Assembly (NCBI GenBank): GCA_024277435.1 | Contig: JAJRVJ010000028.1 | Coordinates: forward strand, 14,114-78,113 | Length of the DNA: 64,000 nucleotides | From: Patescibacteria group bacterium | GTDB taxonomy: Bacteria > Patescibacteriota > Patescibacteriia > UBA9570 | Reading direction: 5' to 3' | In this document: piece by piece, positions 1 to 64,000 of the stretch | Position numbering within the stretch: the first letter of the stretch is position 1 | How the letters are laid out: each line of letters starts with the position of its first letter | Made by a program: the position numbers and the translations under genes | Notes under the pieces: generated by a model | Told to the model about the DNA's origin: nothing | Seen by the model: only the letters and a program-made list of their open reading frames with translations | Database searches by the model: none

Positions 1-300
1 GAAGAACTTGGTGACGAAGCTGTTGCTGAGGATGGCGAAGAAGTTCCAGAACTTACAACAGAAACTCTTACCGTTACAGCAGATTACACAGTTGAATCTG
101 TAACTGATAACGTATATGTACTTGCACTTACAAACTTTGCTACAGAAGCAAGCGATAAAGAACTTACTGAAGGATTTTCCGCAGAAGAAATGGAAAAGGA
201 ATTAGGTAAGTTAGAAGTAACTCTTACTTCTGAAACTGAAATCAACGTGAAGCCAGAAGGTGGATCTGACACAGATGTATTAACTCTTACTAAAGAATAA
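1..300 (+). CDS. 3' end of an acidic hypothetical protein; partial gene running into the window from upstream
   Basis: Frame 1 is open from nt 1 to the TAA at 298-300 and reads EELGDEAVAEDGEEVPELTTETLTV...LTLTKE. A hairpin terminator follows. The minus-strand ORF 84-359 in the track has a junk-like composition. Confidence 0.4.
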   Translation, partial: EELGDEAVAEDGEEVPELTTETLTVTADYTVESVTDNVYVLALTNFATEASDKELTEGFSAEEMEKELGKLEVTLTSETEINVKPEGGSDTDVLTLTKE

Positions 301-336
301 TACAGCGGATAGCAAAAGCGTAGAGAAATAAAAAGA

Positions 337-373
337 GAAGATGCAGCAATGGGTTGCATCTTCTTTGATTTTT
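337..373 (+). terminator. Rho-independent terminator
   Basis: GAAGATGCA-(loop)-TGCATCTTC stem followed by TTTGATTTTT. Confidence 0.55.
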
Positions 374-427
374 AGCTACAGTGGGGCCCCATAAATAACC
401 ACGCAACGTGGTTGGAGGACGTCAGTC

Positions 428-544
428 ATGGAGATTTTCAGTAACTTGTCCGAGTGGCTCCAGATCATCCTGGTGCTCCTCCTCGGCCTCGGTGGCCCGC
501 TCGTCTTGGCTGGGATCATGATGCACAAGGCACTCACCGATCCG
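428..544 (+). CDS. 38-aa hydrophobic peptide (MEIFSNLSEWLQIILVLLLGLGGPLVLAGIMMHKALTDPIL)
   Basis: ATG is preceded by GGAGG at -9. There is a single transmembrane-like segment, a hairpin ACCACGCAACGTGGT upstream, and hairpin plus T-run downstream. Confidence 0.25.
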
Positions 545-740
545 ATCCTGTAGGAGCATGGTGGATCGCAGCATACCAACCCGGGCGACCGGGAGTGAAC
601 CTACAACCTAGATCTGGCGCTGGGAAGCCCACGAGCACATCTGTGTTCGTGGGTCGCGTTTTTTATTATGGAAATATCTCTATAAATGAAGCGGCCCCGC
701 GTCGAGATGTCTCGAACGCGGGGCGTGGGCTCCTCCTGAT

Positions 741-977
741 CTAGTGGTCGTGGTGGCTGGGGTAGTCCACGACCTCTTCCTCGAACCACTTCCAGCCGAG
801 GAAGTGGTTGCACAGGAGCGGGATGGCGCAGGTCACCGCGCCAATCCCCAGGCCCCTGAGAATCTGGCTCAGGGGCACGACTACGCCAGGCGGCTCTCCC
901 ACCGCGCCAATCATGATGATCGCTCCGAGGGCCAGCATGGCCCCCATGACCTTTTGCAGGATGGGATTCTTCTTCAT
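741..977 (-). CDS. 78-aa two-transmembrane small membrane protein (MKKNPILQKVMGAMLALGAIIMIGAVG...)
   Basis: An internal Met of ORF 741-1073 has GGAGG 7 nt upstream. There are two hydrophobic helices and the gene is high-GC. Confidence 0.35.
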   Translation of the reverse strand: MKKNPILQKVMGAMLALGAIIMIGAVGEPPGVVVPLSQILRGLGIGAVTCAIPLLCNHFLGWKWFEEEVVDYPSHHDH

Positions 978-1122
978 CGGCGCCTCCAGCGCGAGGGGGG
1001 GGTGCAACCTATTAGTCCACCACGGACTATAAAATTGTGGCAGCAGCCTATCGCTAAAACACCCTTTTGTCAACCCTTTATGTATGTTCTATATATGCTA
1101 TACTTCTTGTATGGGACATATT

Positions 1123-1680
1123 ATGGAAAATCAACGCGTTGGTGTATTTATCGATGTACAAAACATGTATTACTCGGCTAAGGCGTTATATGGTAAGAAA
1201 GTTGACTTTGGAAAGATACTAGAAATCGGTTTGGCCGACCGCACATTAGTACGGGCTCTTGCATATGTTATTCGATCAGAATCTGGCCAAGAAAAATCAT
1301 TTTTTGAAGCGCTGGAAGAGCGCGGATTAGAGCTTCGAGCTAAGGATTTGCAAACATTCCATGACGGTAATAAAAAAGGCGATTGGGATATCGGTATTGC
1401 CATGGATGTGATGCGTATCGCAAGTAAACTAGATGTCGTGGTATTAGTATCTGGTGATGGCGATTTTGCAGATCTTATGAAGCATGTTAAAGCATTAGGT
1501 TGTCGGTCTGAAGCTATGGCATTTGGTGAATCATCTTCTATACTATTACGTGAAGAAGCTGATGAATTTGTTGATTTATCGAAGTTTACAAAAGATATCC
1601 TCATTAATAACCCGAAAAAGCGAACTACGAGAGCTCCGCGAACACCGCGTAAAGCTTCTATCAAAAAACCGCGCGCTTGA
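1123..1680 (+). CDS. NYN-domain (LabA-like/PIN-like, PF01936) protein
   Basis: Motifs VGVFIDVQNMYY and DVVVLVSGDGDFADLMKHVKALG are typical of the NYN/LabA family. The C-terminal tail is basic. The start was chosen at MENQRVGVF. Confidence 0.7.
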   Translation: MENQRVGVFIDVQNMYYSAKALYGKKVDFGKILEIGLADRTLVRALAYVIRSESGQEKSFFEALEERGLELRAKDLQTFHDGNKKGDWDIGIAMDVMRIASKLDVVVLVSGDGDFADLMKHVKALGCRSEAMAFGESSSILLREEADEFVDLSKFTKDILINNPKKRTTRAPRTPRKASIKKPRA

Positions 1681-1839
1681 AATTGGTTCCATTTTGTGCT
1701 ATCATAAGAAGCACAATGAATTGGAGGCGAAACAACCTATACGGTTTTACTAATCCAACGTGTATCGTAAATACTATTATACGCCGCTCTTAACCGAGCG
1801 GCTTTTTTAATATCTAAGATAATTTTAAGCTTTCGCATT

Positions 1840-4809
1840 ATGTTATCACTATCAAGATACATTCGCATATTAGGGCTATTTTTCACCAGTGTACTATTAA
1901 GCGTGGCTTTAGTTCAGCCAACCATGGCATCAATTGAGAATGATTCTCATATTTCTTCAGCAACCGTAAGTGTTGCTAGTAACGACCTTGGTGAAACTAC
2001 TACGTATACAGTAGAATTCACGAATTCATCGGCTATCAGCTCTGGCGAGGAAGTTAGTATTGATATTTATGCTACAACTGGTTGTTTAGAAGGAGATTGG
2101 TCGGATTGTAATGCTAATTTTGATGTAGCTACCGTTAGTGGAATTTCTGGTACTGTTGCAACTGAAGATTCGGCAGTATCAAGTTATTCATCATCTGATG
2201 ATAAGGGGTATTATGCAATATATACCAACTATAATGATAGCGGGTATTGGGCATCAGATTTGTATAGCGTTACAGCGTACCCAGGAGATGAGTATTCCGA
2301 CTACATGAACACTAAAGAAAAAGTAGAATATAGTGGTAGTTCATTAAGTCAGGATATTGAGCTCACTCGCTCAGCCTACTTTTTTGGAGGAACCATTACG
2401 TATGGTGCGAATAGTACAACAACTATCAGCGCAGAAGGCGAAAAGTATAGTTATTCAGGTGTTGTTCGCAATCGCTGCGCTCCTTGCGAACAATGGCTCC
2501 GGGATTCGCCCGTGTCATCCGTAGTCGCTACGCGACTCCGTACAACACGGGTTATACGCCATTTTACTTCACCGACTTCGTCGGTTTCGTAAAACATCGT
2601 ATAACCCGGAGCCATTATAACAGTTGATAAGGGTAATAATGATATAAGTCTTACAGCGGACCTATTAGGTTCATCTGTAAATTTCACAGTTATTGATACC
2701 AATGGAGATCCGGTAGAAAATGTATCCGCTCAGGTGTGGGGTGAAGATTTCTATCGTGGAGTAAATACCAATGCAGCTGGTGAGGCTACAATTTTTGTTC
2801 CTGCGAACATTAAGTTGGAGGCTAGCGTATGGCACAATCAATATCTCTATGGGGGAGAAACACAATCTCTGGAATTAGAAGCCGATAAATCGATTAATGT
2901 TGAATTCACTGTTGAAGCGCCAGATGCCAGCATTGATGTAACATTGCAACTGGAAGATGGTAGCGTGCCAGATAGTTTATATGGGTATGCCTGGTGTGAA
3001 ACTAATGACTATTCCGAAAATTATGGTAATGATTTCTATAACGGCACTACTACTATTTCAGTATTAGTAGACGATGAAACAGGTAAATTTAAAGGTAATT
3101 GTAGTGTATGGATGTCCGATGATACTTATAGCATTGATAGTCAGCAAGAGGTCTCTGTAGGTAATGGAGAAACTACGGAAGTTACATTTACATTAAAAGA
3201 TCGTGACGCTGCGGTAGTAGTGAACGTTAAGAATTTTTCTACAGGAGAGCTCATTGGCGCTAACGAGGAGATTAATGTGTACTTATGGAATGAAGATAAT
3301 GTGTGGTATGATGCTCGACTATCAGAAAATCCAACAGAAATTCCTGTAACATCAGGTAAAGATTGGTATGGTGGCGTGTGGTCTGAAGATGCTGGACTCA
3401 TTCCATTATGGAGTTTAAATGATAAATCGGTTGCGCCAGATAGCGGTGAAACAGCAACACTTGTTCTTAATGTGCTTGAACAAGATGGTGTTGTTACTAT
3501 GAATGTATCGGGACCAAATAATGAAACGGTTGAATATGGTTGGGCATGGTGTGGTAACTGGAGCGATGAGTTTATCGATTCGCAAAGTGCAGTAGTAGAT
3601 TCTGGAGCAGAAATTATTAACGGTGTAGCTGAAGTGCCATTAGTAGCTGGGTATACATATAACTGTGGGGTTGGTTTGCCACCAGAATATGTAGATCTTG
3701 GCTGGATGTCTCCATTAGAGCAACAGGTTGAGTACACTGATGTGAGCCAAGAGATAAACACTCTTTCATATCAATTCACAGAAGCTGATGCAATCCTAGT
3801 TGGTACAGTGAATGGTACTGATGTTAATCATATCTGGTGTTGGTCCTGGAGCGAGAATGGCGGTCATTCATATACAGAAACTGAGCCAGGTGAAGAATAT
3901 CGATTGAACGTACAAAGTGATCGTAAATGGTTTGCTGGTTGTGATGCTCATCAGGGTAGTACGTGGTATTGGACAGACGAATATGAATTTACCGCTCAGG
4001 AAGGTGAACAATCGCCATGGACAGCCTACGAAGATTCCATTAATGAAACTTTTGATGCTACAGAAAGTAAGGTAATTACAGCGCCAGATAGCACAATGCT
4101 TACAATTCCGTCTAGTACTTTAGCGGATTCTGGTAATGTAACTGTTACTGGAACGCAGGTACGAGAGATGTATCATACTGATGATAATCCGGTAATGCCG
4201 GCTTGGGATTGGGAAGCTACAGATGCTAATGGTCGTCTCATTGAAACATTTAATGGACAAGTTACCATGGAAATTCCATATTCAACTGAAGCGCTAGATG
4301 CAATTGGTACCACAGAAGATGCACTATTCGCCAAATACTACGATACGACATTGGGTGAGTGGCGCTTACCAGATAACTACTCTATTGATAAAGGAAATAA
4401 CATATTAATTGTTAATACCAATCATTTCTCCCAATATGGCATAGTATATAATGGTCGCTTGGCTGAAGCGGTAAGTAAGCCGAAGCAGGCTAAGAAAATT
4501 AATATTAACAAACGCGCTAAAAAACTGCTGAAATATACTGTAGTGTTAAAGGGTGCTTCGGATCGTCCAACTAAGCTACAGCGTCAAATCCGTTGGAAGA
4601 AGAACGGTAAAAAAGGTAAATATACCAAATGGAAACGTAAGAAAAAGAAGAGTATTAACTCAACAAGCAGTAGAACCAAATGGAGATTTACCGAAAAGAA
4701 ACTTCGTAAAGGAACTAAATATCAAATCCGATCTCGTTTCTGCAACTCAGCTGGTTGTGGTAAATGGAAGAGAAGAACGGTTACTACGAAGGGTAGATAC
4801 GTAAGATAG
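1840..4809 (+). pseudogene. Large secreted protein gene interrupted by a 153-bp repeat element. N-terminal fragment 1840-2592, C-terminal fragment 2620(2734)-4809.
   Basis: There is a signal peptide (MLSLSRYIRILGLFFTSVLLSVALVQP). Both ORFs are in the same frame. Removing 2467-2619 (153 bp, 51 codons) joins ...YSGVV to TVDKGNNDISL... without any stop. The element supplies the stops at 2590 and 2602. The last 110 residues are strongly basic (K/R-rich). Confidence 0.6.
2467..2619. repeat. 153-nt structured repeat element (MITE-like), copy 1
   Basis: It is near-identical to 51567-51719: 4 substitutions within the first 40 nt, the remaining about 113 nt identical. It has nested inverted repeats (ATGGCTCCGGG/CCCGGAGCCAT, CCCGTGT/ACACGGG, TTATACG/CGTATAA) and an ACCGAC-TTCG-GTCGGT hairpin. 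Confidence 0.85.
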
Positions 4810-4818
4810 ATGACGTAA

Positions 4819-4848
4819 GTAGTAGGCGCGATTAATCGCGCCTACTAC
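4819..4848. terminator. 30-nt perfect GC-rich palindrome GTAGTAGGCGCG-ATTAAT-CGCGCCTACTAC, a terminator/operator-like element
   Basis: It is a perfect palindrome immediately 3' of the large secreted-protein gene. Its core GGCGCGATTAATCGCGCC is shared with the palindrome at 13513-13552. Confidence 0.5.
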
Positions 4849-4871
4849 AACAATACAATGCCCAAAATAAA

Positions 4872-4901
4872 GCCCGGAACGATCATGTGCCGGGTTTTAT
4901 T
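4872..4901 (+). terminator. Rho-independent terminator
   Basis: GCCCGG...CCGGG stem followed by TTTTATT. Confidence 0.4.
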
Positions 4902-4908
4902 GCTTATC

Positions 4909-4937
4909 TTGACTGGATAGCCCTGCATTGGTATACT
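4909..4937 (+). promoter_or_regulatory. Sigma70-type promoter (TTGACT-N17-TATACT) for rpsO, with about 140-nt leader
   Basis: Near-consensus -35 and -10 hexamers with a 17-nt spacer. The long structured leader before rpsO is consistent with S15 autoregulation. Confidence 0.5.
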
Positions 4938-5080
4938 CTCCACTACATTGAGCTATAGGCAGTCTATCTGCAACTAGTTCTTTGGAAGACAATTTAATTC
5001 ATTTGATGTCGATTTTCTCGGTTCGATACGCATTAATAAGCGTTCTTACTCGGAATATCGCTAAGTTAAGTAGAAAGAAC

Positions 5081-5353
5081 ATGATTACCAAGGAGCAAAA
5101 GGATAAAATTATCCAAAAATACGCAACAAAAAAGGGCGATACTGGTTCACCGCAGGTACAGATCGCTATTTTAACGTATGAGATTAATGATTTATCAGCT
5201 CATCTTAAAACACATAAGAAGGATTTTTCTTCTCGACGTGGTCTTCTTAAAAAAGTAGGTCAACGTCGTCGTTTAATGCGATATTTAAAAAAAGAGAACC
5301 TAGCTGAATATGAAGCGCTAATTAAGCCTCTTAAAGTAAAGGATAGTGTCTAA
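5081..5353 (+). CDS. rpsO: 30S ribosomal protein S15
   Basis: [69 protein letters not shown] is canonical S15. The start is at the internal ATG at 5081 rather than the ORF-track start. Confidence 0.9.
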
Positions 5354-5918
5354 CCGTCCTGCCGTTAAAGATAATGTGTTCTCAGTATTCATTATCCTAG
5401 CGGGATTAGTTGTTGTAGGGACGGTTATTATGCTCAATCAAGCGCCGCAGGTTCGTGAAAGTGATACTATTTTGGCTCACGGCGGGGTAGGTGATATCGA
5501 AGAAGCTGAAATTACAGCAGCCTTAAACAATATAAATAAAGTAGCTCCAGATGAAGAAGCCGAGGAGATAGCAGAAGTTATTGCTGGGGACTTAGTTGAG
5601 CCTATTACATTTACAATCAATACTAGTGCTACAGTGAATGATGAGGGTGATATTACATCATATCGTTTTGGCGAAGATGATGTAATTAATGTTATGCCAC
5701 TTGATTTTCAAGATATGGTATTGAACGAAAACTCAGTAATTGGAGAAGAAGAGGTAGTAATTGATGGTGTTACTGGAAAGCGTATCACTATTTCAAGTGC
5801 TAAAGATGGTAGTTCAGTAGAGATTATTCACGTGGAGCATGGTCGTCAATTATTCGATATTCGTGGTACGGAAGATTTTCTAGACGACATAGATCAATAC
5901 GTTACATTTACTAATTAA
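5346..5918 (+). CDS. Hypothetical N-terminally membrane-anchored acidic protein, inserted between rpsO and pnp
   Basis: ORF with one N-terminal transmembrane segment ([20 protein letters not shown]) and an acidic extracytoplasmic part. The GTG start overlaps the end of rpsO. Confidence 0.5.
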
Positions 5919-5943
5919 TATAAGAATTTACTAATTAATCTTG

Positions 5944-5997
5944 TCTGTAGATAATTAGATTCTCACACACAGTATCCGAGAGTCTGTAATCTACAGA
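5944..5997 (+). promoter_or_regulatory. Leader hairpin that sequesters the pnp start codon
   Basis: TCTGTAGAT (5944-5952) pairs with ATCTACAGA (5989-5997). The right arm ends on the A of the pnp ATG. This resembles RNase III/PNPase autoregulatory leader hairpins. Confidence 0.3.
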
Positions 5998-8225
5998 TGA
6001 GTAACAAAATACTTATGCAACAAATCAAAGAATACTCCATGGAATGGGGGGGTCGCACACTAACGATTGAATTTAATCGTTATGCTGGGCAAGCTAACGC
6101 TTCCTGTACCGTACGCTATGGCGATACAATGGCGCTTGTAACGGCAGTAATGTCCGATCAAGTACGTCCAGACGTAAGCTATTTTCCACTGATGGTGGAA
6201 TTTAGTGAAAAAATGTATGCAGCTGGAAAAATTTCTGGTTCACGTTTCATTAAACGAGAAGGTCGACCTTCCGATGATGCAGTATTATCATCACGTTTAA
6301 TTGATCGAGCAATTCGGCCATTATTCACTGAAAGTATTAGTAACGACATCCAAATCCTCATTAGTATGCTGGCTTATGATGAAGAGTCTGATCCTGATGT
6401 AGTTGGAATGGTTGGTGCAGCAGCAGCGTTAATGGTTTCTGATATCCCTTGGGATGGCCCACTAGCTGGTTGTAGTGTAGCTGTGAAAGATGGAGAAATG
6501 ACAATGAATCCTGGAAAAACAGCTCGCACCGAATCTGACTTCAACGTATTTGTTGCTGGTCGTGATGAGTTAACCGTAATGGTTGAAGCTGACGGAGCTG
6601 AAGCATCGGAAGATGAAACATACAAAGCTATTGAGTTTGGCGTAAAAGAAATGCAGCCAGTAGTTGAGTTCTTAAAGAAGATTCAATCAGAAATTGGTCT
6701 AGAAAAAATAGTAATTAAAGCTCCAGAGTTGTCTGACGAAGACAAGAAGTTAAAAGAATTAGGTGAAGCTAAGGGTGCTGAGCATTATGCCGAGCATGGT
6801 GCCGCGTTATTCGGGCCTACAACTAAACGTGAACGTCGCATCAAGCAAGACGTTATCATGGACGCACTTAAGGCTAAATTTGCTGATGAAGAAGCGGTAG
6901 CGGCTAAATTTGCTGCGAAGAAATTTGCCACATTATTTCAGGAAGAAATGATTACTCGCATCTTTACTGATGGAAAACGCGTTGATGATCGTAAGTTAGA
7001 TGAACTTCGTGAGTTGAGTGCAGAAGTTGATTTAATCCCTCGTGTCCATGGTTCTGGATTATTTAATCGTGGTGATACACAAATTTTGTCTATTACTACA
7101 CTAAGTTCTCCAAGTGCAGAACAAATTATTGATACCATGCGCATAGATGAAAAGCGTCGGTATTTTCATCACTATAATTTCCCACCGTTCTCTGTTGGTG
7201 AAGCAAAGCCAATGCGTAGTGCAGGACGTCGTGAAATCGGTCATGGAATTTTAGCAGAGAAAGCAATCATTCCTGTACTTCCTTCAAAAGAAGAGTTCCC
7301 ATATACAATTAGGGTTGTTTCCGAAGTACTTTCTTCAAATGGTTCATCATCACAAGGTTCTATTTGTGGATCTAGCCTATCTCTTATGGCCGCAGGTGTA
7401 CCTATTACATCAGCTGTAGCTGGTATTGCTATGGGTATTGCATTTAAAGATGCCGAAGCTCAGGATGAGTATGTATTACTAACAGATATGAAAGACGTTG
7501 AGGATTATGAAGCTTCAATGGACTTTAAGGTTGCTGGAACTCGCAAGGGTATTACCGCTATTCAATTGGACATGAAGTTTGGTGGCATGACTCTAGAGAT
7601 GGTAGAAAAAACTCTTGAAGGTGCTAAAGTAGCCCGTGGAAAGATTCTCGATCAAATGGATAAAGCAATTTCTACTCCACGTGAAGAATTATCTGATTAC
7701 GCTCCACGTGTTCAAACAATGAAAATTGATCCAGAACGCATTGGTGAACTCATCGGACCTGGTGGAAAAATCATTAACGCTATTATCGATAAAACTGGCG
7801 CTTCAATTGATATTGAAGATGACGGTACAGTATTCATCGCTTCTGAAGATGGTGAGGCTATGAAACAAACAATCGCTATTATCGAAGATATCTTTCGCAC
7901 TGTAGAAGTTGGAGAAGTATATAACGGTAAGGTTGTAAAAATTCTTACAGATCGTAACGATACTAATAAAGAAATTGGAGCCATTGTACAACTTACAAAT
8001 AGTAAGGATGGTATGGTGCATATTTCTGAAATCGCACATGATCGTATCAATAAAGTATCCGACGTGATTAAAGAAGGTGAAATTATTAAGGTAAAAGTAA
8101 TTGCCGTAGATAAAATGAAGGGTCGTATCTCTCTATCTCGTCGTGAGGTGTTGGATGCTACAGATTCCGCAGCAACGCAATCATCAAAACCCACTAACAA
8201 AAATCCGTATGCCGGAGACCTCTAA
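5997..8225 (+). CDS. pnp: Polynucleotide phosphorylase (PNPase)
   Basis: N-terminal RNase PH-like domains (GGRTLTIEFNRYAGQANASCTVRYGDT) and C-terminal KH and S1 domains. Conserved rpsO-pnp synteny. Confidence 0.95.
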   Translation: MSNKILMQQIKEYSMEWGGRTLTIEFNRYAGQANASCTVRYGDTMALVTAVMSDQVRPDVSYFPLMVEFSEKMYAAGKISGSRFIKREGRPSDDAVLSSRLIDRAIRPLFTESISNDIQILISMLAYDEESDPDVVGMVGAAAALMVSDIPWDGPLAGCSVAVKDGEMTMNPGKTARTESDFNVFVAGRDELTVMVEADGAEASEDETYKAIEFGVKEMQPVVEFLKKIQSEIGLEKIVIKAPELSDEDKKLKELGEAKGAEHYAEHGAALFGPTTKRERRIKQDVIMDALKAKFADEEAVAAKFAAKKFATLFQEEMITRIFTDGKRVDDRKLDELRELSAEVDLIPRVHGSGLFNRGDTQILSITTLSSPSAEQIIDTMRIDEKRRYFHHYNFPPFSVGEAKPMRSAGRREIGHGILAEKAIIPVLPSKEEFPYTIRVVSEVLSSNGSSSQGSICGSSLSLMAAGVPITSAVAGIAMGIAFKDAEAQDEYVLLTDMKDVEDYEASMDFKVAGTRKGITAIQLDMKFGGMTLEMVEKTLEGAKVARGKILDQMDKAISTPREELSDYAPRVQTMKIDPERIGELIGPGGKIINAIIDKTGASIDIEDDGTVFIASEDGEAMKQTIAIIEDIFRTVEVGEVYNGKVVKILTDRNDTNKEIGAIVQLTNSKDGMVHISEIAHDRINKVSDVIKEGEIIKVKVIAVDKMKGRISLSRREVLDATDSAATQSSKPTNKNPYAGDL

Positions 8226-8784
8226 TACACAAGGAAAATTATTTGTTGTTACCGGTCCGTCAGGGGCCGGCAAGGATTCAGTGATTAACTCTGTAAAAGA
8301 GCTTGGTCTTGAATTTGGACAAGTAACTACAACTAGCACGCGGCCGATGCGCCATAATGAATCCGAAGGGAATCCCTATTACTTCATAAATGAGGCTGAT
8401 TTTAAGGAAAAAGTTAAGGGTGGCGATATGATCGAATGGGCTAAAGTGTATGGTAACCTTTATGGGTGCACAAAACAGGAGGTGCACGCCAAATTAGCTG
8501 AAAATAAGGTGGTTATCGTAAAGGTAGACCCTCAAGGTGCTCGATCGTACAAAAACATGATTCCAGACGCTGTAACTATTTTTATTATGCCTCCATCCTA
8601 CGAATACCTTGAAAGTAGGCTTGTAAATCGCGAAACAGATAGCAGAGAAGTGATTAAACAACGTCTAGAAACAGCCCAAAGAGAGCTGGAAAACCTATTA
8701 GATTGGGATCATTTAGTGGTAAATGAAGAGGGTAAGCTAGATGAAGCCGCTGATGAGGTTTTGAGTATTATCCACAGCATGTGA
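8209..8784 (+). CDS. gmk: Guanylate kinase
   Basis: GKLFVVTGPSGAGKDS P-loop, TTSTRPMR, NPYYFI and WAKVYGNLYG motifs. The start is at MPETS, overlapping the pnp 3' end. Confidence 0.9.
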   Translation: MPETSNTQGKLFVVTGPSGAGKDSVINSVKELGLEFGQVTTTSTRPMRHNESEGNPYYFINEADFKEKVKGGDMIEWAKVYGNLYGCTKQEVHAKLAENKVVIVKVDPQGARSYKNMIPDAVTIFIMPPSYEYLESRLVNRETDSREVIKQRLETAQRELENLLDWDHLVVNEEGKLDEAADEVLSIIHSM

Positions 8785-8842
8785 ATAACTATTGTGGATA
8801 ATACACGTACTTATTCACAGTAAAATGACACAAAATAATCAT

Positions 8843-8870
8843 AAAAAATAGCTAGAGTTAGCTATTTTTT
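8843..8870 (+). terminator. Rho-independent terminator after gmk
   Basis: AAAAAATAGCTA-GAGT-TAGCTATTTTTT. Confidence 0.6.
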
Positions 8871-8881
8871 AGTACCAATAC

Positions 8882-8910
8882 TTGACTTGGCCTTTTTTTT
8901 AGTGTATACT
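8882..8910 (+). promoter_or_regulatory. Sigma70-type promoter TTGACT-N17-TATACT
   Basis: Same architecture as the rpsO promoter. It drives the about 420-nt noncoding unit that precedes the next ORFs. Confidence 0.45.
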
Positions 8911-8916
8911 TATTAA

Positions 8917-9338
8917 CATAAGTCGCTCTTTAAGAACTCAACTTGTTACGTTCACTACGATATCTCATATGGATTGTAGATAACTGGAGCAGAGAAAATT
9001 CTGATACAAAATCCTTTTGTGGCAGAGTTTTCTCTGGTCTGACCTCGGGCAATAAAACAAAAAACAAAAAGTTTACCCCTTCGCCAGCCCGCAATTATGT
9101 TTTACTTCGGTAGAATCGCGGGGCAGCGACAGATCTGAGAGTCCCTAACGGGAGATCCTATGAAAGCCTGATACGTAGGAACGAACATTCTTAATTCTCG
9201 AATAGAAATCCTTTGCTTAGCTTCCTCAAGGGAGGTTAGACAAGGTCTACTTGAGGATATAGGGGTGTTCGCACCGATAGAAAAATACGGCCTTTGCGCC
9301 GTTGCTGTTGGGGGAACACCCCTCATTTTTTTCCAAAA
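8917..9338 (+). ncRNA. Candidate structured noncoding RNA, or a long leader of unknown class
   Basis: Promoter upstream, no credible ORF, multiple local hairpins including a TAC-TTCG-GTA tetraloop hairpin, and a strong terminator-like hairpin GGGGTGTTCGCACCG...GGGGAACACCCC plus T7 at 9262-9338. No RNase P, tmRNA or SRP consensus was recognised by eye. Confidence 0.25.
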
Positions 9339-9342
9339 AATT

Positions 9343-9561
9343 ATGAGCCTATATAATAACAATTTAACTAATCCAGAATCTACGCCAGAGCCAGATGAAG
9401 AACTGCAATCTGATGGTATTAGTGATGAGAAAGTGAGTGCTGGTGAAAAAGCGCGCGCCGATGATGTTACGGATGTTATTGCCACAATTCGAGCAATGCA
9501 GGATGCGCAGCGCAAACAGGATGCAGAAGCTAGCGAGGCAACCGACTTGGAAAAACAATAA
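9343..9561 (+). CDS. Small acidic hypothetical protein (73 aa)
   Basis: Starts at the first ATG after the terminator-like hairpin. The longer track ORF 9265-9561 would include the hairpin. No strong RBS. Confidence 0.3.
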   Translation: MSLYNNNLTNPESTPEPDEELQSDGISDEKVSAGEKARADDVTDVIATIRAMQDAQRKQDAEASEATDLEKQ

Positions 9562-9584
9562 TAGTACGCTATAGTATTACTCAT

Positions 9585-9971
9585 ATGAAACATATTGATA
9601 CAAACGTTCTCGAAGAACTAAAACAACAATTACTTGATCTCAAAAAACAATTAGAACAGGAGCTAGCTACCGTAGCTGACCCTGATGTTGGGGAGCATGT
9701 TCCTGGCGATTATGCTGCAAAGTTTCCAAATTTTGGAGACGATAATTATCTTGACGGAGGATCAGATTCTCCAGATGAAGTGCAAGCATATGAAGTGAAT
9801 CTATCTGTGACGAAACAACTTGAAAAATATCTGCAGCAAGTAAATAGTGCCCTTGCTCGCATGGAAGATGGTAGTTACGGATTTGATATAAACACTGGGG
9901 AAGAAATCTCCATCGAGCGTTTACAAGCAAATCCTTCTGCTGCAACCGCAATTCCAAAACCAACTAAATAA
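9585..9971 (+). CDS. DksA/TraR (YteA-like) family regulator without the Cys4 zinc finger
   Basis: N-terminal coiled coil (LEELKQQLLDLKKQLEQEL). C-terminal GSYGFDINTGEEISIERLQANPSA matches the DksA/TraR C-terminal motif but lacks the cysteines. Confidence 0.5.
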   Translation: MKHIDTNVLEELKQQLLDLKKQLEQELATVADPDVGEHVPGDYAAKFPNFGDDNYLDGGSDSPDEVQAYEVNLSVTKQLEKYLQQVNSALARMEDGSYGFDINTGEEISIERLQANPSAATAIPKPTK

Positions 9972-9977
9972 TAGTAC

Positions 9978-10445
9978 ATGAAACGTCACGTTGTCTGGTA
10001 TGGCATTCCCGCCTTAGCTGCACTGGCGTTTTTTTGTGACCAAGCTACTAAGTGGTGGTTCATTGATAATCCCACAATGACATGGTCATATTTGAATGAT
10101 GCGCTAGTGTTTTCATATCGTCTTAATACCGATATGGCGCTAAGTTTACCACTGGTGCCATGGATGTATTATCCACTAGTAGCTCTAGTAATAGGTATTT
10201 TGATATATAGCATGGTGGTGGTTATTCGCAATGCACAGGTGTGGGAGTATTTGGTAATTTGGGTTATTATTGCAGGCGCTATCAGTAACTTAGTTGATCG
10301 TTGGTTATACGGAGGAGTTGTAGATTTTATTAATATTTCTATCGGCAGTGTATTTAATATTGCCGATGTATACATTGTAGGTGGAGCTATTATGTGGTTT
10401 ATACTATCATTACGACATGGGAAAAAGATTTCAAAAAGTAACTGA
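9978..10445 (+). CDS. lspA: Lipoprotein signal peptidase (signal peptidase II)
   Basis: Four transmembrane segments and the catalytic region motifs NLVDR and SVFNIADVYIVGGAI. Confidence 0.85.
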   Translation: MKRHVVWYGIPALAALAFFCDQATKWWFIDNPTMTWSYLNDALVFSYRLNTDMALSLPLVPWMYYPLVALVIGILIYSMVVVIRNAQVWEYLVIWVIIAGAISNLVDRWLYGGVVDFINISIGSVFNIADVYIVGGAIMWFILSLRHGKKISKSN

Positions 10446-10737
10446 GTTTTTTATCTGCGAACGCTGCGGCAATGAAGTAGAGGGTCGTGGTTACACAAAT
10501 CATTGCACTCAATGTTTTACATCTAAACATGTAGATGTTGATCCAGGAGATCGAGCGGCAGATTGTGGCGGTTTAATGAATGTGAAGGATATTTATTTAC
10601 ATGAAGGTCACTGGGTTATTCAACATAAGTGTGAAGTATGTGGACATGTGCGAAATAATAAAGTACAAGCTGAAGATAACATGGAGAAACTAGCAGAACG
10701 TAAACGTGAATTAAATCAGCAGGCTACTCAGCGATAG
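10417..10737 (+). CDS. RNHCP-domain protein (Cys-rich zinc-ribbon-like)
   Basis: FICERCG, RGYTNHCTQC (RNHCP motif) and CEVCGH cysteine pairs. The start at MGKRF overlaps the lspA end. Confidence 0.6.
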   Translation: MGKRFQKVTEFFICERCGNEVEGRGYTNHCTQCFTSKHVDVDPGDRAADCGGLMNVKDIYLHEGHWVIQHKCEVCGHVRNNKVQAEDNMEKLAERKRELNQQATQR

Positions 10738-10865
10738 CTCTTAAGAGCTAGACAAAACCGGTATTTTCTGATAGATTACATGTAGAGCGTCCGTTGGTTC
10801 ACCCGGCGGTTTTTTTATTAGCCTTTTTTGGGTGAACAGTATTCACAGTGGTGGCATAATCATTT

Positions 10866-12401
10866 ATGCTTGCAACCATTCATTCAGCAGCCGTGCGCGG
10901 TTTACAATCGCATGTAGTAAACGTAGAGGTAGATGTTAGTCCGGGCTTTCCTAGCTTTACTATTGTTGGCCTTCCTGATACAGCAATTCAAGAATCGCGG
11001 GAACGAATTCGGTCTGCCATTAAACATTTTGAAATCAGTTTTCCTGAAATTAAAGTAGTGGTGAATTTAGCGCCAGCCGATCTTAGTAAGTCTGGGCCAT
11101 GTTATGATTTACCGATTGCGTTGGCTATTCTTGCTTCCAGTGGACATATCACATTACCAGAACATACAGTGCTATGTGTTGGAGAATTAGCGCTTAATGG
11201 AGATGTGCGTTCAATACAAGGAGCGTTATCTATAACCATGATGGCAAAACAAGAAGGCTTTAAAACAGTTATTGTACCAGCTGGAAATGCTGCAGAAGCT
11301 GCACTAGTTTCAGACATTACAATATTGCCCGCAAAATCTATTAACGATGTGATAGAGCATTATTCGAATAGAAGAAAAATTACACCACAGCCACATGTAC
11401 CACCTAAGTTCACGGCAGCATCAAGCATCTATGATTTTTCGCATATTAAAGGACAATCAATGGTAAAGCGAGCGTTAGAGATTTCTGCAGCTGGGGGACA
11501 CCATACAATTTTATTCGGGCCACCCGGTTCAGGTAAAACCATATTAGCTAAAACGGTGCTTTCAATATTACCAGACATGTCCATCGATGAAATGCTAGAG
11601 GCCACAACGATGTACAGTATTTGCGGATTATTAGATTCTAACCAATCATATATCCAACAACGTCCATTTCGTAATCCACACCATTCAGCTTCAATGGCTG
11701 CTTTGGTTGGCGGTGGACGTTTGCCAAGGCCAGGTGAAATATCGTTAGCGCATCATGGCATACTGTATCTGGATGAGTTACCAGAGTTCTCGCGGACGGT
11801 ATTAGAATCGCTACGGCAGCCCTTGGAAGATCGCACAGTAACCGTTGCTCGAGTAGAACAAAGTGTTACGTACCCGGCGGAGTGCACATTAATTGGTAGC
11901 TTAAATCCGTGCCCCTGTGGTTTTTTTGGTGATTCCGAAAAAGAATGTATCTGTACGCCCACACAAATTGCAAAATATCAAAACAAATTATCTGGTCCGT
12001 TACTAGATAGAGTAGATCTATTTTGTTATGTTCCTCGAATCACATTTGATGTGCTATCTAGTGATAGTAGCCAAGAAGAAACGTCTCATGATATTCGTGA
12101 TAGAGTGAAGCGTGCCTATGCTGTACAGCGCAAGCGTGGCGAAGCGTATGGTGTACAGCGTAACGTATATATTCCCAATACAGTTATTGATGAGATTTGC
12201 ACGCTAGATAATGAGTGCAGGAAGATTATGAAAAGCGCCATGCAAACAATACAACTATCACCAAGGGGATACTATCGAGTTTTACGGGTAGCTCGCACGA
12301 TAGCTGATTTGGCGGAGGAGGAAACTATTCAAACAGTTCACTTACAGGAAGCGCTGCAATACAGGCAAACATTCCTTACAGCAGAAACGTCGTACATGTA
12401 G
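10866..12401 (+). CDS. comM: Mg-chelatase-like AAA+ ATPase, ComM/YifB family
   Basis: N-terminal Lon-like domain (AAVRGLQSHVVNVEVDVSPGFPSFTIVGLPD) and GPPGSGKT Walker A. Typical YifB length and architecture. Confidence 0.9.
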   Translation: MLATIHSAAVRGLQSHVVNVEVDVSPGFPSFTIVGLPDTAIQESRERIRSAIKHFEISFPEIKVVVNLAPADLSKSGPCYDLPIALAILASSGHITLPEHTVLCVGELALNGDVRSIQGALSITMMAKQEGFKTVIVPAGNAAEAALVSDITILPAKSINDVIEHYSNRRKITPQPHVPPKFTAASSIYDFSHIKGQSMVKRALEISAAGGHHTILFGPPGSGKTILAKTVLSILPDMSIDEMLEATTMYSICGLLDSNQSYIQQRPFRNPHHSASMAALVGGGRLPRPGEISLAHHGILYLDELPEFSRTVLESLRQPLEDRTVTVARVEQSVTYPAECTLIGSLNPCPCGFFGDSEKECICTPTQIAKYQNKLSGPLLDRVDLFCYVPRITFDVLSSDSSQEETSHDIRDRVKRAYAVQRKRGEAYGVQRNVYIPNTVIDEICTLDNECRKIMKSAMQTIQLSPRGYYRVLRVARTIADLAEEETIQTVHLQEALQYRQTFLTAETSYM

Positions 12402-12403
12402 TA

Positions 12404-13063
12404 TTAATTATGCACGATCACAACAAACTCACCACGAACCTGATCGCGAGATGAAAGGTCGTTATACAGTTCTTCAGCCGTACCGCGTAAGAATTCCTCA
12501 TGCAGCTTTGTGAGTTCACGCCCAATCACAATGGAGCGCTCGCAATCACGTAAGGCATCTAACGTTTTAAGAATGCGATGAGGTGATTCATAAAATATCA
12601 TCGTAGCATCACTGTCACTAATACGCTTCAGTAAAGTTTGCCTACCCTTCTTGTGCGGTATAAAACCTAAGAATGTAAAAGTATGCGTATCAACACCAGC
12701 AGCTTGTAGGGTAGTAATTAATGCACTTGGTCCTGGAATAGGAGTTACCGTGATGTTTTCAGCTACTGCTTTGCGAATAATGCGTGTACCGGGGTCAGAA
12801 ATGCCGGGTGTGCCAGCGTCAGTCACTAAAGCTATGTTTTCACCGCCTTGTAATCGTTCAATAATAGTGCTCATTTGCTTTTCATTCGAGTGTTGATGAT
12901 ATACAGCTGTAGGGGTTGTAATAGAGTACTTGTCCAAAAGTCGTTTAGTTATGCGGGTATCTTCACATAAAATAACATCTACCTTTTGTAGGGTAGATAC
13001 GGCTCGATAGGTAATATCTTGTAGGTTGCCAATTGGGGTGGCTACGATATACAGGGTACCCAT
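12404..13063 (-). CDS. rsmI: 16S rRNA (cytidine1402-2'-O)-methyltransferase
   Basis: MGTLYIVATPIGNLQDITYRAVSTLQKVDVILCEDTRITKRLL is the canonical RsmI N-terminus. Confidence 0.9.
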   Translation of the reverse strand: MGTLYIVATPIGNLQDITYRAVSTLQKVDVILCEDTRITKRLLDKYSITTPTAVYHQHSNEKQMSTIIERLQGGENIALVTDAGTPGISDPGTRIIRKAVAENITVTPIPGPSALITTLQAAGVDTHTFTFLGFIPHKKGRQTLLKRISDSDATMIFYESPHRILKTLDALRDCERSIVIGRELTKLHEEFLRGTAEELYNDLSSRDQVRGEFVVIVHN

Positions 13064-13126
13064 TTACAGCTTTGGTCAATATTTAGTATACTGAATCCAG
13101 TATAATACAATTAATATGTATAGGCT

Positions 13127-13498
13127 ATGGCAGATACGAAAGTGCTCATTGTAGAGGATGATAAATTCCTTAGCGAGTTAATTTCTACAAAATTAGATAA
13201 AGAAGGTTACGACATCGCCTTAGCTGGAGATGGAGAAACTGGTTTGAAGCAGGCTGATCAGTTTATGCCAGATATCATTCTATTAGATATCATGCTTCCA
13301 GGCATGGATGGTTTTGAGGTGTTAGCCAAGCTAAAAACCGATGAGAAGCTTAAGGAGATCCCTGTAATCATCCTTTCCAATTTTGGTCAGGAAAGTAAAG
13401 TAGAAAAAGGTTTGCAGCTAGGTGCTGTGGATTATTTAGTAAAGGCTAACTTTACAACAGGAGAAATTGTTGAAAAAATCAAAACAGTTCTCAAGTAA
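13127..13498 (+). CDS. Single-domain CheY-like response regulator receiver protein
   Basis: VLIVEDD...D(phospho-acceptor)IILLDIMLPGMDG...K motifs of the REC domain. No output domain. Confidence 0.85.
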   Translation: MADTKVLIVEDDKFLSELISTKLDKEGYDIALAGDGETGLKQADQFMPDIILLDIMLPGMDGFEVLAKLKTDEKLKEIPVIILSNFGQESKVEKGLQLGAVDYLVKANFTTGEIVEKIKTVLK

Positions 13499-13512
13499 AG
13501 TAATTCAAAAAC

Positions 13513-13552
13513 AAAACAGTAGCGGCGCGATTAATCGCGCCGCTACTGTTTT
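13513..13552. terminator. Bidirectional terminator; 40-nt perfect palindrome AAAACAGTAGCGGCGCG-ATTAAT-CGCGCCGCTACTGTTTT
   Basis: It lies between convergent genes with A-run and T-run flanks. Its core is related to the 4819-4848 palindrome by compensatory arm changes. Confidence 0.6.
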
Positions 13553-13572
13553 TACTACAGAACTTTTGTATT

Positions 13573-14949
13573 CTATCGAATGAAATTCAGTGGCTCCTGC
13601 TTCACTCCATTCACCGTTACTTCAAAATGGACATGTGGACCCGTAGACCGTCCGGTACTTCCTACAAATCCTATAACATCGCCACGTCCAACAGATTGGC
13701 CGCTAGATATATTAAAGGCAGACATATGTGCATAGCGTGTTGTCATTCCGTTAGGATGCACAACGTCAATATACAAACCATAGCCTCCACCCCAGCCATT
13801 ACTATTACGAATGTACGCAGTACCGCTTTCAGCTGCGTAGATTGGCGTTCCCGACGGACAAGCAATATCGCGGGCTAAGCCATGGCCATAATATGTTTTC
13901 GCTGCATTACGGCAGCCCACTGGCCAGTTAAGATTACCGCCAGTTACACTACCTGGTACGTTTCGTTGTTGAAATACATTTCCGCTTCCAGTATTTGAAG
14001 CAGTATATGTAGGTTTTGGAGGTGGTGGTGGAACATACGGTTCACCATCTACAATAATAATTTTAGAACCAACGGGAATAATATCTTCACCTTCAAGTGC
14101 GGCCAATGTAGCATCATAATCACCTGTATGTTTATCAACAAGTTTTTTTAATGTATCACCATCTTTTACTTCAACAACATAACCAGAGTATGGTGGAATG
14201 GATAGTGTATCCCCAGGCTTAATAAAGCTCTTCGATGTAAGGCTATTAGCCCACAGAATACTATTTACAGAAAGGCCGAATCTATCAGCGATAGAGCCAA
14301 TGCTATCACCTTCACGTACTTTATAATTAGTAAAGTCTGCCCGAACACCAACCTCGGTAGATAGTACAGTATTACTTGTTAGCGCTGAACCTGCTTCTAG
14401 TAGCTGTAGTTCTTCTTCAATAGTACGTAAACGTTGTGCTTGTGGATCAACTCGAGGAATATTCGCAATTAATACACCGTCAGTTTCAAAGTAAAAATCT
14501 GTACTACCACTACGTTGTGGTAAGCCTTTTTCTACAATTTCTTCACCAAGTTCTCCTTCACTTGCAATTTGGTATAATCCAGATTGTTTTCCAAAGTCTT
14601 CATCATATACAGTCTTTGCTTGAATTACATTATTCGATGCAACAAATACCGTAATTGTTACAACCATTACATGAATAAGATATTTATTACCAAAGATAAA
14701 GAAAAACTTATTATGAAAGAATTTCGATTTTTTCAATCGTGTAAATACAGAAATATAGCGCCGATATATAAATAGCGCTATTGGTTTTAAAATAAATTTA
14801 AGAGTTAACCAAAAGGGGTCGATTAACAACGCTAATAGCCACCATAAGGCACGAACGATTACTCTGGCCAAACGCAACATGCGTACGGCTAGCGAAACAG
14901 CAAATTGTTTTATTCGTAGAGACACGCCGGAAAGAATACCACTTTGCAT
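13573..14949 (-). CDS. LysM-domain M23 family metallopeptidase (peptidoglycan endopeptidase), N-terminally membrane-anchored
   Basis: C-terminal M23 motifs (HxxxD-like GHGLARDIACPSGTPIYAAESG, GPHVHFEV) and two LysM-like segments (YKVREGDSIGSIADRFG, YVVEVKDGDTLKKLV). The true start may be an internal Met. Confidence 0.8.
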   Translation of the reverse strand: MQSGILSGVSLRIKQFAVSLAVRMLRLARVIVRALWWLLALLIDPFWLTLKFILKPIALFIYRRYISVFTRLKKSKFFHNKFFFIFGNKYLIHVMVVTITVFVASNNVIQAKTVYDEDFGKQSGLYQIASEGELGEEIVEKGLPQRSGSTDFYFETDGVLIANIPRVDPQAQRLRTIEEELQLLEAGSALTSNTVLSTEVGVRADFTNYKVREGDSIGSIADRFGLSVNSILWANSLTSKSFIKPGDTLSIPPYSGYVVEVKDGDTLKKLVDKHTGDYDATLAALEGEDIIPVGSKIIIVDGEPYVPPPPPKPTYTASNTGSGNVFQQRNVPGSVTGGNLNWPVGCRNAAKTYYGHGLARDIACPSGTPIYAAESGTAYIRNSNGWGGGYGLYIDVVHPNGMTTRYAHMSAFNISSGQSVGRGDVIGFVGSTGRSTGPHVHFEVTVNGVKQEPLNFIR

Positions 14950-15074
14950 ATGCTATGTCAATGTAGATTATTGTTGAATTAATTGACAAATGGTTAAAAA
15001 AGTTGCCTTATAATAAGCGCTAGTTTTTTTGGCTAATTCTTGCAACAAACGCACACTGCCGCTACAATACGGCT

Positions 15075-17489
15075 ATGCAAATAAAAGATATAGAACCTAA
15101 GTGGCAAAAAGATTGGGAATCAAATAAACCTAATCGTGCTAATGATGAAAGCGCAGAGAAGAAGTATTATTGTTTAGATATGTTTCCATATCCGTCGGGT
15201 AGCGGCCTTCATGTTGGTCATCCAGAAGGATATACAGCTACCGATATTGTTTCACGGTATAAGCGGATGAACGGAATGAATGTATTACATCCAATGGGTT
15301 GGGATGCATTTGGATTGCCAGCAGAAAATTATGCTATTAAAACAGGTACTCATCCCGATAAGTCCACGCACGATAATATCAATAATTTCCGGCGCCAAAT
15401 TAAATCGCTGGGATTTAGTTACGATTGGGAACGGGAAATTGATACATCATCTCCAGAATACTATAAGTGGACGCAATGGATGTTCTTGCAAATGTACAAG
15501 AATGGTTTAGCGTATCGTAAGAAAGCTAAGGTGAATTGGTGTAATAGCTGCCAAACAGTATTGGCAAACGAGCAGGTGATCGATGGAAAATGTGAACGCA
15601 GTAATGATGAGGTGATTCAAAAAGATCTTGAACAATGGTTTTTTAAGATCACAGATTATGTCGAGGAGTTACTTGGTGATTTGGATGCTATCGATTGGCC
15701 AGAACCAATCAAGTTGATGCAGCGTAACTGGATTGGTAAACAAGAAGGGATAAATATTACGTATGACATTGATGGTGAAGTAGATCATAAAATAGAGTGT
15801 TTCACAAAATATCCAGAAACAAATTTTGGAGCAACATTTATTGTAGTTGCACCAGAGCATGACATTGTAGAAAGAATTGTCACAGAAGAACAACGAGCTG
15901 CTGTTCAAGAATATGTAAAATCCTGTGCCAATAAAGATGATAGAGACCGAACCGATGATACGAAAGAAAAAACCGGTGTATTCACTGGCCGTTACGCAAC
16001 CAATCCTCTTACAGGATTTAAGATGCCAATTTGGGTGGCTGACTTTGTATTAGCTAACTATGGTACGGGTATGGTGGTAGCTGTGCCAGCACACGATACG
16101 CGCGACTTTCAGTTTGCTACAAAATATGGTTTGGAAATTATCCGTGTGATGAAAACCCCAGATGGCGACACGTCTCCTGTGGAGCGCCTTGAGCAAATAG
16201 ATCATAATGGTGAGATGATGAAGTCAGAATTTTTGGATGGCTTAGATGCACAATCTGAAGCCAAGACAAAAATGATGAACCACATGGAAGAACAAGGTAT
16301 GGGTAAGCGCGTGGTATTTTATAATTTACGCGATTGGTTAATTTCTCGGCAACGCTACTGGGGGGCACCAATTCCTGTTGTGTACGATCCGGAGGGGAAT
16401 CCGCATCCAATAAAAGAAGAACATCTACCATTAACGTTACCAACGGATGTTGATTATACCCCTAAGGGAACCTCACCTCTAGGAAGTTCTGAAGCATATA
16501 AAAAACTTGCCGAAGAATTATATGGTAAGGGTTGGCATTTTGAAATTGATACGATGGATACATTTGTGTGTTCTTCTTGGTATTACTTACGCTACTGTGA
16601 TCCTCATAATGAAAAAGCTTTTGCTGCACCAGATAAATTAAAGCAGTGGTTACCAGTAGATATGTATGTGGGTGGAGCAGAGCACGCCGTATTACACTTA
16701 CTGTACGCTCGATTTTTTCACAAAGCGCTGCAAGATTTTGGACACATTCCTAAAGAAGTAGGGCGTGAACCATTTGCTGCGCTGCGTAATCAAGGAATGA
16801 TTCTAGGTGAAGATCATCAAAAGATGAGTAAGTCGCGCGGGAATGTAATTAACCCAGATGATGTAGTAGAAATGTATGGAGCCGATACGTTGCGGTTATA
16901 TGAAATGTTCATGGGGCCGTTTGAAGATGTGAAACCTTGGAACATGGATAGTATTAAAGGAGTGCATCGCTTTTTAGAGAAAACAGCTCGGTTAGTAGAT
17001 GTGGTAGGTGATGGTGAGCCAGATAAAAAAACCCAACAACTAACACATTCAACTATTAAATCCGTAACGGCTGATATTGAAAACTTTCGCTTTAATACAG
17101 CTATTTCAGCAATGATGATTTTAGTGAATCATTATAGCGATTTAACAACTGTTCCACGTGGAAATTATGAATCACTAGTATTATTACTAGCTCCACTAGC
17201 TCCACATGTTGCGGCAGAATTATGGAAGCAACTAGGTCATAAGGAAACAGTGCATGCGCAAACCTGGCCTACATATGATGAGGCCTTAACTAAAGCTGAA
17301 GAGGTAACAGTAGCAGTGCAAGTAAACGGCAAAGTGCGCGATAAACTTATTCTTGCCGTTGATGCTTCTGAAGAAGATGTAAAAGCTCAGGCGCAAACTA
17401 GTGAAAAAGTACAAAAACATATTAATGGTAAAGAGGTGGTAAAAGTTATTTACGTACCTGGTAGAATTGTGAATATCGTTGTGAAATAA
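15075..17489 (+). CDS. leuS: Leucyl-tRNA synthetase
   Basis: [39 protein letters not shown] (HIGH region) and KMSKSRGN (KMSKS). Possible promoter TTGCAA-N17-TACAAT at 15039-15067. Confidence 0.95.
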
Positions 17490-17492
17490 AGG

Positions 17493-18038
17493 TTGATGAC
17501 TATTTCTAGCAAGGAAATCTATACTGCAGCGCAACACATAAAGTCCGGTGGAATTGTAATTTATCCAACCGATACAGCATATGCTATTGGCTGTGCATTT
17601 GATAATATGCCAGCGATTCGTGCAATTATGAAGTTGAAGGGTCGTAAAGATGTAAAGTTTACAATTATTGCCTCATCATTACAGCAGGTTCAAAAGTATT
17701 TCTCTCTTAATGCCTAACAAAAAAAATTAGCCAAGCGACATTGGCCAGGCGCTCTCTCAATAGTAGTATCGTCAAAGTTTGCTGTGCGCGTGCCGAATTA
17801 TTATCCGGCTCGTAGTTTAGCCCGCCGAGCTGGTAAGCCACTCATTGCTACTAGTGTAAATATTTCAGGTCGAGCAGTACATTATAATTTGCGTAACCTC
17901 CATAAAAAATTTATCAGTAAAGATATTGCTATACTTAATGCCGGGATTCTTTCAAAAGATAAACCATCTACCGTTGTTGAATGCAAAGATAGTAAATTAA
18001 TAATTCACCGCCAAGGATCGGTAGATATATATGTATAA
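17493..18038 (+). pseudogene. tsaC: L-threonylcarbamoyladenylate synthase TsaC/YrdC interrupted by a single in-frame TAA (17715-17717)
   Basis: The two ORFs (17493-17717 and 17784-18038) are in the same frame. The N-terminal part has YPTDTAYAIGC and the C-terminal part has LAKRHWPGALS...GKPLIATSVNISG. The frame is continuous apart from the TAA, which sits next to an A8 run. Confidence 0.7.
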
Positions 18039-18906
18039 AGCACCAACTACACCGCAAGAAATTAAAGATACAACCAAATATTTCAAATTATCTGCTAACA
18101 AAGATATTGGCCAACATTTTTTGTTTGATCAAGATGTATTGCACGCAATCGTAGATGAGTATGCAGTATATAATAATAAACAGAGTACTGTATTAGAAGT
18201 GGGGCCTGGCTTAGGAGTATTAACCGAGAGATTAGTGCAGGTGGCTGATAAAGTAGTAAGTGTAGAGTTAGATAGGCGGCTGGAACCAGTATTGCATGCC
18301 TTGGAAACACAATATGATAATCTGGAAATCATTCGAAGTGATATTTTACGTACCCAACTAGGGGATTATGGTTTATCGAACGGTAATTTTACAGTTGTTG
18401 CTAACCTTCCATATCAAATAACCTCACATTTTATTCGCCAAATGCTTACGCAGGAGCCATATCCAGATAGATTAATACTACTTGTCCAAAAAGAAGTTGC
18501 GGAACGCATTGTGGCTGAGCCAGGTAAATTAAGTGTATTAGCTCTATCGGTTCAAGCATTTGCTGATCCAGAAATTATTGCAATGGTACCGCCAGAGGTA
18601 TTTTATCCGGCTCCAGCGATACAAAGTGCTATTTTAGCCATAAATAATGTTCGATCAAAGAAAGTATTTAAGGATAAACAAGAGGAAGATATGTTTTTTC
18701 GCATAGTTAAGGGTGGATTTGCTCAAAAGAGAAAGATGTTACGAAAGAATCTACAGAATATTCGTATTAATGAAAAAAGTCTTAGCGGAGACGATATAGA
18801 CATCATATATAATATGATTGGAATCAAAAAAACTGCTCGAGCCCAGGAAATTTCGCTAAAACAGTGGCTTTTGATGCTTGACAAAATTAAAACTTTCGTG
18901 ATATAA
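18031..18906 (+). CDS. rsmA: 16S rRNA (adenine1518/1519-N6)-dimethyltransferase
   Basis: QHFLFDQDVL, VLEVGPGLGVLTERL (SAM-binding) and VANLPYQITS motifs of KsgA/RsmA. Confidence 0.9.
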   Translation: MYKAPTTPQEIKDTTKYFKLSANKDIGQHFLFDQDVLHAIVDEYAVYNNKQSTVLEVGPGLGVLTERLVQVADKVVSVELDRRLEPVLHALETQYDNLEIIRSDILRTQLGDYGLSNGNFTVVANLPYQITSHFIRQMLTQEPYPDRLILLVQKEVAERIVAEPGKLSVLALSVQAFADPEIIAMVPPEVFYPAPAIQSAILAINNVRSKKVFKDKQEEDMFFRIVKGGFAQKRKMLRKNLQNIRINEKSLSGDDIDIIYNMIGIKKTARAQEISLKQWLLMLDKIKTFVI

Positions 18907-18913
18907 TATTTTT

Positions 18914-19777
18914 GTGGCTAATCACTTTTTCGCCAAGTGGCCAAAACAAACTAAGCGATTTTTTTGGTTATACGCCGGTTTTGGGGTGTTTACTATAATA
19001 TCTGGCCTATATATGTTTAATAACCGTATTAACGGACTAGCACCATATCTTGTTAGCTTGGATACTACTCCATTTGCAGCTAGCGAATCTCAAGACCAAC
19101 TAGAAGAGTTGGCTGCTATGCGTTCTACAGATACCGATGGTGATGGCCTTGATGATTTTAGTGAAGAATACATATATTACACTAGTAAATACCTTGTAGA
19201 TACTGATTCCGACGGGGTATCCGATGCGGATGAATTATCCGTTAATAACGACCCTAATTGTCCTACTGGTCAAGTTTGTGGGAGTACAGTTGATGCTGAA
19301 GAGGCAAGAGAGATCGCCGCAGCTGCAGATGAGGCAGCTAGTGATATTTTAAATGAGGATATTGAAAGTTTATCAGCAGACGAGGTAAAAGAGCGTTTGG
19401 CTCGATTAGGTATCCCAGAATCAGCCTTTGCTAGCGTAGCAGACGAGGATTTAGTTGAGGTATATAAGAGTGTTGTTTCTGAAACAAATAGCACCTCAGC
19501 TAGTGAAGATATTGATTATAATCCAAATACAGATGTACGAGTTGATCCAACTGGTAATCCAATAGATGATTTAGCGCCACAGGGTAGTGAAGGATTATCT
19601 GGGACAGCTGATTTTGAGGATTTCCAAAATTTACAAGCCGATGATATCAGAACCTTACTATTGCAAAGTGGTGTTTCTCAAGAAGAGTTGAATGTAATTA
19701 GTGATTCTGATTTGGAAATATTATATCAAGACGTATTAGATCAACAATTAGATGCCACCGCGCAAGGGGGTCTCTAA
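18914..19777 (+). CDS. Hypothetical membrane-anchored acidic protein with thrombospondin type-3-like Ca-binding repeats
   Basis: N-terminal transmembrane segment, DTDGDGLDDFSEEY and DTDSDGVSDADE motifs. GTG start. Confidence 0.5.
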   Translation: MANHFFAKWPKQTKRFFWLYAGFGVFTIISGLYMFNNRINGLAPYLVSLDTTPFAASESQDQLEELAAMRSTDTDGDGLDDFSEEYIYYTSKYLVDTDSDGVSDADELSVNNDPNCPTGQVCGSTVDAEEAREIAAAADEAASDILNEDIESLSADEVKERLARLGIPESAFASVADEDLVEVYKSVVSETNSTSASEDIDYNPNTDVRVDPTGNPIDDLAPQGSEGLSGTADFEDFQNLQADDIRTLLLQSGVSQEELNVISDSDLEILYQDVLDQQLDATAQGGL

Positions 19778-19786
19778 AAATATATT

Positions 19787-22700
19787 ATGAGCAAGGGTAA
19801 GCGTTTCCAACAATTCATTACTAGCCTCACAGTTGGGGTATTAATGCTAACAATGTTGGTACGTCCAATGCCGGCTCGTGCTCAGGGTATTCCGGTAATC
19901 GATGTTACACAGATTTCCCAGGAAACTGCTCAAACAGTAGGTCAGAAGATTCTAAAAGCCCTAGGAAATGCAGCGTTAGGCGCTATTCGTGGATCATTAA
20001 ATGCCTTTCTTCAAAAATTAGCCTACGATACAGCCACATGGATTGCTACTGGTGACCATGGTCAGGATAGTTTATTTGTTACCGAAGATGATGAGACATT
20101 TTGGTCGAATGCTGCTGATGTTGCTGCAGGCGGTGCTATTGAACAAGCTGCTACAGCAGCTGGATTAAATGCAGCTGGTATTTGTAATCCGGGTGGTGAT
20201 TTTGGTATTAATCTTACCCTTGGTTTAGATGTTACAGCACAGCAACCATATAAGCCGGCTTGTACGTTAAGTGAATTAAGTGGTAATTGGGAAGAAGCAT
20301 TTTCCGATCCAAATTTTGGTGACCTAGTGAATATGCAATGGGATTCCACTGCAAATCCACTAGGTGCATCATTAGAAGTGGAAAACTTACAAATTGTTGC
20401 TAGCGCTGAAGCGGTAGATGCAGCAAAATCAGAATCAGCGAGAGAATTTAAACAGGTTACAGAAACTGTTTCTGGCTACGTTAAAACTCCTAGCGCTACT
20501 GTAAAACAACAATTAGCAACCACGCAGTTAGCGCAAAATGAAGCCTGGCAGTTATTGGGCAATCCAGTTGTAGATGCTGTTGCGGTATTCTCTACCACAC
20601 TTACCTCAAAGCTTATGGAGCGCTTAATGACTGGTTTAGCGGATGCCAAAGCCGGTAACGGATTAAGCGCTATTATTTCTGGTGAAGGAACCGGCGCTGC
20701 TTCCGGTAGAGCTGCTGCGCAGGCACGGTTTGCAGAATTGCGCCAGCCAGTATTTGCATCTAGCGGCACCTTTGATATCATCGCTGAATTATCATCTTGT
20801 CCAGATGACGTTGGTTTACGTACTGTAAATAATTGTTCTATTGGTCCAACAACGGCCATTGCTATCCAGGAGGGTTGGACGACTCAAGAATTGGTTGATT
20901 ATTTTGAAGAGGTTGGAAATGATTTTCGTTTTGTCGATGAAACGCTTACCGCGCAAGAGGTAGCGCAAGACGCTGGTATTACCTATCAGGGTATTTTGGT
21001 ATTAAAAAAATACCGTATTATTCCTGTAGGTTGGGATTTAGCCGCCCAATATATTAATGATGATTCCAATCAAGAAAGCAAAACATTATCAGAATTAGTA
21101 GATGAATTTGATAATTGTGATTCGGGTGATGACTATTCCCCATACTGTAAATTAGTTGATCCGTATTGGGTATTAAAAGCGCATGCAAATTTTTGCCAGC
21201 GGGAAGCTCCTGGCCCAGACTTTGCATCAAAAGATAAAATTGATGATGATGTAAATGCTGCCACTCCAGAAGCTATTATTCTTAATCGTTTAAATTACTG
21301 TGCTGATAACCGCGGCTGCATTCAAGAGGAAGAAGAGGGCGTGTGTACTGCTTATGGATATTGTACAGAAGAAGAACGCACCTATCGTTTTGCTGGTGAT
21401 ACGTGCGATGAAGAATATGCAAGTTGTGAAACATTCACCAATGAAGATGATGAAGATATCTCCTACTTGAAGAGTAGTATTAATTACAATGATTGTGCAA
21501 CGGATCCTGGGTGCCAATGGTATTGCTTAAGCACTAATGAATCTGGTTTATATGATTGTGCTAGCCCAACCGAAACCTTCATTACCTGTAACGAAGACTA
21601 TGCAGATAGTGATGCAGTATATAGTTATGATGAGCAAGTATCATGCGCTTGTGAGGTGCAAGATACGTGTATTGTTCGGGCTGGTTCTGATTTAGGTGAC
21701 GATAGTGGTAGTTATGAATATATCGAGGAAGGTGATTCATCAGCATCCGATACGGTGGCTGATGGCATTTATGATTTTTACCAATGTCGAGTATATCCAG
21801 ATGCATCACAGCCAGATGCATATGCTATATGTGACTTAGGCGAAGCTTGTGGAGCTGGTAATCCAAATTATGATGATTCCTTGGGGTATTGTACGTGTAC
21901 AATTGATTACTCTTGTGATGCTGATAGCGGTGATAGCTCTTGTGAAGCAACTGTCACAGGTGATAATGATACCGATGGAGATGGAGTGGATGAAACACTA
22001 ACTATTGGTTGTGATTTAGATGATGAAGATGCTGATTCTTCAGCTGATTCTTGTACATCTGAATACTCAACATACAGTGATGCGCCAGTATGTTCACCAA
22101 GTGGATCTATTAATTGTGGTGACACGTGTATTGTTTCTGACGGCTCAAGTAGCTGTACGAATAGTTTAGGTAATACCTGTGAAGATGGTGGGGACTTAGA
22201 TAGCGATGGTTCCGTTAATGGGGAATGCACATTGGCAGATACCTGTGATATTAGCGATGGTCAGTTTAGTTGTTCTACTGACAACGGTAATTTATGTGTC
22301 ATTGGAACACAAGAAGAAGATCCAGCAGAGGAAAATGACACTATCTATTTTGATGCTAATGTTCAAGAATGTGACAGTGGTGATGCGGGATGTAGTAATT
22401 ATATTCGCACTCTAAGCGATACAAATATTCTACCAAACTCACAATTTAATTATTATGATGGTGATCTTGATGATTCGTCAACGGATTTTGTTGGCTTTTG
22501 CACACATGACGGTAGTGGTTGTTACACTGATGCAGATTGTTATGAAGATGTGAATGGTGATGGCCTAGCTGATACTTCAGACCCAGCAGAGCAGGTTGGT
22601 GAATGTAAGGGTTGGATTCAATCTGACGTTGCCGCGCAAGTAGTTACACAATCTACACTTGGATTAACTCCAATCTACGGAGAAAATGCCTTACAAGTTA

Positions 22701-25700
22701 TTGCTGATGGCGATGCCTCAACAACTGGTAACGTGTATGCAGAAGTTGATACCGGATATACATTAGCCGACCGTACGTTTAGTCTGGCGTATCGCGCATA
22801 TTCAGGAGAAGCTACATTATATGATTGTGATTACAGCTTTTCACTTGGTGGTATCGAAAGTGATGGTACAGAGTATGTATTAGATACCATTACATCTATT
22901 GAAGTTGACGACACAACAACTCTAGATGCGTATGAAAGTGATTGGAATGAGTACTACGGAACATTTACGTTTCCAGAAGATGGTGATTCAACCTATAGTA
23001 GCACTGGCTCTCCAGGAACAACGATTAAGCTGTCTATTCAAAATCATGATGATTGTAGTATTAATATTGATGCCGTTCAATTAGTTGAAGCTGAAGAATA
23101 CGATACGAGCTTCTCAGCTTACAATGATAACAATAGTATATACTTGAACTCTTCAAATAGTTGTGAACCGGAAGATGTTGGTTGTGAATTATATGTTGAA
23201 GATGGTCGCGACGAAGAAGATGGTATTCCGGGTAAGATTACTAATCCAGAATCAGATGTCTGTGTTGATGCTTCGGGTAATTATAACTACGACAATCCAT
23301 CATGTAATCAATGTGATGGTAACCCAGCTGAAGATCAGGATGATAATTATTACGCTGGTTGTGATTTTTACCAAGAAGTAAGCTTAGATCGTACTATTCC
23401 AATTACTACCGATTATGGATCATTATTAAGTACAGAAGAGCGCGACGGTATTATGCAGCGCTACGGTGGACGATGTTCATCCGATCCTTCCGAGAGTTGT
23501 TTCGAAGCCTCAGATTGTTCTACGAGTGGTGATGTATGTGAATTGCAAACATCAATCGTGCCATCTTCTGGCCAACAATGTCCGGCATCAGTAGTTGGCT
23601 GTGAAGAATACACAAATTTAGAAGCAGCTGCAGAAGGTGGTGAATCACTATCGTACTACAGTGAGTTGCAACAATGTGTGAAAGAAAATGACGATGACAC
23701 AGATACCTTCTTTACATTTGAAGGTAGTGATGATGGTGGTATTCAAATTACAGATCATTTCTTAAAGGTTGTTCACGATACAGGAACTGCTAATGATGGT
23801 GCTCCATGTACTACCCTAGATTGGGAAAACGAAAGTTACAATGCTGATTGTCAGGACTTTGTAACTGTTACACCAAATGATTGTGGCCCTAGTGGTGATG
23901 ATGTATATGGATCCGACCTAGATTGTCGCCAATATATTAATGATGAAGGTGATATATTCTATCGTTATGAATCGGAAGTAATTATAGCTACCGATGAATG
24001 TACAACACTGCGTAATACGCTTGATACACGAGTATACTTCGCAGTGCCAGGTGATAGCGCTAGTTGTTCAGCTTCGTACAATGGATGTCGTGAATATAAA
24101 GGTACCGATTCTGGATCGGCGCTAGATGTTGTTGATGAAGAGTTCGATAGTAATTCTACAGAAGAGTGGGTTGGTGCCGATACCACAAGTAATGAAGAGG
24201 TATTACAAGGTGGATATTCCTTAGCTCTACATACAGCAACTAGTTCAGCTTCTAGTGACTTTTCTGGCTATACTGAATATGAAGAAATTACCTACGATTT
24301 ATGGCAAGAGAATGATGGTGAAACCGTTGGTACACTTACTCCTGGTCAATCGTATGTACTATCTTTCTGGGCTAAGGTAACTGATGCAGATGCACAATTA
24401 TTAGCATCTATTGATCCACTAATGTCATCAGTAAATACATATTATTATTTTACTAACGATGGATCAGATGATACTCGAGCAGATTCGGCTATTGATCTTG
24501 ATCCAAACAGTGAAGGGGACTGGCAATTCTATCAACTTGGCCCTATCATTCTTGATGCCAGTGCGGAAGAAGATGATCAGAGCGTTACCTTCAACTTACA
24601 ATTCATGGATACAACTGGTTCAGCTGAAGGGTATATTGATAATATTTTACTTACGGAATCAGATAGTCAGTATCTTATTCAAGATTCCTACAATTATTGT
24701 TTAAATTTTGAGGGTTGTCGAGAGTATAAAGATCGTAATGATAATACACATTACCTAAAATCCTTTGATCGTTTATGTGAAGAGGGTGCCGTTGGTTGTG
24801 AGGCACTTATTAATACATATAATTCCTCCAATCCATTTACCGAAGGCTATAATTTTGATAATGAATATGATGAAGATGATGTGGTTGTACAATACGATCA
24901 GCCAATTACATTAGTATACGACGAGGAAAATGAATGCTCGTCTGAGGTAAGGGCTTGTAAAGCGGTTGGATTGCCAGAGGTAGATGAACGCACCGGATAT
25001 GTTGAGGAGTTTACTACTACATATTTACGTGACCTACCAGATGATTATACATCAACATTATGTGAACAGCCGCAATTAAGCTGCCAAGCCTATGAATCTA
25101 CGTATGATGGAACAGTATATTTCAAAGACCCTGGTGATAAGGTGTGTACGTTAGAGGAGTATACTACGGATGAAGGAACCTTGTTGGGATGGTTTAAGAA
25201 AGATAGTGATGCTACAGAGCCAGATTGTCCTGTACAGTACGATTATGCAGATAAGTCGTATCCATTAGGTGGGTTATGTAACAGTAATAGTGTGAGCTTT
25301 GATGAGGATGGTTCGGTAAATGATAGCTTGATTGGGGAATTATGTAATTCGGATAGTGATTGTTATCCAAGTGGCTGGTCTAGTAGTGATCCGCGACCAC
25401 GCTGTATTTCAAATCCAGAAGATGATGTTGATTTATTTGATGGCAGTGTTCATCAATACGCCATTCGTGCAAATGATGAATTATCACTAGATACTGATGA
25501 TTTTGGTTGGGTTGGTACATGTCCATCAAGTCAATCGGGTTGTACAGAATATATTGATCCGTATAGTCCAAATATCGAAGAAATTACTCGTAACTGGAGC
25601 TTTGAAAATGATGTGCGTAATCAACAGGATACGTATTATGCTAATGAAGAAACCGCTGATGGATTCCCAGACTACTGGTACGTAAATAGCAATGCTGGTG

Positions 25701-27517
25701 AGGAAGGTACTGGTGAATATGAAGATGCTGATGAGGATGGTTTTGCTGATGATGAAATCATGGTAAATACCACATTGGATCTAGATAATGATGGTACAGC
25801 TGATTTCCCAGCTGAGTGTCATTCATATTTACCAACCGAAGATACATATCCCGATGCATATGTGTATGCAACCTATGGTGCATCTACGAACACAGCTGCG
25901 ATGACTAACTCTAATGATTATTCAGATGTTGATGTAACTCCGGTGGATGGAGATTCTGCTCTATTTATTGAAGAATGTGCATTAGAGAATAATAAGCTCT
26001 TTTCATACGAGCGCGATAAATTATATACATTGTCTGCCTTTGTAAAATTACCTCTTATTCCTGAAGATGATCGTGAAACAATTTTACCAAACTATGAATT
26101 CAGCATTGGCTTACGTTACTATGATGAAGACTTTAATGAGGTAGAAGTAGATGATAGTGATCAAATGTTTATTGTGGCCGACCATGCCACTATCGAGCCT
26201 ACTTCATACGCTGTAGATGATTCTGATAATCAAAGTGAATGGTATAAATGGCAAGGGAATATCGGTATAGGATCAACCGTAGAATTTCCAGATCCAGATA
26301 CCAATGGTAATTGTAATGGTGGAGTAGGTCCATTTATAGATTTCAGTAGAACAAGTTGTGAAAATGGAGGTGGAGAATGGTATGAAATAAAATATGCATC
26401 TCCATTTGTGGCTAATCATTATAGTAGTCCAATCTGGTTTGATGCAGTATCGTTTAAGGAAAACGACAAGTATTATTATCTTGACTACACCGTTGATGGA
26501 ACTTCCGAGCATGATTCTGAATTTGATTTTACTACTTGTGAAGGCACTGATGGGGAAGGTGAAATTACATCCGATGGTGGTTGCGTAGGATTCCGTGACA
26601 CCACATATGATTCACAAATTATCTCGCAAGATAGCATTGAATGTGCAACCTGTTTATTAACGCCAAATTCAGATAGTTGCCGTAATGTGGTAGACGCCTG
26701 TGATACGAATGCAGTTATTAAAGTAAAACGAGATCGCGTATGTAGTGAGTGGCTGGCTTGTGAAACTGCTGCTGTAGTTACGGATGAAGAGGGTAATGAA
26801 GCAAGCCAATGCTTCTCAATTGGTCGTTGCGTTGGCCTTGATGAAGATGGAAATTGTATCGATTGGAAATTAAAACCAAGTACCGACGAGTTAACCACTC
26901 TTACCGATCTTCATTACACAACTGCTGGTGGTGATAATGATGAACTAAGTGCCATCCGTAACTTAACCGGATATAGTAAGGTAGGTATGACATGGCTTGA
27001 TACTCAGGTATGTGATGGTGGTGAATCAAGCGGTGAATCTTGTGAATACGATACCGATTGTGGACCAATTTATGGTAGTTGTTCTGGTGATGAATGTGTG
27101 AGTGGAGATAATCTGGGAGATATTGGTTGTCAGGCTGATGCGGATGATAATGGTGTGGCGGAATCTTGTGGTGAAACGGGTACGTACTATGAATGTAGAG
27201 CTCCAATTGAAGTGCAGGGTTATTTTCCATATGGCTGGATGGTAGAAATTGGTGGTGATGGCGCTGAGGCGGAGAATGACTTTATCGAGCACCGTTCTTT
27301 CGAGAATCTGTATTGTGCTGGTGAAGATGCCGATCCTACACAGGCTTGTATAGTGAATGCGAGTGGCTTCGGTGAAACTAGTCCTAGCCCTTCGGCGGGA
27401 AATTGCTTCCGTACCGAATTTGAAGATCGATTAACCAATGACGATACCGATGTTGGAACTACTGATAATCCATATACATATGTAGAGGGAACTGATCTTG
27501 ATGATTATCAAGGTTAA
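19787..27517 (+). CDS. Giant secreted cysteine-rich acidic protein, part 1 (2576 codons)
   Basis: Signal peptide MSKGKRFQQFITSLTVGVLMLTMLVRPMPARAQG. Very long open frame rich in Cys, Asp, Gly, Thr and Ser. It ends at a TAA that is in frame with the downstream ORF. Confidence 0.8.
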   Translation: MSKGKRFQQFITSLTVGVLMLTMLVRPMPARAQGIPVIDVTQISQETAQTVGQKILKALGNAALGAIRGSLNAFLQKLAYDTATWIATGDHGQDSLFVTEDDETFWSNAADVAAGGAIEQAATAAGLNAAGICNPGGDFGINLTLGLDVTAQQPYKPACTLSELSGNWEEAFSDPNFGDLVNMQWDSTANPLGASLEVENLQIVASAEAVDAAKSESAREFKQVTETVSGYVKTPSATVKQQLATTQLAQNEAWQLLGNPVVDAVAVFSTTLTSKLMERLMTGLADAKAGNGLSAIISGEGTGAASGRAAAQARFAELRQPVFASSGTFDIIAELSSCPDDVGLRTVNNCSIGPTTAIAIQEGWTTQELVDYFEEVGNDFRFVDETLTAQEVAQDAGITYQGILVLKKYRIIPVGWDLAAQYINDDSNQESKTLSELVDEFDNCDSGDDYSPYCKLVDPYWVLKAHANFCQREAPGPDFASKDKIDDDVNAATPEAIILNRLNYCADNRGCIQEEEEGVCTAYGYCTEEERTYRFAGDTCDEEYASCETFTNEDDEDISYLKSSINYNDCATDPGCQWYCLSTNESGLYDCASPTETFITCNEDYADSDAVYSYDEQVSCACEVQDTCIVRAGSDLGDDSGSYEYIEEGDSSASDTVADGIYDFYQCRVYPDASQPDAYAICDLGEACGAGNPNYDDSLGYCTCTIDYSCDADSGDSSCEATVTGDNDTDGDGVDETLTIGCDLDDEDADSSADSCTSEYSTYSDAPVCSPSGSINCGDTCIVSDGSSSCTNSLGNTCEDGGDLDSDGSVNGECTLADTCDISDGQFSCSTDNGNLCVIGTQEEDPAEENDTIYFDANVQECDSGDAGCSNYIRTLSDTNILPNSQFNYYDGDLDDSSTDFVGFCTHDGSGCYTDADCYEDVNGDGLADTSDPAEQVGECKGWIQSDVAAQVVTQSTLGLTPIYGENALQVIADGDASTTGNVYAEVDTGYTLADRTFSLAYRAYSGEATLYDCDYSFSLGGIESDGTEYVLDTITSIEVDDTTTLDAYESDWNEYYGTFTFPEDGDSTYSSTGSPGTTIKLSIQNHDDCSINIDAVQLVEAEEYDTSFSAYNDNNSIYLNSSNSCEPEDVGCELYVEDGRDEEDGIPGKITNPESDVCVDASGNYNYDNPSCNQCDGNPAEDQDDNYYAGCDFYQEVSLDRTIPITTDYGSLLSTEERDGIMQRYGGRCSSDPSESCFEASDCSTSGDVCELQTSIVPSSGQQCPASVVGCEEYTNLEAAAEGGESLSYYSELQQCVKENDDDTDTFFTFEGSDDGGIQITDHFLKVVHDTGTANDGAPCTTLDWENESYNADCQDFVTVTPNDCGPSGDDVYGSDLDCRQYINDEGDIFYRYESEVIIATDECTTLRNTLDTRVYFAVPGDSASCSASYNGCREYKGTDSGSALDVVDEEFDSNSTEEWVGADTTSNEEVLQGGYSLALHTATSSASSDFSGYTEYEEITYDLWQENDGETVGTLTPGQSYVLSFWAKVTDADAQLLASIDPLMSSVNTYYYFTNDGSDDTRADSAIDLDPNSEGDWQFYQLGPIILDASAEEDDQSVTFNLQFMDTTGSAEGYIDNILLTESDSQYLIQDSYNYCLNFEGCREYKDRNDNTHYLKSFDRLCEEGAVGCEALINTYNSSNPFTEGYNFDNEYDEDDVVVQYDQPITLVYDEENECSSEVRACKAVGLPEVDERTGYVEEFTTTYLRDLPDDYTSTLCEQPQLSCQAYESTYDGTVYFKDPGDKVCTLEEYTTDEGTLLGWFKKDSDATEPDCPVQYDYADKSYPLGGLCNSNSVSFDEDGSVNDSLIGELCNSDSDCYPSGWSSSDPRPRCISNPEDDVDLFDGSVHQYAIRANDELSLDTDDFGWVGTCPSSQSGCTEYIDPYSPNIEEITRNWSFENDVRNQQDTYYANEETADGFPDYWYVNSNAGEEGTGEYEDADEDGFADDEIMVNTTLDLDNDGTADFPAECHSYLPTEDTYPDAYVYATYGASTNTAAMTNSNDYSDVDVTPVDGDSALFIEECALENNKLFSYERDKLYTLSAFVKLPLIPEDDRETILPNYEFSIGLRYYDEDFNEVEVDDSDQMFIVADHATIEPTSYAVDDSDNQSEWYKWQGNIGIGSTVEFPDPDTNGNCNGGVGPFIDFSRTSCENGGGEWYEIKYASPFVANHYSSPIWFDAVSFKENDKYYYLDYTVDGTSEHDSEFDFTTCEGTDGEGEITSDGGCVGFRDTTYDSQIISQDSIECATCLLTPNSDSCRNVVDACDTNAVIKVKRDRVCSEWLACETAAVVTDEEGNEASQCFSIGRCVGLDEDGNCIDWKLKPSTDELTTLTDLHYTTAGGDNDELSAIRNLTGYSKVGMTWLDTQVCDGGESSGESCEYDTDCGPIYGSCSGDECVSGDNLGDIGCQADADDNGVAESCGETGTYYECRAPIEVQGYFPYGWMVEIGGDGAEAENDFIEHRSFENLYCAGEDADPTQACIVNASGFGETSPSPSAGNCFRTEFEDRLTNDDTDVGTTDNPYTYVEGTDLDDYQG

Positions 27518-27880
27518 TATTGGGGTGGAGCATCAGCTGTATATGAAGAGCCAAGTTATTATTGTCCAAATACTCCAGAATTTGGTTTATGGCCATTTGG
27601 TGGATTTGAAGATGGTACGGATACCGAATATACTCAACATGGTTGGCAACCAATTGGTGATACTTCTGTATTTGTAACACAATACGATTATAATTTTAAA
27701 ACTGTTCTTAATGAATTTTCAGGGCGTGATACCAGTGAATTCACTTGTGATGAAGATTGCCCTGAAATTGACGTAAACAATGTATTACAAGTTGAGCCAG
27801 TTGTTACTACAGGTGGTGATACAGGTGGCGTACAATATGATTTCTACGACACCTTTACGGATCCATCTACTGAATTAGCC

Positions 27881-30800
27881 TTGAGTTTTGATGCTCGTTT
27901 TGATGGTAACTTTGAAGAGATAGGTGAAAGTGATGACCCAAGTACAGTGTCGGCGTGCTTAAAACACAATAATATGGTATTTATTGGTGATTGTGATTCT
28001 AGCTCTCAGTGTACGAACGATTCTAGTATTTCTTGTACGGATGATCTAGATGGTGATGGCCGTGATTTTGAATGTGATGTTGCAGTTTCCCGCCAAGACT
28101 GTTGGTCGGAAGGGCGAAGTTCGGCGGACATTGTATTCATTATGGATACTTCCAGTTCTACTTCTACGTACTTAGAAAATACACGTACATCTATTCCTAA
28201 TCTAGTAGCAGAGTTAGAGCGTCGTGAAATAGCGGCGAAATATGCGGTGATTGATATGGATAGTGATGGCAGTTCTGCAATGACAACATTAGAATTACAA
28301 GTGACATCAGACGTTGAGGATATTTCAAATACCTTTGATAGTGATAGCTCTGTATGTTCTGGCGTAGATTTTTATAATACTGGCGTAAGTTGGCGTAATG
28401 ATGACCCATGTCTAAACTCTTCTGGTGCTAGCGTTGATCCGTATGCTGCTATTGCAGACGTACTTGAAAATAATATTCAGGCATATAACTCGAATAGTGA
28501 GGGCGGTACGTTATCATCCGCTGATCTTGCTATGCGCGGAAGTGCATTACCAATTATTATTCTTGTTACAGATACAGGTGATGAGTATAGCAGCAACATT
28601 TATGATGAAGCATACGTATTAGATTTATTTTACGAAACGGAAGCAATAATTATTGCAGTAACTCCAGATACGTTATATAGTTCGTATGGCGATGCTGCTT
28701 CTTACTATAGTGGAATTACAAGTGTATCTGGCGGTGAAGTAATTACAGCAATTAACGATGCAGATTGGACAGCCGATGGATCGGTAATTGATAGCCTTGT
28801 AACTATTATTGAAGAAGAGGTGGATCAGTTCCAGTTTGATAATATCATGCAGAACTATGCACTTGGTCCTATTACACTAGATAATCGATCACTTGAGGAT
28901 GGTGAATTAGGGGCAGCGGAAGGTAAGTTAATTACTTCAGAATTAGAACTTCGTGCATCTGATAATTCTGTATTTCAAATCGATAACGTATCATTAAAAC
29001 CTGTATTATTAGCTTCTCAAGAAGTGGAAGTAGATCCTATCGGTCGTACCTGTCGTGCATGGCCAGCTAGTGATTCATTGCAGTGTGAATATACCGATAC
29101 AAGTGGAGCACAGTATCAAGGTTGGCGTGGATATTGTTTAGAGTCTGATCCATTCAACCGTCGTCGTTGTATTACGTGGTGGCCACTGGATTACTTATCT
29201 GGTGAAGCATCCATTACTAAACGTGAATCAGCTGGATACGATGGTCGCACTGAATTACAGTATTGTTTAGTAGCTAAAGGATATGAAGATCCTGGGTTTT
29301 GTGATCAAGCCGAGTGGGATGATAGCGGTGATACCATCACTTATGGCGATGGCCAGATATGTACTGACGATTCTCAATGTTCATCTGGTACATGCGTGAA
29401 GAGTGTGCGTCACACCGTGGATGATCCAACAAGTTCATCTTCTAAGCCAAACTTTTCTACGCCACTTACTACAAATGCCCCTGAAGATGGCTATACATAT
29501 CGCATGCGTTGGCAAACTAACGATCCAAACGCCATGGAGCATGGAACATTGTATGAGCAATATTTAGCCAACGGTTTTGATCTTGATGATTTGGTAGAGT
29601 CCTTCTTCTTAAGTCCATTCACACTGCTAGATAGTAGCGATGATATTAAAGTAGATGCGGCTACTGTAGTGCGTTTGCCAGCTAGTGAAGTATTACGTAA
29701 TGTACATGTGAGTGAAATTGAATCGATTATTTTCAATACCGGTTCCGCAGGATTTGGCGATGAATCCGTCAGTAACGGACCGGAATGGACATATTGGGGG
29801 CAATTAGGTAAAACAGGGGATACCGGCCTTACTGGTGCTACAGCTGACGTTACAGAAACGTATGTAGATGGTGACGGTAATGCAATTAATCCGGAAGATA
29901 ATGATAACGAATGTGGTACCAATGGGTTTGATTGTAATAAATATGGTAATTGGGTAATTTCTGATTTTGCAGAAGGTAGTATTAATCAAAATGATGATGG
30001 GTCTCAGAAGCCATGGGAAGATTGTTATGCGTATCGTGCAAATGATGGATTGGATATTGATACAATGGGAATTGGTTGTAGAGTATGGGGTGCTTATGAT
30101 AGTAATTATGAACTAGATTACTATGATGATGCAGAAAATTTTGATTACTATGATACTAGTGGAAATTCAACTGAGATGGATATTGTATATACCTGGGCTT
30201 GGAGTAATTTTGATTATGGCTTAGGTACGGCTGATGATGCTGATGCAACTGATTATAATTGTAATACAGGTAGCTCAACAAATGAAGATAAGTATCCATA
30301 CCGCTGGGAGAATTTGGAGGACAGAGAAGATCTATGGTTTGATTCGCCATGTATTGGCGATGCTGTAAAACAGGTGATGGGAGTGGAAGGTTCTGGTAGC
30401 CAGAACCCATGGAAGCGTTTAGGTAATGCTGATAATCTTAATAACTGTATTGAATCATACGAAGGTGAATTTAGTTCTGAGGAGGTCAAGATATGTGTAG
30501 AGGAAGATCCTGGCGATAACTGGTCGGCCTGGACAAGCTGGACAGAACGTTTAGCTATTGAAGATGAAGACTGGGGAGCGTTTGAACAGCATAGTTCTGG
30601 CGGTAATAATATTTTCTCGCTATGGATTGATGTAAATAGCGATGGATATATTTCTGCCGTATATTATCTTATCTATACTGGAGCTATGGGTACGTACGAT
30701 TTTGCTACTTCAGTGGATGCTGCAAACTTCAACTTAACCTTCGATAACGACATGAGCCTTGATTTTCAATTACGTGAAAGTTGTGCGCTAGTAGTAGAGG

Positions 30801-32011
30801 CAGTGGATTCATCTGGTGATAACGTGGCTTGGGCAGAACGAGCTAGTACAGGTAGTGATTATAATATGGATCATGCCGCAGATGATAGTGGTTACGAGTA
30901 TTCCACAGAATATGATACGTATGGTGCAATTGCTCCAATTCCATCTACCGATAGCATATTCTTATATGATACGTTGTTAGAAGCACCAGATAATATCTAT
31001 AAGTGGGGTAGCTATAGTTATCAACCATTTGTATTTGTGGATTATGCTGATACTTTCACCGCTGGTAGACCACTATCGTGTATTGGTGAGTGTGAGCAAA
31101 AATGGTGTGTAAGTGATTTTGGTGAAGGTTCCTTTTATGATCAAGGTGATGGAATCTGTTCAACGAGTGATGATTGTAGCGATGGCGGAGTATGTGTAGG
31201 TGTAGGCCGTGAGGAGATTAGCGGTGAAGGCTTGAGTAGTGTAAGTAGTTATGAGGACCAAATAGTGCAAACCGCTGTTGCAGGCCGCGATCGCTTAAAG
31301 CATGTGTTTGCGGATGTAGTGGGTAGTTATTATCGACCAGCGTATCGGGTAGATTCAGCTTCTCGCATGTATAATACTGATACTATCTATGGAGCAGATG
31401 GTTACTGGTTGAATGATCCAACAGATTCTTCCTCGGGAAATATCTTTGATGACATGGTAGTATGTGATGGCAATGAGCGTGATGATAACGATAAAGGGCT
31501 TGATGCAGAATATTGTGGTGTGCGCCCAGTAATCGATGATCCTGAAGATCCTATTGCCTTCGATGATCAAACTGCTTATACGGAAAATAAATATACCATT
31601 ACTAATGGTAAAACCGTTACGCTTAGCTTTACTTCAGATGTAGATCCAGAACAAAAGCCATTGAAATCAATCTATATCGATTGGGGAGATGGTAAAACAA
31701 CTAGCGATCCATGGGATGCTGATACCACAACGCATTATTATACACATTCATATCAATGTGGCCCAGAGTACCAGCAGTATACTGAAGAATATTCAGCAGC
31801 TGATGGTGGCACCTGTGTATATAAGCCAAAGATTACCGTTGTAGATAACTGGTTATGGTGCTCTGGTAATATCACCGATGCAACAGCATTGCCTACTAGT
31901 GGTAATCAGTATCGGTCGGCGGAGAATGTGGGTAATGCACTAGAAAGCTGTAATAGTTGGGATACACCTAATTTTGATATCGAAGTAGTATCTGGTAGTG
32001 GTTCAAGCTAA
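27881..32011 (+). CDS. Giant secreted protein, part 2 (vWA-domain-containing), probably continuous with part 1
   Basis: The frame is open from 27518, directly after the TAA of part 1, with no ATG before the TTG at 27881. vWA MIDAS motif DIVFIMDTSSS at about 28130-28160 and IILVTDTGDEY. Same amino acid composition as part 1. Confidence 0.75.
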   Translation: MSFDARFDGNFEEIGESDDPSTVSACLKHNNMVFIGDCDSSSQCTNDSSISCTDDLDGDGRDFECDVAVSRQDCWSEGRSSADIVFIMDTSSSTSTYLENTRTSIPNLVAELERREIAAKYAVIDMDSDGSSAMTTLELQVTSDVEDISNTFDSDSSVCSGVDFYNTGVSWRNDDPCLNSSGASVDPYAAIADVLENNIQAYNSNSEGGTLSSADLAMRGSALPIIILVTDTGDEYSSNIYDEAYVLDLFYETEAIIIAVTPDTLYSSYGDAASYYSGITSVSGGEVITAINDADWTADGSVIDSLVTIIEEEVDQFQFDNIMQNYALGPITLDNRSLEDGELGAAEGKLITSELELRASDNSVFQIDNVSLKPVLLASQEVEVDPIGRTCRAWPASDSLQCEYTDTSGAQYQGWRGYCLESDPFNRRRCITWWPLDYLSGEASITKRESAGYDGRTELQYCLVAKGYEDPGFCDQAEWDDSGDTITYGDGQICTDDSQCSSGTCVKSVRHTVDDPTSSSSKPNFSTPLTTNAPEDGYTYRMRWQTNDPNAMEHGTLYEQYLANGFDLDDLVESFFLSPFTLLDSSDDIKVDAATVVRLPASEVLRNVHVSEIESIIFNTGSAGFGDESVSNGPEWTYWGQLGKTGDTGLTGATADVTETYVDGDGNAINPEDNDNECGTNGFDCNKYGNWVISDFAEGSINQNDDGSQKPWEDCYAYRANDGLDIDTMGIGCRVWGAYDSNYELDYYDDAENFDYYDTSGNSTEMDIVYTWAWSNFDYGLGTADDADATDYNCNTGSSTNEDKYPYRWENLEDREDLWFDSPCIGDAVKQVMGVEGSGSQNPWKRLGNADNLNNCIESYEGEFSSEEVKICVEEDPGDNWSAWTSWTERLAIEDEDWGAFEQHSSGGNNIFSLWIDVNSDGYISAVYYLIYTGAMGTYDFATSVDAANFNLTFDNDMSLDFQLRESCALVVEAVDSSGDNVAWAERASTGSDYNMDHAADDSGYEYSTEYDTYGAIAPIPSTDSIFLYDTLLEAPDNIYKWGSYSYQPFVFVDYADTFTAGRPLSCIGECEQKWCVSDFGEGSFYDQGDGICSTSDDCSDGGVCVGVGREEISGEGLSSVSSYEDQIVQTAVAGRDRLKHVFADVVGSYYRPAYRVDSASRMYNTDTIYGADGYWLNDPTDSSSGNIFDDMVVCDGNERDDNDKGLDAEYCGVRPVIDDPEDPIAFDDQTAYTENKYTITNGKTVTLSFTSDVDPEQKPLKSIYIDWGDGKTTSDPWDADTTTHYYTHSYQCGPEYQQYTEEYSAADGGTCVYKPKITVVDNWLWCSGNITDATALPTSGNQYRSAENVGNALESCNSWDTPNFDIEVVSGSGSS

Positions 32012-32020
32012 TATATAAGT

Positions 32021-34825
32021 ATGATGAAACGTATTCTTGCACAATTCAAGCCAAATTTTCTAGCGGTAATTGCTATTGGGTGTATTGTTGCATTCACTAC
32101 AGTAATGCCTACTTTAGGGGAGGCTGGTCTTCTAGAATTTTCTAAAGATACAGTATTATATCTTGTGTCAGCTATTGCGTACTTCTTCTTGATATACATC
32201 ATGGGTAAATTAGCTACCCTTGGAACAAAGTTAGTGGTTACCACAGCGTATTTTAAGAATTTTACAGATTTACCAGCTGTTATTGAAGGTTGGCAAGTGG
32301 TGCGAGATCTTTCCAATATGTTCTTTATAGTAATTCTTCTAGCTATAGCGTTTGGTACGTTATTTAGAATTGAAGCCTATTCTTGGAAAAAGCTCTTACC
32401 AAAAATGGTATTAGCCGCTGTACTCATTAATTACTCTCGTGCAATTGTAGGTGTAGTTGTGGATGCGTCTCAAATTATCATGCTTACATTTGCTGAGGCA
32501 GTAGCAGCAGCAGCCGACAAAGGAATTGCTAAAGCCTTTAACTTAGGTGATTTATTATCATTTGGTACCAGCGTGTTGCCGGATGGGTCAGCATCAAATA
32601 ACCCGGCGGTAGCTTCTCCCGAGCAGCGTTTATTAGGTATTGTAGCTGCCGGATTAATGTTATCGGTATTAGTAGCTGTACAATTTACCTACGCCGCTGT
32701 ATTAGCTGGCCGTTTAGCGATGATTTGGTTTTTAACAGTGCTGTCTCCGTTGGCATTCGTTATGATGGTATTACCATCTACCGAGAAGTATTATAAACAG
32801 TGGATGGAAATGTTAGGGCGGTATGTAACGGTAGGTCCAATGATATTATTTTATCTCTGGTTATCCATGTTCATTGGCTCCAAGGCTGGAGAAAATTTAG
32901 CAACACAAGCTACAAGTAAAAACCTTGGTGAATTTGTAGATCTTAGCAATGGAGGGTCTGCCGCTGATGCTGTACGTCCAGATATTGTGGTGTCATTTCT
33001 TATTTCCACCATGATGTTATTAGCTGGTTTGAAAATGGCAAATGATAACGCATCCGAAATGGGTACTATTACTAGTAAGGCATCTTCGGTTGGCCAGTTT
33101 GTGGCTAAAGCTCCGCTAAAGTATGGTGCCAAACCAGTAGCAGGGTATGCCGCAGATAAGGTATACGAGGGTACTGGTTTAGATATGAACTTGGTGCGGG
33201 TGGCTAACCGTTGGAAGGAAGGCTTAGATGAGTCACGTAAGAAACGTGAACTACGTGGCCGTACTAAGGCTGGTGAGGCGTATCGAAATGGTAGCTTGTT
33301 ACATGGTGCGTTGGGAGCTGGTGATGAAGTTGTAGAAAAAGGCTTAACTGTAGATCAATTTCGTGGTGGTATTCAAGGGAATTTGGGAATTACAGCTGCT
33401 TTAAATGCAATTAGTGGAGATGCAAAGATTGGAGATAGAATCTCTATGAGTAAGCAGGGGCGTTATAATAGAGCCAGAGAGCGTGAGCAAAATCTACGGG
33501 ACGCTCATATAGCAGCTAGTGGAAAATTAGCATCTGATAAAGCGGATTTGGAAAAGAAGCATATGACGGTGCGTGATTTTGAGGCTGAAAAAGCTCGTCG
33601 TGAAAATGGAGTAACGCGGGCGGATGATCAGGCTGCAGCGTTTGCTGCTGGTGGAGGATCCATTAAATTAAATATGGAAAAGGCGGATGATAGAGCGTTA
33701 CTTGAAGCGCGCAAGAGTCACTTAGAATTATTACCAACCAGTCCAGCTATTCAGGCTGAGTTAGGGCGCCTTGATAAGGCAATGGGTACCTCAGGAGAGT
33801 TTACGCTTACCGATGCAGATGTGCAGTTAAGCGGAGCTGATGGAGCATTAGATTTATTGAAGAAGGAAAGAGAAAGTCATCGTGATCGTTGGAATGCAGA
33901 TAGAGGTACTATCACAGACGGTGATCGTATACACACTGGCTCTGATCTGGAATCATTTATTAGCGGTAAGCTATCTGGCCAGCAAGATGATGTTAATAAA
34001 TTAAAATCATCACTAGATGCCGCTACTAATGCCCGTCGCGATCTGGCGCCAGCCCTAACCATGAATACTGAATTGCAGCAACGTTCCGTTATTGGTGAGG
34101 CTAAGAAAAAGATTGTTACTAACGATTCCTCAGAATTATCCTCCAACTTTTTAAATGCCATGCTGCAAGGCAGCTCTCGCGGCCCGGAGGCTTTAGCGCT
34201 CCTAGAGCGATTAGCAGAAACTGGTAACTATAATGATGCACTTGGTGCTATGCGAGATTTTTACTCTTCCCAGGGAGATGACGCTAAGGCTAGTACTTTT
34301 TCCTACGGGTATCAAGGTATTCAAGCTTTATATAAAGAATTACAAGCTCGCACTGGCATGAATGATCAAGCTATTTTGAGTTCTATCCATTATGCTGGGC
34401 AGAAAGCTAAGGATTCTAACCACACCCCACTAACCGAAATTACTGAAGTGGTTGATGGAAGAATTCAGATGCGTCCACAGGAATTGGCAGAAGCTATTGC
34501 TATTGGTGAGGAGAATAAGAAAGATGCTATGTCTGTATCTAAATCAACTCGCCTACGGATACTTGATGGTGATTTTCATAAAGGTGAGATGGGGTATTTA
34601 GATAATATGGCAGCCAACATTATGGATCAAACAGATACCCGTGGGCGCATTCGTATGACAAGAAATCTTCTTGAGGAGCTAATAAAAGGCGATACAAAAA
34701 CCCTCATTGATGGCATGACGCGCTGGCAGCATTTTGCAAAAATGACCATTGATAAACATGGCAAAGAGGGGCGTGCAAAAATGAACGAGTTATTAGATCG
34801 TATGAATTATAGTGAACGAATTTAA
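32021..34825 (+). CDS. VirB6/TrbL-like polytopic membrane protein with a long coiled-coil C-terminal domain (T4SS inner-membrane component candidate)
   Basis: Six to seven transmembrane helices in the first about 330 aa, then a hydrophilic coiled-coil region of about 550 aa. Its position before PrgI-like and VirB4 genes mirrors Gram-positive T4SS order (PrgH-PrgI-PrgJ). Confidence 0.45.
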   Translation: MMKRILAQFKPNFLAVIAIGCIVAFTTVMPTLGEAGLLEFSKDTVLYLVSAIAYFFLIYIMGKLATLGTKLVVTTAYFKNFTDLPAVIEGWQVVRDLSNMFFIVILLAIAFGTLFRIEAYSWKKLLPKMVLAAVLINYSRAIVGVVVDASQIIMLTFAEAVAAAADKGIAKAFNLGDLLSFGTSVLPDGSASNNPAVASPEQRLLGIVAAGLMLSVLVAVQFTYAAVLAGRLAMIWFLTVLSPLAFVMMVLPSTEKYYKQWMEMLGRYVTVGPMILFYLWLSMFIGSKAGENLATQATSKNLGEFVDLSNGGSAADAVRPDIVVSFLISTMMLLAGLKMANDNASEMGTITSKASSVGQFVAKAPLKYGAKPVAGYAADKVYEGTGLDMNLVRVANRWKEGLDESRKKRELRGRTKAGEAYRNGSLLHGALGAGDEVVEKGLTVDQFRGGIQGNLGITAALNAISGDAKIGDRISMSKQGRYNRAREREQNLRDAHIAASGKLASDKADLEKKHMTVRDFEAEKARRENGVTRADDQAAAFAAGGGSIKLNMEKADDRALLEARKSHLELLPTSPAIQAELGRLDKAMGTSGEFTLTDADVQLSGADGALDLLKKERESHRDRWNADRGTITDGDRIHTGSDLESFISGKLSGQQDDVNKLKSSLDAATNARRDLAPALTMNTELQQRSVIGEAKKKIVTNDSSELSSNFLNAMLQGSSRGPEALALLERLAETGNYNDALGAMRDFYSSQGDDAKASTFSYGYQGIQALYKELQARTGMNDQAILSSIHYAGQKAKDSNHTPLTEITEVVDGRIQMRPQELAEAIAIGEENKKDAMSVSKSTRLRILDGDFHKGEMGYLDNMAANIMDQTDTRGRIRMTRNLLEELIKGDTKTLIDGMTRWQHFAKMTIDKHGKEGRAKMNELLDRMNYSERI

Positions 34826-34833
34826 TAGTATAT

Positions 34834-36666
34834 ATGGTGGAGTTAACAACAATAATTAAAGCAGAATTCGACTTATCAGACAGTAAGCAGTTTGATGAGC
34901 ATATTGGGTTTCTTAAGGAAAATGTAAGCTGGGAGCGAGCGTATGAAGCGTTGCGTGTAATTCCTATTTATGAACAATGGCTAGAAAAGCACCCTTCTTT
35001 TATTACTGGGCATCCCGAAAAAACTGAAATTATTCGTACATTACTTGTAGATAATCGTTGGATTGCCTTGCGTATGATAAGCCATGATGAGGTGTTGGAA
35101 TTATACAAGCAACACATTCTTAATGTGTTCACCATAGAAGATCGCTATGATGAAATGGATGGCTATAGTGATCTACCAAAAATGATCTTACACGAGTATC
35201 TTCGAGCTCACTTGTTAACAATCCGTATACTCGATGACCGTGATGAATTTAAACACGCTATTATTAACGCACTTACTCGTAATCAAGAACCTATTACATC
35301 GGCTCCATATTTTGCTGATATTAAAGAAACTACACCTACATTAGCCAATTGGTTTGCTGAATATATAGAGTTCATGGTGCCAGATGTTAGATACTCACAG
35401 TTTCAGCAATCAAAATTTTTCAAAACAAATGAAAACATATTGCGCCTTTCTAATAAAGAATTACATCGTCTCCGGTTGTTATTTGACCTCTACGAACGTT
35501 TACGAATTTCTTCTTGGCGCCCTACTGGTATGGAAGAAAGTTTATTCTATGATGGAGAGCAAGGAGTTGGTGTGGTACAATATGAAGAGATCATTCCTTA
35601 TGCAAAGGAAGATCAAGAACGAATTAAAAAAGCTATGCAACATATTCAACAACAACAAGCTAAAAAAGATGCGGCTAACCCTCCTGCAGCTCGTCCACCT
35701 GTAGATCAGGTGCGGGCGCGTCCTACGGTGCATCCAGATATTGAAGGGTTAGATATGGATTCTACAGAAGGTCCGGATCATTTTAGTAAGCAAGATGATG
35801 AAGAAATATTCCGTCATGAAGAAAAAAGTAATATTCTTACAAAAGTAGATCCACAATACGAAAATCGGGCTCATGCACTAAAGGATCATCTGCAAGTTTC
35901 ATTTCAAACTCCCGAGGTAGAAAAGAAGTTTACCGCATTACTAGTGTCTGTATTGCGTGGCTTACGTGATGTTATGGAGTTACGCAGTTATCTAGAAGAG
36001 TTGAAATATAGTAAAAAGCAAATTGAACATATTGTAGACGGTGTAAAAGCAGAGATCAAGGGTGATATTGTTCCAGCTAAGCAAAGGGAATCCGCTACAG
36101 CGGAACGTAAAACAGAACGTAGTAGGCCAACATTCAGTCAATTACAACAACAGGTAAAAACTGTACAGAAGCGTTATAGTGCAAGCCAGGATGATGTAGA
36201 TGATGCAGCGGTAGAATCAACAACAGTTAAACCACAACCAGTTGCAGCAGTGAATGAACGTAAACATTTATTACCTAAGTTGCGCCGGCCACGTCGTCAG
36301 AAAAAGCAATTAATTGACGATGTAAAGATCCAAGAATCTATGGTAATGAGCCCAATTGATGAATTGCGGGCAATGGATTTAATTGAATATCGTCGTTTAT
36401 CACCAAATCCAGCTGAGGCAGCTATGAAGTTGCGAGATAAAATATTTTTATTAGGAGATGATTCAGTTGCGAAGCAAGCAGAGGGCGTTCAGGCATTTAA
36501 AACATCATCACTCAATAAGCAATTTCTTGATATCGGCAACCGATCAATGAGTGAGGGCCGTAGTGTAACTGATGTTATTGTAGAAATGCAAAAAAGCGGA
36601 ATTCCTGTATTGAGTGTGGAAGAATTTAATGCAGTAGCCGACCTTAATAAGCAATTGCGCTTTTAA
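34834..36666 (+). CDS. Hypothetical 610-aa soluble protein within the T4SS-like cluster
   Basis: Long ORF, no recognisable motifs, with charged low-complexity central region. Confidence 0.6.
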   Translation: MVELTTIIKAEFDLSDSKQFDEHIGFLKENVSWERAYEALRVIPIYEQWLEKHPSFITGHPEKTEIIRTLLVDNRWIALRMISHDEVLELYKQHILNVFTIEDRYDEMDGYSDLPKMILHEYLRAHLLTIRILDDRDEFKHAIINALTRNQEPITSAPYFADIKETTPTLANWFAEYIEFMVPDVRYSQFQQSKFFKTNENILRLSNKELHRLRLLFDLYERLRISSWRPTGMEESLFYDGEQGVGVVQYEEIIPYAKEDQERIKKAMQHIQQQQAKKDAANPPAARPPVDQVRARPTVHPDIEGLDMDSTEGPDHFSKQDDEEIFRHEEKSNILTKVDPQYENRAHALKDHLQVSFQTPEVEKKFTALLVSVLRGLRDVMELRSYLEELKYSKKQIEHIVDGVKAEIKGDIVPAKQRESATAERKTERSRPTFSQLQQQVKTVQKRYSASQDDVDDAAVESTTVKPQPVAAVNERKHLLPKLRRPRRQKKQLIDDVKIQESMVMSPIDELRAMDLIEYRRLSPNPAEAAMKLRDKIFLLGDDSVAKQAEGVQAFKTSSLNKQFLDIGNRSMSEGRSVTDVIVEMQKSGIPVLSVEEFNAVADLNKQLRF

Positions 36667-36677
36667 CTATATAGCAC

Positions 36678-37241
36678 ATGCAGCAATTTGTTGTACCACA
36701 ATTTATTGAGGTGGAGTCCAAGGTAATTGGTCCAATTTCGGTACGGCAATTTATCATTCTTCTTGTTACCGCGGGTATCATTTATATATGGTTTGAATTA
36801 TTTAGCTTAGTTGTTTTTGCTATACTAGGAGTGGTGACGTTAGCAATTGGTGGTGTATTTGCTTTTGCAAAGGTAAATAGTCAGTCATTCCATGTATTTC
36901 TATTGAGTTTTATTCAAACAATGAAGCGACCAAAGCTTTCTGTTTGGCGAAGAGAGCATCCGATAAAGGCAATTGAAAAGAAGGGTCGTAAAGATAAGAA
37001 GGATAAGAAGGACGATACAGAATTTACACCAAAGCCTGATGTATCGCAATCACATCTAGCAGAGCTGGCACTTATCATGGATACTGAAGGACAGTACTCT
37101 CCACAAGACATAGAGCAATTACGCAAGGAGCAGCACGCAGAGGTACCAGCTCCAGTGCAATTACCAAAGGATGACCTTGTAGATCTTAATGCTGAGCAAC
37201 CAAGCCCTCAAAATTCTAATGAACGAGAACAGCAACAATAA
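36678..37241 (+). CDS. PrgI/VirB3-like small two-transmembrane protein
   Basis: VPQFIEVESKVIGPISVRQFIILLVTAGIIYIWF followed by a second transmembrane segment matches the PrgI (PF12666)/VirB3-like pattern. It sits immediately upstream of VirB4. Confidence 0.5.
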   Translation: MQQFVVPQFIEVESKVIGPISVRQFIILLVTAGIIYIWFELFSLVVFAILGVVTLAIGGVFAFAKVNSQSFHVFLLSFIQTMKRPKLSVWRREHPIKAIEKKGRKDKKDKKDDTEFTPKPDVSQSHLAELALIMDTEGQYSPQDIEQLRKEQHAEVPAPVQLPKDDLVDLNAEQPSPQNSNEREQQQ

Positions 37242-37258
37242 TTGTTGTATAACTGTAT

Positions 37259-38011
37259 ATGGCTAAAAAGAAAAAGCAAACAACTTCAAAAAAGGCAAAG
37301 GCCGAGGAGCTTAAAGCTCGGCAAGCTGGTGGCGGAATGAAAAAGAAGCGTAAGTCTGCACCAAATTCTCAGAGTAATATGCCTATTGCTGAGGTTAAGC
37401 AAGATACGGTTCTTTTAAAGGATGGTACGTTGCGATCTGTATTAGAAGTATCTTCAATTAACTTTGCGTTGAAGAGTGCAGATGAACAACAAGCTATTAT
37501 TCAAGGATATATTCAGTTTTTGAATTCTATTGATTTTGAACTACAAATTGTCATTCAGTCCCGCAAGCTTGATATTTCAAAATATCTTGAACAGCTCGAT
37601 AAATTAGCTAAGGAGCAAACGAACGAACTATTAAAAGTGCAAACTGTTGAATATCGTCAATATATCGATGAGTTAGTAACCTTATCGGAGATTATGGAGA
37701 AACGTTTTTTTGTAGTAGTTCCGTATTCACCATTTTCTAAAAAACGTAAAAGTTTTTTTACTCGAGCGCAAGAAGTATTATTTCCCAGCCGTGTAATTAA
37801 ATTGGCCGATAATAAATTTGCAAAATATAAGAAAGAACTCGATCGTAGAGTGGGAATTACCGCTGGGGGATTATCTTCAATTGGTTTAAAAATTGATATG
37901 TTAAGCACACAACGTTTAATTGAGTTATACTATCAAATATACAACCCAACTCGTGGAACTAGTAAAAAATTACCAGACCTAAATGATTTGCGAGTTGAGC
38001 AAGCAGGATAA
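37259..38011 (+). CDS. VirB4/TrbE/PrgJ N-terminal domain (CagE_TrbE_VirB-like)
   Basis: VLLKDGTLRSVLEVSSINFALKSADEQQAIIQGYIQFLNSIDFELQIVIQSR matches the VirB4 N-terminal motif pattern. It ends at TAA 38009-38011, in the same frame as the next ORF. Confidence 0.55.
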   Translation: MAKKKKQTTSKKAKAEELKARQAGGGMKKKRKSAPNSQSNMPIAEVKQDTVLLKDGTLRSVLEVSSINFALKSADEQQAIIQGYIQFLNSIDFELQIVIQSRKLDISKYLEQLDKLAKEQTNELLKVQTVEYRQYIDELVTLSEIMEKRFFVVVPYSPFSKKRKSFFTRAQEVLFPSRVIKLADNKFAKYKKELDRRVGITAGGLSSIGLKIDMLSTQRLIELYYQIYNPTRGTSKKLPDLNDLRVEQAG

Positions 38012-38014
38012 TAT

Positions 38015-39913
38015 ATGATTGATTTAAAGCGTGCAGCCGCGCAACAAGGCCAAACTACTAACGTAAGCCCTTTGAAGCCATCTTCTAAGGAGGACATAGA
38101 GGACCGCAAAAAAAAGCGTGCCAAAGAACAGCATGAATCACGTGAGTTATTAGAAGCTGCAAAATCATATGAAGAAGGGGTGCGCTCCATATTAGATTTG
38201 GTTGCGCCAGCAGCATTTAGAGCTAAACCACGGTTAGTGGATGTGGGTGGTAGATTTGTTTCAACGATGTTTGTGGTTACATATCCTCGTTATATTGCTG
38301 TGGGATGGTTTGCTCCAATTGTTACGTTAAACATCTCATTGGATGTGGCAATGTATTTTTATCCGGTAAAGCCTGCGATTATTCTGAAGCAACTAAAGAA
38401 AAAAGTAGGTTCACTAGAAGCCGAGCTTATTTCAGATGCAGAAAAAGGAGCGCCACGCGATCCGGTAAAAGAAACGGCTTTAAAAGATATTGAGGGATTG
38501 CGTGATAGCTTAACTCAGGGAACCGAAAAGTTTTTTCAATTCGCTTTATACATCAGCGCATACGCCGACACAGAAAAAGAACTTGAGGACCTTATGGAAA
38601 AATTAGATTCGGAATTTGGCTCTAAATTAGTTATTGCTAAACGCGTATTCTATCAGGCTGAACAAGGCTTTAATTCAACAATGCCTTTAGCGAATGATGA
38701 GTTGCAGGTGTATTTCAACATGAATTCATCACCCTGTGCTTCTTCATTCCCATTTATTTCAGCTGAGCTTACTAGTGATAATGGTATTTTATATGGTGTG
38801 AATCGGCATAATAATAGCCTGATTTTATTTGATCGCTTTGCTCTTCAGAATGCTAACTCTGTAGTATTTGCTACATCTGGTGCTGGTAAGAGTTATACGG
38901 TGAAATTAGAAGTATTACGTAGTTTAATGATGGGTACCGATGTAATTATTATTGATCCAGAAAATGAGTATAAGTTTTTATCTGATGCTGTAGGTGGAAC
39001 ATTTGTGAATGTATCGTTAAATTCCGAAGCAAAGATTAATCCGTTTGATTTACCTCGTCCGGTTGGCGGGGCTGATCGACCGGCCGATATTATTCGTTCA
39101 GCAGTTATTACTATCAAAGGTTTACTGCGCATCATGCTTGGTAAAATTACTCCAGGGGAAGATTCAATTATCGATCGAGCGCTTATTGAAACGTATGCAA
39201 AAAAAGATATTACACCAGACGCCGATCTCACAACTATAGAGCCACCAATAATGAAAGACTTCCAAGAAATTTTAGAAGGCTTTGATGGCAGTCATGATTT
39301 AGTATTACGCTTAAAGAAATACACTGAAGGTACATTCGCAGGTATGTTTGAAAGCCCTACAAATATTGATATGACGAATCAGTTAGTAGTATTTTCCGTA
39401 CGTGATTTAGAAGATGAATTACGCCCGATTGGTGTGTATACGGTAGTAAATTATATTTGGAATGTTGTACGATCGCAATTAAAGCGCCGTATTCTTATTA
39501 TTGATGAAGCCTGGTGGTTAATGCAAAATGAGGATTCGGCCAAGTTTATTTTTGCGCTGGTTAAACGATGTCGTAAATATTATCTTGGTGTAACTACTAT
39601 CACTCAGGATGTGAACGATTTCTTACTCTCTCCATATGGTAGAGCAATTGTAACTAACTCTCAATTGCAAATTCTACTAAAACAGTCCTCAGCCGCTATT
39701 GATAACATTCAAAAAACATTCTTACTTACAGAAGGTGAAAAATTCTTACTGCTAGAGGGTAATGTGGGCGAGGGGATATTCTTTGCTGGCTCACGTCACG
39801 CGGCTATTAAAGTGGTAGCATCGTATACAGAAGATCAAATTGTTACGTCCGATCCAAAGCAATTATTAGAAATCGATGATGCGAAAAAAGAATTCGCAAA
39901 CCAAAATCAATAG
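38015..39913 (+). CDS. VirB4-family T4SS ATPase (C-terminal ATPase domain)
   Basis: Walker A FATSGAGKSYTV, Walker B ILIIDEAWWLM. Typical VirB4/TraE C-terminal organisation. Confidence 0.85.
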   Translation: MIDLKRAAAQQGQTTNVSPLKPSSKEDIEDRKKKRAKEQHESRELLEAAKSYEEGVRSILDLVAPAAFRAKPRLVDVGGRFVSTMFVVTYPRYIAVGWFAPIVTLNISLDVAMYFYPVKPAIILKQLKKKVGSLEAELISDAEKGAPRDPVKETALKDIEGLRDSLTQGTEKFFQFALYISAYADTEKELEDLMEKLDSEFGSKLVIAKRVFYQAEQGFNSTMPLANDELQVYFNMNSSPCASSFPFISAELTSDNGILYGVNRHNNSLILFDRFALQNANSVVFATSGAGKSYTVKLEVLRSLMMGTDVIIIDPENEYKFLSDAVGGTFVNVSLNSEAKINPFDLPRPVGGADRPADIIRSAVITIKGLLRIMLGKITPGEDSIIDRALIETYAKKDITPDADLTTIEPPIMKDFQEILEGFDGSHDLVLRLKKYTEGTFAGMFESPTNIDMTNQLVVFSVRDLEDELRPIGVYTVVNYIWNVVRSQLKRRILIIDEAWWLMQNEDSAKFIFALVKRCRKYYLGVTTITQDVNDFLLSPYGRAIVTNSQLQILLKQSSAAIDNIQKTFLLTEGEKFLLLEGNVGEGIFFAGSRHAAIKVVASYTEDQIVTSDPKQLLEIDDAKKEFANQNQ

Positions 39914-39947
39914 TTATATTAATCGCCCAGTTTAATTACATAGAATT

Positions 39948-40568
39948 ATGAATAGAAAATTACTTATCGCTATCGTTGGATCTGCCGCAACACTACTACT
40001 TATTGTAATTGGTGTTGCCATTTGGGCTACAATGAGCAATGTTGCAACTAAAGATGGTGAACAAACTAATGAAGTGAATGCTAATCAAGGCGTTACCACT
40101 AAGAATACCAATAGTACATCTACCTCTTCTGGTAATGAGGGAGTAGATATAAATAGTTCTGGAAGTACTTTGTCTGGTAATAGTTTGGCTGAAGCGAGTA
40201 CGGATGAAGAATCGATTATTCGATTAGCAAAGAGTTTTACTCAGCGCTTTGGTTCTTTTTCTAATGATACGGATTATGAGAATATAGAGTTGTCCAGGCC
40301 ATTCATGACGGAAGACATGATAAATCGCACAAATGCACTCATCATTCCACAGGATGATAATGCTGAATTTTATAGTATTTCTACGCAATCTATTGATGTA
40401 GATATTGTTGATTTTGGAGAAGGGGCAACTGGTGCTACCATAGAAGTAGGCACTCGCCGAACGGAGCGTAAGGGCTTAGATAATCCGGTGAAATTTTCTC
40501 AAACAGCTCGGCTGGAATTAAAGAAAATTAGTAATCAATGGAAGGTTGATAAATTTACTTGGAAATAA
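39948..40568 (+). CDS. Membrane-anchored 206-aa protein (possible VirB8/PrgL-like component)
   Basis: N-terminal transmembrane segment plus about 120-aa extracytoplasmic domain of the size expected for an NTF2-like VirB8 fold. Position immediately after VirB4. No sequence motif was recognised. Confidence 0.45.
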   Translation: MNRKLLIAIVGSAATLLLIVIGVAIWATMSNVATKDGEQTNEVNANQGVTTKNTNSTSTSSGNEGVDINSSGSTLSGNSLAEASTDEESIIRLAKSFTQRFGSFSNDTDYENIELSRPFMTEDMINRTNALIIPQDDNAEFYSISTQSIDVDIVDFGEGATGATIEVGTRRTERKGLDNPVKFSQTARLELKKISNQWKVDKFTWK

Positions 40569-40585
40569 ATAATCGAAAGTCTCTT

Positions 40586-41623
40586 ATGCGGCCATCACTA
40601 AAACGCATTATATTTACAGTTACTTCAGGCCTCGGTTTTGTTGTGCCGTCGTTAGTGTTGGCAGCAAAGCGTATTGATGAGATTAGTTACACGCTAGAGC
40701 AACCATTTGGTAATGTTTCAACTGTAACAAGTTTTGGCCAGTATTTGCAGCTGGCATACGAATACACCGCTGGACTCATTGGCATTATTGCTGTAGTAGT
40801 AATTATGGCTGGCGGCTTAATGTGGGTTTCGGCTGCTGGTAACGAGCAAAAAATTAGTACTGCTAAAGAAATTATCATTGGTGCCGTTACCGCTGTTGTG
40901 ATTATTGTACTTTCGTATGCAATATTAGTATTTATTAATCCAAGATTGGTTCAGAATACATTTTCTTTAGAGCGTATTAGTTTCGTGCCATCAGATGTAG
41001 ATATTAACACACTCCCACTTTGTACATCTAAAAATTTTACTGGACAAACCTGTGTAGGTGAGGATTCTCGTGACATTGAGTGTGATTTATTGCAGTGCGG
41101 AGAGATAGGTACGCTACCAAGCGTGGGAGAGTGTCGTGGTGCTGGTAATGAATGTGGATCTGGCAGCTACAAGTGCTACCCTGATTCAGATATTCCGCGC
41201 GAAGATATGCAGTGTCAATTAGATGCCTGTGGTACTTGGATTAGTAGTTGCTATCAAAAATATATGAAAGGCGCTGCCGATGAGACTAATGAGACAGCGT
41301 ATAATAACTGCATATGTCAGTACTACGAAAGCGAAGCTATGGATTATTTTGGCGGTGTCAACGCATACGATGCAACTCGCGCAGGAATTTTTGAAGATAT
41401 GTGTAATGAAACAATAGAAAATATTGATTGGAGCACATATATTGGTAATGATAGCGCTATAGCTGCTAAGTATACAGGCGCTACTACTGGACAAGCTTCT
41501 GTATTAGGATTGAATTGTGGCTTAGGATGTAATTTTGAAAAAGGTGAAGAAACCTATAGAGATACGGATGAGTTTGGCGTAACAATAACAACAACGCTTG
41601 ACACTGTTACTTGCGTACCATAA
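40586..41623 (+). CDS. Secreted fusion protein: VirB2/TrbC-like pilin module plus Cys-rich C-terminal domain (paralog A)
   Basis: Signal peptide, then helix-loop-helix hydrophobic hairpin AGLIGIIAVVVIMAGGLMWVSAAGNEQKISTAKEIIIGAVTAVVIIVLSYAILVFINP (VirB2-like topology), then about 200 aa with about 17 Cys. Confidence 0.5.
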   Translation: MRPSLKRIIFTVTSGLGFVVPSLVLAAKRIDEISYTLEQPFGNVSTVTSFGQYLQLAYEYTAGLIGIIAVVVIMAGGLMWVSAAGNEQKISTAKEIIIGAVTAVVIIVLSYAILVFINPRLVQNTFSLERISFVPSDVDINTLPLCTSKNFTGQTCVGEDSRDIECDLLQCGEIGTLPSVGECRGAGNECGSGSYKCYPDSDIPREDMQCQLDACGTWISSCYQKYMKGAADETNETAYNNCICQYYESEAMDYFGGVNAYDATRAGIFEDMCNETIENIDWSTYIGNDSAIAAKYTGATTGQASVLGLNCGLGCNFEKGEETYRDTDEFGVTITTTLDTVTCVP

Positions 41624-41687
41624 ATATTCCTTATCAATAAAACACGAATAACTTGTTTTATCGTAGGTATTATGGTATAATTATCCC

Positions 41688-42974
41688 ATGAATTGGTTGC
41701 GTGATTTTATAGAGCGAGTAACAAATTGGGCAGAAGATCTTAATGAGGGCCAGCGCCGTATTTTTTTGGCAGGCCTACTTTTAGTTGGAGCCGCTTTTAT
41801 GGGCTTCCTTATTTACTGGGTATTTTTCCGAGATTTTTTTGGAGAAGAACAAGTAAGTATCAATGGTGAATTAGTAAATGTAAGCCAATTACCAGATATT
41901 ATTCCGGTAACTGCTGATATTGATTTAGTTAATGTAAATGAAGCAGTTGGGTTGCCAGATATCGACGTTGTAGCTAAGGGCGGTAATACACTTTCACAGG
42001 TTATCCGCTATGGTGAATCAAAAAATGTGGTATTGAGTGGCGATGGAAAAACGCTGCAATACTATGATCCTGAAACTGGGAAATTTTATCGTATTGATGA
42101 AAATGGAAATGTTATTGAATTAAGCGATAAAGTATTTCAGGGTGTAGAGGAAGCTACTTGGTCTAACGATGGAGATAAAGCCGTTATTGAGTTAGAAGAT
42201 GGCTTTAACATTGTGTATGATTTTGATATTGAAGAACAGTACACATTACACGAGGATATGGCAGATTTTGATTTTTCTCCAAACGATAATCAAATCAGTT
42301 TCAAATTTGAACCAGGTAATCCCGATGATAACTTCTTAGGTATTTCTAGCTATGATGGATCTGGAGCAGTCGCAATTGAGCATCTTGGTAATAATGGTGA
42401 TCAAGTGAATCCGCAGTGGTCTCCATCAGGGCAATCGATTGGTACATTTGAAGAATATGTTGATGGCATCAATAAATCGGTTCTACCACTTGGATTTAAG
42501 GGTGAAAATTTCAAAGATTTTATAGTTGAGGGAAGAGGCTTTGATTATGAATGGTCACCAAGTGGTAGACAAATGCTATACAGTACGTATACCCCAGCAA
42601 ATAACTATAATCCTACCATTCATATAGTAAATGCGTATGGTGATGAGATTGGCTCTGGTAACCATTCATTAAATTTAAATACATCAGTTGATAAATGCAC
42701 CTTTACCGCCAGCGGAAATTCAGTATACTGTTCTGTTCCAACTGAACAGCCAATTGGTTTAGGAATTAATCCTGATAATGCTAATGATATTCCACATGAT
42801 ATTTATAAAGTGGATATAGAATCTGGATTCATAGAAAAAATAGCTACACCAGTAGATCAACAATTAGGGAGTAGTCTTAAAGGGGCAACATCTATAATAG
42901 TAAGTAAAGATGAGAGTATTCTCTATTATACCGAGGCTGATACTGGAAATATTCGTCGAATCCTTTTAAAATAA
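41688..42974 (+). CDS. Membrane-anchored TolB-like beta-propeller (PD40-repeat) protein
   Basis: N-terminal transmembrane segment; repeated WSNDGDKAV, FSPNDNQISF, WSPSGQSIG and WSPSGRQMLY motifs typical of PD40/TolB-like blades. Confidence 0.5.
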   Translation: MNWLRDFIERVTNWAEDLNEGQRRIFLAGLLLVGAAFMGFLIYWVFFRDFFGEEQVSINGELVNVSQLPDIIPVTADIDLVNVNEAVGLPDIDVVAKGGNTLSQVIRYGESKNVVLSGDGKTLQYYDPETGKFYRIDENGNVIELSDKVFQGVEEATWSNDGDKAVIELEDGFNIVYDFDIEEQYTLHEDMADFDFSPNDNQISFKFEPGNPDDNFLGISSYDGSGAVAIEHLGNNGDQVNPQWSPSGQSIGTFEEYVDGINKSVLPLGFKGENFKDFIVEGRGFDYEWSPSGRQMLYSTYTPANNYNPTIHIVNAYGDEIGSGNHSLNLNTSVDKCTFTASGNSVYCSVPTEQPIGLGINPDNANDIPHDIYKVDIESGFIEKIATPVDQQLGSSLKGATSIIVSKDESILYYTEADTGNIRRILLK

Positions 42975-42979
42975 TTTAT

Positions 42980-43747
42980 ATGAGTAAATCAAATTCACAG
43001 TACAAATATTACGCAATTATTACCCTGGCAATCTTTGGATTACTTTTTTTGATTAGTACGTGGTTTTTTATTCGAGTTGCTATTTTAGGATCCGCTGATA
43101 CTATTCTCATTAATAATGAATCATTAACCAGTGAGGACGTAATAAAAATCCAAATGCAGAGTCCGGAATTTAAAGACCCGCTTATTACTGTTGTGCCAGA
43201 GGATCAACAGAGTATCAGCAGTAAATCTAAGGTATTTATTTCAAATATCGATCCATCACTTGGCTCAGATGAATCCAGGGCCTTTGTTATCATTTATGGT
43301 AATTTTGCAGATCCACAAGTAAGTGATTATATACTTTGGGCAACTAACATTGTTGAGGATTATGATGGCAATGTAACTGTTGTATGGAAAGATTATGTTT
43401 CACCAGATGATGAGCGGGCTACAGCTATGGCAGTGCGAGCACATTGTGCAGCTGAGCAAAATCGTTTTTGGCAATTTGCTGATGCATTGCAGAATCGTGA
43501 GTCAGATGATGATGCTACATTGCTATCACTTACTCTAGCGCTTGGTATGGATGAGTTAACGTTTAATGAGTGTTTGGATTCCGGAGGATATGAAGCGATA
43601 GTTGAGCAGAACTACTTTGCTGGGAATAATTATAGCGTATCAAATGGTCATACGCTATTTGTGAATGACCGGCAATACAATGAATTGATTTCTGAAGAAG
43701 AACTAAGAACAAGTATTGACGAAGTTCTCGTTGAATTTAGCGAATAA
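42980..43747 (+). CDS. DsbA-like thioredoxin-fold protein (Thioredoxin_4-like) with a degenerate CxxC site, membrane-anchored
   Basis: C-terminal AHCAAEQNRFWQFADAL matches the DsbA/BdbD signature A..C..EQ.KFW.FHD.LF. The position where CxxC is expected reads FADPQ. Confidence 0.45.
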   Translation: MSKSNSQYKYYAIITLAIFGLLFLISTWFFIRVAILGSADTILINNESLTSEDVIKIQMQSPEFKDPLITVVPEDQQSISSKSKVFISNIDPSLGSDESRAFVIIYGNFADPQVSDYILWATNIVEDYDGNVTVVWKDYVSPDDERATAMAVRAHCAAEQNRFWQFADALQNRESDDDATLLSLTLALGMDELTFNECLDSGGYEAIVEQNYFAGNNYSVSNGHTLFVNDRQYNELISEEELRTSIDEVLVEFSE

Positions 43748-43757
43748 TAAAAGAAGC

Positions 43758-45056
43758 ATGCGCTTAGTAAAATTATCCCTATACTGCATTATACTTGCAT
43801 CAGCGGTATTTGGATTTGCACAAAGTGTACAGGCTGAACCTGCTCCAGACTATGTGCCCGGACCAGATCAACTATATACACTAGAGCAAAAATTTGGGAA
43901 TATAAGCCAAGTTGCTGATATTGGAGAATACATTCAGTTAGTATATTCGTATGCCGTCGGTATCGTTGGAATTATAGCGGTAGTATTAATTATGGGTGGA
44001 GGTATTATGTGGGTTTCCGCTGCTGGTAATGAGCAAAAAATTAGTACTGCCAAAGAAGTTATTGTTTCTGCGGTTACAGCGGTGATAATAATGGTCCTTT
44101 CATATGGTATATTAGTATTTATTAACCCACAGCTCACTAAAGTGCAAATAAGTGTGCCAGTTATTCCGGTGCTTGATAGTTGCCCAGAAGTTCCATTACA
44201 ATCATTTCCATCTATCGATGGCCTTGAATCTAATGGTTCCCAAGCTTGCCCTGGTATGGTGGCTGAAATTACTTCGATTGTTTCTAGTATGAGAGCTACT
44301 GGTGGTTTATGTGAAGATTGTACACTGGCCATTGGTAACGCTTGGCGGTCAAGTGAATCTCAAGCTACATTGTATCAGTGTTTTACGCAAGCAGTAGAAG
44401 AAGGGTATCGTACAAGTGGAGGAATACCTATTAAAGATGGTTGCCCCAGCGGCTGTAGTGGTTGTAATAAAGCTCGCGAGGTGAGTGAAACAACTTGCGC
44501 TTCTGGCCATTTACGAGGAGCGGCAATGGACGCCTACCTTATGGTAGGTGCAACGAGTGATAAAAATACCGCGGCAGGAGTGACTGCACAAGGCCCTGAC
44601 GGAAGTGCATATATTGCAAATAGCCGATGGTATTTAAATCAAAAATATAATTTAGGCAATGGAGTAGAGAGTACCTTAAAAGATCCATTAAAGAATAATC
44701 AAGATTTATTGGCAACTATAGCAACGAGCACCGGAAAGTTCACACCGTTCACACCAACAGCATCGGGGGGTGAATGGTGGCATTTTGATTTTTCTGCAGC
44801 ACAATGTGATTCATTTGACGCTCCCTGTACTATAAATACTACTACAGGATTTGCTGATAATGGATATTGCCGTTTAACTACTCCTGGCAGTGTGACATAT
44901 ACATTAGCGAGCTGCACTGCAGGGGAGCCTACATGTCCTACAGGCACAACCGGATCTATTTATACTACCTTAGATGACACTAGTTGCGGATTATGGAATG
45001 GAACGCATTTGGAGATGGATAATGTAATTCTTCCACCTAATTGTGTATCTGATTAA
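43758..45056 (+). CDS. Secreted fusion protein: VirB2/TrbC-like pilin module plus Cys-rich C-terminal domain (paralog B)
   Basis: Signal peptide MRLVKLSLYCIILASAVFGFAQSVQA. The core VGIVGIIAVVLIMGGGIMWVSAAGNEQKISTAKEVIVSAVTAVIIMVLSYGILVFINP is near-identical to paralog A. The C-terminal Cys-rich domain is divergent. Confidence 0.6.
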   Translation: MRLVKLSLYCIILASAVFGFAQSVQAEPAPDYVPGPDQLYTLEQKFGNISQVADIGEYIQLVYSYAVGIVGIIAVVLIMGGGIMWVSAAGNEQKISTAKEVIVSAVTAVIIMVLSYGILVFINPQLTKVQISVPVIPVLDSCPEVPLQSFPSIDGLESNGSQACPGMVAEITSIVSSMRATGGLCEDCTLAIGNAWRSSESQATLYQCFTQAVEEGYRTSGGIPIKDGCPSGCSGCNKAREVSETTCASGHLRGAAMDAYLMVGATSDKNTAAGVTAQGPDGSAYIANSRWYLNQKYNLGNGVESTLKDPLKNNQDLLATIATSTGKFTPFTPTASGGEWWHFDFSAAQCDSFDAPCTINTTTGFADNGYCRLTTPGSVTYTLASCTAGEPTCPTGTTGSIYTTLDDTSCGLWNGTHLEMDNVILPPNCVSD

Positions 45057-45058
45057 TT

Positions 45059-47155
45059 TTATTCCAGATGCACTTGTTTGATAAAATGATCTAGCCGGGT
45101 TTTAATATCTGGATAATGAGTAATATTTTCAAAAATAGTATCGGCAGCCTCGCGAGTAGCTTTAACCAAAACTTTATCGGTAAGTTTTGCCATTTTAAAA
45201 TGGCTGAGAAATCCGGATTGCTGCCTACCAAATACATCACCTGGTCCGCGTGATTCTAAATCAAATTCAGCTAATGCAAAACCATCAGAGGTATTTGTAA
45301 AAAAATCTAGACGCTCTTTACTGCGCTCAGCTTCACCATCTGTACAGACATAGCAAAATGATTGCTTATCCGATCTTCCTACCCTACCTCGTAATTGATG
45401 TAGTTGGGCTAAGCCAAAGCGGTCGGCATTTTCTATGATCATCATTGTGGCATTTGGCACATCGATACCTACCTCAATAACCGTTGTAGCAACGAGTATA
45501 TGAATTTTTCCTGAAACAAATTCTTGCATGATACGTTGTTTTTCAGCGGCCTTCAGTTTGCCATGTAATTCTGCAATAGTTGCTTCGGGAAACTTCTTGG
45601 ATATGCGCTCATATTCTGAGGTGATGGACGCCATAGTATCTTTAGATTCAGCTTTATCATTACCCTCATCCTCAATACGTGGAACCACAATGTATATTTG
45701 GTCGCCGGCTAGCAAGCGTTCATTGATATGGGAGTACATCGCACTGCGCTGAGGAGTTGCGCTAACCATCTGCGTAGTAATTGGTTTGCGTCCAGCTGGT
45801 AATTCATTGAGAATTGATAATTCTAAATCACCATACACAGTTAGCGCTAGCGAGCGAGGGATAGGCGTTGCCGTCATAGATAATAAGTGAGGTGTGGTAG
45901 AGTTATTATCTGAATGCTCACGCAAACGCTTGCGATGACGCACTCCAAAACGATGTTGTTCATCAATAACTGCTAACCCTAATTTTTTTAGTGAAATAGA
46001 TTCTTGTATTAATGCGTGCGTGCCAATAATAATATCGCATTGCATTATACTATGCTGAGAATCACTATTTACAACTCCCATCGCATGTTGCTTTCCGTTT
46101 GATGTACGCAGGGAGCGAGTCCATAAGCCAATGCTTACATCTGTATAATTAAACACTTGTAGGAGTGTTTTATAATGCTGCTCAGCAAGAATTTCTGTTG
46201 GCGCCATTAATACCGATTGTAATCCAGCATGATATACAGAATACATACCAATAGCTGCCACTACTGTTTTTCCAGAGCCCACATCACCCTCAAGTAAGCG
46301 ATTCATTGGATGGTCTGATTGCATGTCTTTAATAATATCCCAGGCCGCTTTACGTTGAGCTTGTGTAAGTGTAAATGGTAATGCAGCAACAAAATCTTTA
46401 ATTAACTGCCCTTTGAATGGCACGGAAGTAGCTTGTTGACTGGCTATGTCATCGCGTGTAGCTCGAGAAAATAATTGCACCAATAATAATTCATCAAAAC
46501 CTAAACGGTATTGAGCTTTTTCTACATCTTGCCAAGTATCGGGAAAATGGATTAATTGTACGGCGGAGGTCATTGTTTGTAAATCATATGTATCAAGCAT
46601 GTCTTCTGGAAGCCAATCAGGTAGTGTTTCCTCACCAAGGATATCGAGGGCTTGTCGCATGTAGTACCGTAATTGTTTTTGTGTAATACCTTTAGTTAAT
46701 GAATATTGTGGAACAATACGAGCTGTATGAGTGGTAGTTTGCTTATATTTCTCAAACATCGGATTGTTCATCTGTTGGCCATACTTTTTGGAGTTTGATA
46801 CTTTACCAGAAGCATATATACGATCACCTTTTTTTAACTGATTGGCAATATAGGGCTGATTGAACCAGATAATGTTTAATGATCCTGAGTCATCGCGCAG
46901 TGTAATTTCCGTTAATGAAAAACGTCGCTTCCAACTTTGGCGCTTGCGAACTGCTGTAACCTCACCACATACAGTAATAGCGGAGCCGGGGCTGGCATCA
47001 GTAATGTTTATAACATCGGAATAATCATCGTGCTTTTTTGGAAAATAAAACAATAATTCCAGAATAGTTGAAATGTCTAAACGTTGTAATCGTTTATGTA
47101 TAGCCGGACCAACACCATGAAGTTGATCAACTTTTGAAGATAGTGATAGCGCCAT
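45059..47155 (-). CDS. recG: ATP-dependent DNA helicase RecG
   Basis: Wedge/OB N-terminal domain; helicase motifs GDVGSGKT and DEQHRFG; TRG motif region. Length 698 aa. Confidence 0.9.
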   Translation of the reverse strand: MALSLSSKVDQLHGVGPAIHKRLQRLDISTILELLFYFPKKHDDYSDVINITDASPGSAITVCGEVTAVRKRQSWKRRFSLTEITLRDDSGSLNIIWFNQPYIANQLKKGDRIYASGKVSNSKKYGQQMNNPMFEKYKQTTTHTARIVPQYSLTKGITQKQLRYYMRQALDILGEETLPDWLPEDMLDTYDLQTMTSAVQLIHFPDTWQDVEKAQYRLGFDELLLVQLFSRATRDDIASQQATSVPFKGQLIKDFVAALPFTLTQAQRKAAWDIIKDMQSDHPMNRLLEGDVGSGKTVVAAIGMYSVYHAGLQSVLMAPTEILAEQHYKTLLQVFNYTDVSIGLWTRSLRTSNGKQHAMGVVNSDSQHSIMQCDIIIGTHALIQESISLKKLGLAVIDEQHRFGVRHRKRLREHSDNNSTTPHLLSMTATPIPRSLALTVYGDLELSILNELPAGRKPITTQMVSATPQRSAMYSHINERLLAGDQIYIVVPRIEDEGNDKAESKDTMASITSEYERISKKFPEATIAELHGKLKAAEKQRIMQEFVSGKIHILVATTVIEVGIDVPNATMMIIENADRFGLAQLHQLRGRVGRSDKQSFCYVCTDGEAERSKERLDFFTNTSDGFALAEFDLESRGPGDVFGRQQSGFLSHFKMAKLTDKVLVKATREAADTIFENITHYPDIKTRLDHFIKQVHLE

Positions 47156-47160
47156 GATAT

Positions 47161-48564
47161 CTACGTTAATCGTTGACGACCAAGAATTTTCTTCATACGA
47201 GAAGTTTCTGATTGTACAATATTGTACTGTTTTTTTATTTTCTTAGTACGCTCATCGGCCATTTTTTTCATTAACAATATACCAATAGTATACGTAGGGA
47301 AAAGATTAAAGCCAGGGATAAATTCGGCAATTACCCCAATGACGAGTTTACCAACAGTTCTCTTAATAAGCATGCGCTTAAAGAATGTACCCTCACCTAA
47401 CAAGATGGCTGTTAGTGCACCGCCTAAGAATAGGCTAGCCAGTGTAGTAATAATTCCAAAGTCTGCACCGCCGCCAACCATCCAGTCTATTAAATCTTTA
47501 GCGATTGCAATTGCTAAGGCTGCGGCAAATCCTTTAAACTCGCCACTTTTCATACTAGCTTTAATTTGTTGACCAACTCGATCACCAGCTTTGATTACAC
47601 CGCGTTCAGTTAACTTTCCTTTGGCAGATTTAGCTCCAGCCTCTCCGGCTACAGCGCCACCACCAGCCTGTGCTGCTTCAGCAATTTCTGACTGCTCAGC
47701 TGCCTGACTAATCCGTTGTTGTGACTGCTGTATTTGCATGCTCCGTTGTTGTCTAGAGCGCGCTTGCTGCTTCTCTTTGTTTAAGGCAGCTATTTGACCA
47801 GCTTGACCAATGCCCTCACCATCAGTATCTTGCTCTCCATCCCCATCTTCTTCAGCTAATTGTTTTTCTTGCTCTGCTTGAGAAAATCGGGCTAATTGTT
47901 GCTTGCGTTTTTCAGAGTCATCACCCGCTAAATTTACCATACCTTGCTGAGCAAGTGCTTCCTCATCAGCCGACGATGGTAAGCTCACTGCACTTTGAGG
48001 AGGCGCTATACTTTCTGGTTCACCAGGCGCTTCAGGTTCTTGCTCTGCTGTAGCGGCCTCTGCCTCTCGTTCTTCACCAGCTCCTTCACTGCCAAGTTCC
48101 TCAATCATACGGGCGGCTTCTTCGCGCTCTTCCGTAGAGACTTCCTGTATACCACCAGAAGGAGTGTAGTTATGCATATCTGCTAGTGATGCTAACGTGG
48201 CATTTTGCATCCCATTATTTAGGGCCTGCTGCATAATTTTTAGTATCTCACCAGAATGTTCTTGTAAGGCACTTTCTAGTGCCTTAGGACTTAGCCCATC
48301 TGTAGGATCCTCTAAGTTAACCGCAGCCATTATTTGCTCATTCTGCATAAGCTCAGCAGCAATTTTTGGTATCAACGCAAAAAGTTTTTGCGGAGTCATG
48401 GAATCTCCACCCTGTGCTTTAATTTTAATATCTTGTGGAACCGCTGAAAGGCGAGCGAGTCCCTCACTAATACCTTCTTTCAAAATATCCGGCTCATTAA
48501 CAACCCGGTCTCGATATGAGCCTAATTGTGGAGTAGGATTTTCAGTCATCGGTAGGTGTTTCAA
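47161..48564 (-). CDS. Hypothetical protein, acidic/Q-rich with C-terminal transmembrane helices
   Basis: Long ORF co-directional with and 5 nt downstream of recG. C-terminal hydrophobic segments. Confidence 0.55.
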   Translation of the reverse strand: MKHLPMTENPTPQLGSYRDRVVNEPDILKEGISEGLARLSAVPQDIKIKAQGGDSMTPQKLFALIPKIAAELMQNEQIMAAVNLEDPTDGLSPKALESALQEHSGEILKIMQQALNNGMQNATLASLADMHNYTPSGGIQEVSTEEREEAARMIEELGSEGAGEEREAEAATAEQEPEAPGEPESIAPPQSAVSLPSSADEEALAQQGMVNLAGDDSEKRKQQLARFSQAEQEKQLAEEDGDGEQDTDGEGIGQAGQIAALNKEKQQARSRQQRSMQIQQSQQRISQAAEQSEIAEAAQAGGGAVAGEAGAKSAKGKLTERGVIKAGDRVGQQIKASMKSGEFKGFAAALAIAIAKDLIDWMVGGGADFGIITTLASLFLGGALTAILLGEGTFFKRMLIKRTVGKLVIGVIAEFIPGFNLFPTYTIGILLMKKMADERTKKIKKQYNIVQSETSRMKKILGRQRLT

Positions 48565-48979
48565 TTTCGTATGATCCCATTAGGGTAGCAACATCAAGTA
48601 ATCGAGTATTGCGTTCCTCAATTAATTTATCAACTTCCTGTTGTTTTTGGACATCACTTAATCGCGTATCATTTTCAATGATATTCACTAATGCACAATA
48701 GAGTATTCCAAACTCTGCAACTATTTGTTTATAGTAATCATCTTTGATGGTAAGGTCGGTAGCTTGTGCCACAATTGGTAATTGCTGGAGTAGAGGAGTA
48801 AGGTTCCCCATTAATCCATGAACTCGTGGATCTGTATCGGATTCTTGCGTAACATCATTCATCCAGGCAGGGGTATCAAATGCAGCCTCAGGCTCATCAA
48901 GCTCACCTAAGCGTTTTTGGTGCTTTAATTTAGATAGCTCCAATTGCAATGAGTGCTCCTTAGGAGTAGGTACTGTCAT
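48542..48979 (-). CDS. Hypothetical 145-aa protein
   Basis: The ORF overlaps the downstream gene start, and there is a terminator-free operon-like arrangement with recG. Confidence 0.45.
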   Translation of the reverse strand: MTVPTPKEHSLQLELSKLKHQKRLGELDEPEAAFDTPAWMNDVTQESDTDPRVHGLMGNLTPLLQQLPIVAQATDLTIKDDYYKQIVAEFGILYCALVNIIENDTRLSDVQKQQEVDKLIEERNTRLLDVATLMGSYEIETPTDD

Positions 48980-49080
48980 AGGAACATATTATACCAAAAT
49001 ATAAGCAAAATTACAAGCTACTAAATTACAAAAAAACCGACTATTATAGCTGGTTTTTTTGTAATTTGAATTAATACAAA

Positions 49081-49620
49081 TTATAGTTCAAATCCAATAA
49101 TATAGTCATAGTCAGCAACGGCCTGCCCATTAATAGCCGGTCCAGCGCATGCATGCTTTACCAATTGGTCGTTAAATTTATCGTCTTCAGTTTTATAGAA
49201 TGCTAGTAGAGGCCCAATAAAATCATCTCCAGCATCTGCATTACAACGGTCAATCGGTCGAGTAGGAGAGTAATAATAGAAGTAATTAGTACCATCATTA
49301 CTTGGATCAGCTGGTACAGGATTCATATATGGATCCAAAACTGAATCAATAGCGCTGCCAGTGCCAATTACTTCACCGATTGCAGTAATTCCATCATCAG
49401 CATTATTTGGAAATCGGCCATTTTCCGAATAAAATGCGCCTAACGCAACTGTAATGGCCTGCATATCAGATATGCGAGTTGCGTCACGGGCTTGTGTTCT
49501 GGCCGTGCTAATACGGATAATAATGATAGTTGCCAGAAGGCCAATAATGCCAATTACAAGAAGTAGCTCGATAATAGTAAAGCCTTCTTGACTATTATGC
49601 TGGTTATTTATGATATGCAT
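49081..49620 (-). CDS. Type IV pilin-like protein (prepilin-type N-terminal cleavage/methylation domain)
   Basis: GFTIIELLLVIGIIGLLATIII matches the class III signal peptide / N-methylation motif (G-F-T-x-x-E). Confidence 0.75.
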   Translation of the reverse strand: MHIINNQHNSQEGFTIIELLLVIGIIGLLATIIIIRISTARTQARDATRISDMQAITVALGAFYSENGRFPNNADDGITAIGEVIGTGSAIDSVLDPYMNPVPADPSNDGTNYFYYYSPTRPIDRCNADAGDDFIGPLLAFYKTEDDKFNDQLVKHACAGPAINGQAVADYDYIIGFEL

Positions 49621-49656
49621 AATTAGGTGTTTTAATTTTTTATTTTAACTCTAATG

Positions 49657-49729
49657 TGTCCTGGGTAGGAGTTGAACCTACGACCTCTCGGACCGCAACC
49701 GAACGCTCTATCCACTGAGCTACCAGGAC
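49657..49729 (-). tRNA. tRNA-Arg (anticodon read as GCG)
   Basis: Hand-folded cloverleaf: acceptor GTCCTGG/CCAGGAC, D-arm GCTC-AGTGGATA-GAGC, anticodon stem TTCGG/CCGAG with loop TTGCGGT, T-arm GTAGG-TTCAACT-CCTAC. 73 nt, no encoded CCA. Confidence 0.7.
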
Positions 49730-49779
49730 TGATAATTATGCTCGTTGAATTATACAGGAACGTAATAGATCGTCAATCC

Positions 49780-50292
49780 CTAAACACGTAACAAACGAGA
49801 TAATGCCTCTTCGGTAGCTTCATCTTCTCGCTCTAAATCTTCGTACAAATAATCTAATAGAATACGGCGTATTTGAACAGGATTTTGATCCTCTAGATGA
49901 ATAGGAATTTCTTTTCGTAATGATCCTTGCACCCCAAAATAGAGCAATTTAACAGCTGGTGGTTCATACACAACCCAAAAAGAAGAGAGCTCTTTGTAGG
50001 AATAAAATTTATCACCTAGTGCAATGCCGGTTTCCATAATAAGGAAATCAATCATATCTGGATGTCGCCGTTCATGAATGAATAGAATTGATCCAATCAG
50101 CAGAATAATAATAGCAAACAGGAAATTTGCCGTAAGTAGTGCGTGAACTAAGAAAAATGCTCCAAAACCAATAGTGGAAATATACCACGCAAAAGAGCGC
50201 TCATACTTAATGTATTCTGGAATTTGCCATTCGGCAAGAATTCGTCCGTACTTTGTTAAATCACCTGTGGCCATATAGTGTACATTATACAA
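49780..50292 (-). CDS. Hypothetical two-transmembrane membrane protein (170 aa)
   Basis: ORF with two central hydrophobic helices; no recognised family. Confidence 0.5.
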   Translation of the reverse strand: MYNVHYMATGDLTKYGRILAEWQIPEYIKYERSFAWYISTIGFGAFFLVHALLTANFLFAIIILLIGSILFIHERRHPDMIDFLIMETGIALGDKFYSYKELSSFWVVYEPPAVKLLYFGVQGSLRKEIPIHLEDQNPVQIRRILLDYLYEDLEREDEATEEALSRLLRV

Positions 50293-50376
50293 TATTTGTA
50301 CGAGATAGTAAACTTTCTGGGCTTGCCATTATTAGTTGATTTCATTATACTAATCAGGCTTGTTTTAATACATTAT

Positions 50377-50467
50377 GGAGAGGTGGCTGAGTGGTTGAAA
50401 GCGGCAGATTGCTAATCTGTTATACGGGTTTTTTCCCGTATCGAGGGTTCAAATCCCTTCCTCTCCT
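50377..50467 (+). tRNA. tRNA-Ser (anticodon GCT)
   Basis: Acceptor GGAGAGG/CCTCTCC, anticodon stem GCAGA/TCTGT with loop TTGCTAA, long variable arm TACGGG-TTTTTT-CCCGTA, T-loop GTTCAAATCC. Confidence 0.75.
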
Positions 50468-50540
50468 CCCGTGCACTATATATGACGGAACTTCTTACTT
50501 AATGAGTAGGTAAGTAGTTGTTAGGTAGCAGAATACATCC

Positions 50541-50627
50541 GGAGAGATGGCAGAGCGGTTGAATGCATTAGTCTTGAAAACTAAAGTGCCCTAACGGGTA
50601 CCGGGGGTTCAAATCCCCCTCTCTCCT
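50541..50627 (+). tRNA. tRNA-Ser (anticodon TGA)
   Basis: Acceptor GGAGAGA/TCTCTCC, anticodon stem TTAGT/ACTAA with loop CTTGAAA, long variable arm, T-arm GGGGG-TTCAAAT-CCCCC. Confidence 0.75.
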
Positions 50628-50631
50628 CATA

Positions 50632-50668
50632 AAAGCAAACACACCTCTCGTGGGTGTGTTTGCTTTTT
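50632..50668. terminator. Strong hairpin terminator (bidirectional) between tRNA-Ser and the integrase 3' end
   Basis: AAAGCAAACACACC-TCTCGT-GGGTGTGTTTGCTTTTT. Confidence 0.6.
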
Positions 50669-50670
50669 AA

Positions 50671-51520
50671 TCATAACGGACTTTTAATGTTTTTCAGACT
50701 GGGATTTGTTACTTTAGTGTATATTTGAGTTGTTCTAATGTTCGCGTGCCCAAGCAATTCTTGTACATAGCGCACATCTGTTCCATTTTCTAATAAATGC
50801 GTTGCGAACGAGTGTCGTAGAGAATGAAAAGTTGCTGGTTTTTTGATTTCTGTTTTTGATAAGCTTTTACGAAACATTTTTTGAAGAGAAGTGGTTGTGA
50901 TTTTTCCTCCGCGGTTTGATGCAAAAACATAATCATCTGCATTTTTTCCAGCGACTATATTTCTCAAATCGTTTTGCAACTTTTCTGGTAATACACTAAT
51001 TCTATCTTTCTTACCCTTCCCCCCCTTTTATATGTACAACAAGCTCATCAATACCTAAATCTGCAACGTGTAGTGCAACCACTTCACTCACTCTTAGGCC
51101 ACAAGCATAACCAAGAGAAATCATCAGCTTATATTTTGCGTTATCAGTAGCGTTAATGATTTTTTCAATCTCTACTTTCGATAATACTATTGGTAATTTC
51201 TTATCTCTCTTTGCCAATTTCAAATTAATCTTTTGTGGATCTTTCAAGACTTCCGCATACAAAAACTTTACCGCATTAAGTGCTAGATTGATGGTTTGTG
51301 GAGATTGTTTTCGTTTGTGTTTATCAAGTAAAAACTCTTCTATAGCTTTTTGCTTGTTTATTATTTCGTTCTCCTTTGAAAATGTGATGTAATCTTTAAT
51401 GTATCCTAAATAGACTCTTTGTGTTTTAGGAGAATAGTTTCTTAAACGTAATATTCGTTCTGTTTTATCTAAAACACTCTTCATATTTTGGATTGTAACA
51501 AGAGTTTGTATAACATACAA
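50671..51520 (-). pseudogene. Tyrosine recombinase/phage-type integrase with a +1 frameshift in a G7 homopolymer (51019-51025)
   Basis: N-terminal SAM-like domain ORF (51011-51520, ends ...VHIKGGEG*) and C-terminal catalytic ORF (50671-50979, [39 protein letters not shown] with R..H..R..Y). Removing one G restores ...[23 protein letters not shown]..., the canonical integrase box. Confidence 0.8.
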
Positions 51521-51566
51521 ATATTTGATATTATTAAGTTAATAAATTTAGATAAACACTAGTTAC

Positions 51567-51719
51567 TCGCAATCGCTACGCTCCTTGCGCACAACGGCTC
51601 CGGGCTTCGCCCGTGTCATCCGTAGTCGCTACGCGACTCCGTACAACACGGGTTATACGCCATTTTACTTCACCGACTTCGTCGGTTTCGTAAAACATCG
51701 TATAACCCGGAGCCATTAT
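51567..51719. repeat. 153-nt structured repeat element (MITE-like), copy 2
   Basis: Near-identical to 2467-2619. It lies 46 nt upstream of the integrase start, in an intergenic region. Confidence 0.85.
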
Positions 51720-51897
51720 ATGACCTACATTTAGGATGATAGAACGATAAATTTATAATAATGCAACTATGAAAATAAGAAATATTATAACAGTATCGGT
51801 AGCAATTCTGTTATTTATTACAGCAATTTTACACAAAGAACAATTAGATTTAAACTAGCCCTCAGCCTATACAGGAAGTATATATATTCCAATAGAA

Positions 51898-52083
51898 ATG
51901 GTGCTGGCAATAGTAACCATAATTATGCTGTGCATAGGTATGGTTTTTTTAATTGTCTATCTTTTAAAAAAGGATTGGAAAAAATTGCTATATACAGTAA
52001 TTGTAGTATTTATATCAGTAGTAGTATTTGTATTGTCAGTACAAATTGATGCTCCAACATATACTATACATGACATAATGTGA
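51898..52083 (+). CDS. Small hydrophobic protein (61 aa, two transmembrane segments)
   Basis: Short ORF consisting almost entirely of two hydrophobic helices. A 28-aa hydrophobic ORF also lies at 51768-51854. Weak evidence. Confidence 0.3.
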   Translation: MVLAIVTIIMLCIGMVFLIVYLLKKDWKKLLYTVIVVFISVVVFVLSVQIDAPTYTIHDIM

Positions 52084-52171
52084 AGAGCCTTATATTAGTT
52101 AAATATAAGGGATGGGTATATACTTAAATGAGGTAGTAACTTTACAAGTAAAGTATTAAATACCCAAAATT

Positions 52172-52867
52172 ATGGAAAAAGAAAATATCCTATTAGAAAA
52201 GCAGCAGCATGCAATGCATGAAACTAAGGATTGGATTTATGCGCTTAAGCTTGCTTTTGGTATTTTTATTATCGTAGTGTATTACCATTACATGCGAAGA
52301 GGGGTATTCTTACCATTTTTTTCAGAAAACACCGTTAGCTTTTTAGATATGGCTAATAAAGGATTTGCTATTACAGCAGTTTTTATGATTACCATTTCCA
52401 TCCTCATTGGTCCATTAGCTCAGTTTCTTCCTTCTTGTGGTAAGAAAATAGGATATCGCAAAGAAATAGGTATTGTGGGTGTTTTTTCAGCTATTATTCA
52501 TTTAATTATATCGTTGTTATTTTTACCTTGGAAGTATGATGTTGCTTGGTACCAAGATCATCGAGCTTCAATTATTTGGGCGATTTTATCAATTATTGTT
52601 TTAATTGTAATAACAGTTACTTCTACTAAATATCACTTGGTTACTTTTGGATATAAAAAGTGGAAAAGAATACAAAGATTAGTATATCTTGGTTTACTGT
52701 TTGCTATTTTGCATATCATGGTATTAGGCAAGATTGCTGGATGGAAAAAATGGTTCGCCGATCCCTCCGTTACTTATTATTTACCCCCAGGAACTTTAGT
52801 AACTATTAGTTTTGTTGCTTTAGCATTATTAGTTCGATTCATTGTGCTATTTAAAAATAAAAAGTAA
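52172..52867 (+). CDS. Polytopic membrane protein, possibly ferric-reductase-like transmembrane (MsrQ/YedZ-like) heme-binding domain
   Basis: About six transmembrane helices with conserved His in the helices (AIIHLIISLLF, AILHIMVLGK), as in PF01794. Confidence 0.4.
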   Translation: MEKENILLEKQQHAMHETKDWIYALKLAFGIFIIVVYYHYMRRGVFLPFFSENTVSFLDMANKGFAITAVFMITISILIGPLAQFLPSCGKKIGYRKEIGIVGVFSAIIHLIISLLFLPWKYDVAWYQDHRASIIWAILSIIVLIVITVTSTKYHLVTFGYKKWKRIQRLVYLGLLFAILHIMVLGKIAGWKKWFADPSVTYYLPPGTLVTISFVALALLVRFIVLFKNKK

Positions 52868-52896
52868 TCAGTAACAAACTTACCACAAGTGAGCGC

Positions 52897-53556
52897 TTAA
52901 TCTAAGGCAATAACAGCGGCATCAACATTATTGCAGCCAGCTATTCGTAATATACGAGCGCAGTGTTGCAGGGTAGAGCCAGTGGTGCACACATCATCAA
53001 TAAGTAGTACATTAGCTTCTGGCAGTAGGGAGTCGTTCGTATCACGTAACTGAATGGCTCGTATAATATTTGTTAAACGTTCAGCTCTACCCAGTTCGGC
53101 TTGCGGCTTAGTATATAGCATTCTTTTAAGCGGTTGATATAGTTGTATGGGTAGCTGCTGTGCAATAATTTCACTTTGATTAAAGCCACGTTCGCGCTTA
53201 CGTTTATTATGTAGCGGCACCGGAATGACGTAATTATAAGAGTCTAGATAAAAAGATTCAGCTAGTAGTATCCCAAATATGTTTCCTATATGCGATATAG
53301 AATCATATTTCATTGTACGAATACTTTCCTGTAATACTGGATGCTCATAGCGCGCAAGATAGTGTAATGTGGTAATATCTTCTGCGATAACACCTGGCAT
53401 ACTACTCGGCGGAACAGATTGTGGTGAAATGATCTTGAATGAACAGCTGGTACACAGCCAAATATCCCATGTCCCACAACCAATGCAGCGAATAGGGAAG
53501 ATGGTATTAAGAAAAGATTGTAACATAAAAGCGCACCCAACCACGGGTGCGCTCAA
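52897..53556 (-). CDS. comF: ComF family protein (phosphoribosyltransferase domain, ComFC-like)
   Basis: N-terminal Cys4 cluster (CIGCGTWDIWLCTSCS) and C-terminal PRTase motif LLIDDVCTTGSTL. Confidence 0.8.
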   Translation of the reverse strand: MSAPVVGCAFMLQSFLNTIFPIRCIGCGTWDIWLCTSCSFKIISPQSVPPSSMPGVIAEDITTLHYLARYEHPVLQESIRTMKYDSISHIGNIFGILLAESFYLDSYNYVIPVPLHNKRKRERGFNQSEIIAQQLPIQLYQPLKRMLYTKPQAELGRAERLTNIIRAIQLRDTNDSLLPEANVLLIDDVCTTGSTLQHCARILRIAGCNNVDAAVIALD

Positions 53557-53574
53557 TACAAAAACTATACAGTG

Positions 53575-56091
53575 TTATTTACGTTTTGTAAAGGTTATTT
53601 CTTTATTTTTATAACCTATCGATATTTTATCTCCGGTGAGAAACTCATCGCTGAGTATTTTTTCTGCTAGTGGATTTTCAATTGCGTCTTGAATAGCACG
53701 TTGTAGTGCGCGGGCACCTTCATCTGGCGTGTAGCCAATTTTAGCAATATGCTTTTTCAGCGCTTTAGTAGCGTTTAATGTAATTCCGCGTTCCTTTGCA
53801 CGTTCATAAAGATCTTGCAGACGTAGATCAACGATAGCTAAGATATCATCTTCAAGGAGTGGTTTAAATACTACTAACTTATCAATGCGATTTAAGAATT
53901 CTGGACGAAATTGTTCACGTAATTCTTTTAATACATCATCTTTTACAGTTTCATAATCTGGAGCGCTATCACGTGTATCGTCATGAGCAAACCCAAGTTT
54001 AGCTTGATCGCGGAATTGTTTTAGCCCAACATTAGATGTCATGATAATGATGGTATTCTTGAAGTTTATTTTCTTACCAGTAGAATCTGTAAGATGACCT
54101 TCGTCAAGAATTTGCAGCAGAAGGTTAAATACATCGCGATGAGCCTTTTCAATTTCATCAAACAATACAATTGAATACGGTCGATGTTTTACTTGGTCGG
54201 TGAGCTTAGCGCCTTCTTTGTATCCAACATAGCCGGCAGGGGCACCAATAAGTTTTGAAGTAGTAAAGCCTTCAGAAAATTCTGACATATCAATGCGAAT
54301 GATATTGTCCTCGCTGCCAAATACTGTACGGGCCAGTGTTTTAGCTAATTCAGTTTTACCAACCCCAGATGGGCCAAGAAAAATGAATGATCCTGTTGGA
54401 CGGTTTTCAACATTTAATCCTGCACGTGAGCGCCGCACTACATCAGCTACTGCTTTCGTAGCTTCCGGCTGGCCGATTACATTTGCGTCAAGGGCCTCTT
54501 GGAGATTAACTAGTCGCTTTTTCTCTGAATCAATAAGTTCTTCAATAGGTATTTTGGTCATGCGTGCTACTACTGCGGCAACATCCTCAGCGGAAATAGT
54601 ACCAAGATGCTTTTGATGCATTTTTGATACCTGCTTAGTAAGGCTTTCTAGCTGTCCTTTTATTTCGCGTTCTTTCTTTTTTAAATCAATGGCTTCTTCA
54701 AACTTTTCATCACGCACCAGTGTAAGTTTTTGAGATTGAATAACACGGAGCTTCTTTTCTAAATCGAACATACTTTGTTCTAGGGGATTGGTAGATTTTC
54801 GTACACGATGGCGAGCAGCCGCTTCATCAATTAAATCAATCGCTTTGTCTGGCAGGAATTTATCTTGATTGTACCGTACAGATAATTTTACCGCTTCCTC
54901 AATTGCGTGATCCGAAATATTCACTCTGTGGAACTGCTCATAGTTCTTACGAATGCCCTTCAATATTTCAATGGCATCTTCAATACTTGGCTCTTCAACA
55001 TGAATAGGTTGAAAGCGTCGCTCTAGAGCAGAATCAGATTCTATATGCTTGCGATATTCTTGCAGAGTAGTAGCACCGATACAGCGGATTTCACCACGCG
55101 CTAAGCCGGGCTTAAGAATATTCGCTGCATCCATAGCGTTGCCACCGGTTCCGCCAGCACCAATTAATGTATGAATCTCATCGATAAATAAAATAATATC
55201 TTTATTCTCTTTCAGTTCATCGGTAATTTGTTTGAAGCGCGCCTCAAATTCACCACGGTACATTGTGCCGGCAACAACCAGGCCAAGATCTAATCGAAAG
55301 ATTTTCTTGTGTAGCAATACATCAGGTACTTTTCCTGTGATAATACGCTTAGCTAAGCCTTCAGCTATCGCTGTTTTACCAACTCCGGGCTCACCAAGTA
55401 GGATAGGATTATTTTTTGTGCGGCGCGATAAAATATGAATGAGTCGTTCTACTTCTTCCTCGCGACCAATGACAGGATCAATATCTTTTTGAATCTTTGT
55501 ATCGGTAAGGTTAGTGCTAAAGAAATCAAGTGCCGGAGTATTTGACGTTGGCTCTTTATCAAAATCTGGCTTCTCAGTAGTGATCACTTCTTCACTGTCT
55601 TCAGATTCATCAGTAAAAATTGATCCTAAATCAGGGAAGCGGGAAGTACTTTTCAACACATTCACAACCTGCTTACGAATATTGTCGCTAGATACATTGT
55701 TAGCTTTAAACACCTTTTGTAATTGCCGATCTGGCATTTCAATAATACTCAGCAAGAGGTGTTCTGTGCCAATATATTTATGTTGATGTTCAAAAGCTAC
55801 AACTGCTGCGTGCTCAAGAACCTGAACAGCTTCTGCGGATAATTGAGGAAGTGCAAAAGATCGTTCGCCTTGAGGCCATTGAATTGAGTGCAAATATTTT
55901 TCTAGTAACTCTGGATGTAATTTGTACTTATGAATAATTTCATTAGCAATGCTACCATTTTGCTTACTGAGACTAATAAGCAAATGGAGGGGGAGTACTT
56001 TAGGGTGCTTTAATTGAATAGACGAGTTAATAGCACGTACTAATGTATGTTTTAAATTTGTTGTAAATTTGTTAAGAATATCTAGAGCCAT
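53575..56091 (-). CDS. clpC: Clp/Hsp100 AAA+ chaperone ATPase (ClpC/ClpB family, two AAA modules)
   Basis: Clp_N repeats at the N-terminus; AAA-1 GEPGVGKTAIAEGLA; AAA-2 LGPSGVGKTELAKTLA; sensor motifs. 838 aa. Confidence 0.9.
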   Translation of the reverse strand: MALDILNKFTTNLKHTLVRAINSSIQLKHPKVLPLHLLISLSKQNGSIANEIIHKYKLHPELLEKYLHSIQWPQGERSFALPQLSAEAVQVLEHAAVVAFEHQHKYIGTEHLLLSIIEMPDRQLQKVFKANNVSSDNIRKQVVNVLKSTSRFPDLGSIFTDESEDSEEVITTEKPDFDKEPTSNTPALDFFSTNLTDTKIQKDIDPVIGREEEVERLIHILSRRTKNNPILLGEPGVGKTAIAEGLAKRIITGKVPDVLLHKKIFRLDLGLVVAGTMYRGEFEARFKQITDELKENKDIILFIDEIHTLIGAGGTGGNAMDAANILKPGLARGEIRCIGATTLQEYRKHIESDSALERRFQPIHVEEPSIEDAIEILKGIRKNYEQFHRVNISDHAIEEAVKLSVRYNQDKFLPDKAIDLIDEAAARHRVRKSTNPLEQSMFDLEKKLRVIQSQKLTLVRDEKFEEAIDLKKKEREIKGQLESLTKQVSKMHQKHLGTISAEDVAAVVARMTKIPIEELIDSEKKRLVNLQEALDANVIGQPEATKAVADVVRRSRAGLNVENRPTGSFIFLGPSGVGKTELAKTLARTVFGSEDNIIRIDMSEFSEGFTTSKLIGAPAGYVGYKEGAKLTDQVKHRPYSIVLFDEIEKAHRDVFNLLLQILDEGHLTDSTGKKINFKNTIIIMTSNVGLKQFRDQAKLGFAHDDTRDSAPDYETVKDDVLKELREQFRPEFLNRIDKLVVFKPLLEDDILAIVDLRLQDLYERAKERGITLNATKALKKHIAKIGYTPDEGARALQRAIQDAIENPLAEKILSDEFLTGDKISIGYKNKEITFTKRK

Positions 56092-56105
56092 AATAGAAAT
56101 GAATA

Positions 56106-56909
56106 TTATTTGATATCGTTATACAATACGTAGTTATAGGTTATAACGAGGATACTACTAATAAGGGCAGCTAGCGGATAACCAACAATTGGAACGAATT
56201 GAATGATGAATGAGATTACAAATAAGTTGATTAATAAAATAGCTTCACGTATGAGTAATCCCCAGAAATGTTTTTTTACCAACCCAATACTTCCAGTAAT
56301 AGCTTGCCACGCATTAGTATCCTTATTAAGTAACATATACGGTGAGAACATAAAGAAGAGTGTGAGTAGTGCGATGATAATTGTAGGCATCACATTACTT
56401 AGCGCTTCTGCCCAGGTATTTACCAATGAAATATCGAAGAGACCAATAACCAGAATTGCAACAAAAATGGCAATGTAGGTAAGTATGGTTAATAGTAAAT
56501 AAATAGTACCCATTATAATAATCATCCAAACATACTGACCAAGATATTTTATGGCGCTTGGGAAAATAGTACTAATAGTAATGGTTTTATGTTTTACAAG
56601 TACCAACGGAGCAGCGATGAACGCTAAAATATCTACAAATAGTACAGTTATGATAGCTACTAATGCGAATACAAATGTACGATTACCTAGTTTGAATAAC
56701 TGAATAAAATCATCGTATGAGGTAACGGTATTAATATCATTTACAAATAATCCAAGTGATGTCCAAAAGAATATGTATGAAATAACCATTGGTACTGCTA
56801 TAGCAAATAGCAGTTCGAGAAAATGTTTTTCTAGCAAGGTAAGTGTTGCCCGGATTAAATCGCTAAATGATAGCATTTGCGAATGATTTTTGTTGGTTTG
56901 TGCTGTCAT
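56106..56909 (-). CDS. Hypothetical polytopic membrane protein (267 aa)
   Basis: Six or more hydrophobic helices; no motif recognised. Confidence 0.55.
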   Translation of the reverse strand: MTAQTNKNHSQMLSFSDLIRATLTLLEKHFLELLFAIAVPMVISYIFFWTSLGLFVNDINTVTSYDDFIQLFKLGNRTFVFALVAIITVLFVDILAFIAAPLVLVKHKTITISTIFPSAIKYLGQYVWMIIIMGTIYLLLTILTYIAIFVAILVIGLFDISLVNTWAEALSNVMPTIIIALLTLFFMFSPYMLLNKDTNAWQAITGSIGLVKKHFWGLLIREAILLINLFVISFIIQFVPIVGYPLAALISSILVITYNYVLYNDIK

Positions 56910-56920
56910 AAGTTATGGTA

Positions 56921-57814
56921 TTAAGCAATAGATCGTAACGCCGCGATGCGTTCTGCAGCTGGCGGATGGGTTGAAAATAGATTGCGCCATTTTCGTTGTT
57001 TCCCAAACGGATTAGAGATAAATAAATGTGCAGTGGCAGAGTTGGCTCGCTTCATTGGAGCAGCGTACATATTGATTTTTTCCAAAGCTCTGGCTAGTCC
57101 TTCCGGATAGCGGGTGAGGAGCACTCCAGATGCATCTGCTAGGTACTCACGTTTACGAGATACTGCAAATTGAATGAGCTTAGAGATGATTGGTGAAAAG
57201 ATAATAAGTACAATACCTATTATAGCCAATATGAGGCCTACATTACCAGCTCGTGAACTACGGTTATTATTTCCAAAGAAACTAAAGCGAAGAAACCAAT
57301 TTGCTAGCAGGCTCACAATGCCAACACAGATAATCACAATCGTCATAACTCGAATGTCATAGTTTTGAATATGTGATAACTCGTGTGCGGCCACACCTTC
57401 TAATTCTTCATTTTCAAGCACTTGTAATAGGCCGGTAGTAAATGCTACTGAAGCGTGTTCAGGATCACGACCGGTAGCAAAGGCATTTGGTACAGAATCT
57501 TCAATAATATATACCTTTGGCATTGGCATGCCGGCAGTAATCGTAAGATTTTCAATGATACGATACAGTTGCGGATTATCTTCCTTAGCAATCGGACCGC
57601 GAGCACCTGAAGTGAGGAGTGCAACTTTATCACCACCGTAATAGCTAAATAGCGACATGCCTGTTGCAATACCTACAGCGAGCACAAGTGCGCCTGGTCC
57701 TGCATCAGAGAGGTAGGCGAAGGCAGCTCCGATGAACAAGATAATAATCATGAAGCCAATGATGAGTAGAACTGACCTCCGCTTATTTGAACGAATATGC
57801 TGGTATGCGGTCAT
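56921..57814 (-). CDS. htpX: Zn-dependent membrane protease HtpX (M48 family)
   Basis: HEXXH zinc motif in GVAAHELSHIQNYD; N-terminal transmembrane helices. Adjacent to lemA, a common pairing. Confidence 0.9.
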   Translation of the reverse strand: MTAYQHIRSNKRRSVLLIIGFMIIILFIGAAFAYLSDAGPGALVLAVGIATGMSLFSYYGGDKVALLTSGARGPIAKEDNPQLYRIIENLTITAGMPMPKVYIIEDSVPNAFATGRDPEHASVAFTTGLLQVLENEELEGVAAHELSHIQNYDIRVMTIVIICVGIVSLLANWFLRFSFFGNNNRSSRAGNVGLILAIIGIVLIIFSPIISKLIQFAVSRKREYLADASGVLLTRYPEGLARALEKINMYAAPMKRANSATAHLFISNPFGKQRKWRNLFSTHPPAAERIAALRSIA

Positions 57815-58389
57815 TAAAACTTCACTTCAACGTTTTCACGTTCTTTCGGATCTTCTACTTCAAAGAATTCACGCGCTTTAAAGCCAAGCATTCCAGCAAT
57901 AATACTATTTGGAAACATTTGTATTTTTGTATTGAAGTCTCGTACTACGCCATTGTAGAAGCGACGAGCAGCTTGAATTTTATTTTCAGTATCAGATAAT
58001 TCATCCATTAATTGCATCATTGGCTGATTACCTTTTAAGTCTGGATAATTTTCAAATGCAATTCGTAAGTTACCTAATAATCCACCCAATGCGTTTTCGG
58101 CTTTAGCTAGGCCGGATTGATCTCCAGCGTCTTGAGCCGCCATTGCCTGTGATCGTGTTTTGGTAATGTTTTCAAGTAAGTCTTTTTCATGTGTGAGGTA
58201 TCCTTTGGCGGTATTTACCAAATTTGGAATTAAGTCATGACGACGTTTTAGCTGAACGTCAATATCAGACCAACCTTCTTCAACTTGATTTTTTAAACGG
58301 ATTAATCCGTTATAAAGAACAACTGCCCATAATGCAGCTAATATAACTAAGCCGCCGGCTATGAGCAAAACGATAAGTGCAATTCCCAT
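57814..58389 (-). CDS. lemA: LemA family protein
   Basis: N-terminal transmembrane segment plus the conserved LemA region (VLYNGLIRLKNQVEEGWSDIDVQLKRRHDLIPNLV). Confidence 0.85.
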   Translation of the reverse strand: MGIALIVLLIAGGLVILAALWAVVLYNGLIRLKNQVEEGWSDIDVQLKRRHDLIPNLVNTAKGYLTHEKDLLENITKTRSQAMAAQDAGDQSGLAKAENALGGLLGNLRIAFENYPDLKGNQPMMQLMDELSDTENKIQAARRFYNGVVRDFNTKIQMFPNSIIAGMLGFKAREFFEVEDPKERENVEVKF

Positions 58390-58429
58390 AAGTGTTTCTA
58401 TAAATATTAATTAACTCGAATTGATTATA

Positions 58430-58987
58430 TTATTCAACGAGATCTGTAATTTCTTCAGGAGCAGCTGTGATTCGTTGCACGGTTGTAATAAATTTACGAT
58501 CGGCTGTAAGAATATCTTCTCGTGTATACGCTGTAATAATATCACCGGTAACTATATCTTCTCGTGCAAGTGTCGTGCTAAGTAGATCGCGCTTGCCATT
58601 CTCTATAATAACCTGATTTTCTTGGTAGATAGTTTCTTGCTGCAAATCAAACTGTACTATATGTGAATCGTTAATCGTTTTTTTAGGGTTTTCAAGTGTA
58701 ATTGAGCTGGCATCAATTGAACGAACATACCCGGTGAATGAATGAACAGCATTTTCTGAGTTGGGTGCATATTCGGAAGCGCTATCATTGGTAGGTGTAG
58801 CGGGTTCATTGATTTGTTGTTCAAACACATCGTTGGCTATATTGGGTTGCTCGTACACATACTCTCGATCAGGCACTTTTTGCATCCCAATCCACCTACC
58901 AAGTACATAGGCAAAGATGCCTACAGTACAAATTGTAATTATCGTAAATGTCCAATATGTTGCTGACACTTTTGAACCTGACATCAT
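58430..58987 (-). CDS. Hypothetical membrane-anchored protein (185 aa)
   Basis: N-terminal transmembrane segment; no motif recognised. Confidence 0.5.
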   Translation of the reverse strand: MMSGSKVSATYWTFTIITICTVGIFAYVLGRWIGMQKVPDREYVYEQPNIANDVFEQQINEPATPTNDSASEYAPNSENAVHSFTGYVRSIDASSITLENPKKTINDSHIVQFDLQQETIYQENQVIIENGKRDLLSTTLAREDIVTGDIITAYTREDILTADRKFITTVQRITAAPEEITDLVE

Positions 58988-59074
58988 TGATATTATAGTG
59001 AATTTTACCCCTAATTGTCAATTAATATCATCATTAACGCTTTTGTGCGATTTATGGTATAATTTGAAGGTCAC

Positions 59075-61321
59075 ATGAAACAAAAACTGTATAAAATATT
59101 AAGCGTTGTTTCGCTGAGCTTGGCTGTTATGGTGTTTGCTGGAGAGGTTTTTGCGCAGGCAACTTGGGCTGAGCCAGATTGCAATCCATCAGATGATCCA
59201 ACTATTTGTAATATTTCGGCTCCGATTAACGTTTCAGATTCTGATCAAACAAAAACTGGCGGACTTAGTATAAATGGCACTCTTGAGGCTACTTCATCAT
59301 TCCAATATACAGGTGCAACAGGTAGTTTTTCTGTAACACCTGATTCTATTACCGATTCAATGGTAGAGGATGATCTTACAGCCAATATATTTATTCGTGA
59401 TGGAGATTATTCCTCCCCTGGCTATCAGGCAGTTAATTTAGGTTCGTGGAACACTGTGTTTACTTCTAGTGATGAAGTAACTGGCATGCTTGACGCAGCT
59501 GCCATTGAGCCAACTTCTGAATATTGGGTAAATGAAACTGGCGATACTATGACTGGGCAACTATCCATCCAGCCTCCTGATACAGCATTAGATATTACTC
59601 ATTCCACAGCTAATACAAGCCATGCAATTGATATTTATGTTTCTTCATCCGTAGATGACGGTAATTCTCTTACTGGCGCTAAAGCGTTGTATATTGAATC
59701 AGATAGTCCGGATATAAATGCTATTCCTATTTACGTTGATGTGAATGGTTCTGCAAAAACTGGCATTTATGTCGAAACGAACGCTAGTAATAGTACGGGT
59801 ATTTATGTGAATCAAAGCGGTGTTAATGCTCCTGGCATTTATGTTGCGGCCGATGATAACGGTGTAGAAAGTTATAGTAGTTCTGCTGCTGGTGTACGTG
59901 GTGAAACAAATAGTGCATATCAAGCGGGTGTAATTGGTTATACAGGCGCTGCAAGCTCTTACGGTATATTAGGTGAATCAGCACAAGCTGAAGGGGTATA
60001 TGGAAATACCTATAATGGTAGTGGTGCGTATGGAACAGTTGGTTGTGCGAATAATGCAAATTGCGGACGTTGGGGAGGTAGTGAATATGCAGGACTCTTT
60101 GATAATGGCACGCTAACATTTGGTCGTGTTATTGGTAATGACTTCTTACCAACAGACGATGAGACGTATGGATTATATTCGTATGCAGCTGGAGCAAATC
60201 TGGGATCCATTAAATTAAGTGGCGTAGACTGGGGCGATGTTACATTATTTGCAAGTGACGGAAGTGAATTATGGGTACATCATAATCATTCTAGTAATCC
60301 AGCGCATTGGCGTATAGATGGTTCTACAATGCAGGAAAATATTAATCGACCATTTGGTTCAGCGGGATATACTGGCGCTACTCTGGCTCCTAAAGGATTA
60401 GTAGCTGTACACGACAGCGATGGTGAAGTTTGTGAATGGGAAAAGCGAGCTGATAGATTCCAATGTCCGTATGGTGCTGGTGATCCAGGATTTATTGATG
60501 GTACGCGCGCTGGAATCGTAAAATTATATTTTGATGGAAAATATTTTTGGGGAGGTAAAGATGTTAGTAAAGGTATGGTACGATTTGATGCAGATTATAG
60601 TAATAATGTAGCTACACCAGCAACCGCGGGGTGGGGGCCGAATTCAAAAATCCGTGATATTATTTTGGCCGATAATGATATCTATTATATTGAAGATAGA
60701 GATCCAGTTACAAATGAATCCCGCATTGTTAAGTTAGATAGAAATGGCAATTCTATTATTCGGGACTGGACATTTACATCATATGATTTGGATTCTTTAG
60801 TATTTGATGGAAAGTATTTATGGGCCTCAGCTAGTGATGGACCCGTAAGTGCCGGAGGTGTTTTTCAGGGGCTTATGCGCATCGATGTTGAAACCGAAGT
60901 TACGGATAAGTTTGATTTTAACTCATCTTATCCAACAGATTTTGATTCCCCAACTGATATGGTATTCGATGGAACATATATTTGGGTATTATTGAAGGGT
61001 TCTAGTAAAGCTGCCCGGGTTAGTCCATTTATTAAAGATGGTGCGAGTCTTGCCGTGGTGAATGATGAATTTATAGATTTTGCAATTCCTCCACATATGA
61101 TTACGTACGATGGGAATTCAATTTTTATTATTGGTGATAATGGTACCGCTGGTAGTACCAAGATATATAAATTAGCTGCTGGTAAGGGGTATGGCCAAGA
61201 TTGGAGTGGCGTATTGCCACGAGAGGGTATTTCTCTATGGGATTATAATACCGGTAATGGTGCGTGCATTAGGGTTGAATCGGGAACTTTGGCCGTCTAT
61301 ACAGGCGCATTATGCAATTAA
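59075..61321 (+). CDS. Secreted hypothetical protein (748 aa) with repeated FDGKY(F/L)W-type motifs
   Basis: Signal peptide MKQKLYKILSVVSLSLAVMVFAGEVFAQA. C-terminal repeats VFDGKYLW, YFDGKYFW, VFDGTYIWV suggest beta-propeller-like blades. Confidence 0.7.
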   Translation: MKQKLYKILSVVSLSLAVMVFAGEVFAQATWAEPDCNPSDDPTICNISAPINVSDSDQTKTGGLSINGTLEATSSFQYTGATGSFSVTPDSITDSMVEDDLTANIFIRDGDYSSPGYQAVNLGSWNTVFTSSDEVTGMLDAAAIEPTSEYWVNETGDTMTGQLSIQPPDTALDITHSTANTSHAIDIYVSSSVDDGNSLTGAKALYIESDSPDINAIPIYVDVNGSAKTGIYVETNASNSTGIYVNQSGVNAPGIYVAADDNGVESYSSSAAGVRGETNSAYQAGVIGYTGAASSYGILGESAQAEGVYGNTYNGSGAYGTVGCANNANCGRWGGSEYAGLFDNGTLTFGRVIGNDFLPTDDETYGLYSYAAGANLGSIKLSGVDWGDVTLFASDGSELWVHHNHSSNPAHWRIDGSTMQENINRPFGSAGYTGATLAPKGLVAVHDSDGEVCEWEKRADRFQCPYGAGDPGFIDGTRAGIVKLYFDGKYFWGGKDVSKGMVRFDADYSNNVATPATAGWGPNSKIRDIILADNDIYYIEDRDPVTNESRIVKLDRNGNSIIRDWTFTSYDLDSLVFDGKYLWASASDGPVSAGGVFQGLMRIDVETEVTDKFDFNSSYPTDFDSPTDMVFDGTYIWVLLKGSSKAARVSPFIKDGASLAVVNDEFIDFAIPPHMITYDGNSIFIIGDNGTAGSTKIYKLAAGKGYGQDWSGVLPREGISLWDYNTGNGACIRVESGTLAVYTGALCN

Positions 61322-63942
61322 GAGTAGTTATATTAATAGTATCGGTATTAGCGATATTCCCGCAGGTAGTAAGTGCTGCAGTGAATTGGTCGGAGTGTCG
61401 TACAGAAGTGTATACGGATACATTGCCAGTTGGAACAACTGCTCAAAATTTTGATTTCCAACAACCGCCAGTTGATAATAGTAAGGCATTTGTATTAGTA
61501 TCGGCTACTGGCGCCAGTATAGTGAGACCGGGTAGCGAGCACATGGTGAGCGGGCAAATCACTAGCGGAAATCGTTTACGGATTACTCGTGAATCATCAG
61601 CGGGTGATATAGAGTTTTCAGCGCAACTTATAGAATGCTTTAATAATGAAATTTTTGTTCAGCGCAATATAGTAACGTTAAATCCTGGTCAGGATACAGT
61701 AACTGATATATTAACTACGTCTATCGACGTAAGTAAGTCTATTGTACTGGTAAGTGCTCGAACAGATGATTCGGCGAACGCTGAGTACACGGCATTAGTG
61801 ACGGGTGAGTTACTTAGCGACACAGAAGTACAAATCCAGCGCGATAGCAGCGCTGTTAGTAGCACAACAAATATACGATATGTAGTTGTAACATTTTCCG
61901 ATGAATCTGGTGCTTCAGTGCAAACAAATTCAATTGAATTACCCAGTGGGGCAGCTGATATAAGTGAATCGCTAGCTACGGAAGTGGATACCGAGCGAAC
62001 TTGGTTGTATTGTAGTTATGATGCGGATGATCCTGCGGTGCGGGCCTCAGCCGTTGGATGTGAGTTAACCGATTCTACAACGGCAACATTTTATCGTTAT
62101 GCAAGTGGAGCATATACGAACACTATTCGTTATTATGCAATCGAATTTCCGCCAAATACAGTTACCATTACGCGTGGTTCATATAGCGATAACCCGTCTG
62201 GAACGGATGACACATTATATTATGAGAACGTAACTATTGATAATATTGGAGATCCACAACGAGCCTTTGTCTATCAAACAAATACAACTGATAATCAGCT
62301 TACAGGATTTCCTAAAAATCGTTGGTTAGCATATTTAACAAGTGCTACAAGTATCTATCAAGAATTTTGGCGGCCAGGTAGCAGCTCAAGTGATGCTTTT
62401 ACAAAATATTATCAAGTTATTCGATTTCCACATTATGAAGCTACTGGATTTGGCTGGATTGGAAATACACCAGATGATACTTCCTCTGGGGGTGTAGGGT
62501 TAATTAGTTTTAATTGTGATAATTTTACAGGAACATATTTAGGAACGTTGTGTAGTGATGGTAGTGGTAGTTCACGCTATGATTATGCAGTGCAGTTAGA
62601 AACGGGGGGTTGCGGAGCGGCTTGTGATGTTACCGGACAGGCATGGCTTGGATCTGCCTGCGCAGGATCTGGTTGTGTATCAGCAACTGGCGATTATTAT
62701 CCAATAGGCATTGTTGATTTCGATCCAGCCATCGATCCCGGTAGCTTACCCACAGTAGTTGGTGATGATCCTGCTACCGTAGGTGAAGATGAATCACTTG
62801 ATGCACACTGGAATGAAGAAACAGAAGAGCTTTACGGCTGGGCGCGTTTTCAGGTATTGCGTGATTATGAAGATAATGTTGTATTAGGGCCAAATGATGA
62901 TTGGGGATGGATAAAATTGCGAGGAGATGTTAATGATGGGGTATGCACTTTGTATTCAGGTGATTGTGATGAATATGGAGTGTTGTTTGATAGAGATACA
63001 AGTACATTTTCTGGTTGGTCATGGAATGATAACGGTACAGATGCTAGCAGTATAGAAGTTGAAGGAAGTGGCTTTGGTTGGATTAAATTTGACCTTTCAG
63101 AAACAACCACAGGAACACTTACGCCATGGTTACGTACAGTGCAGGGCGATGTATATGTTAATGATGATGTTGATATAACGCCTGCGCCGGGCTCACAATT
63201 TAATGGTACCTTTCTTATTGAATCCACTGGATTGGTTAAGGATTTTACTAGTGAGTATGCAACGCTTGATCCAGAATTTGCATTTCGACATTACGTAGAT
63301 GTCATTGGTTTTCCTGAGGATAATACCACCGATGTGTATCGTGGAGATATTGGAAGTGTGAATGTTGCTGAACTTATTCGGCAAGCCACAGAAGATGGAA
63401 ATGCATATACTGGTACGAACTGTGATGAAAGCATTTTTGGTGGGTCATCGGTATTGTTAGATAACCAAACCTATTATTGTGAAGGTGATCTTACTATCTC
63501 TAGCAATATCTCATTTGTAAACGGAATAAATTTAGAAATTGGTAGCGGTACCATTGTAGTAGGTGGTGACTTGATATTAGAAGATAATATTACGTACGCG
63601 GATAATAATTATAATTATTTTGATCATATTGCGAATATCGCATCAGTAGGTTGGGTGATTGAAGGTTCTGTAGAGGTGAATCCAACAGTAAATAACTTAG
63701 CTGGAGCCTTTATTGTATTGGGCGACGCTGGCGTAGATCCAGATTTTGTTACAGGTGTTGGATCAGAACAATTGAATATTTCAGGATTAGTAATGGCGCG
63801 TGGATTTGAGTTTGGTCGCACTCATGTGGGAACTAGTGGTAATGAAGAGCCAGCTGAAGATATTGTATATGATGGAAGGACGCTTGCGAATCCACCAAAA
63901 GGACTTGAAGATTTGTCCAAGATATTGCCTAGTATACAATAA
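61312..63942 (+). CDS. Secreted hypothetical protein (876 aa)
   Basis: Signal peptide MQLRVVILIVSVLAIFPQVVSA. The long ORF overlaps the upstream gene end by 10 nt. Confidence 0.7.
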   Translation: MQLRVVILIVSVLAIFPQVVSAAVNWSECRTEVYTDTLPVGTTAQNFDFQQPPVDNSKAFVLVSATGASIVRPGSEHMVSGQITSGNRLRITRESSAGDIEFSAQLIECFNNEIFVQRNIVTLNPGQDTVTDILTTSIDVSKSIVLVSARTDDSANAEYTALVTGELLSDTEVQIQRDSSAVSSTTNIRYVVVTFSDESGASVQTNSIELPSGAADISESLATEVDTERTWLYCSYDADDPAVRASAVGCELTDSTTATFYRYASGAYTNTIRYYAIEFPPNTVTITRGSYSDNPSGTDDTLYYENVTIDNIGDPQRAFVYQTNTTDNQLTGFPKNRWLAYLTSATSIYQEFWRPGSSSSDAFTKYYQVIRFPHYEATGFGWIGNTPDDTSSGGVGLISFNCDNFTGTYLGTLCSDGSGSSRYDYAVQLETGGCGAACDVTGQAWLGSACAGSGCVSATGDYYPIGIVDFDPAIDPGSLPTVVGDDPATVGEDESLDAHWNEETEELYGWARFQVLRDYEDNVVLGPNDDWGWIKLRGDVNDGVCTLYSGDCDEYGVLFDRDTSTFSGWSWNDNGTDASSIEVEGSGFGWIKFDLSETTTGTLTPWLRTVQGDVYVNDDVDITPAPGSQFNGTFLIESTGLVKDFTSEYATLDPEFAFRHYVDVIGFPEDNTTDVYRGDIGSVNVAELIRQATEDGNAYTGTNCDESIFGGSSVLLDNQTYYCEGDLTISSNISFVNGINLEIGSGTIVVGGDLILEDNITYADNNYNYFDHIANIASVGWVIEGSVEVNPTVNNLAGAFIVLGDAGVDPDFVTGVGSEQLNISGLVMARGFEFGRTHVGTSGNEEPAEDIVYDGRTLANPPKGLEDLSKILPSIQ

Positions 63943-64000
63943 TTTGTTTACTAGGAGATTTGATTTTACTTGGAAAACGTGCTATAATTCGTAACATACA

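What the first reader, a model, noticed from the sequence alone, without database searches (positions are those of the whole stretch)
2467..2619. 153-nt highly structured repeat (MITE-like) inserted exactly in frame into a large secreted-protein gene, with a second copy beside an integrase
The same element occurs at 2467-2619 and 51567-51719, with 4 substitutions in the first 40 nt and identity thereafter. In copy 1, removal restores one uninterrupted 939-codon ORF (1840-4809). The element is 51 codons long but supplies stop codons, so the host gene is currently split. The element folds into nested stems: terminal ATGGCTCCGGG/CCCGGAGCCAT, inner CCCGTGT/ACACGGG and TTATACG/CGTATAA, and an ACCGAC-UUCG-GUCGGU tetraloop hairpin. 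Another stem, ATTTTAC/GTAAAAC, only pairs fully if G·U is allowed. These features suggest selection at the RNA level, for example a transcribed small RNA, a riboregulator or a mobile RNA-structured element, rather than a simple DNA palindrome. Copy 2 sits 46 nt upstream of a tyrosine recombinase, next to tandem tRNA-Ser genes.
Basis: seen in the sequence. Interest (0 to 1): 0.7.

Follow-up and report, generated by a model that had tools for sequence, protein, structure and literature searches.

The report
Hairpin mini-element exploiting a Xer-like recombinase
The 153-base repeat belongs to a family, not described in anything I could search, of small non-coding hairpin-folding DNA elements in CPR bacteria that insert at the predicted cutting point of a dif-like site beside a conserved Xer/integron-like recombinase gene; here one copy sits at that home site and another has landed off-target and split a large surface-protein gene.

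Summary
Two near-identical 153-nt copies exist, and removing copy 1 restores a 938-aa ORF. Four orthologues align across the site without a gap. A third copy lies on another contig.

The interpretation needs revising. This is not a TIR/TSD MITE, and it matches no Rfam family.

The integrase beside copy 2 belongs to a ~270-aa recombinase family that is 80-84% identical across CPR lineages. Nearly every homologue has a dif-like site, ATTTCacATAA|CTCGTTTTTATgCGAAC, about 75-150 nt upstream of its start.

In about a quarter of 73 metagenomic loci, a 150-290-nt GC-rich element of the same architecture as the window element is inserted exactly at AA|C. The shared parts are:
- stem P1
- two arms
- a hairpin whose stem copies the dif left arm

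Sequences differ between loci but the pairing is kept. G·T pairs outnumber A·C mismatches 82 to 4, on the integrase-sense strand only.

Copy 2 (51563-51715) occupies the home site. Copy 1 (2462-2614) sits at a weak pseudo-site (TTATAA|C) and is the only family member found inside a long ORF. The in-frame length is coincidence.

Best explanation: a non-autonomous integrative element moved by the Xer/IntI-like recombinase, probably as folded single-stranded DNA, as with CTXφ attP and integron attC.

The parts
2462..2614 (-). Element copy 1, the inserted segment by family-defined junctions. On the - strand it reads 5'-TGGCTCCGGG...GATTGCGAACAA-3'. It lies inside the surface-protein gene, antisense to it.
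   Evidence: The strict structural scan finds it with 0/0 mismatches and flanks CAACTGTTATAA| and |CACCTGAA. Removing 153 nt restores the ORF. Orthologues show no gap at the site.
2462..2493 (-). Hairpin H of copy 1: arms 2462-2471 and 2484-2493 (TTGTTCGCAA/TTGCGAACAA, a perfect 10 bp), loop 2472-2483. On the - strand the 3' arm (GATTGCGAACAA) mimics the left arm of the dif-like site and ends at the junction AA|.
   Evidence: The loop motif GGAGCGnAGCGA is conserved across the family.
2494..2503 (-). Stem P1, one strand (TGGCTCCGGG on +); pairs with 2605-2614.
2605..2614 (-). Stem P1, the other strand (CCCGGAGCCA on +). On the - strand this is the first base of the element, directly after the junction.
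2509..2551 (-). Arm A (CCCGTGT...ACACGGG, enclosing the AGTCGC/GCGACT hairpin).
2552..2604 (-). Arm B (TTATACG...CGTATAA, enclosing TTTTAC/GTAAAA and ACCGAC-TTCG-GTCGGT). On the - strand, the boundary between arm B and arm A reads GCGTATAA-CCCGTG-TTGTACGG, itself a dif-like arm-spacer-arm.
   Evidence: The arm B stem is recovered with compensatory changes by RNAalifold on an alignment that did not use the scan.
1840..4809 (+). Host gene: a large secreted protein with a signal-peptide-like N-terminus, split by copy 1 into ORFs 1840-2592 and 2734-4809.
   Evidence: Orthologues P0002-P0005 (36-57% identity, PF13620) were found and aligned. L002 is the syntenic locus, NYN - big protein - S15.
51563..51715 (-). 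Element copy 2, at the recombinase-proximal dif-like site. Its hairpin H is degraded, with 3 mismatches in 10 bp.
51544..51562 (-). Central region and right arm of the dif-like site, next to the integrase. On the - strand: C-TAGTGTT-TATCTAAATTT.
   Evidence: The reconstructed empty site AGGTCATATAA|CTAGTGTTTATCTAAATTT matches the family consensus at 21 of 30 positions, better than any of 2052 AA|C-anchored 30-mers in the window.
51716..51726 (-). Left arm of the dif-like site, displaced to the far side of copy 2. On the - strand: AGGTCATATAA|.
51504..51520 (-). Conserved motif TTGTATGTTATACAAAC, about 20-35 nt upstream of the integrase start. It is present in nearly all homologous loci and may be a promoter, an operator or a second binding site.
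   Evidence: by eye across 80 loci.
50671..51484 (-). Xer/IntI-like tyrosine recombinase, 270 aa once one extra G in the G7 run at 51019-51025 is removed.
50377..50628 (+). Two tRNA-Ser genes (GCT, TGA), convergent with the 3' end of the integrase gene.
   Evidence: tRNA genes in the same relative position occur in only 8 of the 80 related loci.

Best explanation
The 153-nt repeat is a non-autonomous, non-coding integrative element. I call it E below.

Its 'home' target is the dif-like recombination site that lies directly upstream of a conserved CPR Xer/IntI-like tyrosine recombinase gene.

All sequences below are read on the integrase-sense strand, which is the window's minus strand. E runs 5'-TGG...(P1, arm B, arm A, P1')...hairpin H...ACAA-3'. 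It is always found between the AA that ends a left arm (ATTTCnnnnAA) and the C that starts the central region. That is the position where a tyrosine recombinase bound to that arm would cut that strand.

The 3' arm of H is itself a copy of the left arm. If the two ends of E are joined into a circle, H and P1 form one continuous helix, so a folded single strand presents a duplex arm with the cutting point AA|T.

Inferred mechanism:
1. The recombinase exchanges this one strand between folded E and a target ...AA|C.
2. Replication completes the insertion, as for CTXφ attP(+) at dif and for integron attC sites.

Copy 2 is such an insertion at the home site. Copy 1 is the same reaction at a weak pseudo-site (TTATAA|C) inside a surface-protein gene, which it truncates. 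Being 153 nt long, and so in frame, is chance.

Shown: family membership, exact junctions, target consensus, conserved pairing, strand bias, empty sites.

Inferred: that this recombinase is the enzyme, that the substrate is single-stranded DNA, and that only a single strand is exchanged.
For: **1. Insertion.** Four orthologues align without a gap across the site. The syntenic locus L002 lacks the element.

**2. More copies.** Copy 2's spurious ORF is in a 90% cluster with a 53-aa protein from another NCBI contig. That protein reads through the same ...GCGAACAA end.

**3. Recombinase family.** There are 6796 hits at E<1e-30; the best are ~270 aa and 80-84% identical. The best structural relative is VchIntIA (2A3V), but it aligns in two pieces with no counterpart to IntI residues ~211-241. 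XerA comes next, as a single stretch. NCBIfam places it just below the integron-integrase and XerA cut-offs.

**4. Conserved site.** 69 of 73 loci with enough upstream DNA show a clear site. The 51 that have no hairpin against the left arm give the consensus ATTTCacATAA|CTCGTTTTTATgCGAAC. The left arm equals the XerC arm of H. influenzae dif, ATTTCGCATAA (PMC2731167).

**5. Same architecture elsewhere.** About 17 loci have a structured element abutting that site.

**6. Sequence-blind scan.** A scan for 'hairpin ending AA| + adjacent GC-rich stem' gives about 21 true elements, against 1 hit in 539 kb of shuffled DNA. The scan did not require any flank, yet the flanks are left arms on one side and C + central region + right arm on the other. 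It also found two or three copies in a locus, and a tandem E-E pair.

**7. Covariation of the H+P1 junction helix.** 20 of 24 pairs change on both sides. 91% of cells are paired, against 64% when shuffled and about 40% when slid. The arm B stem is recovered independently.

**8. Strand bias.**
- Sense strand: 82 G·T pairs and 4 A·C single mismatches.
- Antisense strand: 24 G·T pairs and 21 A·C single mismatches.
- The sense strand folds more stably in all 11 elements tested.

**9. Home site of copy 2.** The reconstructed empty site matches the consensus at 21/30, better than any other AA|C 30-mer in the window.

**10. No other enzyme in view.** No transposase, reverse transcriptase or second recombinase was found among 30 further window ORFs.

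**11. Precedents.** xerS lies beside difSL (PMC5357621). Xer acts on folded single-stranded CTXφ, with replication completing the event (PMC4246890).
Against: - No experiment links this recombinase to the element. Co-location and arm mimicry are circumstantial.
- The recombinase lacks the I2 region, which integron integrases are reported to have acquired for single-strand recombination (abstract of PMC7790495, listed).
- The hairpin rebuilds only one binding arm. In the folded circle the nearest right-arm-like motif is 10-11 bp away, not 6-8 bp.
- Copy 1's target resembles the site only weakly: 15/30, and 3% of AA|C sites in the window do as well.
- Copy 2's hairpin H carries 3 mismatches, so this copy may be immobile.
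- The covariation figures are inflated, because the scan required pairing at 19 of the 24 positions. One row (L049c) is an antisense artefact of a tandem pair.
- Only three copies are known for this genome, because the rest of the assembly could not be fetched.
- It is not shown that the dif-like site is the chromosome's dimer-resolution site. The related contig L002 also encodes a 308-aa XerC/D-type protein.
Confidence: 0.65

Rival explanations
1. E is primarily an RNA gene or RNA regulatory element, such as a small RNA, riboregulator or recombinase-associated guide RNA. It would be transcribed in the integrase direction, and its copies would spread secondarily.
For: There is strong structure. 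Pairing is conserved with compensatory changes. G·U-type pairs occur on one strand only, which is the classical signature of an RNA. The element sits just upstream of a gene in the same orientation.
Against: - No Rfam family matches, even at permissive thresholds, in the window or in six related loci.
- The ends coincide to the base with the predicted cleavage point of a DNA recombination site, and the hairpin stem copies a protein-binding arm.
- Only about a quarter of integrase loci have it, so it is not needed by the recombinase.
- In copy 1 the folding strand is antisense to the host gene.
- No promoter-like site stands out above chance.
- G·T pairs are also tolerated in folded DNA.
Confidence: 0.1
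2. E is a MITE-type derivative of a transposon and is moved by a transposase encoded elsewhere in the genome, for example an IS200/IS605 Y1 HUH enzyme (a 'PATE') or an IS110/IS1111 enzyme. It would merely prefer dif-like or hairpin targets.
For: It formally resembles IS200/IS605 elements. There is no target duplication, it inserts 3' of a short motif (..AA|), the element's own end carries the same motif, it has hairpins, and its folding is strand-specific. An IS110-like transposase sits in one related array, L055. IS1111-type elements are known to target integron attC sites (own knowledge).
Against: - The targets are whole arm-spacer-arm sites with conserved right halves, not a tetranucleotide.
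- The hairpin stem reproduces the recombinase-site arm.
- The element is systematically next to the tyrosine recombinase gene.
- No transposase is found in the window.
- It has neither terminal inverted repeats nor a target-site duplication, which excludes DDE-type MITEs.
Confidence: 0.08
3. E is not mobile by itself. It would be an accessory or architectural part of the recombination site, like the accessory sequences of cer/psi, or the recombination site of larger gene modules. Copies would arise when modules are shuffled, and copy 1 would be a rare illegitimate event.
For: In related loci, E copies lie at the boundaries of 0.7-3 kb gene modules, which are bounded by directly repeated dif-like sites upstream of the integrase. 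E contains several arm-like motifs.
Against: - Each E is flanked by both halves of a complete site, and unoccupied sites of the same type are common. E is therefore an insertion into sites, not the site itself.
- Tandem E-E occurs (L049).
- Identical E copies sit against different left arms in L055, L058 and L059.
- Copy 1 carries no module, only the 153 nt.
Confidence: 0.08
4. The repeat in the gene is an assembly artefact: a mis-joined repeat in a metagenome-assembled genome.
For: The source is a MAG (the NCBI contig of 188,709 bp). The neighbouring integrase has a homopolymer frameshift that could be a sequencing error.
Against: - The insertion has base-exact family junctions and the expected AA|C context.
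- It differs from copy 2 at six positions, so it is not a collapsed duplicate.
- The gene continues in frame on both sides.
Confidence: 0.02

Closest known systems
IMEX (integrative mobile elements exploiting Xer), especially CTXφ with its folded single-stranded attP(+)
   Same: It has no recombinase of its own. It integrates at a dif-like site at the arm/central-region boundary. A folded single strand rebuilds a duplex binding arm. Integration regenerates a complete site on one side, which allows tandem arrays (L049, L070). A single-strand exchange followed by replication would explain base-exact junctions without duplicated flanks.
   Different: - E is 150-290 nt and non-coding, whereas IMEX are phages or islands of several kb.
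- The partner is a single ~270-aa recombinase encoded right beside the site, not XerC+XerD.
- The hairpin rebuilds one arm only.
- It is not shown that the target is the chromosomal dimer-resolution site.
- The host is CPR, not Vibrio or Neisseria.
Integron attC sites / empty gene cassettes, with IntI
   Same: - The recombinase's best structural and NCBIfam relatives are integron integrases.
- The site lies directly upstream of the integrase gene.
- In related loci there are arrays of same-orientation sites, bounding modules whose genes point away from the integrase.
- The substrate is a strand-specific folded DNA.
- The junction motif is ...RYYYAA|C, and some central regions read GTTAGGC.
- Insertion at secondary sites inside genes is known for integron cassettes (own knowledge).
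   Different: - The recombinase lacks the IntI-specific I2 segment.
- The order of motifs in the hairpin is inverted: GTT... is on the 5' arm and ...AAC on the 3' arm, at the base of the stem rather than next to the spacer.
- The hairpin holds one box, not R and L boxes.
- E adds a three-way junction.
- The module boundaries themselves are plain double-stranded dif-like sites, not hairpins.
XerS/difSL and XerH/difH single-recombinase modules
   Same: A single Xer-type recombinase gene lies immediately adjacent to its arm-spacer-arm site, as one module (PMC5357621).
   Different: No miniature structured elements are reported inserted at those sites. The CPR protein is closer to IntI/XerA than to XerS/XerH.
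IS200/IS605-derived PATEs and REP/RAYT elements
   Same: They are small non-coding hairpin elements without a target duplication, with strand-specific single-strand chemistry, inserted 3' of a short motif.
   Different: Those use HUH Y1 enzymes and tetra- or pentanucleotide targets. E targets full tyrosine-recombinase sites and copies their binding arm, and no HUH gene is seen.
Rickettsia palindromic elements and other in-frame MITEs
   Same: A palindromic repeat whose length is a multiple of three, inside a protein-coding gene.
   Different: Those are translated as part of the protein. E brings two stop codons in the host frame, and the family shows no length bias towards multiples of three.

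Membership tests
IMEX (Xer-exploiting integrative element) | Integrated at a dif-like arm-spacer-arm site, at the arm/central-region boundary | tested here: met
   About 21 elements have left-arm and C+central+right-arm flanks. The reconstructed site of window copy 2 matches the consensus at 21/30. The left arm equals a proteobacterial XerC arm.
IMEX (Xer-exploiting integrative element) | Encodes no recombinase of its own | tested here: met
   153 nt. The two open frames have no relatives other than the element's own copies.
IMEX (Xer-exploiting integrative element) | The target is the chromosomal dimer-resolution site, and the enzyme is the host Xer machinery | not testable with these tools
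   The recombinase is Xer/IntI-like. No complete genome or terminus position was available, and GC skew in the window follows gene strand. The related contig L002 also has a 308-aa XerC/D-type gene.
IMEX (Xer-exploiting integrative element) | CTXφ type: the folded single strand forms the recombination substrate | tested here: inconclusive
   The helix across the circle junction is conserved and there is a one-strand G·T bias. However, only one arm is rebuilt, and there is no biochemical test.
Integron (IntI + attC cassettes) | Integrase carries the IntI-specific additional (I2) segment | tested here: not met
   The alignment to 2A3V is in two stretches, skipping IntI residues ~211-241. TIGR02249 scores 219.7 bits, below its cut-off of 265.
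Integron (IntI + attC cassettes) | attC hairpin with R''(RYYYAAC)-L''...L'-R'(GTTRRRY) order and two boxes in the stem | tested here: not met
   In E the GTT-type arm is 5' and the ...AAC arm is 3', at the base of the stem. The stem holds one box.
Integron (IntI + attC cassettes) | Array of same-orientation sites next to the integrase, bounding gene cassettes | tested here: inconclusive
   Seen in related loci, but the boundaries are plain dif-like sites and the modules can hold several genes. In the window only the proximal site was found.
Classical MITE (DDE transposon derivative) | Terminal inverted repeats | tested here: not met
   P1 is terminal at one end only. The other end is hairpin H, 32 nt long.
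Classical MITE (DDE transposon derivative) | Target-site duplication | tested here: not met
   The flanks are TTATAA| and |CACCTG for copy 1, and CATATAA| and |CTAGTG for copy 2. Only the AA of the site is shared.
IS200/IS605 PATE | Cognate Y1 HUH transposase (TnpA) in the genome | not testable with these tools
   None among 38 window ORFs scanned. The rest of the genome was not retrievable.
IS200/IS605 PATE | The target is a short tetra- or pentanucleotide only | tested here: not met
   The flanks are conserved over about 30 nt on both sides.
Any Rfam RNA family | Covariance-model match | tested here: not met
   Nothing at gathering score in the window. Nothing credible at E<=10 around copy 1 or at E<=0.1 in six related loci.
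Diversity-generating retroelement TR/VR pair | Adenine-specific differences between the repeats, and a nearby reverse transcriptase | tested here: not met
   The differences are G/A, A/C, T/C and A/C. No RT in the window. The copy in the gene carries stops.

The most novel reading that the evidence does not exclude
CPR bacteria carry a widespread integron-like gene-capture platform. It would consist of:
- an I2-less recombinase intermediate between Xer and IntI
- a dif-like 'attI' directly upstream of the recombinase gene
- arrays of same-orientation dif-like sites bounding accessory modules (restriction-modification systems and others)

The folded mini-elements (E) would be a new class of single-stranded-DNA parasites, or portable recombination sites, of this platform. 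They would be able to hop into genes and perhaps excise again, which would make the split surface-protein gene a reversible switch.
Probability: 0.3. Interest if true: 0.9.

Novelty: new variant of a known kind. Interest (0 to 1): 0.75.

Why it matters
If correct, this is a miniature, non-coding element that moves by borrowing a tyrosine recombinase. That mode is so far known for kilobase-sized phages and islands (IMEX) and for integron cassettes, not for MITE-sized DNA.

It would also assign a site and a likely activity to a recombinase family that is among the most conserved proteins across CPR lineages; the only related mention I found is a 'Cand' Xer-related subgroup from candidate phyla (10.1101/542381). 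This recombinase sits between Xer and integron integrases in sequence, so the system bears on how single-strand recombination and integrons evolved.

In practice, these elements and the dif-like arrays mark hotspots of gene gain in genomes that cannot yet be cultured. They also explain some 'split' genes in CPR MAGs.

Tried and rejected
**Collection scans**
- A scan for the terminal stems (ATGGCTCCGGG...CCCGGAGCCAT) in one genome per GTDB species gave only a chance match in a Spirochaete ATPase gene. The same stems gave nothing in viral contigs or JGI metagenomes. The exact sequence is therefore rare; the family was found only through the integrase.
- A viral-contig scan for the integrase found no relative.

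**Protein searches with the element's open frames**
- + frame: no hit.
- - frame: only the element's own copies, plus repetitive false positives.
- The element is therefore not a coding repeat.

**Fetching the source contigs**
- Four attempts by exact protein failed, so there is no genome-wide copy count.

**Alternative classifications**
- DGR, intein, group I/II intron, RPE-type coding insertion and translational bypass were all considered. They were dropped for size, stop codons, absence of the enzymes, and the family evidence.
- Canonical integron attC was rejected on motif order and the missing I2 segment.

**Other negative or unusable analyses**
- The tRNA-Ser/integrase pair as an island border: no repeat of the tRNA 3' end was found, and only 8 of 80 related loci have a tRNA there.
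- A relaxed structural scan of the window is useless, with about 537 hits in shuffled sequence.
- The MAFFT + RNAalifold consensus of ten elements misaligns P1 and pairs arm A with H, because the arm motifs repeat. No covariance model was built.
- No second (distal) dif-like site was found near copy 2 in the window.
- The literature searches found no description of this element or of a CPR Xer/dif module. The only related item is the 'Cand' Xer-like subgroup in 10.1101/542381.


Full report
**1. Observation**

Both copies are present. Copy 1 is at 2467-2619. The four substitutions lie at 2477, 2489, 2494 and 2504, and the remaining 115 nt are identical.

Removing 153 nt restores a 938-aa ORF at 1840-4809. 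In the host frame the element contributes two TAA stops. The gene is now two ORFs, 1840-2592 and 2734-4809. The second of these is annotated as a 691-aa protein on an NCBI contig of 188,709 bp.

The element has 53% G+C in a 40% window. It folds far better than shuffled sequence on both strands (z about -8). The structure is a three-way junction plus a small extra hairpin. The minus strand is the more stable, at -78.6 against -67.1 kcal/mol.

**2. It is an insertion, and there are more copies**

The four closest homologues of the interrupted protein are 36-57% identical; one is from Candidatus Kerfeldbacteria. They align across the site with no gap. The syntenic locus L002 (NYN protein - large protein - S15) has no trace of the element.

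Copy 2's spurious minus-strand ORF is in the protein collection. Its 90% cluster holds a second member from another NCBI contig (35,695 bp). That member reads through the same element end and differs by one residue, so it is a third copy.

Neither of the element's open frames has any other relative among billions of proteins. No Rfam family matches.

Scans for the exact terminal stems in GTDB genomes, JGI metagenomes and viral contigs found nothing real.

**3. The integrase is the lead**

The gene next to copy 2 (50671-51484, minus strand) is intact except for one extra G in a G7 run.

The repaired 270-aa protein has the Phage_int_SAM_4 and Phage_integrase domains. It scores just below NCBIfam's cut-offs for integron integrase and archaeal XerA. 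Its best solved relative is the Vibrio integron integrase 2A3V. That alignment skips IntI residues ~211-241, which I identify from my own knowledge as the I2 segment. XerA aligns in one piece.

The family is remarkably conserved. There are 6796 hits below 1e-30. The top 120 are ~270 aa and 78-84% identical, and they come from Kerfeldbacteria, Vogelbacteria, Moraniibacteria, Paceibacterota and others. The only literature item I found is a 'Cand' Xer-like subgroup restricted to candidate phyla (10.1101/542381).

**4. A dif-like site beside every integrase**

I fetched 80 metagenomic loci. Of the 73 with enough upstream DNA, 69 have a clear site at a fixed distance from the integrase start. The distance is 75-77 nt in the closest group and in the window, and about 100-150 nt in the rest. 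The 51 sites with no hairpin against the left arm give the consensus ATTTCacATAA|CTCGTTTTTATgCGAAC.

The left arm equals the XerC-binding arm of several proteobacterial dif sites, for example H. influenzae ATTTCGCATAA (PMC2731167). The right arm contains the mirror TATGCGAA. A recombinase gene sitting directly beside its site has a precedent in xerS/difSL (PMC5357621).

**5. The element family**

All sequences from here on are read on the integrase-sense strand.

In about 17 of these loci, the left arm is the 3' arm of a hairpin, and a 150-290-nt GC-rich element abuts the site. All of them fold like the window element read on its minus strand: stem P1, arm B, arm A, the other strand of P1, then hairpin H ending ...AA, followed by C and the rest of the site. 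The sequences differ widely. For example, P1 is TGGCTCCGGG, TGGGCGCGGG, CGTACGCGGA or TGTGCAGC in different loci.

I then ran a sequence-blind scan for 'a 10-nt hairpin arm ending AA, directly preceded by a GC-rich 9-mer that has a complement 50-260 nt upstream'. It found about 21 true elements in the loci and window, against one hit in 539 kb of shuffled sequence.

The scan did not ask for any particular flank, yet every true hit has the same context:
- On one side, a left arm: (T/A)ATTTCnnnnAA|.
- On the other side, C + central region + right arm.

The right-hand flank is either the integrase-proximal type or a second type, CGTTAGGCATATCYGAAGTTT.

Loci can hold two (L003, L044, L055) or three (L070) near-identical copies. 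L049 has two different elements in tandem. Unoccupied sites of the second type are common. Apart from one doubtful minus-strand match, all are in the same orientation, and all lie 0.3-4.4 kb upstream of the integrase.

**6. Structure is selected, on one strand**

If the element's ends are joined, the 3' arm of H and the 5' strand of P1 become contiguous. They pair with the contiguous P1' + H 5' arm, and 20-24 of 24 positions pair in every element.

Across 16 sequences:
- 20 of 24 pairs show changes on both sides.
- 91% of cells are paired, against 64% in shuffles and about 40% when the partner is slid.

Two caveats apply. The scan imposed pairing at 19 of these positions, and one row (L049c) is an antisense artefact of the tandem pair.

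The evidence that does not depend on the scan is threefold:
- the three unconstrained P1 positions
- arms A and B, which fold in every element
- the arm B stem, which RNAalifold recovered with compensatory changes from a plain MAFFT alignment

Imperfections are strongly one-sided. The integrase-sense strand has 82 G·T pairs and only 4 A·C single mismatches. The complement has 24 and 21. The sense strand is the more stable in all 11 elements tested. One particular strand therefore folds in its functional state.

**7. The window copies**

By the family junctions, copy 2 is 51563-51715. Taking it out leaves AGGTCATATAA|CTAGTGTTTATCTAAATTT. This matches the site consensus at 21 of 30 positions, better than any of the 2052 AA|C-anchored 30-mers in the window. 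Its hairpin H has 3 mismatches. The six differences from copy 1 all lie in or next to H and P1'.

Copy 1 is 2462-2614, again 153 nt. The inferred original gene sequence is ...GGT G|TT ATA ACA..., encoding GVITV.

Its target, AACTGTTATAA|CACCTGAA, matches the consensus at only 15/30, which puts it in the top 3% of AA|C sites. I read it as an off-target event.

It is the only family member that interrupts a long ORF. Element lengths are spread over all residues mod 3, so the in-frame length has no significance.

No transposase, reverse transcriptase or further recombinase is encoded in the window.

**8. Mechanism**

*Shown.* Insertion is base-exact, between the AA that ends a recombinase-binding arm and the C that starts the central region. 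The element's own end mimics that arm. One strand folds. The site is regenerated on the integrase side. Tandem and multiple copies occur.

*Inferred.* The adjacent recombinase cuts after ...AA on the sense strand of both the folded element and the target, and exchanges that strand. Replication then resolves the junction, as for CTXφ attP(+) at dif (PMC4246890) and for integron attC.

*Against.* The enzyme lacks I2, which integron integrases are reported to have acquired for single-strand recombination (abstract of PMC7790495, listed). The hairpin rebuilds only one arm. Nothing has been tested biochemically.

I put 0.65 on the overall explanation. The single-strand detail is less certain.

**9. 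Rivals**

- An RNA gene or regulator (0.10). It fits the G·U-type bias, but not the junction geometry, the arm mimicry or the optional presence.
- A transposase-driven MITE or PATE (0.08). It shares the lack of a target duplication, but the targets are whole 30-nt sites and no transposase is in view.
- A non-mobile accessory part of the site or of gene modules (0.08). This is contradicted by the complete sites flanking each copy and by copy 1.
- An assembly artefact (0.02).

**10. Comparison and novelty**

E works most like an IMEX of the CTXφ type. It also resembles an empty integron cassette. It fails defining features of integrons (I2, attC motif order), of classical MITEs (terminal repeats, target-site duplication) and of IS200/IS605 derivatives (short target).

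I found no description of it in Rfam or in the searchable literature. I rate it a new variant of a known kind: site-specific recombination of folded DNA, here in a MITE-sized non-coding parasite of a CPR recombinase.

The wider pattern seen in related loci is same-orientation dif-like sites bounding accessory modules upstream of an I2-less IntI/Xer-like gene. It may be an integron-like platform and deserves its own study.

Noticed in passing
window 51019-51025 (- strand gene 50671-51484): The integrase gene is split into two ORFs by one extra G in a run of seven. Removing it gives the canonical ...[19 protein letters not shown]... motif. It could be a sequencing error, a real pseudogene or a slippage site; I could not tell which.
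   Followed up: partly
L003, L006, L020, L039, L044, L053-L056, L060, L062, L070, L076 (upstream of the integrase, which is on +): These loci carry arrays of directly repeated dif-like sites (ATTTCnnnnAAC-GTTAGGC-ATATCYGAAGTTT), all in one orientation and all upstream of the integrase. The sites bound 0.7-3.4 kb modules whose genes point away from the integrase. The cargo includes methyltransferase/restriction-like genes and an IS110-like transposase. The layout is integron-like or 'dif-module'-like.
   Followed up: partly
one search hit list; window 50671-51484: The 270-aa recombinase is 78-84% identical across many CPR classes, and to one hit labelled Actinomycetota. The neighbouring surface protein's best homologue is only 57% identical. 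This points either to extreme constraint or to frequent horizontal spread.
   Followed up: no
window 51504-51520, and the same position in most of L003-L082: A second conserved motif, (C)TTGTATGTTATRCAAAC, lies about 20-35 nt upstream of the integrase start. It contains the same TTATGC-type arm and may be an operator, a promoter or an accessory binding site.
   Followed up: no
window 2472-2483 and 51573-51584; the H loops of all elements: The loop of hairpin H carries a conserved purine-rich motif, GGAGCGnAGCGA on the sense strand, which is not part of the chromosomal arms. A·G single mismatches are also recurrent (16 cases). These may be recognition features.
   Followed up: no
window 1840-4809 versus P0002-P0005 (alignment A2): The interrupted protein lacks two segments, of roughly 100 and 150 aa, that are present in all four homologues. 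The second gap ends 8 residues before the insertion site.
   Followed up: no
L049 749-1121: Two different elements, of 150 and 223 nt, sit head-to-tail at the integrase-proximal site. The end of the first serves as the left arm for the second, as expected for successive integrations.
   Followed up: partly
L083-L086 (Cand. Kerfeldbacteria CG15 and relatives), about 100-560 nt upstream of the integrase: The proximal site is unoccupied. About 500 nt upstream lies an element-like start (TTTTATATAA|CGTCCGCGC ATATGCAAAG...) and a CCCATTGTGC motif, separated by DNA that carries a called 83-aa ORF. This may be a decayed or a larger relative.
   Followed up: no
window 19787-32011 and 36678-39913: There are two giant ORFs, of 2576 and 1376 aa, with repeated GATGGTGATGG (D-G-D-G-like) units. 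Next to them is a PrgI / TraG-P-loop (type IV secretion-like) cluster.
   Followed up: no
window 40734-40942 and 43921-44129: A 209-nt direct repeat at 76% identity lies inside two neighbouring ORFs with no Pfam match. They are probably paralogous genes.
   Followed up: no
L005, L007, L008, L019, L027, L030; window 50377-50628: In a minority of loci, tRNA genes (Leu, Ser, Ala+Ile) lie just downstream of the integrase and convergent with it, as in the window.
   Followed up: partly

Follow-up and report, generated by a model that had tools for sequence, protein, structure and literature searches.

Introduction

Hopping over a stop codon occurs in an elaborate form in T4 gene 60 and as low-level hops in E. 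coli. Both programmed readthrough and T4 gene 60 hopping place an in-frame stop between two protein parts, with matched flanking codons. The meaning of a stop codon can also change throughout a genome: in Gracilibacteria and Absconditabacteria, UGA is reported to encode Gly (code 25), and in several phyla Trp (PMC8629427, PMC13462651). The CPR cases offer a precedent for altered stop meaning from the broad bacterial radiation to which the DNA described here also belongs. Young nonsense lesions and in-frame stops in bacterial genes are already known as well: Belinky et al. 2021 describe such stops as widespread and mostly persisting no longer than population polymorphisms do, and argue that some remain under purifying selection (PMC7918605).

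Here we analyze three TAA codons in the window, by which we mean the whole 64,000-nt stretch of DNA under study, from an ultra-small bacterium of the Patescibacteria (CPR). A sequence-only reading had located them at 17715-17717, 27515-27517 and 38009-38011, each between co-framed ORFs, and both the codons and the co-framing were found as described. It had placed the three stops inside tsaC, a giant gene and VirB4, and had offered sequence error, pseudogenisation and context-dependent readthrough without choosing among them. Our analysis shows that two genes are truly cut by a premature TAA and that the third case is a normal gene boundary. The two real stops resemble those of Belinky et al. 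2021 (PMC7918605) in being a single nonsense codon in an otherwise intact, conserved ORF; that paper presents a conservation and dN/dS argument for non-pseudogene status, whereas here no second genome carries the stops. Unlike the CPR reassignments, which concern UGA, are genome-wide and involve loss of the codon as a terminator, our locus terminates its genes mainly with TAA and has just two interior TAAs, both of them unconserved. It also shares the interposed stop and the matched flanking codons with programmed readthrough and T4 gene 60 hopping, but has neither their conservation nor their stimulatory RNA structure and leaky context. The evidence favors a pair of ordinary point lesions and a single gene boundary that was misread.

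Two genes are cut by a premature TAA

The gene for L-threonylcarbamoyladenylate synthase (tsaC, YrdC domain; 17496..18038, + strand; 180 codons), identified by Pfam PF01300, homologues and synteny, has one premature in-frame TAA at 17715..17717 (+), in the context GCC TAA CAA with an A8 run after it. The interruption is genuine: the PF01300 profile (Sua5_yciO_yrdC) is matched on both sides, over positions 2-59 before the stop and 66-178 after it. The 25 aligned TsaC homologues, 45-62% identical to the tsaC of the window, are all intact and align with it residue for residue, with the stop in one highly variable column; at this position the codons of four related loci are ATA, CAC, TGT and TGT. 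All 35 columns that are invariant in this alignment are kept across both sides of the stop. Among the 120 matches listed, TsaC homologues are 159-248 aa long, and the gene order leuS-tsaC-ksgA is common to the window and its relatives. The 106 codons downstream of the stop are still open and conserved, and the next in-frame start, GTG at 17784, lies 23 codons on, past the conserved WPG motif. A local double indel in place of a substitution was ruled out, the alignment being gap-free around the stop.

The giant gene (19787..32011, +; 4,074 codons), which has no Pfam domain, is followed by a Gram-positive-type type IV secretion cluster; its single premature in-frame TAA is at 27515..27517 (+; GGT TAA TAT TGG). 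A homologue search with 396 aa spanning this stop gave no match at E <= 1e-5, and the continuity of the gene was shown via syntenic loci reached from the TsaC and VirB4 homologues. In three relatives with the same synteny the gene is one ORF, of 4,044, 4,058 and 4,077 aa. Homology to these ORFs runs on past both sides of 27515-27517, with identities of about 60% upstream and 47-48% downstream, which confirms that this gene too is truly interrupted. The stop lies within a short linker, lineage-specific and rich in indels, that separates conserved blocks. Downstream of it 1,497 codons are still open and conserved, and the next in-frame start, TTG at 27881, is 121 codons away, past a conserved YYCPN...GWQP block. 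Since the giant gene makes up 20% of the coding bases in the window, it is a large mutational target.

At both sites, then, an in-frame stop interrupts what in the orthologues is an unbroken domain or ORF. Both stops are real in the deposited assembly and appear in the protein products of the 188,709-bp NCBI contig, which include 73-aa and 84-aa fragments of tsaC and a 2,576-aa fragment of the giant gene. Neither is conserved in any relative. Adaptive gene fission, whereby each stop would cleanly split its gene into two separately translated functional proteins, is very unlikely: although such an arrangement is true of the TraC-like/VirB4-like pair described below, which is conserved as two genes, tsaC and the giant gene have no start near the stop, the next ones entail loss of the WPG and YYCPN...GWQP blocks, and the split is absent from all relatives for either gene. 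Local repeats or misassembly were ruled out at both sites, each 30-mer there being unique in the window.

The third TAA is the end of a TraC-like gene

The TAA at 38009-38011 had been read as splitting VirB4 between its N-terminal and ATPase domains. The stop and the co-framing are present, but there is no interruption. A conserved TraC-like gene (37259..38011, +; 250 aa) ends normally at this TAA; it is 79% identical to a relative's 239-aa PF26593 gene and is co-framed by happenstance with a complete VirB4-like ATPase gene of 632 aa (38015..39913, +) starting at ATG 38015. The best 120 ATPase homologues are all 611-693 aa long and cover just 64-71% of the joined query. The ATPase is matched by Pfam P-loop_TraG and DUF87 and by the VirB4 C-terminal domain structure PDB 4AG5 (E = 5e-47), and its start, MIDL(K/Q)(R/K)AAAQQG, is kept in a relative. 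The 250-aa TraC-like protein has a weak Pfam TraC_F_IV match, and a search of PDB sequences with it gave no match at E <= 1.

In four related loci (L005, L009, L010 and L011) the PF26593 TraC-like gene is separate, encodes 228-243 aa, and lies in another frame than the ATPase, which it either overlaps by 4 nt (ATGA) or precedes with a spacer of 4 nt. An interrupted VirB4 gene is therefore rejected: the orthologues do not encode both parts as one ORF. The window has the gene order of the Gram-positive-type T4SS module of Patescibacteria, PrgI, TraC-like (PF26593) and VirB4-like ATPase, and its protein sizes of 187, 250 and 632 aa match those of relatives, with identities of 79% and about 90%; the sole peculiarity is that the pair is co-framed here with a 3-nt spacer. 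For annotation, the TraC-like and VirB4-like genes should be kept as two genes.

TAA is the ordinary terminator of the window

TAA terminates 33 of the 44 genes in the window, and the protein lengths of the genes other than the two interrupted ones match those of relatives. Only two interior TAAs occur in about 20,000 codons. Genome-wide reassignment of TAA is rejected on these grounds, as the sequence-only reading had already concluded. That the genome uses the standard code, with TAA as main terminator, forms part of the explanation that we favor below and probably holds together with it.

The same reading had counted the TAA-TAT context, seen at two of the three sites, as a possible signal. 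This depended on the third site, an ordinary terminator; the two real sites differ from each other (TAA-C in tsaC and TAA-T in the giant gene). Far from being special, TAA-TAT occurs more often than any other context at the true TAA terminators of the window (6 of 33), just as a T following TAA is their commonest next base (19/33). Nor do co-framed junctions exceed the one-third expected by chance: within the window they make up 11 of the 35 same-strand neighbor pairs (31%). Five ordinary gene boundaries are also single-stop co-framed junctions because the spacers are tiny. Where a genome is compact and its spacers measure 3-10 nt, such junctions are common and give no evidence of interruption.

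The identity of the stop is equally unremarkable. From the codon usage of the window, TAA is expected to account for about 45-46% of nonsense mutations, with a computed TAA:TAG:TGA ratio of about 45:28:26. Two TAA out of two nonsense lesions would thus arise with p of about 0.2.

Possible decoding of the two stops

Readthrough at these stops, if it took place, would provide one of the rare examples of bacterial UAA recoding, and would do so in a lineage with relatives in which UGA has already taken on another meaning. Such decoding, by a near-cognate tRNA or by a suppressor tRNA encoded elsewhere, would yield both proteins at a reduced level. Both stops lie at highly variable positions where any residue may be tolerable, the ORFs downstream are intact, and UAA-C, as found in tsaC, counts as comparatively weak among UAA contexts in E. 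coli. Against this, UAA, which both release factors recognize, is the least leaky of the stops and here ends 33 of the 44 genes. The stops are unconserved, with sense residues in the 25 TsaC homologues and uninterrupted genes in the three giant-gene orthologues, and the contexts of the two sites differ. The giant-gene stop is followed by T, the normal terminator context of the window, and +4U is reported as the strongest termination context, lowering readthrough in bacteria (PMC5289835). The sequences downstream of the two real stops fold no better than shuffles (z = 0.17 and 0.78), and an Rfam search of the window found no element except tRNAs. These tRNAs are three, Arg-GCG, Ser-GCU and Ser-UGA, to which related loci add just Arg-GCG, so the proposed search for a suppressor tRNA with a UUA anticodon was negative in the window and in related loci. 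We therefore regard readthrough as unlikely, even with the purifying selection that Belinky et al. argue for some bacterial in-frame stops (PMC7918605), and the earlier suggestion of context-dependent readthrough finds no support; sequence error and pseudogenisation, the other two options, are viable for tsaC and the giant gene.

A short peptidyl-tRNA hop over the stop is the least probable of the explanations considered. The codon before each real stop recurs in frame, GCC at +6 codons and GGT at +4, against baseline recurrences of 7% for GCC and 17% for GGT, and such matched take-off and landing codons are absent at the third site. However, this is a post hoc observation, and stimulatory structure is lacking. 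The second GCC of tsaC encodes the nearly invariant Ala of a conserved QKKLA, so protein conservation accounts for its recurrence, and hopping to it would delete conserved residues. The giant-gene site is Gly-rich, with GGT making up 46% of Gly codons. Were UAA at both interior sites usefully decoded by any of these routes (near-cognate readthrough, a suppressor tRNA elsewhere, or a short GCC/GCC or GGT/GGT hop), tsaC and the giant protein would stay functional, amounting to UAA tolerance or recoding in bacteria; taken together, we consider this improbable.

Probable nonsense substitutions and possible sequence errors

We favor, at a probability of roughly 0.55, two independent and very young nonsense substitutions with ordinary termination, the third site being a gene boundary. 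According to this proposal, tsaC and the giant gene, which are unrelated, would each have acquired one independent single-codon nonsense substitution, and release factors would end translation at both stops as usual. Both genes would for that reason be fresh null or strongly hypomorphic alleles, either young pseudogenes or else segregating variants that an assembly sampled only once had caught. The substitutions would have to be very recent, because the downstream 106 and 1,497 codons are open and conserved and the invariant TsaC residues are kept. The stops are thus probably true mutations rather than consensus errors, and both would terminate translation.

A search downstream of the two real stops for secondary decay (further stops, frameshifts or lost conserved residues) found none, so the lesions are very young, erroneous or tolerated. 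The lack of decay speaks against young nonsense lesions to the extent that it fits error or functional readthrough equally well. When GTDB species genomes and JGI metagenomes were scanned for close TsaC relatives, the nearest loci were only 48% identical, and in cluster look-ups every tested window protein present in the collection was a singleton cluster. These scans and look-ups thus yielded no sister strain to show the alternative allele.

The main rival to nonsense substitution is an error of consensus, base calling or polishing, in which case the organism would have sense codons at the two sites (e.g. CAA, TAT, AAA or GAA) and the genes would be intact. The perfectly intact and conserved downstream parts suit this explanation. 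So does the nature of one of the genes: tsaC is essential in many bacteria, and a fixed tsaC null allele would therefore be surprising. The genome was also sampled only once, leaving the alleles without corroboration. On the other side, a model of random substitution errors yields the two stops only at some 43 errors in every 60 kb, a rate of about 7e-4 per base, but the remaining gene lengths agree with those of relatives and other long homopolymers are in frame (G7 in pnp, A8 in tsaC and VirB4). VirB4 shows no excess of private changes, with one private deviation at otherwise invariant columns against 0-4 in its peers, a weak test of low power. A systematic, methylation-type error might be marked by a motif common to both real sites, and a search for one found none. 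We consider error possible but less probable than nonsense substitution. Until the reads have been checked, annotations should mark both tsaC and the giant gene as disrupted.

A frameshifted integrase

A third gene of the window is broken in another way. In a tyrosine recombinase (50671..51520, - strand), a G7 run, which reads as C7 on the + strand (51019-51025), contains a +1 frameshift that divides the Pfam Phage_integrase match over two ORFs. A one-base change in a G7 homopolymer is a classic long-read or pyrosequencing error type, and this lesion accordingly counts in favor of sequence error, which would give the organism G6 and an intact integrase; reading the run as G6 restores a 16-residue protein stretch. 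The deposited contig has the 169-aa integrase fragment among its products. With a third gene broken by a homopolymer frameshift, the lesions in the window are not specific to TAA. Pseudogene lesion spectra are usually dominated by indels, and the two substitution-type lesions against one of indel type seen here are unlike that usual spectrum, an observation that runs against young nonsense lesions.

Two genuine interruptions and one gene boundary

Reading the sequence alone had suggested that three genes are interrupted by an in-frame TAA. Our analysis retains this for tsaC and for a giant gene, whereas the third stop, before a VirB4-like ATPase, lies at a gene boundary. The TAA at 17715-17717 is present and in frame with tsaC, and both YrdC halves are there: upstream of the stop the sequence matches positions 2-59 of the Pfam PF01300 profile, and downstream of it positions 66-178. 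When the two flanking ORFs were joined through the TAA as one query, 227 TsaC homologues were found; the 120 matches listed are 159-248 aa long, with a top identity of 63%. The alignment with 25 homologues is gap-free around the stop and keeps 35/35 invariant columns, on both sides. The stop column is among the most variable (C, N, H, I, V, Y, A, R, T, M or L in relatives), and since four relatives have ATA, CAC, TGT and TGT there, the precursor codon is not inferable. The next in-frame start, GTG at 17784, is 3' of the conserved WPG motif, making a separately translated C-terminal half implausible.

The interruption of the giant gene is equally borne out. Exactly one TAA (27515-27517) lies between ORFs of 2,576 and 1,497 codons, and three syntenic relatives carry a single uninterrupted ORF (4,044 aa in GCA_040960315.1; 4,077 aa in SRR22387842; 4,058 aa in SRR22387796). 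Conserved blocks flank the stop, CFRTEFE(D/Q)RLTN before it and YYCPN.PEF..WPF.G and GWQP after it, and in the alignment the stop itself falls in a linker that is short, rich in indels and lineage-specific. The first in-frame start after it comes 121 codons later, past both of the latter blocks. The giant gene (~4,074 codons, Cys/Asp/Gly-rich, without a Pfam domain), the 934-aa gene and the 610-aa gene (together 19787-36666) lie directly 5' of the type IV secretion cluster, keep their synteny in all relatives and have strongly positive GC skew (0.18-0.27). Two more large domain-less ORFs (748 and 876 aa, 59075-63942) show the same positive skew. Such gene products might be secretion substrates or surface adhesins.

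The TAA at 38009-38011 does not split VirB4, as had been proposed, but is an ordinary gene boundary. The joined 884-aa query found 3,654 homologues, of which the best 120 all measure 611-693 aa and align to no more than 64-71% of the query, namely the 632-aa downstream ORF alone. Five related Patescibacteria loci (L005, L009, L010, L011 and L012) have the order PrgI-like, separate 228-243-aa PF26593 "TraC-like" and 632-633-aa ATPase; in the first four, the TraC-like and ATPase frames differ, and the genes either overlap by 4 nt (ATGA) or lie 4 nt apart. Between the window's 250-aa TraC-like protein and its 239-aa counterpart in L005, identity is 79%. On the ATPase side, the start MIDL...AAAQQG is conserved, and the protein has matches to TrwK and to 4AG5, a structure of the VirB4 C-terminal domain. 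The suggested likeness of the upstream protein to the N-terminal region of VirB4/TraC holds to the extent of a weak TraC_F_IV match and the PF26593 name, but the stop is not inside a gene. The division into two genes is old and conserved. In the conserved three-gene module of Patescibacteria (36678-39913 in the window, and the five loci), with PrgI-like, 228-250-aa TraC-like and 632-aa VirB4-like genes that usually overlap by 4 nt (ATGA), the N-terminal-like part of VirB4/TraC seems to form its own gene throughout this clade.

Between the genes of the secretion cluster (32009-38020), spacers of 3-17 nt show TAA TAT ATA or TAG TAT ATA again and again instead of a purine-rich Shine-Dalgarno sequence, a hint of tight translational coupling or of initiation without SD in this organism. 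In L011 (GCA_002790455.1, Kerfeldbacteria), a 435-codon open frame (6904-8209) 3' of the pilin-like gene has no gene in the NCBI entry, while its JGI copy, L012, has a call; this is probably an annotation gap.

The TAA pattern is not above chance

Co-framing does not exceed the one-third expectation: 11 of 35 same-strand neighbour pairs of true genes in the window (31%) share a frame. Spacers are often as short as 3-10 nt, so that five ordinary boundaries form single-stop co-framed junctions too (leuS|tsaC, 287-aa|giant, giant|934-aa, TraC-like|VirB4-like and Clp-type ATPase|219-aa); in relatives such junctions occur at gene boundaries only. From window codon usage, 45-46% of nonsense point mutations are expected to be TAA, so that two out of two has p ~0.2. 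The TAA-TAT context noted as shared by two of the three sites is simply normal terminator context: of 33 true TAA terminators, 19 are followed by T, more than by any other base, and TAT leads among the next codons (6/33). The two real sites themselves differ (TAA-C and TAA-T). The three-site pattern is thus not above chance.

Recoding is not supported

TAA closes 33 of 44 genes (TAG 7, TGA 4; 36/7/5 for TAA/TAG/TGA with fragments included), in line with the earlier view that it is a normal terminator and that wholesale reassignment is excluded. We know of no bacterial stop reassignment involving UAA; the bacterial cases listed by a literature search concern UGA. The proposal of context-dependent readthrough found no support in the comparison. 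No relative has the stop of tsaC or of the giant gene, their contexts differ, RNA structure 3' of the stops is no better than in shuffled sequence (z = 0.17, 0.78, 0.91), and ARAGORN found no UUA-anticodon tRNA in the window (Arg-GCG, Ser-GCU and Ser-UGA) or in related loci, where Arg-GCG is the only addition. An Rfam scan of the window gave three tRNAs and nothing else. The sites fail those defining features of a recoding site that were tested, namely conservation of the stop, its context, RNA structure and, in the accessible sequence, a suppressor tRNA. A +4U reportedly lowers readthrough in bacteria (PMC5289835). The 30-mers around both stops are unique within the window.

The pre-stop codon recurs in frame a short way downstream, GCC at +6 in tsaC and GGT at +4 in the giant gene, against baselines of 7% and 17%. 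Peptidyl-tRNA hopping, which needs such a recurrence, was considered and rejected: the second tsaC GCC encodes the nearly invariant Ala of conserved QKKLA, which a hop would delete. We regard the recurrence as coincidence. Functional UAA decoding at the two interior stops is highly improbable, and functional decoding of any kind through the stops is very unlikely. Bacterial genes commonly carry in-frame stops, most of which do not last long (PMC7918605), and those in tsaC and the giant gene belong with such ordinary nonsense lesions.

Young mutations or consensus errors

A third lesion affects a minus-strand tyrosine recombinase (Phage_integrase, 50671-51520), adjoining two tRNA-Ser genes and one tRNA-Arg gene. 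A G7 run (C7 on the plus strand, 51019-51025) has one G too many and shifts the frame by +1, leaving two ORFs; a G6 reading restores the canonical GKGKKDR motif. The explanation is either decay of the integrase of an integrated element or a miscounted homopolymer. Three of ~45 genes in the window thus carry lesions, which are confined neither to TAA nor to co-framed junctions.

We propose that the two stops are real, very young nonsense alleles, with a probability of roughly 0.55. One deposited NCBI contig (188,709 bp) encodes the fragments (TsaC, 73 aa and 84 aa; giant, 2,576 aa; integrase, 169 aa), each forming a singleton cluster, and searches of the protein collection, GTDB species genomes and JGI metagenomes yielded no conspecific sequence. 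A consensus error in the deposited assembly, a less likely but still sizeable possibility, would fit the fully intact downstream parts of both genes, the involvement of the normally essential tsaC and a third lesion arising as a homopolymer miscount. Random substitution errors, however, make stops in only 4.7% of single-base changes, so two stops imply ~43 errors per 60 kb, while the lengths of all other genes agree with relatives and other long homopolymers are in frame. VirB4 has 1 private change at otherwise invariant columns where 119 homologues have 0-4, although this is a weak test.

Setting of the genes

The window has ~40% G+C and 94% coding density, and its proteins best match those of metagenome-assembled genomes from Patescibacteria (CPR), Kerfeldbacteria and Buchananbacteria among them. 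Its gene order, common to several related contigs, runs rpsO, pnp, gmk and, further on, leuS, tsaC, ksgA; then the 287-aa, giant, 934-aa and 610-aa genes; then PrgI-like, TraC-like, VirB4-like, two T4SS-pilin-like and thioredoxin-like genes and, further on, recG. The first 2 kb have 45.5% G+C against ~40% elsewhere, with a G+C-richer stretch at ~330-1080 where both strands carry long ORFs in more than one frame. It includes a G8 run (995-1002), matches nothing in Rfam and might represent a small foreign insert or a minus-strand membrane-protein gene (741-1073).

Follow-up and report, generated by a model that had tools for sequence, protein, structure and literature searches.

A single in-frame TAA, probably young or erroneous, interrupts a giant cysteine-rich gene heading a Patescibacteria type IV secretion-like cluster

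The locus

The window, that is, the whole 64,000-nt stretch of Patescibacteria DNA analysed here, carries an ORF of 2,576 codons that begins at ATG 19787 and, by the ORF list and its translation, is terminated by TAA 27515-27517. Beyond this stop, frame 2 runs on from 27518 without interruption until TAA 32009-32011, or 1,497 codons past the internal TAA, as the original prediction had already seen in the sequence. By hand calculation at ~40% GC, a run of 121 open codons would arise by chance with a probability of ~(1-0.063)^121 = 4e-4, and one of 1,497 codons with a negligible one. The features of the locus, with the evidence for each, are:

19787..27514, + strand, N-terminal 2,576 codons of the giant gene (ORF, translation)
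19787-19882, + strand, putative Sec signal peptide (N-terminus MSKGKRFQQFITSLTVGVLMLTMLVRPMPARA followed by QG, judged by eye)
27515..27517, + strand, in-frame TAA (context GGT TAA TAT TGG GGT)
27518..32011, + strand, C-terminal 1,497 codons with the true stop TAA 32009-32011 (tblastn, identity, invariant columns)
27518..27880, + strand, 121 coding codons without a canonical start (codon score, invariant residues, homology)
27881..27883, + strand, TTG at which a mechanical ORF caller begins database protein P0001 (1,376 aa)
28070..28837, + strand, vWA (integrin beta I-like) domain (sub-threshold PF00092, AlphaFold, Foldseek)
32021..34825, + strand, next gene, a 934-aa polytopic membrane protein (own ATG; Cys 0.1%; no Pfam match)
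36678-37241, + strand, PrgI/VirB3-like protein (Pfam, NCBIfam)
37259-38011, + strand, TrsD-like VirB4 N-domain protein (Pfam, NCBIfam)
38015-39913, + strand, VirB4 ATPase (Pfam, NCBIfam)
40559-41623 and 43716-45056, + strand, T4SS pilin-like genes (Pfam)
42980-43747, + strand, DsbA-like thioredoxin (Pfam)

The N-terminus of the giant protein resembles a Sec-type signal peptide, in line with the original prediction, and is followed by a conserved helical N-terminal region with an LAYDTATWIA motif and then by Cys-rich acidic modules; Pfam and NCBIfam returned no match on the giant protein. Composition across the junction had been called identical, but is only similar: in the upstream part, the gap and the downstream part, Cys accounts for 4.2, 2.5 and 2.8%, Asp for 12.0, 9.9 and 11.9%, Gly for 8.2, 10.7 and 8.1%, and Thr for 8.3, 12.4 and 7.3% of residues.

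As in the rest of its family, the giant gene lies directly upstream of genes for a large membrane protein, PrgI, TrsD and VirB4, within a cluster that runs KsgA, a 290-aa protein, the giant protein, a 930-960-aa membrane protein, a 600-aa protein, PrgI, TrsD, VirB4 and pilin-like genes. Judged by gene order, it is the conserved first gene of a Patescibacteria type IV secretion-like cluster. The 934-aa membrane protein is the orthologue of a 960-aa gene in a syntenic locus, L001, and occupies a VirB6-like place in the cluster. The two-gene layout of TrsD and VirB4 is also found in L001 and in a further locus, L002, and is widespread in Patescibacteria (PMC12102498). Between 40559 and 45056 the Pfam matches are PF18895, PF13462 and PF01323; the DsbA-like thioredoxin would fit extracytoplasmic disulfide formation for a giant protein that holds about 150 Cys. 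All genes syntenic with L001 are intact except for the Sua5/YrdC gene and the giant gene, and so is the rest of the T4SS cluster.

Orthologues across the internal stop

The closest orthologue, P0002, is a single 4,044-aa ORF in the fully syntenic L001. In tblastn against the window, P0002 yields one segment, 19799-31984, which runs through the TAA, covers P0002 residues 4-4039 at 52% identity, and contains no second stop and no frameshift in 4,075 codons; identity is 60.6% upstream of the TAA, over 2,502 aligned residues, and 48.4% downstream. A relative closer than 52% identity was not found (cluster size 1). A profile-free HMMER query made up of the 1,200 aa immediately after the TAA matched P0002 (query 11-1199 to target 2589-3747), with further matches at equivalent internal positions in 8 proteins of 3,600-5,100 aa and 4 of 3,350-3,500 aa. 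The members of this family (P0002, P0003 and P0005-P0012) come from Ca. Kerfeldbacteria, Parcubacteria, Falkowbacteria, Buchananbacteria and others; of 77 genome loci, most of them labelled Patescibacteria, almost all have a single stop-to-stop ORF of 2,100-4,559 codons over the match, and about 60-70 further Patescibacteria loci encode the family as a single giant ORF. There is no Pfam or NCBIfam model for the family, and the literature that could be searched yielded no account of it.

With its unnamed relatives the copy in the window shares full-length collinear homology, synteny, the signal peptide and the vWA module, but it alone has the TAA, the others being uninterrupted there. A comparison with orthologues, suggested along with the original prediction, found the TAA in no relative examined: none of the 14 loci that align across the junction has a stop at the site, and one more locus, L080, is also continuous across it. 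Rather than two separately initiated genes, the orthologues present the opposite arrangement. The syntenic single-ORF P0002 and the wider single-ORF family support the earlier reading of one adhesin-like gene with an internal stop, and ORFs 19787-27517 and 27518-32011 are, on sequence grounds, one gene of ~4,075 codons.

The TAA, around which the translation reads …DLDDYQG-x-YWGGASAVYEEPSYYCPN…, falls in a hypervariable, indel-rich acidic linker that separates two conserved blocks. In a 12-member family alignment all other sequences are gapped at its column, and in pairwise tblastn relatives whose linkers are longer have T, S or V there or close by, never a stop. Near the TAA there is no in-frame SD-like site, no terminator and no excess of promoter-like sites, and the neighbouring TTG 27520 and ATG 27543 are both out of frame and short. 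The RNA 3' of it has no structure (MFE z-score +0.78; 155 of 200 shuffled sequences fold equally well or better).

From 27518 onwards, no in-frame ATG, GTG or TTG precedes TTG 27881, at codon 122; the lack of an ATG over 121 codons had been noted before, and the start scan adds that of GTG. The only near-cognate codons in the stretch, ATT 27653 and ATT 27767, have no SD-like sequence upstream. Its in-frame coding score is +0.64 bits/codon against a gene mean of 0.54, the other two frames scoring -0.84 and -1.55. It contains the motifs YYCPN, WPF, GW, QY and ID.NNVL as well as predicted beta-strands at residues 43-108, and aligns from residue 2589 of P0002 and at equivalent places in proteins of 3,400-5,100 aa. 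TTG 27881 encodes the Leu of a conserved LSFDARF motif, falls in strand 119-128 of a predicted beta-sandwich and has no SD-like sequence upstream. The 121 start-less codons are real coding sequence of the giant gene, and TTG 27881 is not a genuine start.

Constraint downstream of the stop

The family-invariant residues are mostly Cys, Trp and Gly, and the copy in the window keeps 328 of 335: 245/248 upstream of the TAA and 83/87 downstream (7/8 in the 121-codon stretch and 76/79 beyond). Intact members, each left out in turn, keep similar counts downstream, 83 of 84-89. The ratio of downstream to upstream identity is 0.80 for P0002, where family pairs span 0.74-0.88, and in a relative-rate check of the downstream half the copy in the window is 38.8% identical to P0003, compared with 39.3% between P0002 and P0003. 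Relaxed selection or acceleration on the downstream half is not detectable from identity to outgroups or from the invariant columns. As 4.65% of random substitutions yield stops and no second stop has appeared in 4,491 nt, neutral divergence since the lesion would be < ~1.4% (hand calculation). By these measures the lesion appears to be very young and specific to the lineage.

Other lesions in the window

A second in-frame TAA, at 17715-17717, adjoins an A8 run in the Sua5/YrdC gene, 10 kb from that in the giant gene, and an integrase gene carries a +1 G frameshift in a G7 homopolymer run. The Sua5/YrdC stop and the integrase frameshift would fit either a draft-quality consensus or a lineage that accumulates lesions. 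In-frame TAAs in conserved genes number only 2 in about 19,000 codons; for random substitution errors to have produced two nonsense codons, ~40 of them would be implied in 57 kb of coding sequence. A Sua5/TsaC-like gene is normally essential, and a real nonsense mutation in it would be surprising. The window holds one indel only, which is unusual for long-read error profiles.

Origin of the internal stop

What can be discerned about how the TAA arose? It is very probable that the locus represents one giant gene broken by a young, non-programmed, lineage-specific TAA, be it a recent nonsense mutation or an assembly error. Going by the sequence, a genuine recent, possibly polymorphic, nonsense mutation and a base-call or consensus error would be about equally likely, each falling somewhat short of an even chance. 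Four causes had been considered at the outset; sequencing error and recent nonsense mutation remain, while a coupled split and a family-conserved readthrough do not, and it is an origin in error or recent mutation that we infer. The gene would encode a ~4,075-residue, signal-peptide-bearing, acidic, Cys-rich extracellular protein. As the sequence is written, translation would go no further than 27515, yielding an N-terminal fragment of 2,576 aa, and the downstream 1,497 codons, which lack their own start and signal peptide, would therefore go unmade.

Draft genomes and MAGs contain other coding sequences disrupted in this way, as true nonsense pseudogenes or through consensus errors: a single in-frame stop where the relatives are intact, which gene callers turn into a pair of ORFs, the second begun at some arbitrary TTG inside the gene. 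P0151 and P0001 are such a pair. The present case differs from the usual ones in the length of the gene (12.2 kb), the very young lesion, and a second TAA-interrupted conserved gene 10 kb away. P0151 (2,576 aa) and P0001 (1,376 aa, with its false TTG start) should be merged as one disrupted gene. As a decoding phenomenon the TAA is most likely unimportant, a one-off stop being a flag for annotation or assembly.

The alternative that survives best, though improbable, is that the TAA is real and full-length protein is made in part, either through readthrough by a near-cognate or suppressor tRNA or by ribosomes that hop the short distance from the GGT preceding the TAA to another GGT 12 nt downstream, which would yield a mix of 2,576-aa and ~4,075-aa products. 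Such leaky decoding would account for two in-frame TAAs in genes otherwise under normal constraint, one of them Sua5/TsaC-like, and the linker at the TAA would tolerate any residue or a 3-codon deletion. Moreover, the codon 5' of each TAA recurs in frame 4-6 codons on (GGT 27512/27524; GCC 17712/17730), a coincidence that, considered post hoc, has a chance of ~14% per site and ~2% jointly. However, the stop is missing from every relative and unaccompanied by RNA structure, about 30 of 40 ORFs in the window normally end in TAA, frequently within TAATAT, no suppressor is among the 3 tRNAs in the window, and just 2 in-frame TAAs occur in about 19,000 codons; at the Sua5 site, a hop would remove conserved QKKLA residues. 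In E. coli, furthermore, no terminator context is more efficient than TAA followed by T.

Less credible still is the proposal that the TAAs at 27515 and 17715 are both genuine and usefully decoded, by context readthrough, a suppressor tRNA or hopping between identical flanking codons. If true, neither the giant T4SS surface protein nor the Sua5/TsaC-like enzyme would have lost its function, and this would be the first evidence that UAA decoding in bacteria can be leaky or partially reassigned. Programmed recoding at stops is known from Q-beta A1 readthrough, the bypass in phage T4 gene 60 and short tRNA hops in E. coli. These cases share with the giant gene an in-frame stop, an open coding frame after it and a repeated flanking codon, but its TAA is without conservation, lacks a stimulatory structure and stands in a strong stop context. 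A readthrough or recoding site conserved in the family is refuted by the absence of the stop in all relatives and of any stimulatory RNA structure.

An ancient inactivation, with the giant gene now in decay, is very improbable. An internal stop in a 12-kb gene and further lesions in the window might point to an old pseudogene, but this is contradicted by the single lesion, the 4,075 codons holding neither another stop nor a frameshift, by unrelaxed constraint downstream, with no rate acceleration and invariant residues kept as in intact members, and by the otherwise intact T4SS cluster.

A natural division into two genes, with the second half made by coupling or re-initiation, has next to no probability, even though the operon contains a genuine split of what is usually one protein into TrsD-like and VirB4 genes, at a TAA TAT ATG junction, and the TAATAT context at 27515 resembles its gene junctions. 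The TrsD and VirB4 split (Gram-positive-type T4SS, MPF-FATA, pGO1-like; Patescibacteria T4SS) resembles the giant gene in its adjacent same-frame ORFs with TAA TAT between them in the same operon, but it has an ATG one codon past the stop, is conserved in L001 and L002, and is documented (PMC12102498), whereas the giant-gene TAA has no such ATG, conservation or documentation. The split is refuted by 121 codons without ATG, GTG or TTG, by invariant residues and the beta-strands of a domain that run past the would-be start at TTG 27881, by a downstream part that would be without signal peptide, and by the lack of any relative divided here.

The vWA domain and a candidate role in host contact

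With the TAA taken as a recent mutation or an error, interest shifts to the family itself, which spans 2,100-5,100 residues, bears an integrin-beta-like vWA module, and heads the T4SS cluster in many CPR lineages. In one tested species of Patescibacteria this cluster is essential for epibiotic growth, and a survey of Patescibacteria T4SS detected no adhesins (PMC12102498). The giant Cys-rich family is therefore a concrete candidate for the host-contact component that the cluster has so far lacked. Should the TAA be real, the giant protein of this organism would be without its C-terminal binding module.

The vWA domain, also noted in the original prediction, is borne out by its DTSSS motif, by a sub-threshold PF00092 match and by fold matches from AlphaFold and Foldseek. 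On the isolated segment PF00092 scored 20.9 bits (E 4.5e-4), under the 23.8 cut-off, and it gave no match on the whole protein. The AlphaFold model has a mean pLDDT of 65, with vWA core blocks at 75-87, and from this moderate-confidence model Foldseek retrieved integrin beta I-like, PTMP1 and TFIIH p44/Ssl1 vWA domains (E 1e-7, probability 1.0), matching solved vWA structures in its alpha/beta Rossmann-like fold, with integrin beta headpieces among the top matches. In the model, the vWA domain, which belongs to the C-terminal third of the giant protein, is inserted between beta-sandwich strands at ~27644-27997 and ~28850-29002. The predicted order, strands, vWA with DxSxS, strands, is that of the integrin beta headpiece, with its beta I/vWA domain in a hybrid beta-sandwich; with ~10% sequence identity, a model pLDDT of 65 and TM-scores reaching only 0.25-0.44, the likeness is one of fold and topology rather than a demonstration of homology or function. 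The predicted insertion of a vWA domain in a beta-sandwich suggests that the giant protein binds a ligand on the host-cell surface in a metal-dependent manner, and it may have an adhesin-like role. The MIDAS-type DTSSS (DxSxS) at 28145-28159, within DIVFIMDTSSS (28127-28159), stands at the end of the first beta-strand, and the family alignment shows no variation at its D, S and S (D210, S212, S214).

A single giant gene interrupted by an in-frame stop

The gene at 19787-32011 (+) is written as two open reading frames in one and the same frame:

19787-27517, +, upstream ORF, ATG 19787 to TAA 27515-27517, 2,576 codons
27518-32011, +, downstream open frame, ending at TAA 32009-32011, 1,497 codons, frame unchanged

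The sequence agrees with the original prediction, which had described an internal TAA with the same frame staying open downstream. The first 121 codons 3' of this TAA contain no in-frame ATG, GTG or TTG; the only near-cognate start codons are two ATTs, neither preceded by a Shine-Dalgarno (SD)-like sequence, and the TTG and ATG codons near the TAA are out of frame, with short ORFs. In a codon-usage model the stretch scores +0.64 bits per codon in frame (giant-gene mean 0.54, sd 0.12) and -0.84 and -1.55 in the other two frames; the chance of 121 open codons is about 4e-4 by a hand calculation from base composition alone. It also holds the family-conserved motifs YYCPN, WPF, GW, QY and ID.NNVL, and, of the columns without variation in a set of twelve distant members, retains 7 of 8. 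The start-less codons are part of the giant protein. The start chosen by mechanical ORF calling for database protein P0001, TTG 27881, is the Leu codon of a conserved LSFDARF motif and lies inside a strand (residues 119-128) of our AlphaFold model of 27518-29200 (mean pLDDT 65, pTM 0.64). Both sides of the junction are rich in Asp, Glu, Gly, Thr, Ser and Cys; the composition had been called identical across it, and by amino-acid percentages it is similar but not identical. The following gene, 32021-34825, is very unlike the giant ORFs, with 0.1% Cys and abundant Leu and Ala.

What do the relatives say about the junction? With the 1,200 residues after the TAA as query, an exhaustive HMMER search matched 218 proteins. 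The best non-self match, P0002 (4,044 aa), aligns its residues 2589-3747 with query residues 11-1199, a start that falls exactly where a fusion of the two ORFs would put it (2,576 + 1 + 11); 8 further matches of 3,600-5,100 aa and 4 of 3,350-3,500 aa are hit at equivalent internal positions. A query of 826 aa across the junction, the stop written as X, found no match in a word-indexed protein search. The source locus of P0002, L001 (GCA_040960315.1), is syntenic gene for gene with window 9978-41600. In tblastn each L001 protein matches the window as one segment, P0002 itself in a single segment at 19799-31984 that passes through the TAA. An alignment-based scan of species-representative genomes yielded 77 loci, where a single-protein scan of genome contigs had found none. 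The closest are labelled Ca. Kerfeldbacteria, others Parcubacteria, Falkowbacteria, Buchananbacteria, Uhrbacteria, Komeilibacteria and Microgenomates, and nearly all carry one stop-to-stop ORF of 2,100-4,559 codons across the match. Conservation of the TAA in orthologues, the check named with the original prediction, is absent: none of the 14 loci whose tblastn alignment spans the junction has a stop there. The sole relative in JGI metagenomes, found by a peptide-pattern scan (L080, 36% identical), is continuous in frame; an exact-pattern search of the same metagenomes for a near-identical population, with NNN at the stop, gave 0 matches, and blastn against a plasmid collection none.

Single-ORF orthologues contradict the proposed natural split into two genes with a translationally coupled second half. 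A recurrent split, suggested by three database proteins that start near the junction, was rejected in favour of truncated copies: P0016 is cut by a contig edge, the frame being open to the end of its locus L002, and P0004 and P0010 are taken, from their non-Met first residues (L, V), as probable edge-truncated or partial calls. MAG copies of giant genes are sometimes broken, though not here. Those in loci L011 and L047 are fragmented by N runs elsewhere than at the TAA site; in the distant relative L077 (JBBTRH010000005.1, 1870-18247) the gene appears in four frame-shifted pieces, and in L040 (2-8428), also distant, it is possibly fragmented into two same-frame pieces about 690 nt apart, both without N runs. 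None of these four is interrupted at the position of TAA 27515-27517. The interval 19787-32011 is one gene for a giant surface protein associated with type IV secretion (T4SS).

Nature of the stop codon

Between two conserved blocks runs an acidic linker, hypervariable and rich in indels, and the TAA falls within it. At the column of the TAA the other sequences of the 12-member family alignment have a gap; in pairwise alignments, the G-*-Y-W of the window corresponds to G-[T/S/V]-x-F in relatives with longer linkers, and a single-base origin of the stop, for instance TCA to TAA, is plausible.

The downstream half of the gene shows no decay. A tblastn search with P0002 found neither a second stop nor a frameshift downstream of the TAA, and the window keeps 83 of 87 invariant downstream columns, while in a leave-one-out comparison the intact members retain 83 of 84-89. 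Its identity to outgroup members of the family is 38.8% (P0003) and 35.6% (P0007), equal to that of the intact orthologue P0002, with 39.3% and 35.6%, respectively. The ratio of downstream to upstream identity is 0.74-0.88 in all family pairs, and the weaker C-terminal conservation is a property of the whole family. Random substitutions in the window's coding sequence make a stop in 4.65% of cases; with no second stop across 4,491 nt, the neutral divergence accrued after the lesion is bounded at less than about 1.4% at 95% (hand calculation). Near the TAA no initiation, termination or recoding signals were found, including RNA structure downstream (z +0.78), a terminator or an excess of promoter-like sites. 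The codon is a non-conserved, very young in-frame stop. The junction-spanning relatives, which have no stop there, contradict stop-codon readthrough at a recoding site conserved in the giant-protein family. The reading as an old pseudogene is contradicted by the lack of decay.

Sequencing error or recent mutation

Two further genes in the window carry single-site lesions:

17493-18038, +, Sua5/YrdC (TsaC-like) gene, in-frame TAA 17715-17717 directly 5' of an A8 run
50671-51520, -, tyrosine recombinase/integrase, +1 frameshift, extra G in a G7 run (C7 on the + strand, 51019-51025)

In L001 the Sua5/YrdC orthologue is an unbroken ORF of 195 aa that has Ile (ATA) in place of the TAA, and the residues flanking the stop (…QKKLAKRHWPGALS…) are conserved on both sides. 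Deleting one G from the G7 run of the integrase restores a 19-residue stretch of protein; two tRNA-Ser genes (50377-50469, 50541-50628) adjoin the split gene, which could thus be what remains of an integrated element, or the product of a homopolymer sequencing error.

Three such lesions per 64 kb, in genes otherwise intact, fit either an imperfect consensus or a lineage gathering recent mutations. Sequencing error would account for all three sites, but if substitution errors were random, about 40 of them per 57 kb would be implied, alongside few indels. By eye no common motif, such as that of a methylation-linked miscall, is evident at the two TAAs. Recent real mutations fit as well, although losing a Sua5/TsaC-like gene outright would be surprising. 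Improbable by comparison is leaky decoding of TAA peculiar to this lineage, or a short hop between identical codons flanking both stops. Its sole positive support is the coincidence of two interrupted genes that both look intact. Identical codons do surround both TAAs (GGT…GGT in the giant gene; GCC…GCC in Sua5/YrdC, where the GCC before the stop recurs in frame 18 nt downstream), with a joint chance of about 2% computed post hoc, but a hop at the Sua5 stop would delete conserved residues.

The giant protein family and its secretion context

While the internal stop is in itself an ordinary finding, the gene family is the more interesting by-product. The proteins, of 2,100-5,100 aa, are widespread in Patescibacteria (window 19787-32011; L001, L003-L080), possess more than 100 invariant or near-invariant Cys, have no Pfam or NCBIfam model, and are always encoded at the head of a Patescibacteria T4SS-like cluster. 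In the AlphaFold model, beta-strands at residues 43-160 and 445-495 enclose an inserted alpha/beta domain (185-440), and Foldseek matches the model to integrin beta headpieces and other vWA proteins (E ~1e-7, probability 1.0). Together with a PF00092 match just under threshold on the isolated segment and a DxSxS motif invariant across the family, this supports the vWA domain originally called in the downstream part. As in the integrin beta headpiece, whose hybrid domain accommodates an inserted beta I/vWA domain, the vWA domain of the family is predicted to be inserted in a beta-sandwich. The N-terminal region, which from 'GIPVIDVTQISQ' was considered as possibly VirB5/TrbJ-like, gave a low-confidence model (pLDDT 55) and no fold match, leaving that assignment unsupported.

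The window is a segment of a Patescibacteria (CPR) chromosome, with housekeeping genes for PNPase, Gmk, LspA, a Mg-chelatase-like ATPase, LeuRS, Sua5/YrdC, KsgA, RecG and ClpB. The giant ORFs are followed immediately by a T4SS cluster of Gram-positive type:

32021-34825, polytopic membrane protein, 934 aa
610-aa protein
PrgI/VirB3-like protein
37259-38011, +, TrsD-like VirB4 N-domain protein
38015-39913, +, VirB4 ATPase
two T4SS-pilin-like proteins
42980-43747, DsbA-like thioredoxin

This gene set agrees with the repertoire reported for Patescibacteria, a survey in which no adhesin was reported (PMC12102498); the giant proteins are candidates for this missing component. The TrsD-like and VirB4 ORFs, joined in one frame by TAA TAT ATG, were considered as a second interruption and rejected: the two-gene arrangement is natural, being conserved in L001, where the genes overlap in different frames, and in L002, and is documented as common in Patescibacteria (PMC12102498).

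Further features of the window

A GC-rich island at about 400-1000 (55-65% GC against a background of about 40%) has no long ORF and matches nothing in Rfam at a cut-off as loose as E<=1. On either strand its folding is much more stable than that of shuffled copies (z -7.9, -6.4); the island has several perfect hairpins of 10-13 bp and a G8 run (995-1002) at its end, and may be a novel structured RNA or a foreign fragment. Two large ORFs at 59075-63942 (+), of 748 and 876 aa, have no confident domain, a weak DUF7305 match and the strong positive GC skew (about 0.24) of the giant gene; they may encode additional surface or pilus-associated proteins. Upstream of the gene starts in the window (e.g. 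18031, 19787, 32021, 34834, 38015) there are no SD-like sequences, but brief AT-rich junctions carrying TATA(T) or TAATAT motifs. About 30 of 40 ORFs end in TAA, often as TAATAT. This pattern suggests SD-independent initiation in the source lineage.

Follow-up and report, generated by a model that had tools for sequence, protein, structure and literature searches.

A relaxase-free chromosomal type IV secretion cluster with pilin-module fusions in an ABY1-class Patescibacteria genome

Introduction

Does a type IV secretion system (T4SS)-like gene cluster in a Patescibacteria genome belong to a conjugative element, or does it encode an apparatus with another use? The question is raised by a stretch of 64,000 nucleotides of contig JAJRVJ010000028.1 (hereafter the window), in which a preliminary description had recognised such a cluster, had read it as a non-conjugative apparatus at the cell surface, and had considered its architecture undescribed. 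The last of these claims is refuted by the literature. Chromosomal, relaxase-less T4SSs derived from MPF_FATA systems and carrying TrsD, PrgI, VirB6 and PF18895 pilins are known in Patescibacteria (PMC10633639, PMC12102498, review PMC12857230), and for the class ABY1 a recG/comF neighbourhood and VirB8 homologues are on record in a survey of 3035 genomes (Quinonero-Coronel et al. 2025, PMC12102498). The T4SS of Southlakia epibionticum ML1 (SEML1_0006-0019) is essential and has neither relaxase nor coupling protein (Wang et al. 2023, PMC10633639), and reviews of these systems concur. The cluster analyzed here is a well-preserved example, from a Kerfeldbacteria/ABY1-class genome, of this system described in 2023-2025.

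Organization of the cluster and its translocon core

The region 32021-45056 is a single-strand (+) gene cluster in which every ORF previously described is present at its coordinates, with spacings of 3-34 nt between ORFs. The order runs from an extended VirB6-like protein through a 610-aa protein (unk610), PrgI/VirB3, TrsD, VirB4 and a VirB8-like protein to a pilin fusion, a PD40 propeller, a DsbA-like protein and another pilin fusion. The cluster lies between ksgA and recG (RecG, 45059-47155) and is bordered on the chromosome by housekeeping genes; its GC content is that of the flanks, and all core T4SS ORFs are intact. At the end of ksgA, a perfect sigma-70 consensus (TTGACA-18-TATAAT with extended TG, 12/12; 18878..18907, +) stands immediately before an ORF for a 287-aa acidic protein with an N-terminal hydrophobic segment (18914..19777, +), which precedes the giant gene discussed below and had no match in a Pfam scan. 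From this consensus match only, we infer that the element may act as the operon promoter, with the 287-aa ORF as the first gene past it.

The extended VirB6/TrbL-like protein (32021..34825, +) consists of a polytopic domain (approximately aa 1-340, 32021-33040) with eight hydrophobic segments and a hydrophilic C-terminal extension of approximately 590 aa (K+R 12%), whose charge pattern is as in cytoplasmic proteins and which had no match in the PDB. "Extended VirB6" is a category already in the literature. Its assignment as a probable VirB6 homologue rests on orthologues: a direct Pfam scan of the window copy returned no match, whereas among the aligned N-terminal domains of the window copy and 51 orthologues, 10 of 52 matched PF04610 (TrbL/VirB6; best 4.4e-6). 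Thirteen alignment columns are invariant, and this N-terminal domain is conserved among orthologues ranging in full length from 820 to 1570 aa. Between VirB6 and PrgI, in a conserved position, lies unk610 (34834..36666, +), a soluble, Cys-free protein of 610 aa in which a helical N-domain (aa 10-280) is followed by a middle domain and then by a C-domain (aa 507-609) that is conserved. It is present in 71 loci, the C-domain ORF always being immediately 5' of PrgI; a Pfam scan of 51 family members gave zero matches, and no family or fold match was obtained for it.

The PrgI/VirB3-like protein (36678..37241, +; two TM segments, 17-35 and 44-62) matches Pfam PF12666 above the gathering score (E 8e-8). 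It is followed by a TrsD/TraD-type protein of 250 aa (37259..38011, +), a separate gene that the preliminary description had overlooked in an otherwise real set of ORFs. This protein amounts to the N-terminal part of VirB4 encoded on its own: it aligns with positions 96-233 of a Mycoplasma-ICE VirB4 (E 1.2e-13), also matches the TrsD family (6e-6) and positions 18-119 of CD1110, and occurs as its own ORF, of about 226 aa, in 77/77 loci. The VirB4 ATPase (38015..39913, +) is of the CD1110/MPF_FATA type (NCBIfam CD1110, 343.7 bits against a family cut-off of 325 bits, E 2e-102), carries a Walker A motif SGAGKS (38876-38893) and a Walker B motif IIDEAWW (39497-39517), and has a Firmicute VirB4, 4ag5, as its top PDB match (E 5e-47).

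The last core component is a bitopic VirB8/PrgL-like protein (39948..40568, +), in which a TM helix (aa 3-29) and a disordered linker precede an NTF2-like domain (aa 85-205). Sequence support for the family is weak, with PF04335 matched by 3 of 46 aligned members. In a Foldseek search against the PDB, however, its AlphaFold2 model (pLDDT 84) had the PrgL VirB8 domain 7aed as best match (3.3e-4), in line with the VirB8-like identity suspected earlier; CagV, VirB8 2cc3, TrwG, DotI, TraM, OrfG and TcpC were matched lower in the list. The assignment as a putative VirB8 is thus based on a common NTF2-like fold, as modelled, and on gene position. Taken together, profiles of the window proteins and of their orthologues and the predicted structure uphold the VirB6, VirB3, VirB4, VirB8-like, VirB2-like and propeller assignments; on direct profile comparison of the window copies, PrgI and VirB4 score above the cut-offs, but the VirB2 modules remain below theirs and VirB6 is matched through its orthologues.

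Pilin-module fusions and accessory proteins

Two genes encode a signal peptide followed by a VirB2-like two-TM module and further domains, and both begin at the ATG codons assumed previously (40586 and 43758). PF18895 matches the two window modules with E-values of 5e-5 and 2.6e-4, each below the gathering score, and matches 61 of the 61 pilin-module members scanned (59 from related loci and the two window copies; best 6.5e-12). Both fusions had been proposed to be Cys-rich. This is the case for pilin fusion 1 (40586..41623, +; module approximately 40730-40936), the extracytoplasmic C-terminal domain of which has a conserved cysteine pattern and neither a Pfam nor a PDB match; the protein aligns with a Firmicute "Mbov_0395 family pilin-like" protein with an hhalign probability of 96%. 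Pilin fusion 2 (43758..45056, +; module approximately 43914-44123), by contrast, carries an M15/LAS zinc peptidoglycan peptidase domain (approximately 44313-44795) besides extra Cys-rich segments. Its motifs AWRSSESQ, SGHLRGAAMD and EWWH retain the catalytic residues (R211, H265, D272, E353 and H356 are invariant), and while the window copy gives weak VanY/M15 Pfam matches, an orthologue in related locus L081 matches VanY, and the M15 group profile matches VanX 1r44 (1.6e-7), VanY, LysB4, Ply500 and LdcB. In other species this position is occupied by an M15 domain or an SLT lytic transglycosylase.

Among the 150 best-scoring members of the very large pilin-module family, most are 200-900 aa long and the module covers approximately 80-100 residues, so that anchoring of other domains looks usual in this family. 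The modules could be mere membrane anchors for wall-remodelling enzymes and Cys-rich surface proteins, and the cluster a device for envelope biogenesis or surface display in the service of the cell's own wall and surface layer, with neither pilus nor intercellular transfer. The fused peptidoglycan hydrolases, and DsbA-like and propeller partners typical of envelope assembly, speak for such a role. Nevertheless, we consider it improbable, as Sec-dependent membrane insertion needs no VirB4/VirB6/VirB3/VirB8 translocon, cryo-EM of a cultivated relative revealed, at its interface with the host, tubular structures that are possibly T4SS pili, and the pilin array and T4SS of S. epibionticum are specifically essential for epibiotic growth (PMC10633639).

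Upstream of VirB6 lies a gene of approximately 4075 codons for a giant secreted, Cys-rich, acidic exoprotein (19787..32011, +) with a signal peptide, a region resembling vWA and a C-terminal region that is conserved. It was present as previously reported, but one in-frame TAA (27515-27517) breaks it; its product contains 109 + 38 Cys and 20% D+E. The counterpart in one relative, at the same position, is a single 4044-aa product, and in related locus L003 the gene reads open across the TAA site. Homologues immediately 5' of VirB6 were found by tblastn in 27 related loci and by blastp on ORFs in 31. PF00092 (VWA) is matched by 4 of 21 aligned orthologues, and a MIDAS-like motif, DTSSS, occurs in the window copy (28145-28159). 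Between the two pilin fusions are a PD40/TolB-type beta-propeller with an N-terminal TM anchor (41688..42974, +; PD40, E 9e-4), in whose family 21 of approximately 40 members scanned match PD40 (best 3.8e-8) and other propeller families are matched too, and a membrane-anchored DsbA-like thioredoxin-fold protein (42980..43747, +; Thioredoxin_4, E 1e-14). The reported loss of CxxC in the latter is borne out, the site (43304-43321) reading FADPQV, with DPQV in place of CxxC. Of 33 related sequences, 26 keep the motif (among in-cluster copies, 25 of 32); besides the window protein, those of the nearest clade (L001, L002, L003, L005) and of three other species have lost it, a distribution suggesting that CxxC is ancestral. 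With a stop in the giant gene and a DsbA-like protein devoid of its active site, this genome may be impaired in some accessory functions.

Conservation and genomic context

In the synteny comparison with related genomes, all 29 loci for which data were complete (29/29) were collinear in the core order VirB6-unk610-PrgI-TrsD-VirB4-VirB8-like, with RecG downstream of the cluster in 36 of 43 loci and synteny extending over dozens of species. The nearest relatives of VirB4 (67-88% identity) are in Kerfeldbacteria, Buchananbacteria, Magasanikbacteria and Patescibacteria MAGs, whereas the best plasmid matches listed from PLSDB, all from Firmicutes or Actinobacteria, reach at most 36%. A mobility-gene scan of window ORFs of at least 100 aa, covering nearly all non-nested ones across the 64 kb, revealed no relaxase, no VirD4-type protein and no complete integrase-bounded element, as the preliminary description had held for the first two; the window yielded no element boundary, and no relaxase, T4CP or integrase adjoins the cluster.

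An ordinary ICE or its remnant, with relaxase, coupling protein and integrase beyond the window or decayed, is largely refuted by this context. VirB4 does belong to the conjugative CD1110 family, the data comprise 64 kb of the genome, so that a T4CP or relaxase may lie elsewhere (T4CP homologues distant from virB4 are common in Patescibacteria, PMC12102498), and a frameshifted tyrosine recombinase lies beside two tRNA-Ser genes approximately 5.6 kb 3' of the cluster. However, this recombinase is parted from the cluster by recG and pilin genes and faces housekeeping genes beyond the tRNAs; the core ORFs are intact at the GC content of their flanks; the collinear cluster keeps its recG housekeeping context across dozens of species; precomputed Pfam annotation of a related genome places neither a relaxase nor a T4CP in the 10 kb on either side of the unk610 orthologue; and relaxases are rare, being found in 103 of 3035 Patescibacteria genomes (PMC12102498). 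The location between ksgA and recG, the synteny over dozens of species and the plasmid VirB4 identities of at most 36% therefore sustain the earlier view that the apparatus is chromosomal and non-conjugative and that the cluster is not an ICE, and the best reading of the sequence data is that the chromosomal cluster has been vertically inherited.

Discussion

Gram-positive conjugation systems have the gene orders TrsC-TrsD-TrsE (pGO1/pSK41), TraC-TraD-TraE with TraG and TraM/TraH (pIP501) and PrgH-PrgI-PrgJ-PrgK-PrgL (pCF10). The VirB3-TrsD-VirB4 order is nearer to TrsC-TrsD-TrsE of pGO1/pIP501 than to PrgH-PrgI-PrgJ, to which it was likened previously. Shared with Gram-positive MPF_FATA systems are this order, a polytopic VirB6-like protein, a bitopic VirB8-like NTF2 protein (with PrgL the best structural match), a dedicated peptidoglycan hydrolase and zero outer-membrane components. 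In contrast to them, the cluster lacks a relaxase, a coupling protein and an oriT context, is on neither plasmid nor ICE, contains VirB2-like modules and a VirB6 longer by approximately 590 aa, and places an M15 or SLT hydrolase on a pilin module instead of using a PrgK/TraG-type SLT+CHAP protein. Pilin-containing clusters of the CD1110/Mbov_0395-0397 type, found in Firmicutes and Mycoplasma ICEs, offer another comparison. On a Pontibacillus sp. plasmid (NZ_CP062975.1, 351.8-361.4 kb) the order is similar: pilin-like, large protein, small VirB3-like, TrsD-like (29% identity to the window TrsD, E 4e-27), CD1110 VirB4 (34.5% identical) and peptidoglycan metalloendopeptidase. Its pilin-like protein (151 aa) stands alone, unlike those of the window, its hydrolase is encoded apart, as an M23 protein of 1050 aa, its large protein resembles the VirB6-like family weakly (hhalign probability 34%, a 35-column motif), and giant exoprotein, propeller and DsbA-like gene are absent.

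Patescibacteria T4SSs are derived from this Gram-positive MPF_FATA machinery. With other members of the Patescibacteria clade the cluster shares a chromosomal location, the absence of relaxase and T4CP near virB4, VirB6, PrgI/VirB3, TrsD, MPF_FATA-type VirB4 and PF18895 VirB2-like pilin genes and, with class ABY1, the proximity of recG/comF and detectable VirB8 homologues. It differs from the published clade systems in having two pilin-module genes fused to large extracytoplasmic domains rather than a six-pilin-gene array, and in fusing the wall hydrolase to a pilin module rather than encoding it separately 3' of virB4. The ABY1 cluster also keeps the giant vWA/Cys-rich exoprotein, PD40 propeller, DsbA-like protein and 610-aa protein as conserved parts, for which no description was found in the literature searched.

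The reading we favour, at a probability of roughly 70%, is non-conjugative, contact-dependent macromolecule transfer at the host-cell interface, with export of proteins and breaching of the envelope as its likeliest tasks. We infer its assembly, transport direction, substrates and role in host dependence, the last by analogy with S. epibionticum. VirB6-like, PrgI/VirB3, TrsD, VirB4 and VirB8-like proteins would form an ATP-driven translocon in a single membrane, where the 610-aa protein and the cytoplasmic extension of VirB6 may stand in for a coupling protein. The VirB2-like two-helix modules would sit in the membrane with their C-terminal domains outside, a topology suggested by the signal peptide, the lysine-rich inter-helix loop and the cysteine-rich acidic C-terminal domains. 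The M15/LAS fusion (SLT elsewhere) would act as a VirB1/PrgK-type cutter of the cell's own wall and possibly the host's, and the other fusion, pilin fusion 1, carries a Cys-rich domain; the DsbA-like protein and the propeller may be extracytoplasmic assembly or scaffold factors for disulfide-rich parts, and the giant exoprotein is a candidate adhesin or surface fibre.

Less probable, although better placed than the other alternatives, is import of DNA or RNA, as in Helicobacter ComB or archaeal Ced, feeding a nucleotide-auxotrophic cell with the help of neighbouring competence and recombination genes. Nucleotide acquisition through T4SSs has been suggested in a PNAS perspective, ComB sets a precedent for inward transport, and a 2026 preprint relates host-RNA feeding to VirB4 and PNPase. 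The window contains genes for ComM (10866-12401), a ComF-like protein (52897-53556), RecG, a type IV pilin (49081-49620) and PNPase (5997-8225), and comF, recG and radA co-localise with ABY1 T4SSs (PMC12102498), but the recG/comF co-localisation may merely be conserved chromosome order. Like ComB, a T4SS core in non-conjugative use, the cluster lacks relaxase and coupling protein; the analogy is functional only, since ComB is diderm, with VirB7, VirB9 and VirB10, and has no specific sequence affinity to the cluster, and the match of VirB4 to CedB is weak and partial. Moreover, no DNA-binding or ComEC-like component is present in the cluster, the essentiality of the S. epibionticum T4SS is independent of ComEC competence, and transport direction is not revealed by sequence. 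Ultrasmall Patescibacteria probably use such T4SSs to exploit host cells.

Probable translocon genes of the cluster

The region 32021-45056, singled out in the preliminary description, was confirmed to hold ten tightly packed ORFs on the forward strand, separated by gaps of 3-34 nt, and these extend an upstream gene run that starts past ksgA (18031-18906). The VirB4 ATPase (38015-39913, +) contains the Walker motifs cited earlier for it, matches the TraG P-loop model (E 4.7e-28), belongs to the NCBIfam CD1110 family of VirB4-like conjugal ATPases (343.7 bits against a cut-off of 325) and has a Firmicute VirB4 as its best solved relative (4ag5, E 5e-47). It is preceded by a separate TrsD gene (37259-38011, +), the one component missed by an earlier gene list whose cluster ORFs were otherwise borne out. 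TrsD matches the TrsD/TraD family (E 6e-6) and the N-terminal region of full-length FATA-type VirB4 (E 1.2e-13). Since TrsD covers positions 18-119 of CD1110 and VirB4 positions 185-729, the two together correspond to one ancestral full-length FATA VirB4. In the window they share a frame, with one stop between them; a single VirB4 gene cut by a stop codon was ruled out, because TrsD is separate from VirB4 in 77 of 77 related loci and the two overlap out of frame in the relative L081.

PrgI/VirB3 (36678-37241, +) was identified with PF12666 at an E-value of 8e-8, above the gathering score. The VirB6-like protein (32021-34825, +) presents eight hydrophobic segments within residues 5-335, followed by about 590 hydrophilic residues. 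A Pfam search of the window protein returned no match; at the family level, 10 of 52 aligned N-terminal domains match TrbL/VirB6 (PF04610, best E 4.4e-6), no other family recurs, and the window protein aligns with the family members, with 13 invariant columns in common. Total length ranges from 820 to 1570 aa among relatives, and lysine and arginine make up 12% of the whole window protein, as in the cytoplasmic proteins of this organism and unlike its acidic exoproteins. The protein fits the known category of extended VirB6, defined in a 2025 FEMS review by at least five hydrophobic helices and a large hydrophilic central or C-terminal domain. A profile search of the VirB6-like alignment against PDB sequences yielded nothing useful, and the C-terminal extension had no significant PDB match.

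The ORF 39948-40568 (+), for which a Pfam search of the window protein gave no match, was proposed earlier to encode a VirB8-like protein. A homologue search with the single sequence recovered only itself, and an alignment was used as query instead. The AlphaFold2 model, built from 65 homologues (pLDDT 84), comprises a transmembrane helix, a disordered linker and an alpha+beta domain, whose best PDB match in Foldseek is the VirB8 domain of the pCF10 protein PrgL (7aed, E 3.3e-4), with further matches to CagV, Agrobacterium VirB8, TrwG, DotI, TraM, OrfG and TcpC. Among the aligned family sequences, 3 of 46 matched PF04335 weakly (best 0.017), and a profile search of the alignment against PDB sequences gave nothing useful. 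With its predicted N-terminal transmembrane segment and NTF2-like domain, encoded in a T4SS cluster, the modelled protein resembles the VirB8/PrgL family; as the NTF2-like fold is widespread, the assignment is one of resemblance plus context, not proof.

Between the VirB6-like and PrgI genes lies the gene of a 610-aa protein (34834-36666, +; here termed unk610) that is soluble, lacks cysteine and is conserved in position, the ORF of its C-terminal domain being always directly upstream of PrgI in related loci. No Pfam match was obtained in the window copy or among 51 family members, and no informative fold match was returned.

Pilin modules fused to other domains

The PF18895 "T4SS pilin" module was detected in the ORFs 40559-41623 (E 5e-5; pilin fusion 1, from the ATG at 40586, after the VirB8-like gene) and 43716-45056 (E 2.6e-4; pilin fusion 2, from the ATG at 43758, after the DsbA-like gene), both below the gathering score. 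In a scan of 61 pilin-family ORFs, of which 59 came from related loci and two from the window, every one matched PF18895, with a best E-value of 6.5e-12. Wall enzymes recur in this set: an SLT domain in 7 of the 61 (6e-21), Peptidase_M15 and VanY domains in 7 and 6, respectively (1e-7), M15_4 in 2 (1e-16), and 3D, SLT_3 and M23 in a single ORF each. By motif mapping, the gene that follows the DsbA-like one encodes an M15 domain in some species, the window's among them, and SLT in others, while the gene after the VirB8-like gene usually bears a Cys-rich domain of uncharacterised type. When the pilin C-terminal domains were clustered by BLAST without composition correction, unrelated Cys-rich domains fell together, and this grouping was discarded. 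For the Cys-rich domain of pilin fusion 1, the PDB yielded no more than weak matches to the RNase A family (E 0.03), which were taken as cysteine-pattern noise.

The three motifs by which M15/LAS peptidases are recognised, xxR(S/T)xxxQ, SxHxxGxAxD and ExxH with zinc ligands H, D and H, are all found in pilin fusion 2 (AWRSSESQ, SGHLRGAAMD and EWWH), and R211, H265, D272, E353 and H356 are invariant in six orthologues. The profile of the M15 group matches VanX (1r44, 1.6e-7), VanY, LysB4, Ply500 and LdcB. Pilin fusion 2 (43758-45056) is a pilin module joined to an apparently active wall peptidase, with a predicted activity equivalent to that of VirB1/PrgK. The earlier proposal of VirB2-like modules fused to Cys-rich domains holds for the pilin module and fails for the partner domain of pilin fusion 2, which is an M15/LAS wall peptidase. 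The signal peptide, the lysine-rich loop between the helices and the cysteine content suggest a topology in which the fused domains lie outside the membrane.

An exhaustive HMMER search for the pilin module family yielded 14,649 representatives at 50% identity (E up to 1e-3); the best-scoring 150 are mostly 200-900 aa long, versus the roughly 100 aa typical of VirB2. Some members (P0096, P0097, P0111, P0127) carry three to six tandem pilin modules per polypeptide.

The giant exoprotein and other putative surface components

Directly ahead of the VirB6-like gene, ORFs 19787-27517 (2576 aa) and 27881-32011 (1376 aa) share a frame and form a giant gene (19787-32011) with a lone TAA at 27515-27517. 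Relatives carry it uninterrupted, one encoding a 4044-aa product at the same position and another (locus L003) being open through the TAA site, and the TAA may reflect an error in sequencing, pseudogenisation in the recent past or a true division of the gene. An alternative genetic code was ruled out for this codon, as nearly every cluster gene ends in TAA. The predicted exoprotein (about 4075 codons) carries a signal peptide, contains 147 cysteines and consists to about 20% of acidic residues. A VWA domain (PF00092) was found in 4 of 21 aligned giant-protein sequences, all four orthologues; the window protein shows a DTSSS, MIDAS-like motif and had no significant vWA match of its own, either in Pfam or in a PDB sequence search of the putative vWA region. 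Homologues of the giant gene lie directly upstream of VirB6 in 27 loci by tblastn and 31 by blastp.

An invariant DNWxWC motif occurs in the giant protein just ahead of the VirB6 gene, and its conserved C-terminal region (31600-32011) contains an "IDWGDG...H.Y" motif recalling PKD domains, a likeness for which Pfam gave no match. Two further large secreted proteins with signal peptides (748 and 876 aa) are encoded at 59075-61321 and 61312-63942; their genes show strong positive GC skew, as does the giant exoprotein gene, and one of the proteins has a weak DUF7305 match.

Within the cluster, the ORF 41688-42974 (+) encodes a propeller with an N-terminal anchor and a weak PD40 repeat match; 21 of about 40 scanned members of its family match PD40 (best 3.8e-8). 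The adjoining ORF 42980-43747 (+) belongs to the Thioredoxin_4/DsbA-like fold family (E 1e-14) and has DPQV in place of CxxC, which upholds the earlier report of a DsbA-like protein with a lost active-site motif. CxxC is also replaced in the nearest clade; of 33 related sequences, 26 retain it. Judging from its sequence, the window protein, though homologous, cannot act as a classical oxidoreductase; the retention of CxxC in most relatives indicates that the ancestral cluster encoded an active one, which fits the adjoining cysteine-rich exoproteins.

Conservation of the locus and absence of mobility genes

VirB4 relatives were sought in one genome per species and 244 were found. The best 80 of these are 67-88% identical to the window VirB4 and come from Kerfeldbacteria, Buchananbacteria, Magasanikbacteria, Veblenbacteria, Parcubacteria or plain Patescibacteria MAGs; a few bear evidently automatic labels, and those named by lineage are almost all Patescibacteria/Kerfeldbacteria. 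By these identity levels, VirB4 appears to group with Patescibacteria VirB4 proteins. These relatives and the housekeeping genes around the cluster place the window on the chromosome of a Patescibacteria (CPR) genome of GTDB class ABY1. The best plasmid matches listed in PLSDB, from Firmicutes and Actinobacteria, reach at most 36% identity.

Both tblastn and blastp recover the same conserved order: giant exoprotein, VirB6-like, unk610, PrgI, TrsD, VirB4, VirB8-like, pilin fusion, propeller, DsbA-like, pilin fusion and recG. Of the 43 loci extending 8 kb or more to either side, 29 have the complete six-gene core, collinear in all 29, and 36 have recG. Median identity among loci is 72% for VirB4, versus 27-52% for the other parts. 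The GC content of the cluster is the same as that of its flanks. The conserved order, recG context, distance from plasmid proteins and unchanged GC content together speak for vertical descent of the cluster and against its being a mobile element.

As claimed in the preliminary description, neither a relaxase (MOB families) nor a VirD4/TcpA-type coupling protein was detected among scanned window ORFs of at least 100 aa, and neither was found within 10 kb on either side of the cluster in one relative. The sole coupling-protein signal was a weak, sub-threshold TraD match on the VirB4 P-loop. The window contains no intact integrase. Its only recombinase, a Xer/phage-type tyrosine recombinase (50671-51520, -), is frameshifted into two ORFs (51011-51520 and 50671-50979), adjoins two tRNA-Ser and one tRNA-Arg (tRNAs at 49656-49729, 50377-50469 and 50541-50628), is parted from the cluster by recG and the tRNAs, and faces away; it is not placed to bound the T4SS cluster. 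An ICE, or the remnant of one, would show a bounding integrase and att sites and a patchy distribution; with the recombinase misplaced and the cluster collinear across species, such an origin is hardly credible. The chromosomal setting without a nearby relaxase and with recG and comF as neighbours is that by which ABY1 loci are recognised.

Comparison with described systems

Southlakia epibionticum has an essential T4SS that resembles Gram-positive conjugative systems, with pilin genes but neither a relaxase nor a coupling protein (Wang et al. 2023, PMC10633639). In a survey of 3035 genomes (Quinonero-Coronel et al. 2025, PMC12102498), the majority of VirB4 proteins fall into a Patescibacteria clade that is nested inside MPF_FATA; TrsD, PrgI/VirB3, VirB6 and VirB2-like (PF18895) genes accompany virB4, relaxases are rare, and the ABY1 loci lie near comF, recG and radA and contain most detectable VirB8 homologues (PMC12102498). 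The 2025 FEMS review gives the same picture. The present cluster shares with this clade a VirB4 of CD1110/MPF_FATA affinity, an adjacent TrsD, PrgI/VirB3, VirB6 and PF18895 pilin genes. It is hence an ABY1-class example of the already described Patescibacteria T4SS, not a new kind of system, and the suggestion of an undescribed architecture falls to these publications (PMC10633639, PMC12102498). The hydrolase-pilin fusion, giant exoprotein, propeller, DsbA-like protein and unk610 are lineage-specific details of a known system. A limited literature search found no account of hydrolase-pilin module fusion or M15/SLT interchange, of the conserved giant exoprotein or unk610 family, or of propeller/DsbA-like partners and clade-specific CxxC loss, and the supplement files of PMC12102498 that were searched do not mention Thioredoxin_4, PD40, VanY or SLT.

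A plasmid locus of Pontibacillus sp. (NZ_CP062975.1, 351.8-361.4 kb) shares the order of a pilin-like protein, a large protein, a small VirB3-like protein, TrsD (29% identity, E 4e-27), a CD1110 VirB4 and an endopeptidase. There, unlike in the window, the "Mbov_0395 family pilin-like" protein stands alone and the M23 endopeptidase is a separate gene. These T4SS-like genes adjoin flagellar genes on a non-mobilisable 898-kb Firmicute replicon, and no relaxase is annotated near them. Pilin-containing, possibly non-conjugative FATA-type T4SSs therefore occur outside Patescibacteria too.

Functional interpretation

We consider the cluster, with a probability of roughly 0.7, to be a non-conjugative T4SS for host interaction, an estimate that covers its identity and general mode; this functional conclusion, already drawn from the sequence, accords with current thinking in the literature. 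The VirB6-like protein, PrgI, TrsD, VirB4 and the VirB8-like protein would form the translocon, the pilin-anchored peptidase would cut the wall, and the Cys-rich parts, propeller, DsbA-like protein and giant adhesin-like protein would act outside the membrane. That all of this serves envelope display, with no transfer, seems improbable.

The surroundings bear on what the machine might carry. Upstream in the window are housekeeping genes for S15, PNPase (5997-8225), guanylate kinase, LspA, ComM (10866-12401), LeuRS and KsgA; downstream are RecG (45059-47155), a type IV pilin-like protein (49081-49620), tRNAs, a ComF-like phosphoribosyltransferase (52897-53556), ClpB, HtpX and LemA. The PNPase, ComM, RecG, type IV pilin-like and ComF-like genes all lie less than 40 kb from the T4SS. 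Such a competence and recombination neighbourhood has been noted for ABY1 (PMC12102498). These adjoining genes, together with recent proposals in the literature, lend support to the main rival, in which the same machine imports nucleic acids; we regard this as unlikely. At the 3' end of ksgA, 18878-18907 forms a perfect 12/12 sigma-70 consensus promoter with an extended -10 TG, directly preceding a 287-aa ORF and a same-strand gene run of about 26 kb; it is a candidate promoter of the entire T4SS operon.

A decidedly speculative mechanism can also be drawn. The ABY1 VirB2-like modules might polymerise into an "armed" conjugative-type pilus or stalk, whose subunits would bear an M15 peptidase or SLT transglycosylase and a Cys-rich domain on the outside, so that the filament would cut through the wall of the host cell; substrate gating, in place of a coupling protein, would fall to the fold orphan unk610 and the cytoplasmic extension of VirB6. 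If true, this would be a mechanistically new T4SS route to reach and tap another bacterium.

The earlier interpretation is partly supported, and the finding has some value, which lies in the accessory features. Few surface machines are as conserved in the huge, mostly uncultivated Patescibacteria radiation as the T4SS, which is essential in the one species tested, its need for epibiotic growth having been shown by Tn-seq for S. epibionticum only (PMC10633639). The window offers a clean, complete ABY1-class example with concrete testable parts: a pilin module bearing a wall-cutting enzyme, which is M15 in some species and SLT in others; the giant vWA exoprotein, conserved among relatives and a candidate for the missing adhesin; the DsbA-like partner, whose active site is lost in one clade; and unk610, a conserved cytoplasmic fold orphan at a position where one might look for a substrate receptor. 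Structural and genetic studies of how ultrasmall bacteria exploit their hosts could take these ABY1 accessory features as a guide.
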